Source: an uncultured Gammaproteobacteria bacterium | Lineage (GTDB): Bacteria; Patescibacteriota; Microgenomatia; UBA10105; UBA927 | Direction: 5' to 3' | DNA: 38,760 nt | NCBI GenBank assembly: GCA_964448085.1 | Contig: CAYUUX010000007.1 | Span: forward strand, 1 to 38,760 | Part shown: positions 1 through 38,760 of the stretch, piece by piece | Numbering within the stretch: the stretch's first letter is position 1 | Layout: every line of letters begins with the position of its first letter | Made by a program: the position numbers and the translations under genes | Notes under the pieces: model-generated | The model's database searches: none | Seen by the model: the letters and a program-made list of their open reading frames with translations, nothing else | Told to the model about the DNA's origin: nothing

Positions 1-21
1 ACAAACATTTACCCGGGAATT

Positions 22-30
22 TGATAGGGT
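22..30 (+). promoter_or_regulatory. Possible extended -10 element (TGATAGGGT) for the first transcription unit
   Basis: TGn-TAnnnT at 22-30, 12 nt upstream of ATG 43. It shares the TGATA start with three elements at the divergent junctions, but the hexamer TAGGGT is a weak match. Confidence 0.3.
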
Positions 31-42
31 ACTGAAACGCAT

Positions 43-2307
43 ATGCGGTTAACGAAAACTACGCTGTTTGACTTCATAAAGAATCACACACACGGATTGA
101 CGATTTGGGTATTTGCCGCGATTGTCGCTGTATTTTTTTATCGAACTATTTTTTTTACTCAACTTCCCGTCCCGTCGGACGACCTTGTAGGACTGTATCA
201 TCCATGGCGTGATGCATATGCGCATGCATTTCAAAATGGGGTTCCATTCAAAAACTTTCTTATTACAGACCCCATACGACAGCAAATTCCCTGGCGTAAA
301 CAAGTGATTGACGCATGGAAAGCTGGGAAAGCACCCCTTTGGAACGCATATGACTTTTCTGGGACACCGCTTCTCGGCAACATCCAGTCCGGCGCATTGT
401 ATCCGATGAACATAGTATTTTTTGTGTTTCCGTTTGAAATCGCATGGTCGTTATTAATCATCAGCCAACCTTTGCTTGCAGGAATTTTTCTATATCTGTT
501 TTTGCGCCATAAACATATTGAGCCCCTCGCTTCGTTAGTCGGTGCTATCATGTTTGCCTTTTCCGGATTTTCTATTGCGTGGCTCACTTGGGGGACGATT
601 GTGTCGACGATTTTATGGCTCCCCTTGGCGTTGTATTCGTTTGACGAAATACACACAGGGAGAAAGAAGTGGCCCTGGAGATTGTTGTTTATATGGTCCG
701 TTATTTCATCATTTTTTGCAGGGCATTTACAGATATTTTTTTATGGAATGCTGCTTTTTGTTGCGTATGCCGTAGGGCAACAAAAGGCGGTCAAACGAAC
801 AAAGCTTTCTGTGATGCACGTGATGATTCCATGTGTCATTCTGTTGATGACTGCACCCGCATGGATGCGTTTGATTCCCACATACATGGCAAGTTCACGG
901 ATGGAAGGTGTAATTTGGACAAATGAAGGATTCTTTATTCCCATCCGGCATCTCGTCCAATTTATTGCACCGGATTATTTCGGCAATCCGACAACATTAA
1001 ATTATTGGGGGACGTGGAATTACGGAGAAATGATAGGGTACATTGGAGTAATCGGTTTGGCTTTTGCGTTTATCGGAATGAGCAGAATAACCGTATTTTG
1101 GGTCGGAACAATCATTTGCTGCCTTGTTTTTGCGGTTGATGGACCAATTGCGAGGCTTCCATACGTGCTTCATATTCCGTTTTTGTCATCACTTCAGCCA
1201 ACGCGATTGATGGGTATTATTGATTTTTCCCTTTCCATTCTCGCAGCCTATGGTTTTTCATCGATTCTCAAAAACGAGAAGAAAAAGATATTTCGTATCG
1301 GCGTAGCTGTTATTGGAATATTACTTGTGGGTTTGTGGGGAAGCGTAAGTAAACCAGAATTATTTCATATTTCTACAGACCAGCTGATGGTTGCGAAACG
1401 GAATCTTATTCTTCCGACAATTCTATATGGTGTTTTAGTTGGAATGACAGTTCTATTGCAGTTTATCCGATCCCCATGGTATCTCATTCGCATCTTGTGT
1501 TGCGTTGTCTTCATAGCCGCGCTGTCCTTCGAATTGATTCGTTTTGGATGGAAATTTACACCATTTACTGAGGATACGTACTTTTTCCCAAAAACGGATA
1601 TTATTGAAACACTCGAACAGATGAAAAAACCGTTTCGTGTGCTTGCGACTGACGATCGTCTGGTTCCGCCAAACGTATTCGGATTTTACGGGATTGAGTC
1701 AGTGTCCGGGTATGATCCGATATATACGAGTCGGTATGAGGAATTTATCGCCGCCATGGAACGGGGCGAACCAAATATTCAGCCACCATTTGGTTTTAAC
1801 AGGATTATTGCACCAAAAACGATTACCTCTCCTTTGTTTAGTTTATTAAACGTTCACTTTATTGTTGCTATGGATACAATTACTTCTTCCAACGTACGTC
1901 TGCTTTCTGAGGAGGGAACAACAAAATTATATTCGGTTGTTCAAAAGACACCACGTATTTATTTTGCGGATGGCGTTCTATTTGAAACGACGAAACAAAA
2001 CGTCATGAATCGCTTATACGATCCATCATTTATTGGAGGGCAAACGGCTATTGTTGAGTCGCAACCATTTTCGGTCGGTGCTCAATCAACAAGCGATACT
2101 TTGAAGATGACGGTATATGAAGGTGATCATATAGAGATACAAACGATGACGGAACACATCCGATTTATGGTTGTCGGCAATATGATGGACAAGCATTGGC
2201 GCGTGTTTATTGATGGAAAAGAGGCTTCCATATATAGAACGAATTATCTGTTCTTCGGATTCCTCGTTCCAGACGGAACACACCAGATTAAGGTACAATA
2301 TCGTTAA
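43..2307 (+). CDS. YfhO-family GT-C membrane glycosyltransferase (754 aa), no C-terminal anchor helix
   Basis: N-terminal TM, then loop 'PSDDLVGLYHPW...ITDPIRQQIPWR...PLWNAYDFSGTPLLGN', many TM helices, and a C-terminal soluble region with 'W.VFIDG...RTNYLF.G..VP.GTH.I', typical of YfhO proteins. Confidence 0.85.
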   Translation: MRLTKTTLFDFIKNHTHGLTIWVFAAIVAVFFYRTIFFTQLPVPSDDLVGLYHPWRDAYAHAFQNGVPFKNFLITDPIRQQIPWRKQVIDAWKAGKAPLWNAYDFSGTPLLGNIQSGALYPMNIVFFVFPFEIAWSLLIISQPLLAGIFLYLFLRHKHIEPLASLVGAIMFAFSGFSIAWLTWGTIVSTILWLPLALYSFDEIHTGRKKWPWRLLFIWSVISSFFAGHLQIFFYGMLLFVAYAVGQQKAVKRTKLSVMHVMIPCVILLMTAPAWMRLIPTYMASSRMEGVIWTNEGFFIPIRHLVQFIAPDYFGNPTTLNYWGTWNYGEMIGYIGVIGLAFAFIGMSRITVFWVGTIICCLVFAVDGPIARLPYVLHIPFLSSLQPTRLMGIIDFSLSILAAYGFSSILKNEKKKIFRIGVAVIGILLVGLWGSVSKPELFHISTDQLMVAKRNLILPTILYGVLVGMTVLLQFIRSPWYLIRILCCVVFIAALSFELIRFGWKFTPFTEDTYFFPKTDIIETLEQMKKPFRVLATDDRLVPPNVFGFYGIESVSGYDPIYTSRYEEFIAAMERGEPNIQPPFGFNRIIAPKTITSPLFSLLNVHFIVAMDTITSSNVRLLSEEGTTKLYSVVQKTPRIYFADGVLFETTKQNVMNRLYDPSFIGGQTAIVESQPFSVGAQSTSDTLKMTVYEGDHIEIQTMTEHIRFMVVGNMMDKHWRVFIDGKEASIYRTNYLFFGFLVPDGTHQIKVQYR

Positions 2308-2309
2308 TT

Positions 2310-3212
2310 ATGGGAAAACCAACTGTATCAATCGTGCTCCCGAATTGGAATGGCGTGTATTTGTTGGAAAAACATCTGCAGAAAACGATTGATGCATCAA
2401 AAGGTGCTGAAATTATCGTGGCAGATGATTGTTCAACCGACGGATCCGTTGAATTTTTAGAGAAAAAATTTCCGAACGTTGTTATTGTTGCGAACAAAAA
2501 GCGGAATGGCTTTGCCGTTAATATAAATTCGGGAGTTGCAAAAGCAACGGGGGATGTCGTTGTTTTGGTGAATACGGATGTGGAACCGGAAGTGGGATAT
2601 CTCGAACCGCTTATCGAGCATTTTTCCGATAAAAATGTGTTTGCAGTCGGATGTATGGAAAAGAGTCAGGAGAAAGGTGGAGTAGTGCTTCGGGGAAGGG
2701 GTGTTGCTAGATGGGAGAAAGGATTTTATGTCCATGAGCGGGGTGAAGTAAATCAAACTGACACAGCATGGGTTTCTGGTGGCAGTGGAGCATTCCGTCA
2801 TTCTATGTGGAACATATTAGGTGGTATGGATATTCTTTATACGCCATTTTATTGGGAAGATATTGATTTATCATATCGCGCAAGGAAAATTGGTTGGAAG
2901 ATTATTTTTGAACCAAAAAGTATTGTTGATCATTACCACGAAGAGGGGAAAATAAAACGCGAATTTTCTCCGATTGATGTGAAACGTATTGTTTATCGCA
3001 ACCAATTTACGTTTATTTGGAAAAACGTGAGTCATCCTGCGATTTTCTTTACACACATTGTTTGGTTGCCCGTGAGATTAATCCAAGCTTTCATGAGGGG
3101 CGACATCGTCATGTTTCAAGGGTTTTTATTAGCTCTTACAAGGTTGCCACAGATATTCAAGAAACGATGTTCTCAATCGAAACTCTGGAAAATAAACGAT
3201 ACTGCGCTATGA
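2310..3212 (+). CDS. GT2 glycosyltransferase, WbbL/rhamnosyltransferase-like subgroup (300 aa)
   Basis: 'SIVLPNWNG', 'VADDCSTDGS', 'NGFAVNINSG', 'LVNTDV' and 'YWEDIDLSYRA..GW.I.FEP.S.V.H' GT2 motifs; soluble. Confidence 0.9.
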   Translation: MGKPTVSIVLPNWNGVYLLEKHLQKTIDASKGAEIIVADDCSTDGSVEFLEKKFPNVVIVANKKRNGFAVNINSGVAKATGDVVVLVNTDVEPEVGYLEPLIEHFSDKNVFAVGCMEKSQEKGGVVLRGRGVARWEKGFYVHERGEVNQTDTAWVSGGSGAFRHSMWNILGGMDILYTPFYWEDIDLSYRARKIGWKIIFEPKSIVDHYHEEGKIKREFSPIDVKRIVYRNQFTFIWKNVSHPAIFFTHIVWLPVRLIQAFMRGDIVMFQGFLLALTRLPQIFKKRCSQSKLWKINDTAL

Positions 3213-4672
3213 AGAAAAACATATTTTTCTTACTTCTTATTTTCATTACAATAATGGGATTAATTCTTCGTTTTTGGGATTATACAGACCGTTTTGGACT
3301 GGCATATGATCAAGCACATGATGCCTTGGTAGCTCGTTTCGCAATTCAGCAGGGAAAGTTACCTCTGCTCGGTCCATTTTCCTCTGCTGGACCGTTTCAA
3401 ACGTCAGGAACGTGGTATTGGTTGATTATGCTGGGAACGATATTTAATATGGGCAACGTTCTTGCCCCCTGGATTTTCTTGACCAGTTTATGCGGACTTA
3501 TGATTTTTGGGATGGGACTTATTGCACGTAAAATGGAAAACGAATCGTTTGGATTGATCGCGGCAATCCTCACTGCGATATCGACTGCGCAAATTGCACA
3601 ATCTGTGAATTTGACCAATCAAACACCAATTCCGATATTTTCGTTCCTTACGATCGTTTGTTCCTATATGTATCTGAAGAAAAAATCATATGTATCTGCA
3701 TTCGGGTTAGGGTTGTTTTCCGCCTGTGCAGCATCTATTCACCTTCAAGGAGTTGCGCTTGCGTTCATTGTATTTTGGACTTTCTGTTTTGCGGGGAAAT
3801 TTAAGATAAAACATTTTATGCTCGCATGTTTAGGAGCAGTTCTCCCCATGTTGCCGATTTTGATCTGGGATAGTCAGCATGGGTTTATCAATGTCTCGAA
3901 CATGTTTTATTACTACACGAAGGGGCAATTTGCCATATCTTTGGATGTACTGGGTCGTCGTTGGCTTACGTACTTAAAGGTTTTTTGGCCAACGGAGTGG
4001 GCACATATGATTGGAGGATTACCAGGTATAGCAATCGGTATTGCGGTTTTAAGCGGTTTGTGCTTTGTCTGGACTGCATGGAAACGACAATTAAAACGGG
4101 AATGGGTTGTTATTTTTCTTTCGTTTGCCTGCATGGTGATACTTATCCGATATATGCGTGTGCCGATTTTCGCAAGTTTCATCACCGTCACGCATCCGTT
4201 TGTTTTTCTGATTACGGCATGGGGTATCTATGTGATTGGAAAACAATGGAAAGCAGTTGGTCTAATAGTATTTGCCATTATTTTGGCTGGATCCATTTGG
4301 AAAACATACAGGGAACTTAGTCCAAAACACGTGAATTTGACCGCGGATAGTGCGAAAGAAACCCGGTTGTTACTCAAAAAACTGTATCCCGGTGAAAAAT
4401 TTGCAATCTATGATCTTAACTATGACGAAACACGTCGTTCAGTTCCGACAGCATTATATCTGGAAGAACAAGGGATGATTGATGAACATGGTCGACCGAT
4501 TGGATATATCCGAGCAAAAACACAGGCGATTTTTCATACAGATATCATTTCTTCCTCCTCAGGATTGATCTCCGATCTCTCATCTTCCTCAAGTGCAACA
4601 CTTACAAAAGATGGTTGGATCCGGGTGAATGCATCGGATATCTATCGGGAAACGGAAGATTGGAAAAAATAA
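3209..4672 (+). CDS. GT-C membrane glycosyltransferase, ArnT/PMT_2-like, 'DQAHD' subgroup (487 aa)
   Basis: Start re-called at ATG 3209, an ATGA overlap with the upstream stop, instead of the track's 3017. First TM is followed by 'LAYDQAHD...PLLGP.SS.G..QTSG.WYWL', then many TMs and a soluble C-terminal domain. Confidence 0.8.
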   Translation: MKKNIFFLLLIFITIMGLILRFWDYTDRFGLAYDQAHDALVARFAIQQGKLPLLGPFSSAGPFQTSGTWYWLIMLGTIFNMGNVLAPWIFLTSLCGLMIFGMGLIARKMENESFGLIAAILTAISTAQIAQSVNLTNQTPIPIFSFLTIVCSYMYLKKKSYVSAFGLGLFSACAASIHLQGVALAFIVFWTFCFAGKFKIKHFMLACLGAVLPMLPILIWDSQHGFINVSNMFYYYTKGQFAISLDVLGRRWLTYLKVFWPTEWAHMIGGLPGIAIGIAVLSGLCFVWTAWKRQLKREWVVIFLSFACMVILIRYMRVPIFASFITVTHPFVFLITAWGIYVIGKQWKAVGLIVFAIILAGSIWKTYRELSPKHVNLTADSAKETRLLLKKLYPGEKFAIYDLNYDETRRSVPTALYLEEQGMIDEHGRPIGYIRAKTQAIFHTDIISSSSGLISDLSSSSSATLTKDGWIRVNASDIYRETEDWKK

Positions 4673-4674
4673 TC

Positions 4675-6336
4675 TTATCGAGTTGCAATGAACGTTTCGC
4701 AGAATTTCTTCGTCTTCAGTGACTCCACCGCAAAATCCGACAGCGTGAGGTGATTAGGATATCGCTGTAATGTATAGGGAGTACAAAGTGTGTCGTGGAA
4801 AATGAGGTATGCTTCGCCGCCATCACGGAGTCGAGTCACTGCTGTATGTTGTTCGTTTGGTAAGACTGGACAGGAATAGTCAAAAATTGCCGTTTGAGAA
4901 GTAATAGATGTTAGCGTCGAAGGGCAATCGGCGAATATGACGCCATTTTTGGTGAGGGTATTTGCATAAAAATAATATTTTGTCAGAAAATCCCTGTTAT
5001 TATTGGAATATACCGTTGTTGTGATGTTGTTTGTTTTGGTTCGTACAAGGTAACTGGAAAGAACCCGGAATGAAAAGTCTCCGTAATTTTGAAGCGGATG
5101 TTGGATAAAATAGGCATAACCGAAATTGCACACTGAATAGAAATATATGCATCCAATTGCGATATATTTTCCCATTCTTAACCACTTCTTTTTGATGTCT
5201 CCGATTGTTGAAAGTCCGTATCCGATCGGAAATGTAAGCCATGGTAAAAGGAATGAAAGATGACTGGAAAAATCACCATTCATGGCGAATAACAAATGGG
5301 GAATCGTCCCAACAAGTGCGAGGAGAACGGTGAGAAAAAATATAGGGAGATTAGTCGAAAACAGCATTAAGAGCCCGAGAAACAAAAATGGAAGATCAAT
5401 GAAGTAGAAAAAGCCGTGTCCTTGGAGTGGGAAGAAAAGGTCAGCGTCGGCAAATAAATACGATGGTGAAAAAATGTTAAGTAGTTTATTGATGATTGTT
5501 TGTCCATAGATAGTCACTTTATTGATGAGAAGATTGGAAATCGGATTGTCGAGCGATAACTTCCTTGCTGCGTCGACTGCAGCAGTAACCTGTGGATTAT
5601 TTGGTAGATAGATATCACTCATTCTTGACGATGAATTGCGTGCAAGAAGGAAAAAGATACCGGAAATACTGAGAGCGAATACGATCATCAATAGATATTG
5701 TTTGAGATTTTTTCTTTTATGGATGAAATATGCGCATATTACTGAAACGAAAACAAACGGGATAAGAATGGTTTTCGTTGCAATATACGAATAGAACGCG
5801 AGAGTAAGGGGAATTGCCGTCCAAAGGATATTCCAGGACGATAGTGTGAGGAAAAGATACAATGAGAGAAGATAAAAGAATGTTGATACGGTTGTCTCGT
5901 ATCCCGTCCTGCCCATGACGATGATCCATGGATTGATGGCAGCAACCAGTCCGACAAAAAATCCTGCCCGTTCCCCAAGAAGTTTTTTAGCGATCGCGAA
6001 AAGAAGGATGACGACGCCGATGGAAAGGATTGCAAATAGTACGTGTACAGTGAAAAGCGTCTGTTGTGGCAAGTAGGCAAGAGGCAAATGTAAAAAATAA
6101 GGAAGCTCCGCTTGATGTTGATCGGGAGGATATTGGAATAGCAGTGCTTGCCAGATCGTCCACGTGCCAGTCATATCTTTGCCTGTTTGTGCAACAGCAC
6201 GAGCGGTGATTGGATACACAAGTTCGTCCCCCGCGATGGCGTTCGGGATGATGGATAGATATACAAGTCGGAACACACTTGCGATGAGAATGATGATGAC
6301 GAGTTGCCAGATAGAGTGGTGTTGTTTAATTTTCAT
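4675..6336 (-). CDS. GT-C membrane glycosyltransferase, 'DE' subgroup with 4-Cys C-terminal domain (553 aa)
   Basis: Start re-called at ATG 6336, 1 nt after the stop of the upstream minus-strand gene. 'AIAGDELVY', 'AAINPWIIVMGRTGYE', many TMs. Paralogue of 24917..26692. Confidence 0.8.
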   Translation of the reverse strand: MKIKQHHSIWQLVIIILIASVFRLVYLSIIPNAIAGDELVYPITARAVAQTGKDMTGTWTIWQALLFQYPPDQHQAELPYFLHLPLAYLPQQTLFTVHVLFAILSIGVVILLFAIAKKLLGERAGFFVGLVAAINPWIIVMGRTGYETTVSTFFYLLSLYLFLTLSSWNILWTAIPLTLAFYSYIATKTILIPFVFVSVICAYFIHKRKNLKQYLLMIVFALSISGIFFLLARNSSSRMSDIYLPNNPQVTAAVDAARKLSLDNPISNLLINKVTIYGQTIINKLLNIFSPSYLFADADLFFPLQGHGFFYFIDLPFLFLGLLMLFSTNLPIFFLTVLLALVGTIPHLLFAMNGDFSSHLSFLLPWLTFPIGYGLSTIGDIKKKWLRMGKYIAIGCIYFYSVCNFGYAYFIQHPLQNYGDFSFRVLSSYLVRTKTNNITTTVYSNNNRDFLTKYYFYANTLTKNGVIFADCPSTLTSITSQTAIFDYSCPVLPNEQHTAVTRLRDGGEAYLIFHDTLCTPYTLQRYPNHLTLSDFAVESLKTKKFCETFIATR

Positions 6337-6337
6337 A

Positions 6338-7855
6338 TCATCGGAATGAAAGTCCAAGTTCGATATTTTGATCATGCGGTATCGCAATTTCATCGTCATT
6401 GAGTGTATATCTCAGGATTTTATAACCACTTGGAAATACCTCTGTCTCAATTGGAGGTTTTTCGATATGCAATTGATGGGATATCCACCATGTTTCGTTC
6501 ATATACGGATCGTCAGGTGGTGGAGGAGCGGCAATGACGTAGGTCGTAGATTTTTTCGTATATTCTGATGCATGAGCATGTTGTGATTGGAAACCGTATA
6601 TCATTGCATACCGAGGTTGATACGCGAATGCATCTGGTGAGAATACGTAATATCCGAACTCATTTTGTTTTTCTTTTTCTGTTATACGTCTTGCAACGGC
6701 TTGTAGTGATATCCATGAATATTGGCTTTTACCTATGAAATCGTGTTCAATATATCGGTCATAATTAATGGAAGTTGTTACATTGAAATAAAAAACAATG
6801 AGTGCAAGCGGAGCAAAAATCCAGATATACTTCTTTTCGAAAAATGAGACAAACCATAAGATCGTTAGCGGAAACAAGAAGAAAACGTAATGACCAAGGA
6901 TAACGCCTTTGTTAATGAATGATAAGAGCATATATCCAAAATAAAAATACATCATGAGGGAATAAAATAACGTATGTTCGCGCTTTCGTATTCGGATGAT
7001 AGAAAAAGTGACGACGAAAAGAAAAAAAACTTCAAGAAAATGAAATGGATGGAGATTTCCATCTTGGAATATCAACAGTGATACTGTGCTTTCCCATCTG
7101 TTGCGTATCCAAAATGTGAAAGGAACATAGATCGTTGATGAAGTGAAAAGGTGAAAAACCGGCTTGATCATGATGAAATCATGACGAAGGTTAAAAATGA
7201 TGTAATTAACGAGAAACAGAGGTACCACGAGAAACGCGAGGAGATGTTTCCATAAACGTTTTTTTATGATGAAACCCATGGAAATCCCGGCTCCTAAAAG
7301 GAACAACGAGCCTCCGGGGCCGACATTCATCTGAATCATAAAAGTGAGTGATATGAGATGAATAATGAGGTACTGTACTTTTTTTGTTTTGAAATATTGA
7401 TATACTGAGTAAAATACGAGGGGCGTAAACATAAATTCTGCAAGCGCATGCATTATTCCATTCATGTGGGGAGCAACGCGTACTTCCACGAGGAGAATGA
7501 AAAGAAGGGCGGCTGGTACAGAAATGAGTTTCTGCACGATGAAAAAACTCGTAATTAGGAAAACGGTGAGACAGATAATCCAAAACCAACCGACTATAAC
7601 AGGATTGCCATGACCGATCAGGTATGCGGGATAAGAAAGATATGTCCAAAGTGGGCCATGAAACAAACCAGTCTCATTGGAACGAGCTCCAATAAGGACG
7701 ATTTTCTTTTGTGCAAGTTCCTGCATCAACAGGAAATCCCGTGCGACGTCATTAAAAAAATTTAACTCCCCATGGAGAACGGAAAAAGAACAAAGGTATA
7801 GACCAAACACCGCGAGGATAATAAAAAAAACCCAATAAATTCGTTTACCCCACAT
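6338..7855 (-). CDS. GT-C membrane glycosyltransferase, 'DVARD' subgroup (505 aa)
   Basis: 'FFNDVARDFLLM...IVLIGARSNETGLFHGPLWTY' after TM1, multiple TMs, C-terminal soluble domain 'F.YYVFSPDAFAY'. Confidence 0.8.
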   Translation of the reverse strand: MWGKRIYWVFFIILAVFGLYLCSFSVLHGELNFFNDVARDFLLMQELAQKKIVLIGARSNETGLFHGPLWTYLSYPAYLIGHGNPVIVGWFWIICLTVFLITSFFIVQKLISVPAALLFILLVEVRVAPHMNGIMHALAEFMFTPLVFYSVYQYFKTKKVQYLIIHLISLTFMIQMNVGPGGSLFLLGAGISMGFIIKKRLWKHLLAFLVVPLFLVNYIIFNLRHDFIMIKPVFHLFTSSTIYVPFTFWIRNRWESTVSLLIFQDGNLHPFHFLEVFFLFVVTFSIIRIRKREHTLFYSLMMYFYFGYMLLSFINKGVILGHYVFFLFPLTILWFVSFFEKKYIWIFAPLALIVFYFNVTTSINYDRYIEHDFIGKSQYSWISLQAVARRITEKEKQNEFGYYVFSPDAFAYQPRYAMIYGFQSQHAHASEYTKKSTTYVIAAPPPPDDPYMNETWWISHQLHIEKPPIETEVFPSGYKILRYTLNDDEIAIPHDQNIELGLSFR

Positions 7856-7864
7856 TGTCTTTAT

Positions 7865-7873
7865 AGTGTATCA
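7865..7873 (-). promoter_or_regulatory. Extended -10 promoter TGATACACT for the 7855->4675 unit
   Basis: Minus strand reads TGA-TACACT-ataaagaca-ATG, 9 nt to ATG 7855. No SD and no recognisable -35. Confidence 0.6.
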
Positions 7874-7905
7874 AATTCTTTCTAACATCGCTTCAACTAA
7901 TTTTA

Positions 7906-7914
7906 CGGTATAAT
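7906..7914 (+). promoter_or_regulatory. -10 promoter TATAAT, probably leaderless, for 7922..10222
   Basis: Perfect TATAAT at 7909-7914, followed by exactly 7 nt and then GTG 7922. Confidence 0.65.
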
Positions 7915-7921
7915 AGAAATC

Positions 7922-10222
7922 GTGAATACACTGAGAAGAATTGTTATTCCAATTGTTCTAGTTATTCTTGCCTCTATTTATATTTATCCTATTTTTACCG
8001 GGTTAATTCTGCTTCCATTGGATTTATTGGTCAGTCATTCAAATCCATGGCTATATGCCAATACGATCCTTCTGAAGAATGCCTATATGACAGATAGTAT
8101 TTCCCAGATGTTTCCATGGAAGCATCTGACATTCACGTCACTCCTTTCCGGCACAATTCCATTGTGGAATCCATATCAATTCATGGGAATTCCGTTCATG
8201 GCTGGTATGAAATCATTGGTATTTTATCCCACAAATATTCTGTTTTTTTTTGGTGAGCAAAATGCATGGAATATTCATCTCTGGCTCCAGTTATTTTTAA
8301 GCCTGTGGTTTTCCTATCTTTTTATGCAGTCATTAGGTGTCAAGAAGCTGATGAGTTTTCTGACCGCAATTGCATTCGCATTTAGTTCGCTCATGATTGG
8401 CGTCCTGGAATTTGGTTCTGAAGGGCATGTCCTGTTATGGCTGCCGCTCCTCTTATTTTTCGTGAAACGGTACATTGATACGAAAAAGGTCATATATGTT
8501 GTTGGATTGTCGCTTGCTTCTGCGGCAGCACTGTTTGCGGGACAACTGCAGTATTTTGGATACATGTGCTTCGTCGTTGTCGCGTTTTCCTGGTTTGAAG
8601 CAAAAAAGACAACAACATGGTGGAAAATAGTAGGAGTAATACTTCTCGGTATTTTTCTCGGATCAGGTATTGCCGCTATTCAACTGATTCCTGGTATTGA
8701 ACTGTTTTACCATTCGTATCGGGGTCTAGGTGGCGGATATAGCACATTTACGAACGGTTTGTTGAAGCCATATTCGTTATTACGGTTAATTTCACCAGAC
8801 TGGTTCGGACACCCATTGACGCAGGATTTGCGGGGAGGGTATATCGAGAGTTCGGGATATTTTGGTTTGTTGCCGTTGTTCTTTGCATCATTTTCCCTTG
8901 GGTATTGGAAAAAACCGTATATCCGATTTTTTGCATGCTTGGGATTGTTTGCTGCATTGTTTTCCATGGATAGGCTTGCACAGATGTTTGCAGTACTTCG
9001 TATCCCGATTATCACCAGTGGATACGGCGGCCGGTTATTTTCGGTTACATTATTTTCCGGCGCTGTGTTATCCGCACTTGGTCTTCAAGAATTCATAGGT
9101 GAAAAAAACAATAAGAAGAAAATAATAGCTGTTGGAGGCTTCGCAGCGATCGTGGGGTTGTGCATACTTCTTGGAATTGTTGGAAACAAGTGGAACGCAC
9201 CATATCGACTATCAGTAGGGAATGTAAAAATGCAACTGATGATCCTTGCTGCATTTGTCGGATTGGTCGCCGGATATATTTTTATGGTTCGTAAATGGAA
9301 ATATACTGCGATTCTTTTTTGTATCGCCGTTATCGGACTGACCTACGTGGATGTTTTTCGGATGGGATACCGATTTTTGACGTTTTCCAATCCGAAATTT
9401 TTGTATCCGGAACTTCCTGTTGTTTCATTTGTCCGTTCAACCACGGCATCGACATTGGGTCGTGTTTATGGGATTACGGAGCCAGAAATTCAAAGTGTTT
9501 TTCGTGTTGAAAGTCCGGAAACGTATAATCCTCTATATCCGATTCGAACTGCCCGTTTGATGCAGGCACTTGAAGATAAGGTTAATACGCAACTTCCAGA
9601 AAATAAATATTATCTTGCACAGAACGAGCGCATGAAATATGTGATGGACTTCTTGGGTGTTTCTGTTTTGGTACCCGGTAAAGGAAAGAACGCAGCAATC
9701 GAATATTGGCACAACGCAGAATTGCAAAACGATATTAAAAAAATTTACGAGGATGAAAAAAGTGACGTATATGAAAACTCTACAGCATATCCGAGATTTG
9801 GCCTTTTTTATTCAGTGAAAACTGGGATATCGGACGAAGACGCATTGTCGATGATTAGGGAGAAGCGTGAAGATTTCAAGAAAACCGTTTTGATACGGGA
9901 ATCAATAGCATGGAATATAACGGAAGGAACGGGTTCTGCGACGCTAAAGCAAAATTCGCTAAACGAACTTACATTCCATGTAGAAACGGATAAACCCGCA
10001 GTATTGTATTTATCAGATACATATTTCCCAGGGTGGCATGTATCGATAGATGGAAGAGAAATGCCGATGTTGCATGCTAATTATAATTTCCGAGGCGTCA
10101 TCGTTCCAAAAGGGGTGACTACAGTAAAATTTTGGTATTTACCGATGAGTGTGATTGTCGGTGCGATTATAAGTATTTTATCGTTATTAGTGGCAATCAT
10201 GTTTATGTTTCGAAAAAGATAA
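7922..10222 (+). CDS. YfhO-family GT-C membrane glycosyltransferase (766 aa, GTG start)
   Basis: 'LPLDLLV...YMTDSISQMFPWK...IPLWNPYQFMG.PF', many TMs, C-terminal 'SDTYFPGW.V.IDG...ANYNFRGV.VP.G' domain plus a final TM. Confidence 0.85.
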   Translation: MNTLRRIVIPIVLVILASIYIYPIFTGLILLPLDLLVSHSNPWLYANTILLKNAYMTDSISQMFPWKHLTFTSLLSGTIPLWNPYQFMGIPFMAGMKSLVFYPTNILFFFGEQNAWNIHLWLQLFLSLWFSYLFMQSLGVKKLMSFLTAIAFAFSSLMIGVLEFGSEGHVLLWLPLLLFFVKRYIDTKKVIYVVGLSLASAAALFAGQLQYFGYMCFVVVAFSWFEAKKTTTWWKIVGVILLGIFLGSGIAAIQLIPGIELFYHSYRGLGGGYSTFTNGLLKPYSLLRLISPDWFGHPLTQDLRGGYIESSGYFGLLPLFFASFSLGYWKKPYIRFFACLGLFAALFSMDRLAQMFAVLRIPIITSGYGGRLFSVTLFSGAVLSALGLQEFIGEKNNKKKIIAVGGFAAIVGLCILLGIVGNKWNAPYRLSVGNVKMQLMILAAFVGLVAGYIFMVRKWKYTAILFCIAVIGLTYVDVFRMGYRFLTFSNPKFLYPELPVVSFVRSTTASTLGRVYGITEPEIQSVFRVESPETYNPLYPIRTARLMQALEDKVNTQLPENKYYLAQNERMKYVMDFLGVSVLVPGKGKNAAIEYWHNAELQNDIKKIYEDEKSDVYENSTAYPRFGLFYSVKTGISDEDALSMIREKREDFKKTVLIRESIAWNITEGTGSATLKQNSLNELTFHVETDKPAVLYLSDTYFPGWHVSIDGREMPMLHANYNFRGVIVPKGVTTVKFWYLPMSVIVGAIISILSLLVAIMFMFRKR

Positions 10223-12640
10223 TTATTTTTTTTTCGCAATTATACGCAAAGAAATATAACTAATACAAAGTAATCCCGTCGCAATACTTATAATAAGACC
10301 AAAAACAAAACTGTTTGGCAGATATCGAAATATGACGGTTGACGATCCTGCCGGAACAACGATGCCCCGAAATGCATAGTTAGATTGATAGAGTGGTGTT
10401 GGTTTTCCGTTGATCGTCACATTCCAGCCTTTATCGTACGTATCACTTAAAAATAAAAATGTCGGATATGCCGTATGAACCGAAAATTCAATTTCATTTG
10501 GTGTGTATCGAATGAGACGGACTGTATCGGTTTCCGATAATTTCAGTTGTGTTGATAGTTCAAGGTTCTTATTAAGGAGTACGGTTTTGCCTGGTATGAA
10601 TTTGTCACTGAAGAATTGGCTCTCAAATTCTTCAGGTGAATTGTAATATGTAATATCATCCGTGAGATAGAAACGGGGTGCTGAAAGTTTGTTTTCATAG
10701 ACTGTCCAGTCGTATTCGTGCCAAATTGGTGTGAACCTTGATGTTGGAAATGTCCCGTCGTCCTTCGGATTTTCGGTTCGGTCGATGACGTATCTGACAC
10801 CCAAAACATCCATCACCCGTAAACGTGACGTATTTGAAGGGAGATCCTTTTCGCCGTATCCAGGTGCTAGAAAGGCATCGGATCGAGTTTTTCTGGTAAA
10901 CACTTTTGCGATGTTTCCATCTGAACTCGACTGAATAAACTCGTTATACCATCGGAGATTTAACGGGTCAGTTCCATCCGAAGAATAGACAAATTCTTGT
11001 GTTGCGAAATTTGCCTCTACTGAGGAGGTTCCATATCCCCAAAATCGATCAATACCACCGATTTTTTTTAGAAAGATGAAGATGGGATTTGTTGGGAAAA
11101 TGAACGATGGGGGAACGAACGGATTGAACTTATGAAATGAGAAAAGAAGCTCAGCGATACAAATTGGGAGGAGCAAAAGATAGACATGTTTCGATATTTT
11201 TGGTGCGACCATTATGACTCCTGCGTATGAGATAAACAAAATACTCGCTAAAGAAAGAGCCCGTTTCATCGTAACAAAATGTGTAGGAGTAAAATGGAAA
11301 AAGAACGTCGTTGGATGAAGAAGGACGAAAGCCCAAAGTAGTGTAAAAAGAGCGGCAACAATAGCGATTGGTCGAATTAAAATTTGTTTTTGCTCTCGTA
11401 GACGATCGAAACCCAATCCCGCAAGAATTGCCATAGCAAACATGAGAAGAAACAAAATTCGTGTTGGTGAACCGGTTGATAAGATTGGAATAGGATAGCG
11501 ATAAAGAATTGCTGTAATCGGTGAGGCGACAGAAATAAGGAGCATAACCCCCGCAGTAATCGCAAAAAAGATTCTGTACCAGTTTTTTGCTCTTTTTGAT
11601 AGTGCTACAACTGAAAGCGAAAACCCGATAACACCGACGGAGCACGCCTTAATGACATAATCACCAGTGATACTACTTTTTGTTGCCGGATTGCCGAAAA
11701 AATCTTGGATAAGCACCATCGGAAGTTGCCACCACTGTATAAGCATTCCGGTAAGTATCTGTTGGTAGTCATGTGGAACACGTGCAGAATGGGAAAATAA
11801 TTCGATGGTCGGTAGTAGTTGGGGAAGTGCGAGAAGAAAAGGAATAACAATAACAGGCAGTAGGTTGGCTATAAAAAAGTATAATTTATCCTTATTGGGA
11901 AGTTTCGTTTCACTTAATATTCTGATAACTGCATATATGGTAAAAAATAGAAATACGTTGATGAAATCTTGCGGATGACCAGCTGTTATGGAAGAAAATA
12001 AGGCAAATACAAAAAGAAATTTTTGCCAGTTTGACATCTTATTTTTACGGATGCTTCGTTCAACAAGGAACAAAAGAAGCGGTAGCCAAAGAATCGTATG
12101 CCACACAGTCGTAAATTCCATCCATACATTGGCAAATGATGAGAAATTAAAAATGATCGCTACAAGAAATGCTGCGCCGATTGATAATCCTATCTCTGTT
12201 GCAAACAACAATGTAAATATGCACCCTAATATCGGCTGGATAATGACAAGGATGGTCCACGTGATAGATTGGGGAAAAAGAAAATATAGGAAACTCAACG
12301 GATAAAACGCTTGCGATTGATAGTTTGCCAGAAGCGGTGTACCGGAAAAATTATAAGGATTCCATAAAGGGAATGTATGTTGTTTAAGTTCATTAATAAC
12401 GAGGGTTCTCCAGGGATACAGTTCACGGATGACATCAAAATATTGGTCCTTTGAAGGTATGGCACCGGCAACATAACCATTATAAGAAGTATGCCTCCAT
12501 GGTCCATATCCTGAAAGGAGGAGGTCTCCTGGAAATGGGATCAGTCCGCGAAGAAAAGTTTTATAAAAGAAGAGACAACAGGCGAAAGTGAGCGCTATTA
12601 TAGCAAAAAGAACGTACTTTTTTCCTTTTGGGTTTGCCAT
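10223..12640 (-). CDS. YfhO-family GT-C membrane glycosyltransferase (805 aa)
   Basis: ATG 12640 preferred over TTG 12646. 'PFPGDLLL...YFDVIRELYPWR...PLWNPYNFSGTPLLANYQ', C-terminal 'SDTYDKGW...NG...SNYAFRGI.VP.G' domain plus a final TM. Confidence 0.85.
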   Translation of the reverse strand: MANPKGKKYVLFAIIALTFACCLFFYKTFLRGLIPFPGDLLLSGYGPWRHTSYNGYVAGAIPSKDQYFDVIRELYPWRTLVINELKQHTFPLWNPYNFSGTPLLANYQSQAFYPLSFLYFLFPQSITWTILVIIQPILGCIFTLLFATEIGLSIGAAFLVAIIFNFSSFANVWMEFTTVWHTILWLPLLLFLVERSIRKNKMSNWQKFLFVFALFSSITAGHPQDFINVFLFFTIYAVIRILSETKLPNKDKLYFFIANLLPVIVIPFLLALPQLLPTIELFSHSARVPHDYQQILTGMLIQWWQLPMVLIQDFFGNPATKSSITGDYVIKACSVGVIGFSLSVVALSKRAKNWYRIFFAITAGVMLLISVASPITAILYRYPIPILSTGSPTRILFLLMFAMAILAGLGFDRLREQKQILIRPIAIVAALFTLLWAFVLLHPTTFFFHFTPTHFVTMKRALSLASILFISYAGVIMVAPKISKHVYLLLLPICIAELLFSFHKFNPFVPPSFIFPTNPIFIFLKKIGGIDRFWGYGTSSVEANFATQEFVYSSDGTDPLNLRWYNEFIQSSSDGNIAKVFTRKTRSDAFLAPGYGEKDLPSNTSRLRVMDVLGVRYVIDRTENPKDDGTFPTSRFTPIWHEYDWTVYENKLSAPRFYLTDDITYYNSPEEFESQFFSDKFIPGKTVLLNKNLELSTQLKLSETDTVRLIRYTPNEIEFSVHTAYPTFLFLSDTYDKGWNVTINGKPTPLYQSNYAFRGIVVPAGSSTVIFRYLPNSFVFGLIISIATGLLCISYISLRIIAKKK

Positions 12641-12661
12641 ACGCAACCTATGAATATGCTT

Positions 12662-12670
12662 ATTATATCA
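12662..12670 (-). promoter_or_regulatory. Consensus extended -10 promoter TGATATAAT for 12640->10223
   Basis: Minus strand TGA-TATAAT, 21 nt upstream of ATG 12640. The short leader carries AGGT 5 nt before the ATG. Confidence 0.7.
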
Positions 12671-12686
12671 GTGGAGGCGTACATTT

Positions 12687-12695
12687 TGATATACT
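12687..12695 (+). promoter_or_regulatory. Extended -10 promoter TGATATACT, probably leaderless, for the gene at 12703 and possibly the downstream operon
   Basis: TGA-TATACT followed by exactly 7 nt and then ATG 12703. Confidence 0.65.
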
Positions 12696-12702
12696 TGTTG
12701 TG

Positions 12703-14685
12703 ATGGCGTTTTTATTCATTCGTGATTTACTATTTTCGTTTGCGACGACAACGTTGTTGTTTGGGATTCCTGGACTCGTAATTATTAGCTGGACGAAGAT
12801 TAAAACCTCTTTCATTGAAAAGTGTTCCCTTTCATATGCAGTCGGAATGATAATCATGACCTGGTTGTGGTATGTTCTTTCCTGGTTGAATCTCCGTTTG
12901 CTGCTACCGTTTGTCCTCATGGCGTTTTTAATTTGCTTCTATTTGAAACGACAAACCATAGTAAAAAATAGTGAATCAAACGATATTCCAAAGTGGATGA
13001 TTGGAATTCTTATCTGCATGGCTGCAGTATTTTTTATTCCCTATATGGCAAGCGGTGACTTCGGTTCGTTTTTAAGTCTTGTTCAGGTGCATTATCAAGA
13101 TAGTCCGCTTCATGTTTCCATGATTAATGAATTGGTTAAACAATTCCCACCGATTGATCCGGGGTTTTCGGGAAATTATCTCCGTAATTACCACTTTTTA
13201 TATAACCTTACCGCATCAATGGTTGTTTGGATTTTTCATCTGACATCCTTAACAGTTCATTTTCGGACAATGCCGCTCTTGTTTGCATTTCTTTGGCCGT
13301 TTTTGACATTTATTTTGGCAAAACGATTATTTAAGAATATATTCCCTTCTGCTCTTACTACGTTTTTGGTTATGTTCGGTGCGAGTTTTACACCGTTTAT
13401 TGTCTGGATATATCACATACAGCTTAATTTCAACAGCGGTATGGGTATCTTGCAGCCGTCAGGCTCGCTTCTGAATCCACCATTTGCATCATCCGTTGTT
13501 GTATTGCTGACCTCGTTGTATTTTCTGGTTCGTTTTGAACAAACTAAGAATGAACGGTTGTTGTTTCTTTTGCCGTTTTTCTTCGGAATGGCAGTGTCGT
13601 ATAAGATCTACGCAGGCATTGTGGGACTCGCCGGATTTGGGATATATACATTGCTTCGATTAAAACGCCATACGTGGAAAATTGCCGTTTCAGGTCTTGC
13701 GGCTGTCGGAATTGCATTATCCGTTTATTGGCCGTTTACGGGGTCGTCCGGTTTTTTGGTTTGGGCGCCATTATGGGTAATTCATGAAATCGCTCGCGCG
13801 TCACTTCCATTTATAAGATACGATAACGCAATCGCGGAATATGCAAAACTATTCGATCCAACCAGGACAATAGTATTGGAGGTGAAACTGCTCCTCTATT
13901 ATATTGTTGGTAATTTCGGACTTCGGATACTTGGGTTTGTTGGATTAGTTTCATGGTGGAAGGGGGAACGGGTCAGTAGAATTATTATCATCCTGTTTTT
14001 CATCATGTTTCTCGTGGCATTTTTTATTCCGCTTCTTTTTATGCAGTCCTTAAAACCATACGAAATTTGTCAAATGTTTAATTATGCCCTTTTAGTGCTT
14101 GCATTTCCTACCGGATATTTCATTGCGCGAACAGCGAATAGCCGTTCACGGCTTCTAACGTGGATTATTGTGTGTTTAGTTGTTGGATTTTCCATTCCCG
14201 AGTTTGTAAAAGCCGACTATCCGCAATATATTGTCGCTCCATCAAAAACTGTTTCGAGTCAGGAGTATTTGTTTATGAAGCGTATACGTTCTGAACGACA
14301 AAAATATGACAGCATCATGGTGCTTCCAGGGAGCGATACACATGAAGATATGATGGGGCAATGGTTTCGATATCATACCAATTTAATCCTTCCCGCGATG
14401 ACAGATACGCGATCGTTTTTAGGTTTTACGAATTTGATTTACTCTGAAGATGACGTTACGAAGCGGGGACAGCTTCTCAAAAAAATCGTTGACCTGAATG
14501 CTGCACTGATGATAACACCTTCAAAAGATATTGTTCAAACAGCACAATTATCTTTGGATGAAGTAAGAACGTATCATATCCGATATATCGTCAGTCCGGA
14601 ACCTCTTGTGGGGCTACAGGAACAGAATCTTATATCGTTTTATGGTAGTACCGAGACCACCTATATATATGTAGTTAGGGAATAA
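12703..14685 (+). CDS. Multi-pass membrane protein with GT-C-like architecture, unassigned subfamily (660 aa)
   Basis: Start re-called at ATG 12703, because the track's 12628 start overlaps the divergent gene and promoters. Three N-terminal TMs, loop 'HYQDSPLHVSMINEL..QFPP.DP.FSG..L.NYHFLY', more TMs, and a soluble C-terminus 'ILPAMTD.RSFLG...YHIRYIV'. Confidence 0.65.
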   Translation: MAFLFIRDLLFSFATTTLLFGIPGLVIISWTKIKTSFIEKCSLSYAVGMIIMTWLWYVLSWLNLRLLLPFVLMAFLICFYLKRQTIVKNSESNDIPKWMIGILICMAAVFFIPYMASGDFGSFLSLVQVHYQDSPLHVSMINELVKQFPPIDPGFSGNYLRNYHFLYNLTASMVVWIFHLTSLTVHFRTMPLLFAFLWPFLTFILAKRLFKNIFPSALTTFLVMFGASFTPFIVWIYHIQLNFNSGMGILQPSGSLLNPPFASSVVVLLTSLYFLVRFEQTKNERLLFLLPFFFGMAVSYKIYAGIVGLAGFGIYTLLRLKRHTWKIAVSGLAAVGIALSVYWPFTGSSGFLVWAPLWVIHEIARASLPFIRYDNAIAEYAKLFDPTRTIVLEVKLLLYYIVGNFGLRILGFVGLVSWWKGERVSRIIIILFFIMFLVAFFIPLLFMQSLKPYEICQMFNYALLVLAFPTGYFIARTANSRSRLLTWIIVCLVVGFSIPEFVKADYPQYIVAPSKTVSSQEYLFMKRIRSERQKYDSIMVLPGSDTHEDMMGQWFRYHTNLILPAMTDTRSFLGFTNLIYSEDDVTKRGQLLKKIVDLNAALMITPSKDIVQTAQLSLDEVRTYHIRYIVSPEPLVGLQEQNLISFYGSTETTYIYVVRE

Positions 14686-14730
14686 AAAGCGGAAGAGTAT
14701 GCATTGTAAAATAATTATACGGACGGAATC

Positions 14731-16371
14731 ATGAAACGATTTTGGCTAGTATCCATCGTCATTTTAGCATTGTTGCTTCGTACAATTGCCATACAAAATA
14801 ATCCTCCTTCGTTGTCATGGGATGAAGTTTCGATTGGATATAACGCATTCAGTATCTTGAAAACCGGTCGTGATGAACACGGTCGATTTCTCCCCGTTGA
14901 TACATTTGTTGCGTATGGCGACTATAAACCGCCGCTGGCAATTTATGCAACCGTTCCATTTGTTGCACTATTGGGGTTAAATGAATTATCAGTCAGGTTG
15001 CCATCAGCCATCGCAGGTACATTGACTGTTCTTCTCACATTTTTTCTGGTTGTGGAATTCACCAGAAGAAAACAATTTAGTTCATGGATTGGGGAATATT
15101 TACCGTTTGTTACATCTGCTGTCCTTGCTGTTTCTCCTTGGCATATCAATCTTTCACGCGTCGGGTTTGAAGCAAACATAGCGCTTTTTCTTGTCACGTT
15201 GGGCACATGGATGATACTGCGCGCTTGTCATCAGCCAAAAATATGGTATTGGGTTTGGATACCGTATGTCTTGTCCATATATACATTCAATAGTTCCAGG
15301 TACTTTGTTGTTTTTTTTGGATTTGGTATGGTGCTTTATTGTTTTCAGGAAATGAAAAAAGAGTGGAAAAGGATGCTAACAGGCGTTGTTATCGTGGGAA
15401 TATGTTTGCTTCCCATTTTGCCGCATTTGATATCGAAGGAAGCAAGACTTCGGTTCGTGGAAGTGAATATTTTTACGGATGCGAGTGTGGTTACAACATC
15501 CAATGAAAGGATCACCCGTGAAGGAAATTCGATGATCGGAAAATTGCTGAATAACAGACGGGTAGGGTACGCAAGGAGTTACCTCATCCATTTTTTTGAT
15601 AACCTGCAGCCCGATTTCCTTTTTGTAAGCGGTGACGGAAATCCGAAATTTTCAATACGGGATGTTGGACAATTGTATCTTATTGAAGCGCCGTTGTTTG
15701 TAATTGGTGTCGTTGCGGTTATGTTGGTTGATTGGAAAATCGGTATACTACTTCTCTATTGGATTATTGCTTCTATCATTCCAGCAGCAACAGCCAGAGA
15801 GACGCCACATGCGTTACGTATTTTGAACTCATTACCCACCTGGCAGCTTTTCATTGCATTTGGTATATTGACGATTTTGGCACGACTGCGGAAAAACAAG
15901 TTATTACTACGAGCAGGGATTGGATTACTCTTTATTCTGTATGGATTAAGTATGACATACTACCTGCATAATTATTATCGCCACTATCCGATTGAGTTTT
16001 CGGGTGAATGGCAATACGGATATAAGGAGGCGATTGGTGCAGCACAACCTCTTATAAACCGATATGATCAGGTTGTTATGACGGAAAGTATCGGACGTCC
16101 GTATATGTATACCCTTTTCCATACAAAGACGGATCCAAATGAATTTTTTAGAACGAAAAGCGATTCATTTGATGCAGCTGGCTTTTATCATGTCTATGGA
16201 TTCGGTAAATATCGTTTTGGCGGAACCCTGCCAGATGTGCTTTCACCAAAGACGCTCTATATTTGGGATGCCGGAGCAGTTCCAATGGGTATGCATATTA
16301 TTAAAACGATTACGCTTATGAACGGACAACCGGTATTGGTATTGTTTGACACGAACGGAACAAGCGAATGA
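14731..16371 (+). CDS. GT-C glycosyltransferase, ArnT/GT83-like 'WDE...DYKPP' subgroup (546 aa)
   Basis: 'SLSWDEVSIGYNAFSILKTGRDEHG...YGDYKPPL', 'RLPSA', 'SPWHINLSRVGFEAN'. Tandem paralogue of the next gene. Confidence 0.85.
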   Translation: MKRFWLVSIVILALLLRTIAIQNNPPSLSWDEVSIGYNAFSILKTGRDEHGRFLPVDTFVAYGDYKPPLAIYATVPFVALLGLNELSVRLPSAIAGTLTVLLTFFLVVEFTRRKQFSSWIGEYLPFVTSAVLAVSPWHINLSRVGFEANIALFLVTLGTWMILRACHQPKIWYWVWIPYVLSIYTFNSSRYFVVFFGFGMVLYCFQEMKKEWKRMLTGVVIVGICLLPILPHLISKEARLRFVEVNIFTDASVVTTSNERITREGNSMIGKLLNNRRVGYARSYLIHFFDNLQPDFLFVSGDGNPKFSIRDVGQLYLIEAPLFVIGVVAVMLVDWKIGILLLYWIIASIIPAATARETPHALRILNSLPTWQLFIAFGILTILARLRKNKLLLRAGIGLLFILYGLSMTYYLHNYYRHYPIEFSGEWQYGYKEAIGAAQPLINRYDQVVMTESIGRPYMYTLFHTKTDPNEFFRTKSDSFDAAGFYHVYGFGKYRFGGTLPDVLSPKTLYIWDAGAVPMGMHIIKTITLMNGQPVLVLFDTNGTSE

Positions 16372-17993
16372 AAAAATATTTTGCGCTTATTTGTATTTTG
16401 TTTATAGCCGCAATATTACGGTTGTGGCAGCTCGGAAGTACACCGATTAGTTTGGATTGGGATGAAACGGCACTCGGGTGGAACGCTTATTCGATTCTCA
16501 AAACTGGACGTGATGAATATGGGACAGTTATTCCAATGTCGCTTCGTTCATTTGATGATTATAAGCCGCCGATGTACGTATATCTGACGGTTCCGTCCGT
16601 CGCTGTTTTTGGATTAACGCCTTTTGCAACCAGGTTTCCGTCGGCGATCATGGGCATTGCTGGCGTACTTGGTGTTTTTGTGTTGGGAAGGGAATTATGG
16701 CGAAAAAATAAATATGTTCCGTATGTTGCGGCTTCTCTTCTGGCAATATCGCCATGGCATATTCAGTTTTCACGGGTTGCATTTGAGGCAAACGTCGGAG
16801 TCACATTTCATATTTGGGCAATTACAACATTCCTCATTGCACTGCGGAAAAAAGCGTTATTTCCGATTTCCGCAGTGCTTTTTGGACTTGGTATGTACAC
16901 GTATCATAGCGAGCGAGTATTTTTACCACTGATGCTCTGTTTTCTCTTGGTACTTTTTAGAAAAATAGTATTTAGTAAAGCATATAAAAAGACTCTTATA
17001 TTTGGAATTGTTGCTGGCTTTTTGGTTGTTTTACCACTTCTTCCAGTGTTGTTTGGTAAGAGTGGTATGATGCGGCTTTCAGGAACAAATGCACTTTCCG
17101 ATCAGACAAATCTGCTTGGAAGGACAATTGCAAAGCTTGAATTGGATCAAAAATTAGGGGATAAAATCGGACTATTATTGGATAATCGTCGAATTGTATG
17201 GGTGAAAACCGTTATTGCTGGTTATCTATCGCACTTTTCGTTACGCTGGTTGTTTTTGACACCGGATAATCCAAGACATCATGCGCCGGACATGGGACTA
17301 CTGTATATCTGGGAGCTACCGCTTTTTTTGTACGGTATATATGCTTTGCTTAAATCAAAGGATAAGACGGTTGCTACTTTTATCTTGGGTTGGATGCTTC
17401 TGGCTCCGGTTCCCGCATCCATTACAACCGGGCTGCCTCATTCCGTCCGCACATTAGTATTTTTACCGACATTTCAGCTCATCATTGCGTATGCCACAAT
17501 CGATATCATAAGCAGGACAAAACGGTTTGTGCGATATGGAATCATTAGTATTGGCATGCTTTGTCTCATTGCGAATTGTGTATATTATCTTGACAAATAC
17601 TACGTGCATATGAACAGCGAATATTCCGAATTTTGGCAATACGGGAACAGAGAAGCGGTAGAACGTGCGGAGGCGTTAAAATATAAATATGACAAAGTTG
17701 TCGTGTCAACACAAATAGATCAGGCATATATGTTTTTTCTGTTCTACACGAAGTACGATCCAATAAAATATCTGGCTGAAGGAGGAACGAATTCCGGAAG
17801 TTTTGAAGAAGCACGGAATAAATTCGATAAATACGAGTTTAGAAGAATCGATTGGCCAAAGGAAAAACGGGATGGTTCGATTTTATATATTGGAACATTA
17901 AACGATATGCCTCACGGAAACGTGGCTAATATCATGTATTTAAACGGTAAGCCTGCAATTGAAATGGCGGATGCGCCAAATGGAGGTCAATGA
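16368..17993 (+). CDS. GT-C glycosyltransferase, ArnT/GT83-like 'WDE...DYKPP' subgroup (541 aa)
   Basis: 'SLDWDETALGWNAYSILKTGRDEYG...FDDYKPPM', 'RFPSA', 'SPWHIQFSRVAFEAN'. ATGA overlap with the previous gene. Confidence 0.85.
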   Translation: MKKYFALICILFIAAILRLWQLGSTPISLDWDETALGWNAYSILKTGRDEYGTVIPMSLRSFDDYKPPMYVYLTVPSVAVFGLTPFATRFPSAIMGIAGVLGVFVLGRELWRKNKYVPYVAASLLAISPWHIQFSRVAFEANVGVTFHIWAITTFLIALRKKALFPISAVLFGLGMYTYHSERVFLPLMLCFLLVLFRKIVFSKAYKKTLIFGIVAGFLVVLPLLPVLFGKSGMMRLSGTNALSDQTNLLGRTIAKLELDQKLGDKIGLLLDNRRIVWVKTVIAGYLSHFSLRWLFLTPDNPRHHAPDMGLLYIWELPLFLYGIYALLKSKDKTVATFILGWMLLAPVPASITTGLPHSVRTLVFLPTFQLIIAYATIDIISRTKRFVRYGIISIGMLCLIANCVYYLDKYYVHMNSEYSEFWQYGNREAVERAEALKYKYDKVVVSTQIDQAYMFFLFYTKYDPIKYLAEGGTNSGSFEEARNKFDKYEFRRIDWPKEKRDGSILYIGTLNDMPHGNVANIMYLNGKPAIEMADAPNGGQ

Positions 17994-19498
17994 AAAAAAA
18001 ATTTCGTCTATCACTGTGGTATTTCACTATTGTGCTTGTTTTTTGTTTAATTGCAGCGGTTCCTCGCTCAATTGAGATGATCAGTGGAAATTTTGTATTT
18101 GGATTTGATCAGGGGAAACATTGGCTTGGAGCAAAGGCAATCGTTGTTGATCACAAGTTTCCTTTAATCGGAGATGAGGTTGGGGGGGCGCGTGGTTTTT
18201 TCCAGGGTCCCGGATGGTTTTACTTGTTGTCAGTTCCGTTTGTTATTTTTCATGGTGATCCATACGGAGCGATCGTGCTCATGTTCTTTGTTGGCGTATC
18301 CGTCATAGCGGCATCATACCTTTTGTTTGCTCCGCAATTGGGTCTTTTATCTGGTGCCGGAATAGCGTTGTTGTTGGCAATTTCTCCAACACTTATTTCG
18401 TCATCTCGTTTTGCTTGGCCACCGTTTGTTATTCCCATATTGACCGTCCTATATCTTTTTTGTGTCTACAAGGTTATACAAGGAAAAAAACAATATATTC
18501 CGTGGGTAGCAGGCGCAATTGGTGTCATGGCAAATTTTGAGATAGCGGTAGCGGGTACTATGCTTGTCACGACGGGCGTGTTTTTCCTCATATATGCATG
18601 TAAGAACAAAGTTTCGTTTCGAACAATGCTACTTGCAGGCATAGCGTTTCTTATACCATTATCGCCGCTGATAATTTTTGATCTTCGACATGGTTTCTTA
18701 AACACAAAGGGTGTGTGGCAAACGTTCTTTACGAATGATCGTGGTCCGGCGGTTGCCGTTTCTGGTGCAAAGCTTCTTATGAACCATTACCTGGTTTTTA
18801 AATCGGAAATTTTGGGAGCTTTTCAACTCGGTTACGTGCGTGTCGTTGGTTTTTTGATTATCTGGTTGGCAGGATTTTTGATATTTTTTGATAAAAACTA
18901 TGACAAAGCAAAAAAAACCTTTCTTGGATTTTTATACGCATTTCCGTTGCTGTTATTTATCATATTTATAGGGTATCGAAATGACCTGTGGCCATGGTGG
19001 TTGCTTGAATTACAGGTTTTTGGTTGTTTCTCCTTTGGTATCGTACTTGCATACTTTTTGAAGAAAAGACACGTGATTTGGAAAATTAGTGTCACCATAG
19101 TCATTTTGCTGATGGTTACAAATTTTATTCAAACGTCCGTGCGTTTTTGGAAATATGACTACCCGGATTACGGAGGAGTCGCAAAGATTAAAGGAAAAGT
19201 AGATGCACTTGATTTTATTTTTAAAGACGCTAAAACAAATGATTTTGGATTATTTTTTTTCACACCGCCTATTTATACCTATGCATACGATTTTGTCGCA
19301 TGGTGGAAAGGGACAACTCTTTACGGATACGTGCCGCCTCAGGAAAAGAAATCCGTTTTTTATCTTTTAGCAGAACCCGATCCAGAAAAACCATGGACAT
19401 ATAAAGGATGGATGGAAACAGCAATTGTAGGAGGAAGAATTGTAAATACATGGACATTACCTTCTGGATTTATCGTTCAGAAACGAATTATGGAATAA
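17990..19498 (+). CDS. GT-C membrane glycosyltransferase, 'DQG' subgroup (502 aa)
   Basis: 'FGFDQGKHW...FPLIGDEVGGARGFFQGPGWFYLL', multiple TMs, C-terminal soluble 'F.LFFFTPPIYTYAYDF'. Confidence 0.8.
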   Translation: MKKKFRLSLWYFTIVLVFCLIAAVPRSIEMISGNFVFGFDQGKHWLGAKAIVVDHKFPLIGDEVGGARGFFQGPGWFYLLSVPFVIFHGDPYGAIVLMFFVGVSVIAASYLLFAPQLGLLSGAGIALLLAISPTLISSSRFAWPPFVIPILTVLYLFCVYKVIQGKKQYIPWVAGAIGVMANFEIAVAGTMLVTTGVFFLIYACKNKVSFRTMLLAGIAFLIPLSPLIIFDLRHGFLNTKGVWQTFFTNDRGPAVAVSGAKLLMNHYLVFKSEILGAFQLGYVRVVGFLIIWLAGFLIFFDKNYDKAKKTFLGFLYAFPLLLFIIFIGYRNDLWPWWLLELQVFGCFSFGIVLAYFLKKRHVIWKISVTIVILLMVTNFIQTSVRFWKYDYPDYGGVAKIKGKVDALDFIFKDAKTNDFGLFFFTPPIYTYAYDFVAWWKGTTLYGYVPPQEKKSVFYLLAEPDPEKPWTYKGWMETAIVGGRIVNTWTLPSGFIVQKRIME

Positions 19499-19502
19499 CT
19501 GT

Positions 19503-20801
19503 ATGACGCGAAAGCAAAAGTATAAGAAGCGACTTCAAAGCTTACTGCATTTTCATTGGAAAAAAGAATACTGGTACGTTGTTTGTGCTCTGATACTTTT
19601 CGTCATCTATATCTTTTTCCGGTTTTTCCAGATGAAAGAGAGACTTGCTTTCGGATGGGATCAAACATATGTTTCCTGGAAAGTAAAAGACCTTCTTATA
19701 GATCATAAATACCCGCTTGTTGGCATGCCCGCAAGAGGCAATAGTGGTGTGTTTATCGGTCCAGCTTATTACTATCTGCTTGCTGTTTTTTACGCAGCTT
19801 GGCATCTACACCCGATAGCCGCGGGATACTTTGCAAGCATCTGCAGTGTAATAACAGCTTTTGCGTTATTTTTTACGGTTAAGAAGATGTTTTCGGAAAG
19901 GACCGCATTGTTCACATTGGCAATTACCGCAATATCGGCACATGTGATAGGAGGGGATCGCCTTGCTGGACCGGTTAATTTGATACCACTGACATCAATT
20001 ATGGTGTTTTATCTCTGGTACAGAATTCTATTAGGACAAACAATCTTGTTACCGGCACTTGCAACCGTTATAGGGTTTGCTTTTCATTTACATTTTATGG
20101 CAGGATATTACGTATTCATTTCATTTTTTTGCCTTCCTCTCCTGATCAAGAAAAAGATTTCTTTTACTACTCTAATATTGACGGCTGGTTGTTTTGTCAT
20201 ATGGTTTATTCCGAACATAGCCGCAAATATTCTTAATTCGAATCAACATAGGATAGTCGCAGAAAATTTTCTTGCCACCTCTTATCACGGAATTCACGCG
20301 AGACGCATTCTTCAACTTCTTCCGGATGCGTTTATCGAGTTTGAATCGGTTTTGCTTTTGGGTCGTTTAACTTGGATGCGGTATGTATTCGTGCCAGCTT
20401 TTTTATTGTTTTTTTGGAAAAAAGAAGAGCAGGAAAAAGCGTTATACATTTCGTATCTAACCATATTGTGGTTTGCCGTGCCCTGGTTTGCTCTATCCGT
20501 ATACAAAGGCGAGATTTCAAATTATTATTTCCTTATCACTAGATTTCCGGTACTTTTTATTTGCGGATATATCATAAATAGCTTGGTATCAACAAAAAAA
20601 AGTTATCTCCTTCTTCTTGTATTTTTCGCGTTTTCATTTTTTGTCTGGATGAACATTACACAATTTCTCAGAATGAATGAAAAAACATTTATTAAGCAGG
20701 AAAAAATAGCAAAAGATGCTATCAATACAGGAAGAATGATAGAATTTCATGAGGGGATCACAGAATCATACCTTTTCTATTATTATAGAAATTTCAAATA
20801 G
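19503..20801 (+). CDS. GT-C membrane glycosyltransferase, 'WDQ' subgroup, short C-terminus (432 aa)
   Basis: 'AFGWDQ...YPLVGMPARGNSGVFIGPAYYYLL', multiple TMs. Confidence 0.78.
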   Translation: MTRKQKYKKRLQSLLHFHWKKEYWYVVCALILFVIYIFFRFFQMKERLAFGWDQTYVSWKVKDLLIDHKYPLVGMPARGNSGVFIGPAYYYLLAVFYAAWHLHPIAAGYFASICSVITAFALFFTVKKMFSERTALFTLAITAISAHVIGGDRLAGPVNLIPLTSIMVFYLWYRILLGQTILLPALATVIGFAFHLHFMAGYYVFISFFCLPLLIKKKISFTTLILTAGCFVIWFIPNIAANILNSNQHRIVAENFLATSYHGIHARRILQLLPDAFIEFESVLLLGRLTWMRYVFVPAFLLFFWKKEEQEKALYISYLTILWFAVPWFALSVYKGEISNYYFLITRFPVLFICGYIINSLVSTKKSYLLLLVFFAFSFFVWMNITQFLRMNEKTFIKQEKIAKDAINTGRMIEFHEGITESYLFYYYRNFK

Positions 20802-20807
20802 GCTCAT

Positions 20808-22457
20808 ATGAAAAAGAAGAAAAATATCTCACTTATTATCATATTTTTCGTTATATTGTTACTTCCTCTTATTCCATTATTTCATACAGGACTTCCAGTA
20901 ACCCACGACGGTCAGGATCATGTGGCACGTATAGCAAATTTTTATCAGTCAATTTCTGAAGGGGCGCTCATTCCTCGATGGGCAGGAAATTTAAATTGGG
21001 GATACGGACATCCGATACTCATGTTCTTATATCCGCTTCCGTCCTATGTTGCTTCATTGTTTCATGCATTCGGACTGTCCTTTGTTGACAGCACGAAAGC
21101 TGTGTTTATAACGATGTTTGTTGCAAGTGGGTTATCGATGTATTTATGGTTGACAACCGCATTTGGCAAACGTGCAGGCGTAATTGGTGCAATCCTGTAT
21201 TCGTTTGCACCATATAGATTCGTCGATCTTTCCGTACGGGGTGCAATTGGTGAACACACTGCGTTTGTTTTTCCTCCACTCATTCTTTTTTTCCTCTATA
21301 AATTAGCAAAGGAAAAACAGTTCGGGTGGTATGGAATAGGTTTGAGCGTTTCATTTGCGGGACTGATTCTTTCGCACAACGCACTGCTTCTCATGTTTTT
21401 ACCCATCATCATGCTGTATGGGATGTTTATCTATTTTACCGAAGCTAACCGCTCTATATTGTATCTTGTTAAGTGTTTTGGCTTTGCTTCGCTTGGTATT
21501 GGACTGTCGGCTTTTTTTCTCTTTCCGGCATACCTTGAGGGGAAATACACATTGAGGGATATTGTTACTGATAAGGAATACGCAAGCCGTTTTGTTCCCT
21601 GGACGTGGCTAGTATATTCCCCATGGAATTACGGACAAACTGACACATTTACAAAATCCTTAGGAGTAGGCTTGTGGATGGGAGTTATGTATTCAGTGTA
21701 CTGGATTTGGAAAGTGCGAAAGAAATCAACACGCGTCCTGCTTGTCGCAGGACTTCTTAGTCTCGTCGCCTCCCTTATGATGACGACTGATGTGTCATTG
21801 CCCATTTGGAGAACGGTTTCAATTTTGCAAAAGTTTCAATTCCCATGGCGATTTCTTTCCGTAGCAGTTTTTCTTGCCGCTTTCCTCGGTGCAATAGCAA
21901 TCGAAGAGTTCGCAAAACACAATAAACATACGGATCGATATATTATTTTATTTTGTATTTTAGCTATAGGTTCCACCGTGGGAATGTGGAAACCTAAATC
22001 CTATCAGATGAAACCGGAATCGTTTTATAGTGGCGTATATGAATCGACGACAGACACGGGGGAAAGCAGTCCAATTTGGTCTGTACGATTTATGGAACAC
22101 CGACCGACCGCACATATGGAAATCATATCCGGTTCTGTGACGGTTGCGGAGGTTAAACGTAGTTCAACTGTACATGAATATCTGGTGACAGCAAGCGATT
22201 CTGCACGATTGGTTGAAAACACATTATTCTTTCCCGGTTGGAAGGTATATGTGGATGGCGTTGGAACTGGAATTCAATATCAGGATCCCGCATATCGTGG
22301 ACTTATTACGTTTCGTGTGGCTGAAGGGGTTCATACCGTTCGTATAATATTCGAGGATACCAAATTGCGGAAAGTATCTGATATCATTTCCCTAATATCT
22401 TTTGGTATAGTGATAGCACTTGGATTGGGAACGGCACTATGGAAAAGAAAACAATGA
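20808..22457 (+). CDS. PTPS_related (PF10131-like) GT-C-clan membrane protein (549 aa)
   Basis: 'THDGQDHVARI...IPRWAGNLNWGYGHPILMFLYPLP', 'RGAIGEH', 'QFPWRFL', C-terminal 'FFPGWKVYVDG' domain plus a final TM. Confidence 0.82.
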   Translation: MKKKKNISLIIIFFVILLLPLIPLFHTGLPVTHDGQDHVARIANFYQSISEGALIPRWAGNLNWGYGHPILMFLYPLPSYVASLFHAFGLSFVDSTKAVFITMFVASGLSMYLWLTTAFGKRAGVIGAILYSFAPYRFVDLSVRGAIGEHTAFVFPPLILFFLYKLAKEKQFGWYGIGLSVSFAGLILSHNALLLMFLPIIMLYGMFIYFTEANRSILYLVKCFGFASLGIGLSAFFLFPAYLEGKYTLRDIVTDKEYASRFVPWTWLVYSPWNYGQTDTFTKSLGVGLWMGVMYSVYWIWKVRKKSTRVLLVAGLLSLVASLMMTTDVSLPIWRTVSILQKFQFPWRFLSVAVFLAAFLGAIAIEEFAKHNKHTDRYIILFCILAIGSTVGMWKPKSYQMKPESFYSGVYESTTDTGESSPIWSVRFMEHRPTAHMEIISGSVTVAEVKRSSTVHEYLVTASDSARLVENTLFFPGWKVYVDGVGTGIQYQDPAYRGLITFRVAEGVHTVRIIFEDTKLRKVSDIISLISFGIVIALGLGTALWKRKQ

Positions 22458-23209
22458 AACTATCCGTTGCAATAGCGGTATTTAATGAGGAAAAGACGCT
22501 CGATCAGTGTCTCGCATCTGTGAAAGGATGGGTTGATGAAATCGTAGTTGTTGATGGTGGATCAACGGATAAAACCATTTCCGTTGCCAAGAAATACACG
22601 GACAAAATCATTGAAACGGATAATCCACCAATTTTTCATATTAATAAGCAAAAAGCCCTGGATGCCTGTCGTAGCAATTGGATTTTGCAGCTGGATGCCG
22701 ATGAGGTAATCACTCAGGCTTTGAAAGCCGAGATCCAGGCGGTCGTTTCCTCAACAGTGCCGTACAGCGGATATTATATCCCGAGGAAAAACAATTTTTG
22801 GGGACATTTTATGAAAAAGGGAGGACAGTATCCTGATTATGTTATCCGTCTGATAAAAAAGGGAAAAGCACGACTTCCTTGTAAAAGTGTTCACGAACAG
22901 ATTGTTGTGGATGGCTCTGTTGGATATTTGAAGGAGCCGATGCTCCACTACTCTTACCGTACGAGTAATGATTACTGGAAAAAGGCGGATACATATACCA
23001 CCCTAACTGCGTTATTTATGAAAGAACAGAACGAGAAAAAGAGTTGCAGGAACTGGTATGTATATATGATCTTCAAACCAATAGAAACGTTTTTTCGTAT
23101 ATTTGTACGCCATAAAGGTTTTTTGGATGGATGGTATGGGCTTGTTTTCGCGTATTGGTCTTCGCTGCATTATCCGATAGCATATAAAAAGTACTGCGCG
23201 ATGGTATGA
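22454..23209 (+). CDS. GT2 glycosyltransferase, WaaE/KdtX (beta-1,4-glucosyltransferase-like) subgroup (251 aa)
   Basis: Start re-called at ATG 22454 (ATGA overlap). 'NEEKTLDQCLASV..WVDEIVVVDGGSTDKT', 'WILQLDADE', 'VHEQI', 'KGFLDG..G'. Confidence 0.88.
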   Translation: MKLSVAIAVFNEEKTLDQCLASVKGWVDEIVVVDGGSTDKTISVAKKYTDKIIETDNPPIFHINKQKALDACRSNWILQLDADEVITQALKAEIQAVVSSTVPYSGYYIPRKNNFWGHFMKKGGQYPDYVIRLIKKGKARLPCKSVHEQIVVDGSVGYLKEPMLHYSYRTSNDYWKKADTYTTLTALFMKEQNEKKSCRNWYVYMIFKPIETFFRIFVRHKGFLDGWYGLVFAYWSSLHYPIAYKKYCAMV

Positions 23210-23739
23210 AGAGATTACTCTGTTTATTGGTTTTTTTATTTATTCTAGTGAGAGTGAATATTGTGCGTGCAGAATACATGCTTCCATATCCTTCCTATAT
23301 GCCGGGAAACAAACTGTATAGTGTTTCTAAAATAATTGATTTTTTAAGGAAATACTGGTATTTCGGTAATCTCGCGAAGATAAAATATTATATGGCGCTT
23401 TCGGATAAATTATTAGTCGAAGCAAAAACGCTATTTGAATATAACCAATATGCACTTGCAATGCGTGCTACGATGGAATCGTCAGATGCAATTCTGCAGA
23501 TTCCGAAATATATTGAGGCAGAAAAAGCACAAAAAATTGATATACATCAATTCCAAGCGCTCTTCTGTGAGGAGTTAGTAACCCATCAAACTACAATACA
23601 TGCACTGACAAATAACTTACCACTCTCTTATACGTGGCGGGAAGAAAAAAAGGATGCCGTTGAATTACCGATTCGAGAAATACTCGAGGAGGCTGCAGCC
23701 GTTCGGCGGCTGTTGCAGGAATCCTATCATTGTTTATGA
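23206..23739 (+). CDS. Secreted DUF5667-like helical protein (177 aa)
   Basis: Signal peptide 'MKRLLCLLVFLFILVRVNIVRA', then 'YMLPYPSYMPGNKLY...D.LRKYW.F...AKIKY...LSDK.L.EA', resembling DUF5667. ATGA overlaps on both sides. Confidence 0.65.
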   Translation: MKRLLCLLVFLFILVRVNIVRAEYMLPYPSYMPGNKLYSVSKIIDFLRKYWYFGNLAKIKYYMALSDKLLVEAKTLFEYNQYALAMRATMESSDAILQIPKYIEAEKAQKIDIHQFQALFCEELVTHQTTIHALTNNLPLSYTWREEKKDAVELPIREILEEAAAVRRLLQESYHCL

Positions 23740-24920
23740 AATTGCGTAAAGAAATTCTTCCAAAATTGACATGGTCGATGCTTCTTTTATGGCTTTCATG
23801 GTTTGTAGTTCTACTCACTCTTGTAATATTTTCGTATGGATTTATTGATATGAACCTTCAACTTTCAGTAAACCCATTATTTTTGTATCTGCAAAAACCT
23901 CTTCATACTTTGGTATTTTCCCACCGTCCTTTAACGGCAATAGTGTTTTCCGTTATACTCTTTGCGTTGTTCGGTTTATATGTTTATTTATTTATTGGGG
24001 CAGATCGGATATTTACCTCTTGGAAAGCGATTTTGTGGAGGATTATTTTAACGGGAATCATATTAGTGTTTTCTTACCCTGCTTTTTCCTATGATATTTT
24101 TAATTATTTAACGACTGCGAAAATCGCTTATTTTTATCGGGAAAATCCGTATGTGATTATGCCAACCGAATTTACAGGCGAACCATATCTGGCATTCACA
24201 AGAGCGGCCAATAAAGTTGCTCTTTATGGTCCATTTTGGATTTTGGTTACTGCAATTCCTTATTTCTTGGGAAACGGAAACATTTGGCAAACGATTCTTG
24301 TGTACAAAATAATCAATTTCATCTTATACGCACTTTGTTCATTCCTTATCTACAAAACAACCAGATCAATAAAAAATGTTGTATTTTTTGCATTTAATCC
24401 GTTGGTTCTTATCGAAGTTTTGATTTCATGCCACAATGATGTAATCATGATGTTTCTTATGATGATCGGAGTCGTTATGTGGTATAAAAAGGGCATCACG
24501 AACAGATTGGTCGCGTCGTTTGGGTTCTTGGGTTCATTTTGCATAAAAGGCGCAACGTTAGCCATTGTTCCATTGCTCTTTCTCAAACGATTGCCGTTGA
24601 ATCGTTTGCTTTATTACGCGTATGCATTAATGTCATTTGTGTTATTTGTTGTAGCACCTTTTCGGGAAGAACTATATCCTTGGTATGCAGTTTGGACGAT
24701 TGTTATAGCATCTTTTATGGATATCAAAAAACATTCAACTATTGTATGGTTTAGTATTATCCTTTCACTAGCACTTGAGTTGCGACATATTCCATATATG
24801 TGGATGGGATATTATGAAGGCCCGGGTCCAGTGTTACGCTTTTGGTTAACCATAGTACCCATCCTGATATTTAGTATGATTGTGATAGTTAAGCGCATAT
24901 CGTTAACGAAATCATCATGA
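23736..24920 (+). CDS. GT-C glycosyltransferase, MptA/MptB/GT87-like polyprenol-P-sugar-dependent transferase (394 aa)
   Basis: Start re-called at ATG 23736 (ATGA overlap). 'FSYDIFNY...NPYV..P...YGPFW', 'FAFNPLVLIE.L.S.HND..M', 'IK' motifs recall actinobacterial alpha-mannosyltransferases. Confidence 0.72.
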   Translation: MKLRKEILPKLTWSMLLLWLSWFVVLLTLVIFSYGFIDMNLQLSVNPLFLYLQKPLHTLVFSHRPLTAIVFSVILFALFGLYVYLFIGADRIFTSWKAILWRIILTGIILVFSYPAFSYDIFNYLTTAKIAYFYRENPYVIMPTEFTGEPYLAFTRAANKVALYGPFWILVTAIPYFLGNGNIWQTILVYKIINFILYALCSFLIYKTTRSIKNVVFFAFNPLVLIEVLISCHNDVIMMFLMMIGVVMWYKKGITNRLVASFGFLGSFCIKGATLAIVPLLFLKRLPLNRLLYYAYALMSFVLFVVAPFREELYPWYAVWTIVIASFMDIKKHSTIVWFSIILSLALELRHIPYMWMGYYEGPGPVLRFWLTIVPILIFSMIVIVKRISLTKSS

Positions 24921-26692
24921 TAATAAAAAAACGCGTTATTACAATTTCGATAATGTTTGGCATTTTGCTTCTAGGTATATTCACGCGGCTATTTCTCTTA
25001 GATAAAATTCCGATGGGGTTAAGAGATGACGAAATAGATTTTGTATTAACCGCAAAATCGGTATTTTTGAATGGTAAAACATTGGATGGGATTTTTTCTC
25101 CCTTTTCTTTTAAACCCGTTCCGACTGATGTATCAGCCCCATCAGCGAGAACGCCTTATATGTTACAATCTCCAATCGTTGGTATTTTACCCCTTGGACT
25201 TTTTACTTCAAAAGTCGGATACGCAACAATAAGTATTTTATTAATTGTTATTTGGTTTTTTATTGCATATCGATTTTGGGGTACAAAAGTCGCGTTTTTC
25301 ACAGCTGGTTTGTTAGCGTTGAATCCTTGGGCCATTCACATGGGGCGTACTGCGTTTGATGCCCCTGTTTCAATCTTCTTGGCATATTTATCCTTTAGCC
25401 TTTTTTTATTTTTAAAAAATTGGTGGATTCTTATTGCATTGGTGCCATGGATAGCGGGTTTGCAAGCATACCATGGAATAAATATTGTTTATCTACTGTA
25501 TTTAGCTATCATATGTTTATCTTCTTGGCGGTTGCGGAAGAAAACGTATGGGAAGCAATATGGTATAGCCTTTGGCATTGGGATAATTTGCTTTTTATGG
25601 TTTTTGCTATCGATGTCATCGGATCGTGTAGGATCACGATTCCATGAGTTATTGCTGCCAAATAATCCAGAACTTATATCCAGTGTAAATACCGAAAGAA
25701 GAAGTGCAATACAGACGTCAGTCAATGAAATATTTAGCAACCGGTATATTATATTTGCGCGTGAGTTTTTTGGAAAATATATATCAAGTTTTTCAACAGC
25801 TCACTTATTCGCATACGGTGAATCATTATCAGTGTATTCCCTTCGTATATTGGGTTTTTTCTACCCGATTGATATTTTTCTTATTTTAATTGGTTTATTC
25901 ACCGCACTAATAAAAAGCAAAAAAAAATCTGCTGTATTTTTAGCCTTACTTGCTATTTCACCTATACCAACAGCGTTCAGTTATGTCGAAACATCCTTTG
26001 GTCAACGCTCCGCTTTGATGTATCCGATTTTGTGCATGTTTGCAGGAATCGGCATAGCATCAATCTTTGAATCAAAAACAGTTCGGTATTTTTGGAAAGT
26101 TTTACTCGCAGCAATATATACCTCTAGCTTTGTATATTTTTTGTATGTCTATTTTATCTTTAATCCAGTTAATAACTCTGAAGCTTTTGGATTAAGTTAT
26201 CGGATTTTAGCAAATTATATTAATCGTATTCCTAAAAGCGATCGCATTGTTTTTGTTTCTAATGGTTCGGTGAATACCTTTAAGCAATATTTATTTTATT
26301 CGAATACGTTACAAAAAAATACGATATCGGAAATTCAGTCGAAAATCCGATCAAAGCAATATGTTCTTGATAACGTTGAATTTATTAATTGTCCTGAAAA
26401 ATCAGTCAATATTCCGGTGAACTGGATTCTCATCGTACCATATGGAGCGGAATGTCAAACCTTATCATATAGAAAACACAGCAGCATGCTTGCAATAGCC
26501 TACCTGAAAGATAGTGGGCGAATATATGAAATATATAACGATTCACTATGTTCTCAGTATTCGCTCTCATCATATCAAAATCTGTTAACATTCCAGGACC
26601 TTTCTATCGAATCATTAGATAACAAACGGTTTTGTGAGACTTACATCTCCAAACCAAACATTATTTTAGAAACTAATGAAACTGAAGACTAA
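24917..26692 (+). CDS. GT-C glycosyltransferase, 'DE' subgroup with 4-Cys C-terminal domain (591 aa)
   Basis: 'GLRDDEIDFVLTAKSV', 'LALNPWAIHMGRTAFD'. The C-terminal domain aligns with that of 4675..6336. Confidence 0.8.
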   Translation: MIIKKRVITISIMFGILLLGIFTRLFLLDKIPMGLRDDEIDFVLTAKSVFLNGKTLDGIFSPFSFKPVPTDVSAPSARTPYMLQSPIVGILPLGLFTSKVGYATISILLIVIWFFIAYRFWGTKVAFFTAGLLALNPWAIHMGRTAFDAPVSIFLAYLSFSLFLFLKNWWILIALVPWIAGLQAYHGINIVYLLYLAIICLSSWRLRKKTYGKQYGIAFGIGIICFLWFLLSMSSDRVGSRFHELLLPNNPELISSVNTERRSAIQTSVNEIFSNRYIIFAREFFGKYISSFSTAHLFAYGESLSVYSLRILGFFYPIDIFLILIGLFTALIKSKKKSAVFLALLAISPIPTAFSYVETSFGQRSALMYPILCMFAGIGIASIFESKTVRYFWKVLLAAIYTSSFVYFLYVYFIFNPVNNSEAFGLSYRILANYINRIPKSDRIVFVSNGSVNTFKQYLFYSNTLQKNTISEIQSKIRSKQYVLDNVEFINCPEKSVNIPVNWILIVPYGAECQTLSYRKHSSMLAIAYLKDSGRIYEIYNDSLCSQYSLSSYQNLLTFQDLSIESLDNKRFCETYISKPNIILETNETED

Positions 26693-28166
26693 TAAAAGGG
26701 TAACTCTATTTATTTTCATAGTATTAATACTGTGTGCTTCTTTTTTCCGTGTTTACCTCCTTTCTAAGAACCTTTTCTTTGGTCCTGAACAGGGGAGAGA
26801 TTTTCTCGTTCTGCGCGATATGGTCGTGAACCACAAATTGACGTTAATCGGTGCGAAGACAGATATTGCCGGTGTCTTTCATGGACCCCTTTATTATTAT
26901 ATTGCCGCAATCCCATTTGCACTTTCCCACGGAAATCCCGTGGTCGTTTCGTTTTCGCTTGCGCTGCTGCAGGTAGTAGGAATACCGCTTATTTATTTCT
27001 TGACGGTAGAATTGTCAAAAAATAAACGGGCAGGTCTTATTGCTGGTACACTCTATGCGGTTTCATTTGAGTCAATTGTCTATGCGCGGTGGCTATCAAA
27101 TCCCCCATTAAGTCTTATATTTTCTGTTGGGTTGATACTGTGTCTTGCGCGTTTTTTAAAAGGGAACCATTGGTATTTGCTGGGAGTGGGGATACTATAT
27201 GGAATTCTGGGGCAACTTGAATTCATAAATTATTTGCTATTCGGTACAATTATTATTGCTACGTTTATTCGCTATTTTCATGTATGGAGGAAAACCAAAT
27301 GGAAGATATTGCTGACAAGCACATTACTTGCAATGTTTATGGGGTTCGGAACGTATATACTTTTTGATGTCCGACATGGTTTTTTGATATTCAAAAGCAT
27401 TATTGAGTTACTTTCTGGCGGAGGCTTTAGAGGTTCGTTTTTTGATGCTGCGGCCGAGATGAGTATTCGGTATGTTACAGAGATAGGCAGAACTTTCGGC
27501 ATATTCCATATAGCGGGTGCCACAATTATAACGTTTGTTGGATTATATTCATGGTTAAGATATAGAAAATATAACCAATTGCTTGATGTATTGGGTATAT
27601 GGATGATTACGCCGTTAGCCGCTTTATACGTATTTCGCCATGGTGTTCTCGAACAGGTGTTTGTCGGGTTGTTGCCCGCTTGGATTATAGCTGTTGCCCT
27701 CGTAACTGGATCAATTTGGGAAATGTATAAGAAGTTGGGAATTACGGTGTTTGCTGCATTAGTAATGTACGGAGCGGTGATATATTTCAATTTTATTCCC
27801 TTCAATGAACAAGTGTTTTTCCAAAAATCACAATCACGAATTATCTATGAAGAAGAAACTCAAGTTGTGAAGGCAATTTACCGTCGTGCAGACGGTAAAC
27901 CTTTCTATTTTCAGGCATTTACGATACCCGTATTTTGGCAGGACGGTTGGGAATACCTTTTTTGGTATATCGGGACAAACAAATACGGCTATATTCCAAT
28001 CGAGGAAGATAAATCGGTTATCTATGTTATAACCCCGAAGATCTATTGGGATCCATATCTGTCTCTTTTTAAAAAGAACTGGTATAACGAAACGGTATCG
28101 ACATGGGGAAAATTGACGTTTGAACAGACAATTGGTGAATTTACGATAGAGGAACGAATAAAATGA
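26676..28166 (+). CDS. GT-C membrane glycosyltransferase, 'EQGRD' subgroup (496 aa)
   Basis: 'FFGPEQGRDFL...LTLIGAKTDIAGVFHGPLYYY', 'RWLSNP', C-terminal 'PFYFQAFTIP...WEYLFW'. Confidence 0.8.
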   Translation: MKLKTNKRVTLFIFIVLILCASFFRVYLLSKNLFFGPEQGRDFLVLRDMVVNHKLTLIGAKTDIAGVFHGPLYYYIAAIPFALSHGNPVVVSFSLALLQVVGIPLIYFLTVELSKNKRAGLIAGTLYAVSFESIVYARWLSNPPLSLIFSVGLILCLARFLKGNHWYLLGVGILYGILGQLEFINYLLFGTIIIATFIRYFHVWRKTKWKILLTSTLLAMFMGFGTYILFDVRHGFLIFKSIIELLSGGGFRGSFFDAAAEMSIRYVTEIGRTFGIFHIAGATIITFVGLYSWLRYRKYNQLLDVLGIWMITPLAALYVFRHGVLEQVFVGLLPAWIIAVALVTGSIWEMYKKLGITVFAALVMYGAVIYFNFIPFNEQVFFQKSQSRIIYEEETQVVKAIYRRADGKPFYFQAFTIPVFWQDGWEYLFWYIGTNKYGYIPIEEDKSVIYVITPKIYWDPYLSLFKKNWYNETVSTWGKLTFEQTIGEFTIEERIK

Positions 28167-29743
28167 AACAACTTCTTCCCTGGATTTCCGTTGTGATAAT
28201 TGCTCTCTGTATCGCGGTTGTTCCATGGTTTGGAAGAGCATACATTCCAACGCACGATGGAGAGTATCATATTGTCCGCATCGTTGAATTTTCTAAAATG
28301 CTTTCCGCAAGATATCTGTTTCCCAGATGGGCTCCCGATCTCAACAGTGGGTATGGAATTCCTATATTCGAATTCCATTACCCATTTCCGAATTATATTG
28401 GAAGTTTTCTTCGATTGTTCACGCACGATGCAGTCTATGCGTACCAATACGCGGTTGGGATAGGGTTCATACTGGCCGGTATATTTTTGTTTTTATGGTT
28501 GAAAACAAGATTTTCTTCGTTTGCCGCATGTATCGGAACGATCATTGGCATATTCATACCATACTGGTTTGTAACACAGTACGTTCGCGGATCTATCGGT
28601 GAAGTGTGGGCAACAGCGTTTCTTTTCATGGTGCTGTTTTTCGGAGAGCATAAGAAAAAAATTCCAGTTGCATTAGCGTACGCAGGCGTAATCCTCAGTC
28701 ATAATATTCTGGCGTTAATGTATACGCCATTTTTATTTGTCTATTGGATCATCCGTAAACGGTATGTCAATTGTTTTTCCATGGTTTTTGGTATTGCCGT
28801 CGCATGTTTTTTTTGGCTGCCGGCGCTTCGTGAGGGGAAATATGTGGTTGGATTAAATACAGTACTGTTCAGTGACCACTTCATTCAGGTATACGAATTG
28901 CTCATCCCCTCATGGGGAACCGCGTTTTCCGGTGGAACAGTGAGTGGAAACAAAATGTCATTTCAACTCGGAATTGTACCAATGGCCATTATCCTTCTGG
29001 CAGTAGTAACAATGATTAGGGAAAGAAAAAAAGAAATGAAATACAGTATTTTGTATATGTATCTGGTGCTGGTTGGAGCACTGTGTCTTATGTTTTTCTT
29101 TTCCAAAGGAGTGTGGTACTTGATTCCCATTATCCAATTCATTCAATATCCCTGGCGGATGCTCTCGTTTACATTGGTAACTATACCATTCCTTGCCGCG
29201 TATGCAGTTTCATCAACGAAACGTCGATTCGCTGGTATTATTCTGGCGCTTCTTGCGATTGTCCTATCGTATTCTTATACCAGACCTGTCCAATACCAAG
29301 CGCGAAACGAAACGTATTATGTTACTCGTTCAAATTTTATGGACGGAACATCGTCGATGGGAAACAGTTTTTCAACAATATGGACACCCTGGAAAGATGC
29401 GAGAACGGAAGAGCTCATAACTGTCGTAAACGGTAACATAACTGGGATCGAAAAAAACAACTATCTTGCCAAAACGGCTCACGTTTCGTTGAAAGCAGAC
29501 GGAGAGGTTATCATGCACACAGTCTATTTCCCCGGATGGACGGCATTTGTTGACGGGAAGGAACAGCCTATTGCCTATCAGAACGATGGTATTATCCATG
29601 TCGCTGTTCCGACAGGTGAACATGTTATTACAATGGTATTTCGCGATACGCCAATACGGAAGACAGCATCGGGTATATCGATCGTCGGTTTGGTCGGTCT
29701 GTTAGCTTGGGGTATACTTTCATATAGGGGAAACAAACAATAG
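28163..29743 (+). CDS. PTPS_related (PF10131-like) GT-C-clan membrane protein (526 aa)
   Basis: 'THDGEYHIVRI...FPRWAPDLNSGYG.PIF.F.YPFP', 'RGSIGE', 'QYPWRML', 'YFPGWTAFVDG' plus a final TM. Paralogue of 20808..22457. Confidence 0.82.
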   Translation: MKQLLPWISVVIIALCIAVVPWFGRAYIPTHDGEYHIVRIVEFSKMLSARYLFPRWAPDLNSGYGIPIFEFHYPFPNYIGSFLRLFTHDAVYAYQYAVGIGFILAGIFLFLWLKTRFSSFAACIGTIIGIFIPYWFVTQYVRGSIGEVWATAFLFMVLFFGEHKKKIPVALAYAGVILSHNILALMYTPFLFVYWIIRKRYVNCFSMVFGIAVACFFWLPALREGKYVVGLNTVLFSDHFIQVYELLIPSWGTAFSGGTVSGNKMSFQLGIVPMAIILLAVVTMIRERKKEMKYSILYMYLVLVGALCLMFFFSKGVWYLIPIIQFIQYPWRMLSFTLVTIPFLAAYAVSSTKRRFAGIILALLAIVLSYSYTRPVQYQARNETYYVTRSNFMDGTSSMGNSFSTIWTPWKDARTEELITVVNGNITGIEKNNYLAKTAHVSLKADGEVIMHTVYFPGWTAFVDGKEQPIAYQNDGIIHVAVPTGEHVITMVFRDTPIRKTASGISIVGLVGLLAWGILSYRGNKQ

Positions 29744-29747
29744 ATCT

Positions 29748-30782
29748 ATGAATATAGCAATTGATACTTCTCCATTGTCATCAGGACATCGTACGAGAGG
29801 AACAGGGGTATACACGCGCTGCCTTGTTGATGCTCTAAAGGTGTATGTTCCGGAACACACATATCAATTATTAACAACCCACGATTCAGCATCAAAACAT
29901 GTTGATCTCATACATTATCCTTATTTTGACCCGTATTTTTTAACACTTCCGTGGAAAAGGACTGCCCCAACCGTGGTAACGGTCCACGATCTTATTCCTT
30001 TGGTGTTCCGTGATAAGTTTCCATCGGGAATTCGTGGGCAGGTGAAGTGGAGTATACAGAAAAAATTATTATCAACGGTTTCACGGATTATAACGGACTC
30101 AAAATCCTCAAAAAAGGATATTGTGCAGATTACCGGGATTGCGGAGGAAAAGATAGACGTTATTTATCTTGCTCCGGCCCCAACACTGAAACCTGTTGCA
30201 AATCCCACGGATCTTCGGAGAATACAGAAAAAATATAATCTTCCAAAAGAGTATGTTTTGTACGTCGGGGATGTTAATTGGAATAAAAACATCATGGGAT
30301 TGTTAGAGGGGATAGCCAAGACGAACGTACCGCTTATGCTTGTCGGGAAGGCCTTTGTAGATGAATCGCTTCGAGAGGTGCAAGAAGTGAATGCACAAAT
30401 AAAGTTGTTACATCTGGAAGATCGTGTTTATAAACTCGGATATGTACCGGATGATGAGCTGCGTGCGTTGTATTCCTTGGCTCTTTGTTTAGTTCAGCCG
30501 TCATGGTATGAAGGGTTCGGACTTCCGGTGCTTGAAGCGTTTGCCTGTGGTTGTCCTGTTATCGCATCAAATAATTCGTCGCTGGTTGAAATTCGTGGTC
30601 CTTCGTTTAGTGTGGATCCGGGCGATTCGGAAAGTATTTCCGATGCAATTAAGAGCGTGCAAACGTTCGATGTAAAAAAACGGCAACAGATTATCCGCGA
30701 GGGGTTTTCATGGGTGAGGCAATTTACATGGGAAAAAACTGCAAAAGAAACCGCATCCGTATATGAAAGGTGCTTAGAATGA
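29748..30782 (+). CDS. GT4 (group 1) glycosyltransferase, MtfB/WbaZ-like (344 aa)
   Basis: 'MNIAID...RGTGVY', 'TVHDLIP', 'IT.S..SKKDI', 'KN..GL', EX7E motif 'EGFGLPVLE'. Confidence 0.9.
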   Translation: MNIAIDTSPLSSGHRTRGTGVYTRCLVDALKVYVPEHTYQLLTTHDSASKHVDLIHYPYFDPYFLTLPWKRTAPTVVTVHDLIPLVFRDKFPSGIRGQVKWSIQKKLLSTVSRIITDSKSSKKDIVQITGIAEEKIDVIYLAPAPTLKPVANPTDLRRIQKKYNLPKEYVLYVGDVNWNKNIMGLLEGIAKTNVPLMLVGKAFVDESLREVQEVNAQIKLLHLEDRVYKLGYVPDDELRALYSLALCLVQPSWYEGFGLPVLEAFACGCPVIASNNSSLVEIRGPSFSVDPGDSESISDAIKSVQTFDVKKRQQIIREGFSWVRQFTWEKTAKETASVYERCLE

Positions 30783-31462
30783 AAAAATTATCGATAATTG
30801 TTCCTGTATATAATGAAGAAAAGACGATCGATGAGGTATTGCATCGTATCTTGAACGAGCCGCTTGCTGGATGGCAAAAGGAAATCATTGTCATTAATGA
30901 CGGATCAACGGATAAGACCAGAAAAATTTTAGATAAATGGCGAAAAAAGGTTACGGTGATTGAAAAAGACAAGAATGAAGGGAAAGGAAGTGCACTAAGT
31001 ATCGGTTTTAGGAAAGTAACTGGCGATATCGTGCTCATTCAGGATGCCGATTTGGAATATAGTCCGTCAGATTATCCCGTCCTTCTGTCTCCGTTTGCAA
31101 ACGAACGCGTCTCCGTTGTATACGGATCACGATTTTTAGGTCCTCATTTATCAACAATGTTCATCTACGCGCAAGGAAATAAATTTATTACATTCGTGGC
31201 AAACATTTTATTTAATACAAACCTTACAGACATGGAAACTGGTTTTAAGGTAATGAGAAGGGAAGTTGTTGAGGGTATGCATATTGATTCAAAACGGTTT
31301 GAAGCGGAACCGGAAATCACTGCAAAAATTTTAAAACGTGGATATCAGATTTATGAAGTTCCCATTTCATATATGGGAAGAACGTTTGAAGAAGGAAAAA
31401 AACTTACCTGGAAAGATGGACTCACCGCACTGTTTACCCTCATAAGATACAGAGTATTCTAA
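30779..31462 (+). CDS. GT2, DPM1-like polyprenol-phosphate sugar synthase (227 aa)
   Basis: Start re-called at ATG 30779. 'IVPVYNEE', 'NDGSTD', 'NEGKGSAL..G', 'IQDADLEYSP.DY..L', 'VVYGSRF', 'TDMETGFK', 'RFEAEPEIT'. No TM tail. Confidence 0.85.
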   Translation: MKKLSIIVPVYNEEKTIDEVLHRILNEPLAGWQKEIIVINDGSTDKTRKILDKWRKKVTVIEKDKNEGKGSALSIGFRKVTGDIVLIQDADLEYSPSDYPVLLSPFANERVSVVYGSRFLGPHLSTMFIYAQGNKFITFVANILFNTNLTDMETGFKVMRREVVEGMHIDSKRFEAEPEITAKILKRGYQIYEVPISYMGRTFEEGKKLTWKDGLTALFTLIRYRVF

Positions 31463-31463
31463 T

Positions 31464-32723
31464 ATGGTGATAAAAAACGTAATTAAGAAAATAACTTCTC
31501 ATTCGCTGGCCCGTGACAGCGCAACGATGTTTGCTGGATCCATGACAGCTAATATTTTTTCGTACCTCTATCATTTGCTTATGGGTCGGTTGCTTGGGCC
31601 TATCGGATATGGCGAACTATCCTCCCTTCTTTCGATTTTCTATATTTTTTCGATCCCGTTAAGCGTGGGTCAATTGGTGCTCGTTAAATTCGTATCTGTG
31701 TTCAAAGCAAAGGGGGAAATTGGTCAGTCAAAAACGCTTTTTTTGAAAGTGACAAAATTATCGCTAATTGGGTGCATCGTACTTTTACCAATAATTATCA
31801 TAATATCCCCTTGGATAACTGATTACTTACAAATACGGCAACCGATTATGTTTATTTTGGTCTATGGTATCTTCGTTTTTTCTTTACTGACGGTTATTAT
31901 GGCGAGCGTATTACAGGGATACCAAAAGTTTTTGTGGGTGAGTATTTTGGGAGCAGGAGCAATTCTAATTAAGATCTGCTTTAGCGTACCTGCTGTACCA
32001 TTTGGTGTTGTTGGTGTTTTGATAGCAGTACTCCTATCGGCAATACTTGCATATGCATGCAATTTCATCCCCTTAGGATTTTTATTTCGCGTTCCGGCTC
32101 TTACGATGAATATAACCAAAAAGGAAGCATTCTCGTTTGCAATACCGACCTTATTGGTTACGCTCGGTATGACGTCTCTGTATTCGACAGACATGATATT
32201 GGTGAGACATTATTTTCAACCGTTGGAAGCTGGGATTTATGCGTCACTTGCGGTAATGGGAAAGATCGTATTTTATGGCACATCCGTCGTCACATTGGTT
32301 TTTTATCCGGTATTATCTGAGCGGTATGCGAAAGGGGAAAGGACGAGATCAATGATACGTATAGGTTTGGGCGCAGTGACTGTAATTTCATCCGGTATCA
32401 CGCTGCTCTACTTTTTATTTCCGAAATTAATCATTTCATTATTATTCGGTACATCTTATTTAGCCGGAGCTCCTTATTTAGGGATCTTTGGTGTATTTTT
32501 GGTGTTGTATACAATAGGAAATATGTTTACCACTACATTTTTGGCAACGGGCAAGACGAAAATGTGGTGTATTCCGGTAGTCGCTGCACTGTTGCAGATT
32601 TTGGGAATTATACTATTCCACAATACCTTGCTCACCGTTATTTATATTGATATTGCCATCTCTATCCTGCTTGTGTTAGGGTTAGGTGTATATTACGTGC
32701 GTGACCGGAAAGAACGACCATGA
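31464..32723 (+). CDS. Wzx/MOP-type oligosaccharide flippase (419 aa)
   Basis: About 12 hydrophobic helices. 'MF...AN.FSYLYHLLMGRLLGP..YG' and 'STD.ILVRHYF...AGIYA....GK' are characteristic of Polysacc_synt flippases. Confidence 0.85.
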   Translation: MVIKNVIKKITSHSLARDSATMFAGSMTANIFSYLYHLLMGRLLGPIGYGELSSLLSIFYIFSIPLSVGQLVLVKFVSVFKAKGEIGQSKTLFLKVTKLSLIGCIVLLPIIIIISPWITDYLQIRQPIMFILVYGIFVFSLLTVIMASVLQGYQKFLWVSILGAGAILIKICFSVPAVPFGVVGVLIAVLLSAILAYACNFIPLGFLFRVPALTMNITKKEAFSFAIPTLLVTLGMTSLYSTDMILVRHYFQPLEAGIYASLAVMGKIVFYGTSVVTLVFYPVLSERYAKGERTRSMIRIGLGAVTVISSGITLLYFLFPKLIISLLFGTSYLAGAPYLGIFGVFLVLYTIGNMFTTTFLATGKTKMWCIPVVAALLQILGIILFHNTLLTVIYIDIAISILLVLGLGVYYVRDRKERP

Positions 32724-33511
32724 AATTATTCAGTTTGATTATTCCTGTATATAAGCAAGAGCACACTATTAAACGTGACATAGAAAAAGTCATCGAAGCA
32801 TTCGATGCAGTTTCGATTCCCTTTGAAATTCTTCCCGTGCTTGATGGATACATCGATAACAGTGAACAGGAAATCAGGAAAATTACCGATAAGCGGGTAC
32901 GCTTGGTCGGATACCCAACAAACCACGGAAAAGGGTATGCCGTACGATTTGGATTTGCGCATGCTGCAGGTGATGTCATTGGGTTTATGGATGCTGGCGG
33001 CGATTTATCTCCGAAAGCACTTGTTCCCATGCTTGCACAATTTGATTTTTTGAAAGCGGACGTCGTGCTTGGCAGCAAGCGTCATCCGGATTCAAAGGTG
33101 GAATACCCGGTGTACAGACGAATTCTTTCCTGGGGCTACCAAAGGCTAATTCATATATTGTTTGGGATCAACATTCGGGATTCTCAGGTGGGGATGAAAA
33201 TTTATAGACGGAAATTGTTGGAAGATGTGTTACCGCGCTTACTGGTCAAAAAATTTGCATTCGATATAGAGATACTCGCTGTTGCATATCATTTGGGATA
33301 TGCAAAAATTTACGAGGCACCGATTGAGTTGAATTTTCCAAAAGCTGTATCGACTATTACCATCGAAAAGATACTGCGGACTGTCGGCAATATGTTAAAT
33401 GATACGTTTGCCGTATTTTATAGACTGCATATCCTTCATTATTATGACAATGCGAATAAACGCAAATGGCGATTCGACCCCGAATTGAACTTTAGGATAA
33501 ATGTTGGGTAA
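32720..33511 (+). CDS. GT2, DPM/DPG-synthase-like (polyprenyl-phosphate glycosyltransferase-like), variant DAG motif (263 aa)
   Basis: 'IIPVYKQE', 'NHGKGYAVRFG', 'FMDAGGDLSP', 'VLGSKRHP.S', 'RDSQVGMK', 'KFAFDIEIL'. Confidence 0.8.
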   Translation: MKLFSLIIPVYKQEHTIKRDIEKVIEAFDAVSIPFEILPVLDGYIDNSEQEIRKITDKRVRLVGYPTNHGKGYAVRFGFAHAAGDVIGFMDAGGDLSPKALVPMLAQFDFLKADVVLGSKRHPDSKVEYPVYRRILSWGYQRLIHILFGINIRDSQVGMKIYRRKLLEDVLPRLLVKKFAFDIEILAVAYHLGYAKIYEAPIELNFPKAVSTITIEKILRTVGNMLNDTFAVFYRLHILHYYDNANKRKWRFDPELNFRINVG

Positions 33512-33514
33512 AGT

Positions 33515-34627
33515 ATGAATATTTTACTTCTGAATTGGCGGGATCCATGGCATCCAAACGCTGGTGGAGCTGAAATTGTGACCATGGAACACGCAAGGGC
33601 TTGGGTAAGGGCAGGACACAGCGTCGTATGGGTAAGTGGTGGATACTATGAACAACGGAAAAAGCGGGAAATAGTCGACGGTATTACATTTCTTCGATTT
33701 GGTGGAGCGTTGACCATTCATTTAATTGTTCCTTTGTTTGTTCTTGCTGAAGGGAACAAATATGACGTTGTTGTCGATGAAGTGCATGGGATTCCTTTTT
33801 TTGCACCGCTGTTTACTCGGGTGCCAGTAATAGCATTCATTCATGAAGTAGCGGATGAAATTTGGGATTATATGTATAAATGGCCGATCGCTTCAATAGG
33901 AAAGTTGCTGGAACGTTGGGCGTTTCGATGGTATCGACGGTGTCTTATTTGGACGGATGCGCCATCAACCATTAATGAGCTGGTTGGGTTGGGTATACCA
34001 AAAAATCAGTGTTACGCAATTCCCTGCCCTATTGTTAAACAAAATATAACAAATTCCGAAAAGAAGGAAAAACAACCGACCTATATATTTGTTTCGCGTG
34101 TAGTCCGCATGAAGGGGATTGAAGAAGTTTTAAAAGCATTCTCGTTTATCATCAAAGAGCAACGAGCAGCGAATCTTTGGATTATCGGAAGCGGGAAGGC
34201 TTCATATATTCGTGAATTGAAGCGAATGGCGGAAGAATATGGAATTATCAAACACGTCGAATTTTTTGGATCGGTATCAGAGCAGGAAAAATACATACGC
34301 ATGGCACGTGCTCATTTGCTTCTTCACGGTTCTGTCAAAGAGGGATGGGGACTGGTTGTCCTTGAAGCTGCATCAGTTGGTACACCTTCTGTGGTATATA
34401 ACGTCGCAGGACTTAAGGATGTTGTCAGAGACCGCAAAACAGGTGTCGTCATAAAAACGAATTCACCACAGGATATGGCACGTGAGGCGATATTGCTTTA
34501 CCAAGATAAGAAACACTATACGCGGTTTCAGCTTGCCGGAAAGAAATGGGTCGACGGTTTTGACTGGAATATCGTGACGAAACAGAGCATGGAATTGTTA
34601 ACTAATGTTGCTCACAAAAAATTATGA
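33515..34627 (+). CDS. GT4 glycosyltransferase, 'NWRD..HP.AGGAE' (mycobacterial Rv0225-like) subgroup (370 aa)
   Basis: N-terminal 'LLNWRDPWHPNAGGAE', 'DVVVDEVHGIPF', 'SRVVRMKG', EX7E motif 'EGWGLVVLE'. Confidence 0.88.
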   Translation: MNILLLNWRDPWHPNAGGAEIVTMEHARAWVRAGHSVVWVSGGYYEQRKKREIVDGITFLRFGGALTIHLIVPLFVLAEGNKYDVVVDEVHGIPFFAPLFTRVPVIAFIHEVADEIWDYMYKWPIASIGKLLERWAFRWYRRCLIWTDAPSTINELVGLGIPKNQCYAIPCPIVKQNITNSEKKEKQPTYIFVSRVVRMKGIEEVLKAFSFIIKEQRAANLWIIGSGKASYIRELKRMAEEYGIIKHVEFFGSVSEQEKYIRMARAHLLLHGSVKEGWGLVVLEAASVGTPSVVYNVAGLKDVVRDRKTGVVIKTNSPQDMAREAILLYQDKKHYTRFQLAGKKWVDGFDWNIVTKQSMELLTNVAHKKL

Positions 34628-35961
34628 AAAAATGGATTGTCACAAGTATCCTCATTGGCATCATTCTGGTGGGATATTGGCTTCGTCACGATCATTTCTC
34701 AGTTTGGCCGAGAGAGGGGGCGACATTTGATGAATTTGCATGGACGTTTCAGGGGTTGAGCATCTTAAATACCGGCATTCCCGTGTCGTGGTCGCCGCAC
34801 ACCGCATATACGAATGCGACAGAATATTTCAATCCGCAAGGAACACATTTCCGTTTGGTAAAACCCTACCTTGAGCATCCGCCACTTTTCGGACTTGTTG
34901 CAGGAACATTTGCGAAACTCCGTGGGGTAAATACATTCGATCAAGTTACTATTCAACGGATTCGCCCGCTCGGTTTGTTGATGGGAGTTACGTCGATTAC
35001 CGCCGTATTTTTGCTCGCAAACGCAGTGTACGGTAATATCGTCGGACTGATCGCGGCAGGAGTGTATGCAGTCATTCCGACTGTTGTAGTCGGATCACGG
35101 CTTGTCCAAAACGAGAATTTTTTCATCCCGCTATTTCTGTTTGCCCTCTATTTTGCCTATCGGTATATCGAAAGGAGCGCAAAGAATAAGAAGCTGATTA
35201 CCGCAGATCTTATCGTGTCTTCCGTGCTTTCGGGGATACTCATTCTGGCGAAGATGCCATGGGTTACGGCGACAATAGCGGTCGTTGGCATGTTTCTTAT
35301 TGCAAGGAAATGGAAGGCAGCGGGAATTGTGTTTGGGACAACTACAGTATTTTTGATCGGATGGCTCATCTACGGATACACGATGGACGCAGCTGTTTTT
35401 CCCAATCTTTGGAAGCTACAGCTTGCCCGGTATGACATGGCGTTCGATAGTCTATTTATCATGTTCCGTGATCCAATCACTGCGGACCGGCTGCTTGTTG
35501 ACGGATGGATTTACTTCGGTTGGGCAGCGATAGTCTGGCTTTGTACGAAGGATCTGAAGAAAAACTTACCGATCATTATCGGTTTCTTGGCATATCTCGC
35601 GGTATTTGTGTTTGCAATTCCCAGCGAACCGATGCACGGATGGTATCGGTATCCATTTTATCCATTTTTGGCAATCGCAATTGCCGTATTTTTCAAAGAG
35701 TATTGGAATAGGAATTATGTAGTAACCGCGATTTCCTATGTTGTGATTGGGTTATCCATGTTTGCAGGCAGCTGGGGAAGGGTATTCGGTTTTTCCTATC
35801 CGGTGTTTCGGACATATTTGGCACTCATCGCATTCAATGCACTGCCTGCAGTTTTTCCGAAGTTAGCGGATAAGAAAATATTCCGATGGACGAACCGTAT
35901 TGTGCTTGTTCTTATCATCCTTCTTTCATTTTGGACGATAATCGCGTATAACGAACAGTGA
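34624..35961 (+). CDS. Compact GT-C with PMT-like 'FDE...HPPL' loop (445 aa), no C-terminal soluble domain
   Basis: 'GATFDEFAW...PYLEHPPLFG' in loop 1, followed by TMs to the very C-terminus. Confidence 0.8.
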   Translation: MKKWIVTSILIGIILVGYWLRHDHFSVWPREGATFDEFAWTFQGLSILNTGIPVSWSPHTAYTNATEYFNPQGTHFRLVKPYLEHPPLFGLVAGTFAKLRGVNTFDQVTIQRIRPLGLLMGVTSITAVFLLANAVYGNIVGLIAAGVYAVIPTVVVGSRLVQNENFFIPLFLFALYFAYRYIERSAKNKKLITADLIVSSVLSGILILAKMPWVTATIAVVGMFLIARKWKAAGIVFGTTTVFLIGWLIYGYTMDAAVFPNLWKLQLARYDMAFDSLFIMFRDPITADRLLVDGWIYFGWAAIVWLCTKDLKKNLPIIIGFLAYLAVFVFAIPSEPMHGWYRYPFYPFLAIAIAVFFKEYWNRNYVVTAISYVVIGLSMFAGSWGRVFGFSYPVFRTYLALIAFNALPAVFPKLADKKIFRWTNRIVLVLIILLSFWTIIAYNEQ

Positions 35962-35965
35962 GTAT

Positions 35966-36817
35966 ATGCATACCATCAGTTTCACTGTCGTTATCCCAAC
36001 GAAGAATTCCGAACTGCACATCAGTCGGTGTCTTCAAAGTATCCTCCGTCAGAATTATCCAAAATCATGTATAGAAGTAATTGTCAGTGATAATGAGAGT
36101 GTCGACAAAACCCTGGATATAGCGAAACGAAACGGAGTAAAAACAATCACAATCAACGGACCGGCGCCGCTTGTCTGTCAGCAACGGAATGTCGGTGCAG
36201 CGAAAGCGAAAGGGGATTATCTGTATTTTCTGGACCACGATATGGAGCTGCCGGTAAATTTTTTCCAACACGTTGCGAATCAGATACGGATGAAGCCTTT
36301 TATTGATGCGTGGCAGGTTCCCGAAATAGTTGAAGGAAAAGATATATTGTTGAGCAGAATGAAGACATTCGAAAAAATGAGTTATGGAGGAACATATATC
36401 GCTTCCGCCCGGATCATCAAACGCGAGGTTTTCAGGAAAAATGGTTTACGTTTCGAAGAATCGTTGTCGGGCGGACCGGCTGATTGGGATATGGATTTGC
36501 AACTAACGAAAGCGAAGAAGCAAATTGATTTGTTGGATACGTCCGTTATCCACCATGAAGAGGCATTGTCGATTGGTCAATCAATCCGCAAAAAAAAGAC
36601 GTATTTTGACGGAATCGAAAAATATAAGGCGAAATGGCGACGTAAAGATAGAAAATTGTATAATGAGGTGCTTATTCAGCAGCAGTTCAATCCGTGGTAC
36701 AGATTGTTCTCGGTATTTTTTACACGGAAAAACTGGTTGAATACGGTGAAACAGTTGCACATATATATAGTGTTCCTGATTTACAAAACGGCGATGGGAT
36801 TGTCATTTTTAAAATAA
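35966..36817 (+). CDS. GT2 glycosyltransferase (283 aa)
   Basis: 'VVIPTKNSE..I.RCL.SI..Q.Y', 'SDNESVD.T', 'QRNVGA..AKGDYLYFLDHDM', 'DWDM'. Confidence 0.9.
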   Translation: MHTISFTVVIPTKNSELHISRCLQSILRQNYPKSCIEVIVSDNESVDKTLDIAKRNGVKTITINGPAPLVCQQRNVGAAKAKGDYLYFLDHDMELPVNFFQHVANQIRMKPFIDAWQVPEIVEGKDILLSRMKTFEKMSYGGTYIASARIIKREVFRKNGLRFEESLSGGPADWDMDLQLTKAKKQIDLLDTSVIHHEEALSIGQSIRKKKTYFDGIEKYKAKWRRKDRKLYNEVLIQQQFNPWYRLFSVFFTRKNWLNTVKQLHIYIVFLIYKTAMGLSFLK

Positions 36818-36820
36818 TTT

Positions 36821-37486
36821 ATGGATAGCAAAAAAATATATCTGTTGGGCATTGGCGGGATGGCACGCGAAGCATATCAGTTATGCAACATAGTCTATCC
36901 AAAAAGCAAAATATGCGGATTCGTTGTTGATACGGTAGCGCCGAATATTTCTTCGATTGACCATGTTCCCGTGATACGGACGGACGATTTTCTCAAATTG
37001 GATTCAAAAAAAATCAGTGTCGTTGCATCAATCGGATCGCCCGAAAAGGAAGCAATGATTAACCGGATAATTTCTGCAGGCTTTACGTTTGTGTCTGTCG
37101 TACATCCGAGTGTGATGATAGATAAAACGGTCAAAATCGGAAAAGGCGTTATTATCAATCGAGGCGTTGTTCTGACGAGAGATATAGAAATCGGCAACTA
37201 TTCGATTATTAACATCACATCGTCAATTAGTCATGGTTGTGTCATTGGCAATTATTGTCATATTTCACCGGGTGTACACATCGCAGGAGATGTGACGATC
37301 GGAGACGGTACTTGGGTGGGAATTGGGACAACGGTGATACAGAAAAGAAGGATCGGCAATAACTGTATGATCGGCGCGGGATCAGTCATTGTTGAAGATA
37401 TACCGGATAATCGTTTAGTATACGGTAATCCCGGAAGAAGAAAACGTACAATTACAAAAAAAGACTGGAAGACACTTTTACTATGA
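36821..37486 (+). CDS. NeuD/PglD/VioB-family sugar N-acetyltransferase (221 aa)
   Basis: Rossmann-like N-terminus 'YLLGIGGMARE', then hexapeptide repeats 'SISHGCVIGNYCHISPGVHIAGDVTIGDGTWVGIG...YGNP'. Confidence 0.88.
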   Translation: MDSKKIYLLGIGGMAREAYQLCNIVYPKSKICGFVVDTVAPNISSIDHVPVIRTDDFLKLDSKKISVVASIGSPEKEAMINRIISAGFTFVSVVHPSVMIDKTVKIGKGVIINRGVVLTRDIEIGNYSIINITSSISHGCVIGNYCHISPGVHIAGDVTIGDGTWVGIGTTVIQKRRIGNNCMIGAGSVIVEDIPDNRLVYGNPGRRKRTITKKDWKTLLL

Positions 37487-38565
37487 TATTTGTAACGAAA
37501 AGCGAATTGCCGAAAATACAAGAATACGTTTCATATCTCAAAAAGATTTGGAAAAGCTCAATATTAACGAATAATGGGCCGCTCGCGCAGCAGCTCGAAA
37601 AGGAATTAAAAAGTTATCTCGATTGCGAAAATCTTGCGTTGGTAACGAATGGAACATTAGCGCTGCAACTGGCTTTTCGCGCCATGCAGTTATCGGGTGA
37701 AGTTATCACTACGCCATTTACATTCGCCGCAACCTCAACGGCGCTCATCTACGAAGGTCTGAAGCCGGTTTTTGCTGACATTGATTCTGACACATTTACC
37801 ATTTCGCCAAGTGATGTGAGGAAAAAAATTACGAAACGAACATCGGCAATTTTGGCAGTACACGTCTATGGAAATCCATGTCATATGGAAGAGTTGGCGA
37901 AAATCGCGCGCGAACATAACCTGAAACTGATCTATGATGCCGCGCATGCGTTCGGAGTTGAGTATAAAGGTAGATCCGTCATGCAATATGGTGACGTAAA
38001 CACCTTAAGCTTTCACGCAACGAAAGTGTTCAATACTATCGAAGGCGGTGCCATTATCACGAAAACCAAGAAAGCAGTAGACAGTGTGAAACTACTTCGG
38101 AATTTTGGCATCGTATCGGAAGAGGATGTGGAAATAGCCGGTATCAACGCAAAGATGAATGAGTTCCAGGCTGCTATGGGGCTTTGTAACATCAAAGCGA
38201 TCGAAGCAAAGATAAAAGCAAGGAAGTCGTTGTACGAAATATATGCGAAAGCATTTTCGGGAAATAAAAATATCCGAATGCAGAAACTGACAGCTTCGAA
38301 ATACAATTACAGTTATATGCCTGTGGTATTTCGATCGAAGACCATCAGGGATCGCGTTCATGACGAATTGGTAAAATCCGCGATAAAACCAAGGAAATAC
38401 TTCTATCCGCTAATTTCCGACTTCAAATTTATCGATCAAAAACGCGGCACATCATTGCCCGTATCGAAGAGCATCTCCGATGGAGTGCTTTGTCTGCCGT
38501 TATATTCAAGCCTCAATCATTCAATAGTAAAGAAAATAGCCCAAATCGCGCTATCTAACGCATGA
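37483..38565 (+). CDS. vioA: DegT/DnrJ/EryC1/StrS PLP aminotransferase, VioA-like (dTDP-4-amino-4,6-dideoxy-D-glucose transaminase) (360 aa)
   Basis: 'YLKKIW.S..LTNNGP..QQLE', 'NGTLAL', 'TTPFTF.AT', 'HVYGNPC', 'YDAAHAFG', 'SFHATKVFNTIEGGA' with the PLP lysine, 'NAKMNEFQAA', 'RKYFYP'. These match the VioA subgroup as I recall it; the family call is firm, the exact substrate less so. Confidence 0.78.
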   Translation: MIFVTKSELPKIQEYVSYLKKIWKSSILTNNGPLAQQLEKELKSYLDCENLALVTNGTLALQLAFRAMQLSGEVITTPFTFAATSTALIYEGLKPVFADIDSDTFTISPSDVRKKITKRTSAILAVHVYGNPCHMEELAKIAREHNLKLIYDAAHAFGVEYKGRSVMQYGDVNTLSFHATKVFNTIEGGAIITKTKKAVDSVKLLRNFGIVSEEDVEIAGINAKMNEFQAAMGLCNIKAIEAKIKARKSLYEIYAKAFSGNKNIRMQKLTASKYNYSYMPVVFRSKTIRDRVHDELVKSAIKPRKYFYPLISDFKFIDQKRGTSLPVSKSISDGVLCLPLYSSLNHSIVKKIAQIALSNA

Positions 38566-38760
38566 TCAAAAAAATATACAACGTATGCGTTTTTTCTGTA
38601 GGGCGACTTCGTGCCGCTATTTGGAAGCTGTTTTGCAAAAGAATTGGGAAAGACGTTTTTATATTGGGTAGTTGTCAGTTATTAAGTCCTGAAGGAATAG
38701 AAATTGGTGATTATTCAGGAATTAACCATCATGTGGTTTTATCAGGTGCAGGAGGGTTGA
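38562..38760 (+). CDS. Partial left-handed beta-helix (hexapeptide) acyltransferase, truncated by the window end
   Basis: Not in the ORF track. ATG 38562 overlaps the vioA stop (ATGA) and stays open to the end: MIKKIYNVCVFSVGRLRAAIWKLFCKRIGKDVFILGSCQLLSPEGIEIGDYSGINHHVVLSGAGGL, like the N-terminus of maltose/galactoside O-acetyltransferase-type proteins. Confidence 0.75.
   Translation, partial: MIKKIYNVCVFSVGRLRAAIWKLFCKRIGKDVFILGSCQLLSPEGIEIGDYSGINHHVVLSGAGGL

What the first reader, a model, noticed from the sequence alone, without database searches (positions are those of the whole stretch)
43..38760. Array of 17 GT-C glycosyltransferases from at least six subfamilies: a candidate extracytoplasmic glycan-building system with unknown acceptor
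Seen: 17 of 29 CDSs are multi-TM proteins with an acidic motif in an early extracytoplasmic loop. All are intact, and they are interleaved with 7 cytoplasmic GT2/GT4s, a flippase and amino-sugar genes. Established: GT-C enzymes use polyprenol-phosphate-sugar donors outside the membrane. Their known acceptors are lipid A (ArnT), lipoteichoic acid (YfhO), protein Ser/Thr (PMT) and lipoglycans (Mpt/Aft). Characterised bacterial loci usually hold a few, with mycobacteria the rich case. Inference: no lipid A, teichoic acid, Wzy/Wzz or OST gene is visible here, and if this is a CPR organism it should lack lipid A. The array may therefore extend a lipoglycan or protein-linked surface coat sugar by sugar outside the membrane. 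GT richness in CPR genomes has been noted in surveys, but I know of no biochemical description of such an array.
Basis: partly seen in the sequence, partly recalled or inferred. Interest (0 to 1): 0.82.

Follow-up and report, generated by a model that had tools for sequence, protein, structure and literature searches.

The report
Conserved 17-enzyme membrane glycosyltransferase array
A tiny-genome groundwater bacterium (Microgenomates, CPR) spends three quarters of this 39-kb stretch on 17 different membrane enzymes that add sugars outside the cell; the gene order is kept across its relatives, which points to a large surface glycan of unknown structure that nobody has described.

Summary
The window has 28 complete CDSs and one partial CDS. 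Seventeen are intact multi-TM proteins, and all 17 can be tied to the GT-C superfamily. Nine reach a Pfam gathering score (YfhO, PMT_2, PTPS_related). Six are linked by weaker Pfam hits or by clear paralogy. g16 belongs to the MptA_B family (PF26314). g08 founds an unannotated family whose AlphaFold model matches only GT-C structures. All 17 keep an acidic residue in an early loop that is predicted to lie outside the membrane. They fall into seven sequence groups. Paralogs are 22-34% identical, while each has its own ortholog at 40-70% in related genomes. The core order g09-g10-g11-g13-g14-g15-g16-g19-g20-g21-g22-g23-g24 recurs in all 18 long metagenome loci and in contigs of about 1 Mb. The named relatives are Gottesmanbacteria/Microgenomates. 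A conserved trio is a plausible donor-supply module: a DPMS/ArnC-like GT2, a MOP flippase and a second such GT2. Best reading: an ancient extracytoplasmic pathway fed by polyprenyl-phosphate sugars that builds a complex surface glycan. The acceptor is unknown. No Wzy, Wzz, initiating transferase or WWDYG oligosaccharyltransferase is present in the window. This is a new variant of a known kind, with exceptional enzyme density and no published description found.

The parts
43..2307 (+). g01, YfhO-type GT-C (754 aa, about 11 TM, large C-terminal extracytoplasmic domain)
   Evidence: Pfam YfhO 57.9 bits, cutoff 28.5. Paralog of g06 and g07. D46/D47 follow TM1.
2310..3212 (+). g02, soluble GT2 glycosyltransferase
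   Evidence: Pfam Glycos_transf_2 1.6e-22. General EpsD/MftF-like by NCBIfam. Orthologs at 53-66%.
3209..4672 (+). g03, GT-C, PMT_2-like group D (487 aa from ATG 3209)
   Evidence: PMT_2 18.3 bits, below cutoff. BLAST links to g11, g12 and g18. Ortholog lengths are 490/487 aa. Conserved Asp in 'AYDQ' after TM1.
4675..6399 (-). g04, GT-C, PMT-like 'DE' group (start at 6399 or 6336)
   Evidence: PMT_2 23.7 bits. Paralog of g17 (4e-70), g09 and g10. D58-E59 invariant in the group alignment.
6338..7855 (-). g05, GT-C, group D
   Evidence: No Pfam hit. BLAST to g18 6e-14 and g11 5e-11. D36. Ortholog at 55% in L004.
7922..10222 (+). g06, YfhO-type GT-C
   Evidence: Pfam YfhO 65 bits. D34 after TM1.
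10223..12646 (-). g07, YfhO-type GT-C
   Evidence: Pfam YfhO 67.6 bits. 468 homologs, named ones YfhO family of Gottesmanbacteria/Microgenomates. D41.
12703..14685 (+). g08, founding member of an unannotated GT-C family (660 aa)
   Evidence: No Pfam or NCBIfam hit. AF2 model pLDDT 75, pTM 0.82. Foldseek top 13 hits are PglB, DPY19, STT3A, AftA, ArnT, ALG12 and ALG9, all at probability 0.99-1.00. hhalign 93% to group D. Invariant D133. 1,897 representative clusters in the family.
14731..16371 (+). g09, GT-C, PMT-like 'DE' group
   Evidence: PMT_2 34.3 bits. D31-E32. Reciprocal-best orthologs in 15 loci at 48-65%.
16368..17993 (+). g10, GT-C, PMT-like 'DE' group
   Evidence: PMT_2 48.1 bits. D32-E33. 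Orthologs in 19 loci.
17990..19498 (+). g11, GT-C, group D
   Evidence: No Pfam hit. BLAST to g12 9e-22 and g18 1e-19. D40. Orthologs in 18 loci.
19503..20801 (+). g12, GT-C, group D (variable member)
   Evidence: PMT_2 22.9 bits. D53. Orthologs in only 3 loci.
20808..22457 (+). g13, GT-C, PTPS_related family
   Evidence: PF10131 44.1 bits. D34. Orthologs in 22 of 23 loci. hhalign 98.8% to the YfhO group.
22439..23209 (+). g14, GT2 glycosyltransferase, core member
   Evidence: Glycos_transf_2 6e-17. Orthologs in 22 of 23 loci at 46-67%.
23206..23739 (+). g15, secreted or anchored helical protein, weak DUF5667, core member of unknown role
   Evidence: DUF5667 21.7 bits, below cutoff. N-terminal signal-like segment. 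Orthologs in 22 of 23 loci.
23736..24920 (+). g16, GT-C of the MptA_B family (GT-C_B type)
   Evidence: Precomputed PF26314 on all listed homologs. AF2 pLDDT 83. Best PDB fold hit is yeast ALG3 at probability 0.97 but E 0.35. Invariant D120 in 'YDxFNY'.
24917..26692 (+). g17, GT-C, 'DE' group (variable member)
   Evidence: No Pfam hit. BLAST to g04 4e-70 and g09 2e-21. D38-E39.
26676..28166 (+). g18, GT-C, group D
   Evidence: PMT_2 31.9 bits. E38. Orthologs in 5 loci.
28163..29743 (+). g19, GT-C, PTPS_related with a YfhO-like C-terminus
   Evidence: PF10131 54.3 bits. D32. Orthologs in 20 loci.
29748..30782 (+). g20, cytoplasmic GT4
   Evidence: Glycos_transf_1 2.8e-27. Orthologs in 20 loci.
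30770..31462 (+). g21, soluble GT2, predicted polyprenyl-phosphate sugar synthase
   Evidence: Best NCBIfam hits are AglJ, ArnC, PgfS, Dol-P-hexose transferase and PpgS. Best PDB hits are Dol-P-Man synthase 5mlz 3e-22, ArnC and GtrB. Orthologs at 62-70%.
31464..32723 (+). g22, MOP-superfamily (Wzx-type) flippase
   Evidence: Polysacc_synt_3 34.7 bits. About 11 TM. Always sits between the g21 and g23 orthologs.
32720..33511 (+). g23, soluble GT2, second predicted polyprenyl-phosphate sugar synthase
   Evidence: NCBIfam PgfS, ArnC and PpgS. The only PDB hits are Dol-P-Man synthase and ArnC.
33515..34627 (+). g24, cytoplasmic GT4
   Evidence: Glycos_transf_1 3.6e-38. Orthologs in 18 loci.
34624..35961 (+). 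g25, GT-C, PMT_2, singleton group
   Evidence: PMT_2 51.1 bits. D36-E37 'FDEFAW'. Orthologs in 9 loci.
35966..36817 (+). g26, GT2 with a C-terminal TM segment
   Evidence: Glycos_transf_2 1.1e-18. TM at 264-282.
36821..37486 (+). g27, NeuD/PglD/VioB-family sugar N-acetyltransferase
   Evidence: TIGR03570 188.3 bits, cutoff 160.8.
37483..38565 (+). g28, DegT/DesI/PseC-type NDP-4-keto-6-deoxyhexose aminotransferase
   Evidence: PF01041 1.2e-91. DesI 2.4e-82 and PseC 2.5e-61, both below equivalog cutoffs.
38562..38760 (+). Partial ORF, WcaF-like hexapeptide acetyltransferase. The cluster continues beyond the window.
   Evidence: L001 is identical DNA that continues 3.4 kb further. It carries a 111-aa WcaF-like ORF, a GT2, a GT8 and a methyltransferase.

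Best explanation
This is a lineage-wide, vertically inherited envelope-glycan cluster of Microgenomates/Gottesmanbacteria-type CPR bacteria. Its chemistry takes place mainly on the outer face of the cytoplasmic membrane.

Proposed mechanism:
1. g27 and g28, with NDP-sugar enzymes encoded elsewhere, make an NDP-4-acetamido-4,6-dideoxyhexose. The cytoplasmic GT4s (g20, g24) and GT2s (g02, g14, g26) build a lipid-linked primer. This step is inferred.
2. The two soluble DPMS/ArnC/GtrB-like GT2s (g21, g23) load single sugars onto polyprenyl phosphate. The family resemblance is shown; the substrates are inferred.
3. The MOP flippase g22, always encoded between g21 and g23, moves the lipid-linked sugar(s) and/or the primer to the outside. 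This is inferred from adjacency and from MATE/MOP flippases in known three-component systems.
4. The 17 GT-C enzymes each use a loop Asp/Glu as catalytic base and transfer those sugars to an extracytoplasmic acceptor. The fold, family and motif are shown; the activity is inferred.

About 10 of the GT-Cs have kept one-to-one orthologs in fixed order while sharing only 22-34% identity with each other, and only two donor synthases serve all 17. They therefore most likely differ in acceptor and linkage specificity and act successively on one complex product. The most likely product is a lipid- or wall-anchored heteropolysaccharide, made in the way mycobacteria make LM/LAM and arabinogalactan. g08, g12, g17, g18 and g25 would be lineage-variable branching or capping steps.
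For: GT-C identity of all 17.

Conserved acidic loop residue in every group.

Donor synthases: g21 and g23 hit Dol-P-Man synthase 5mlz, ArnC, GtrB, AglJ, PgfS and PpgS.

Flippase: g22 is Polysacc_synt_3 and sits between g21 and g23 in every long locus. A MATE-family flippase serves a lipid-linked monosaccharide donor in a characterised three-component system (PMC11127046). One g08-family protein is fused to such a flippase.

Deep paralogy with conserved orthology and order: paralogs are 22-34% identical and orthologs 40-70%. The core order is kept in 18 of 18 metagenome loci of 16 kb or more, with GC 0.33-0.52. L004, L007 and L008 show it too. A 995-kb contig holds about 14 GT-Cs in 32.6 kb.

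Operon-like packing: junctions of -4 to +6 nt are common.

No Wzy, Wzz, initiating transferase or WWDYG motif in the window.
Against: - No enzymatic, lipid or glycan data exist.
- The acceptor is not identified. No anchor-synthesis, ligase (LCP) or initiating phosphoglycosyltransferase gene is in the window.
- Only two of the 17 were modelled. The g16 fold match is weak (E 0.35, TM 0.36), and the g08 TM-scores are only 0.4-0.5.
- g21 and g23 score below every NCBIfam equivalog cutoff, so their sugars are unknown.
- Conserved order is also expected for a set of independent but essential glycosylation enzymes, so 'one product, successive steps' is not proven.
- The whole genome could not be searched for LTA/WTA pathways (limited the context).
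Confidence: 0.55

Rival explanations
1. This is protein glycosylation machinery. The PMT-like, YfhO/Pgf-like and g08 (PglB-like fold) enzymes would glycosylate different surface proteins (pilins, S-layer, adhesins) directly from polyprenyl-phosphate sugars. This would resemble eukaryotic PMT/TMTC/TMEM260 paralogs, streptococcal PgfS/PgfM1/PgfM2, or archaeal AglJ/AglS-type steps.
For: - Five proteins carry the PMT-type Asp-Glu pair after TM1.
- The YfhO-type proteins give their only NCBIfam hits to PgfM1/PgfM2, and g21 and g23 hit PgfS and AglJ.
- The best g08 fold matches are PglB, DPY19 and STT3A.
- A PglD/NeuD acetyltransferase with a DegT aminotransferase is typical of bacillosamine-type sugars in protein glycosylation loci.
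Against: - All those NCBIfam hits are far below cutoff (16-113 bits against cutoffs of 325-1500).
- No STT3 family hit and no WWD(Y/W)G motif.
- No candidate acceptor protein is in the cluster apart from the small g15, which is not Ser/Thr-rich.
- Characterised bacterial protein-glycosylation loci use one or two GT-Cs (my own knowledge).
Confidence: 0.25
2. The enzymes are independent Gtr/YfhO-style decorators. Each GT-C would add a single side-chain sugar to a polymer made elsewhere (LTA, WTA, a peptidoglycan-linked polysaccharide), giving surface variation for host attachment or phage evasion.
For: - Three-component logic is present: a GT2 synthase, a flippase and GT-Cs.
- Part of the set is variable between genomes. 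g08, g12, g17 and g18 have orthologs in 1-5 of 23 loci, and extra copies occur elsewhere.
Against: - The core GT-Cs (g09, g10, g11, g13, g16, g19) are kept one-to-one in fixed order across loci with GC 0.33-0.52. That is the opposite of the patchy, mobile distribution of serotype-converting decorators.
- There is no GtrA/GtcA-type small flippase in the window.
- The ratio of 17 GT-Cs to 2 synthases departs from the 1:1:1 module.
Confidence: 0.15
3. Several of the 17 are not active glycosyltransferases. They could be scaffold or flippase-associated membrane proteins, or degenerate paralogs that only resemble GT-C.
For: - Five have no direct Pfam hit.
- g09, g10 and g18 give weak hits to Agl23, 'flippase activity-associated protein'.
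- PDB profile searches find almost nothing.
Against: Every group keeps its loop Asp/Glu across orthologs at 40-60% identity. All ORFs are intact and under evident purifying selection.
Confidence: 0.05

Closest known systems
Mycobacterial/corynebacterial LM-LAM and arabinogalactan assembly (PimA/PimB GT4s; Ppm1; GT-Cs PimE, MptA, MptB, MptC, EmbA-C, AftA-D)
   Same: Cytoplasmic GT4 steps come first. Many GT-C enzymes of different subfamilies then draw on one or two polyprenyl-phosphate sugar donors outside the membrane. g16 falls in the MptA_B Pfam family, and AftA and ArnT are among the g08 fold matches.
   Different: The phylum is different (CPR, genome of about 1 Mb). The genes are packed in a single cluster of about 35 kb instead of being scattered. 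Most members are YfhO, PMT_2 or PTPS_related types rather than Emb/Aft types. No phosphatidylinositol anchor genes or decaprenyl-phosphoarabinose genes were seen. The product is unknown.
Three-component extracytoplasmic glycosylation systems (GtrA/GtrB/GtrC; CsbB/GtcA/YfhO; the PPPRS/MATE flippase/GT136 system of PMC11127046)
   Same: A GT2 polyprenyl-phosphate sugar synthase, a flippase and a GT-C transferase. Three members are bona fide YfhO-family proteins. A MOP/MATE-type flippase is a plausible donor flippase.
   Different: The ratio is 2 synthases : 1 flippase : 17 GT-Cs rather than 1:1:1. There is no GtrA/GtcA-type flippase. The core is conserved rather than mobile or variable. The acceptor polymer (LTA, WTA, O antigen) is not identified.
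ER-lumenal and archaeal steps of N-glycan assembly (DPM1/ALG5; RFT1; ALG3/9/12 and ALG6/8/10; STT3; archaeal AglJ/AglD, AglR, AglS, AglB)
   Same: Cytoplasmic GT4/GT2 steps, a MOP-like flippase, Dol-P-sugar synthase-like GT2s, then several GT-Cs acting on the far side of the membrane. The best g16 fold hit is ALG3. g08 hits PglB, STT3A, ALG9 and ALG12. The best family hit of g21 is AglJ. AglS is a Dol-P-Man-dependent GT-C (PMC4973528).
   Different: No STT3/AglB family hit and no WWDYG motif. No ALG7/WecA-type initiating enzyme in the window. The similarities are at fold or superfamily level only.
Streptococcus mutans Pgf protein glycosylation system (PgfS, PgfM1, PgfM2, PgfE)
   Same: A GT2 together with two YfhO-like GT-Cs. 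The only NCBIfam hits of g01, g06 and g07 are PgfM1/PgfM2, and g21 and g23 hit PgfS.
   Different: Scores are 16-70 bits against cutoffs of 500-1500, so these are not equivalogs. The array here is far larger and no adhesin target is encoded nearby.

Membership tests
GT-C glycosyltransferase superfamily (Pfam clan CL0111) | Polytopic membrane protein with 8 or more TM helices | tested here: met
   Hydropathy gives 5-12 strong TM segments in all 17 at a conservative threshold. AF2 models of g08 and g16 are all-helical bundles.
GT-C glycosyltransferase superfamily (Pfam clan CL0111) | Sequence or profile match to a GT-C family | tested here: met
   Nine at gathering score (YfhO, PMT_2, PTPS_related) and three below it. 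g05, g11 and g17 link by paralogy. g16 links through precomputed PF26314 on its homologs. g08 links by hhalign at 93%.
GT-C glycosyltransferase superfamily (Pfam clan CL0111) | Conserved Asp/Glu in an early extracytoplasmic loop | tested here: met
   A group-invariant acidic residue lies 10-25 residues after the first TM segment in 15 proteins. In g08 and g16 it follows the third or fourth helix. The outside location is inferred from Lys/Arg-rich N-termini and was not measured.
GT-C glycosyltransferase superfamily (Pfam clan CL0111) | GT-C fold in three dimensions | tested here: inconclusive
   g08: the top 13 PDB hits are all GT-C, probability 0.99-1.00, TM 0.30-0.49. g16: ALG3 at probability 0.97 but E 0.35 and TM 0.36.
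GT-C glycosyltransferase superfamily (Pfam clan CL0111) | Uses a polyprenyl-phosphate-linked sugar donor | not testable with these tools
   Indirect support only: two DPMS/ArnC/GtrB-like GT2s sit in the cluster.
YfhO/CsbB/GtcA teichoic-acid glycosylation | YfhO-family GT-C, CsbB-type GT2, GtcA/GtrA-type flippase and an LTA/WTA acceptor pathway | tested here: not met
   YfhO is present (g01, g06, g07) and GT2 synthase candidates are present. No GtrA-like protein and no LtaS/Tag gene is in the window. The rest of the genome was not searchable.
Protein O-mannosyltransferase (PMT, GT39) | PF02366 PMT match at gathering score plus the loop-1 Asp-Glu pair | tested here: inconclusive
   The Asp-Glu pair is present in g04, g09, g10, g17 and g25. 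The best PF02366 score is 20.5 against a cutoff of 22.7 (g09). Some orthologs do carry PF02366 in precomputed annotation.
Oligosaccharyltransferase (STT3/PglB/AglB) | STT3 family match and a WWD(Y/W)G motif in the external domain | tested here: not met
   No PF02516 hit. g25 scores 23 bits against archaeo_STT3, cutoff 450. No WWD motif in any of the 28 proteins. g08 resembles PglB only at fold level.
Wzx/Wzy-dependent polysaccharide locus | Wzx flippase, Wzy polymerase, initiating phosphoglycosyltransferase and chain-length regulator | tested here: not met
   Only the Wzx-type g22 was found. g16, the Wzy-sized candidate, belongs to MptA_B. No Bac_transf/WecA-type or Wzz hit.
Three-component Gtr-type glycosylation system | One polyprenyl-phosphate sugar synthase, one flippase and one GT-C acting as a self-contained module on a pre-made glycan | tested here: inconclusive
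   All three component types are present and g21-g22-g23 are adjacent. The ratio is 2:1:17 and the core is conserved, not modular or mobile.
Mycobacterial LM/LAM-type lipoglycan pathway | MptA/MptB-family GT-C, Ppm1-type synthase, PimA/B-type GT4s and phosphatidylinositol anchor synthesis | tested here: inconclusive
   An MptA_B-family member (g16), Ppm1-like GT2s (g21, g23) and GT4s (g20, g24) are present. No PI synthase is in the window and the genome was not searchable.

The most novel reading that the evidence does not exclude
Microgenomates-type CPR bacteria may build their main surface glycoconjugate almost entirely outside the membrane. Ten or more GT-C enzymes would act in succession on a flipped lipid-linked primer. 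That would be a bacterial counterpart of the ER-lumenal/archaeal lipid-linked oligosaccharide route. The previously unannotated g08 family has a PglB/STT3-like fold, about 1,900 representative clusters and one flippase fusion. It would act as the final transferase or ligase that moves the finished glycan en bloc onto a protein or the cell wall.
Probability: 0.12. Interest if true: 0.88.

Novelty: new variant of a known kind. Interest (0 to 1): 0.64.

Why it matters
CPR bacteria are thought to live attached to or dependent on other cells, yet the chemistry of their envelope is essentially unknown. These organisms have genomes of about 1 Mb and minimal metabolism. Here they keep 14-17 GT-C enzymes in one cluster, about 3% of the genome. 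From my own knowledge, that is as many as Mycobacterium tuberculosis spreads over 4.4 Mb. Each paralog has been preserved across deep divergence, which implies a large, structurally defined surface glycan that matters to their biology.

The cluster offers three things:
- a concrete, conserved genetic handle for finding that glycan and its role in host attachment or phage interaction;
- several uncharacterised GT-C subfamilies, including the Pfam-less g08 family, for enzymology and structure work;
- a compact natural example of multi-step extracytoplasmic glycan assembly, comparable with LAM/arabinogalactan and ER N-glycan biosynthesis.

Tried and rejected
- g16 as a Wzy polymerase or O-antigen ligase (396 aa, about 9 TM, no local Pfam hit). 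Rejected: all homologs carry PF26314 MptA_B_family and the only probable fold hit is ALG3.
- g08 as a transporter or non-GT membrane protein. Rejected: Foldseek probability falls from 0.99 or more for 13 GT-C structures to 0.14 or less for transporters.
- Canonical N-oligosaccharyltransferase. Rejected: no STT3 hit and no WWD motif.
- g27 as LpxA/LpxD (lipid A). Rejected: those hits are 62-66 bits against cutoffs of 207-242, whereas NeuD/PglD/VioB passes its cutoff.
- Recent duplication or assembly artefact. Rejected: paralogs are only 22-34% identical and each has its own ortholog elsewhere.
- PDB sequence-profile searches for the five GT-C groups gave only ArnT at E 0.008 for one group. g22 found no solved relative.
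- The genome-contig scan with the full g08 alignment failed for lack of a conserved stretch. The narrower alignment found a single locus whose record title says 'Gammaproteobacteria'. I regard that label as unreliable, given the content of the locus.
- Looking up the g01 protein to extend the context upstream found nothing on record, so the left neighbourhood of the array is unknown.
- The listing of cluster members returned no names for ten NCBI-sourced homologs.
- Promoter/terminator scan: promoter-like sites were below the shuffled expectation and terminator-like sites lay inside genes, so it was uninformative.
- No tRNA and no Rfam family in the window.
- Eight literature searches found no description of GT-C arrays in CPR/Patescibacteria. 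There are only passing notes of multiple 'dolichol-phosphate mannosyltransferase' annotations in Peregrinibacteria and Saccharibacteria.

Full report
**What is in the window.** ORF listing and hydropathy analysis give 28 complete CDSs and one 3' partial CDS with almost no intergenic DNA. Most gene junctions are between -4 and +6 nt. Three genes are on the minus strand (g04, g05, g07).

Seventeen CDSs encode polytopic membrane proteins of 394-807 aa: g01, g03-g13, g16-g19 and g25. The remaining genes are:
- five GT2 (g02, g14, g21, g23, g26) and two GT4 (g20, g24);
- a Polysacc_synt_3/MOP flippase (g22);
- a small secreted helical protein with a weak DUF5667 match (g15);
- a NeuD/PglD/VioB acetyltransferase (g27), which passes its NCBIfam cutoff;
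- a DegT/DesI/PseC-type aminotransferase (g28).

The partial last ORF is a WcaF-like acetyltransferase. An identical JGI contig (L001) shows the locus continuing with a GT2, a GT8 and a methyltransferase. The 17 membrane proteins take up 74% of the window.

**Are the 17 really GT-C enzymes?**
- Nine reach Pfam gathering scores for GT-C clan families: YfhO (g01, g06, g07), PMT_2 (g09, g10, g18, g25) and PTPS_related (g13, g19).
- g03, g04 and g12 hit PMT_2 below threshold.
- g05, g11 and g17 have no Pfam hit even at E = 10. They are unambiguous paralogs of the above: g17-g04 E 4e-70, g11-g12 9e-22, g05-g18 6e-14.
- The two PMT_2-like groups match each other at 98.6% hhalign probability, and YfhO matches PTPS_related at 98.8%.
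- g16 looked like a possible Wzy. However, all 120 listed homologs carry the precomputed Pfam family PF26314 (MptA_B_family), including one at 99% identity, and so do its orthologs in three fetched loci. The local Pfam copy gave no hit for g16. Its AlphaFold model (pLDDT 83) has yeast ALG3 as its only probable PDB match, but weakly: probability 0.97, E 0.35, TM 0.36.
- g08 has no Pfam or NCBIfam hit. Its family profile matches the g03/g05/g11/g12/g18 group at 93%. Its model has pLDDT 75 and pTM 0.82. The model's top 13 PDB matches are PglB, DPY19, STT3A, AftA, ArnT, ALG12 and ALG9, all at probability 0.99-1.00. Probability then falls to 0.14 or less for unrelated transporters.

Every group keeps an acidic residue in an early loop:
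- an Asp-Glu pair in g04, g09, g10, g17 and g25;
- Asp, or Glu in g18, in g03, g05, g11 and g12;
- Asp in an 'HDG' context in g13 and g19;
- Asp in a 'PxD(L/D)L' context in g01, g06 and g07;
- invariant D133 in g08 and D120 in g16.

I count seven sequence groups, so 'at least six' is right. I could model only two proteins, so the fold of the other 15 rests on family membership.

**Where it comes from.** The few named homologs are Candidatus Gottesmanbacteria, a 'Microgenomates group bacterium' and an ACD_48C uncultured bacterium. Homologs sit on contigs of 0.99, 1.01, 1.02 and 1.09 Mb, the size of complete CPR genomes. Many related contigs come from Hainich groundwater 0.1 and 0.2 um filter fractions. 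The single GTDB-representative hit is titled 'uncultured Gammaproteobacteria'. Its gene content and order match the Microgenomates-type array, so I treat that label as doubtful. The CPR assignment is well supported but indirect, because the window has no marker genes, tRNA or rRNA.

**The array is ancient and conserved.** This is the main new result.
- A Logan contig (L004), the GTDB locus (L007) and a 1.09-Mb contig (L008) carry the same genes in the same order. Each window gene has its own ortholog at 40-70% identity, while paralogs within the window share only 22-34%.
- A metagenome scan with the g16 family found 316 relatives. In all 18 loci of 16 kb or more (GC 0.33-0.52) the order g09-g10-g11-g13-g14-g15-g16-(g18)-g19-g20-g21-g22-g23-g24-(g25) is preserved, with 4-9 GT-Cs per roughly 20 kb.
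- Reciprocal-best orthologs occur in 15-22 of 23 long loci for g09, g10, g11, g13, g14, g15, g16, g19-g24. They occur in only 1-9 loci for g08, g12, g17, g18 and g25.
- On a 995-kb contig, a 32.6-kb stretch holds about 14 GT-Cs, including equivalents of g01-g07.

The duplications therefore long predate the divergence of these genomes. Each paralog has been kept by selection. There is a fixed core plus a variable fringe.

**How it probably works.**
- g21 and g23 are soluble GT2s. Their best solved relatives are Pyrococcus Dol-P-Man synthase, ArnC and GtrB. Their best NCBIfam hits are AglJ, ArnC, PgfS, Dol-P-hexose transferase and PpgS. All are below equivalog cutoffs, so the class is indicated but the sugar is not.
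- They always flank the MOP flippase g22. In a characterised three-component system, a MATE-family flippase exports the polyprenyl-phosphate sugar donor for a GT-C (PMC11127046). One g08-family protein in the databases is fused to a Polysacc_synt_3 flippase.
- I therefore read g21-g22-g23 as a donor-supply module. The GT4s and remaining GT2s, with the 4-amino-sugar enzymes, would be the cytoplasmic primer-building part. The 17 GT-Cs would be the extracytoplasmic transferases.
- Only two donor synthases serve 17 GT-Cs, and the core GT-Cs are conserved one-to-one. The enzymes must therefore differ mainly in acceptor and linkage specificity. The simplest model is successive action on one complex product, as in mycobacterial LM/LAM and arabinogalactan. 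The variable members would be lineage-specific branches.

The fold, family, motif and synteny are shown. The donors, topology, order of action and acceptor are inferred.

**Rivals.**
- Direct protein glycosylation. It fits the PMT-type Asp-Glu pairs, the Pgf/Agl-like weak hits, the PglB-like fold of g08 and a PglD/DegT pair. It lacks any STT3 hit, WWD motif or candidate acceptor.
- Independent Gtr/YfhO-style decoration of a polymer made elsewhere. It fits the component types and the variable fringe. It fits the strictly conserved core and the 2:1:17 ratio poorly.
- Non-catalytic paralogs. This is unlikely, because the acidic residues are conserved.

I could not search the rest of the genome for LTA/WTA, anchor or ligase genes.

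**Comparison with what is known.** The system works most like LM/LAM and arabinogalactan assembly, and like three-component extracytoplasmic glycosylation. It also parallels ER and archaeal lumenal N-glycan steps at the level of architecture. It is not a member of the Wzx/Wzy, OST or YfhO-CsbB-GtcA systems by their defining features (see the membership table).

Eight full-text searches found no description of such arrays in CPR/Patescibacteria. There are only passing remarks about multiple 'dolichol-phosphate mannosyltransferase' annotations (PMC4736985, PMC6031116).

The g08 family is large: 1,897 representative clusters at E <= 1e-3 and 965 at E <= 1e-30. Nine of its members gave no Pfam match to the g08-like region.

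**Verdict.** This is a new variant of a known kind. It is an unusually dense, deeply conserved multi-GT-C pathway in a minimal-genome lineage, and its product and acceptor are unknown. Interest 0.64. The score is held down because the enzyme class and the general logic are known. It is held up by the density, the conservation, the uncharacterised subfamilies, and the direct route the cluster offers to CPR envelope chemistry.

Noticed in passing
window 12703-14685 (g08); proteins P0253-P0401: The g08-type GT-C family is large: 1,897 representative clusters at E <= 1e-3 and 965 at E <= 1e-30. Nine members tested have no Pfam match to the g08-like region. Long forms (about 1000-1160 aa) add a signal anchor and about 450 non-TM residues at the N-terminus. 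One 1639-aa protein (P0280) is fused to a Polysacc_synt_3 flippase.
   Followed up: partly
L091 16390-16767: On the 995-kb related contig, a 125-aa gene with bAvd/23S_rRNA_IVP domains sits inside the conserved cluster, between the g23 and g24 equivalents. bAvd is the accessory protein type of diversity-generating retroelements. No reverse transcriptase was seen in the 21 kb shown.
   Followed up: no
L007 (CAYRFA010000005.1): The GTDB-representative MAG contig is titled 'uncultured Gammaproteobacteria bacterium'. It carries the same ordered GT-C array as the Microgenomates/Gottesmanbacteria-type loci, so the taxonomic label looks wrong.
   Followed up: partly
window 23206-23739 (g15): A small protein with a signal-like N-terminus, a helical body and a sub-threshold DUF5667 match is kept between the GT2 g14 and the MptA_B-type g16 in 22 of 23 long loci. 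Its role is unknown. It is not Ser/Thr-rich, so it is not an obvious O-glycosylation target.
   Followed up: partly
window 38562-38760; L001 8404-8739: The 3' partial ORF is a WcaF-like hexapeptide acetyltransferase. On the identical longer contig it is only 111 aa and covers profile positions 33-117 of 183, followed by a 214-nt gap. It may be truncated or frameshifted.
   Followed up: partly
window 1-38000: GC skew is positive in every 2-kb bin regardless of gene strand. AT skew follows gene orientation in the membrane-protein region: negative where those genes are on the + strand, positive at 4-8 kb and 10-12 kb where they are on the - strand. It is also positive at 36-38 kb, where + strand genes encode soluble enzymes. 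This fits T-rich codons for hydrophobic residues laid over a replication-strand G excess.
   Followed up: no
window 3017-3212, 6336-6399, 12628-12702: The mechanical ORF starts are probably too long. g03 likely starts at ATG 3209 (a 4-nt overlap with the g02 stop) rather than TTG 3017. g08 likely starts at 12703, matching the 660-aa cluster representative. g04 may start at 6336 rather than 6399.
   Followed up: partly
L008 20340-21143; L091 17895-19835: In related genomes the cluster is followed by NTP_transferase and dehydratase/epimerase genes (RmlA/RmlB-like), which would feed the DegT/acetyltransferase step. In one genome it is followed by a 646-aa unannotated minus-strand ORF that may be a further GT-C.
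   Followed up: no
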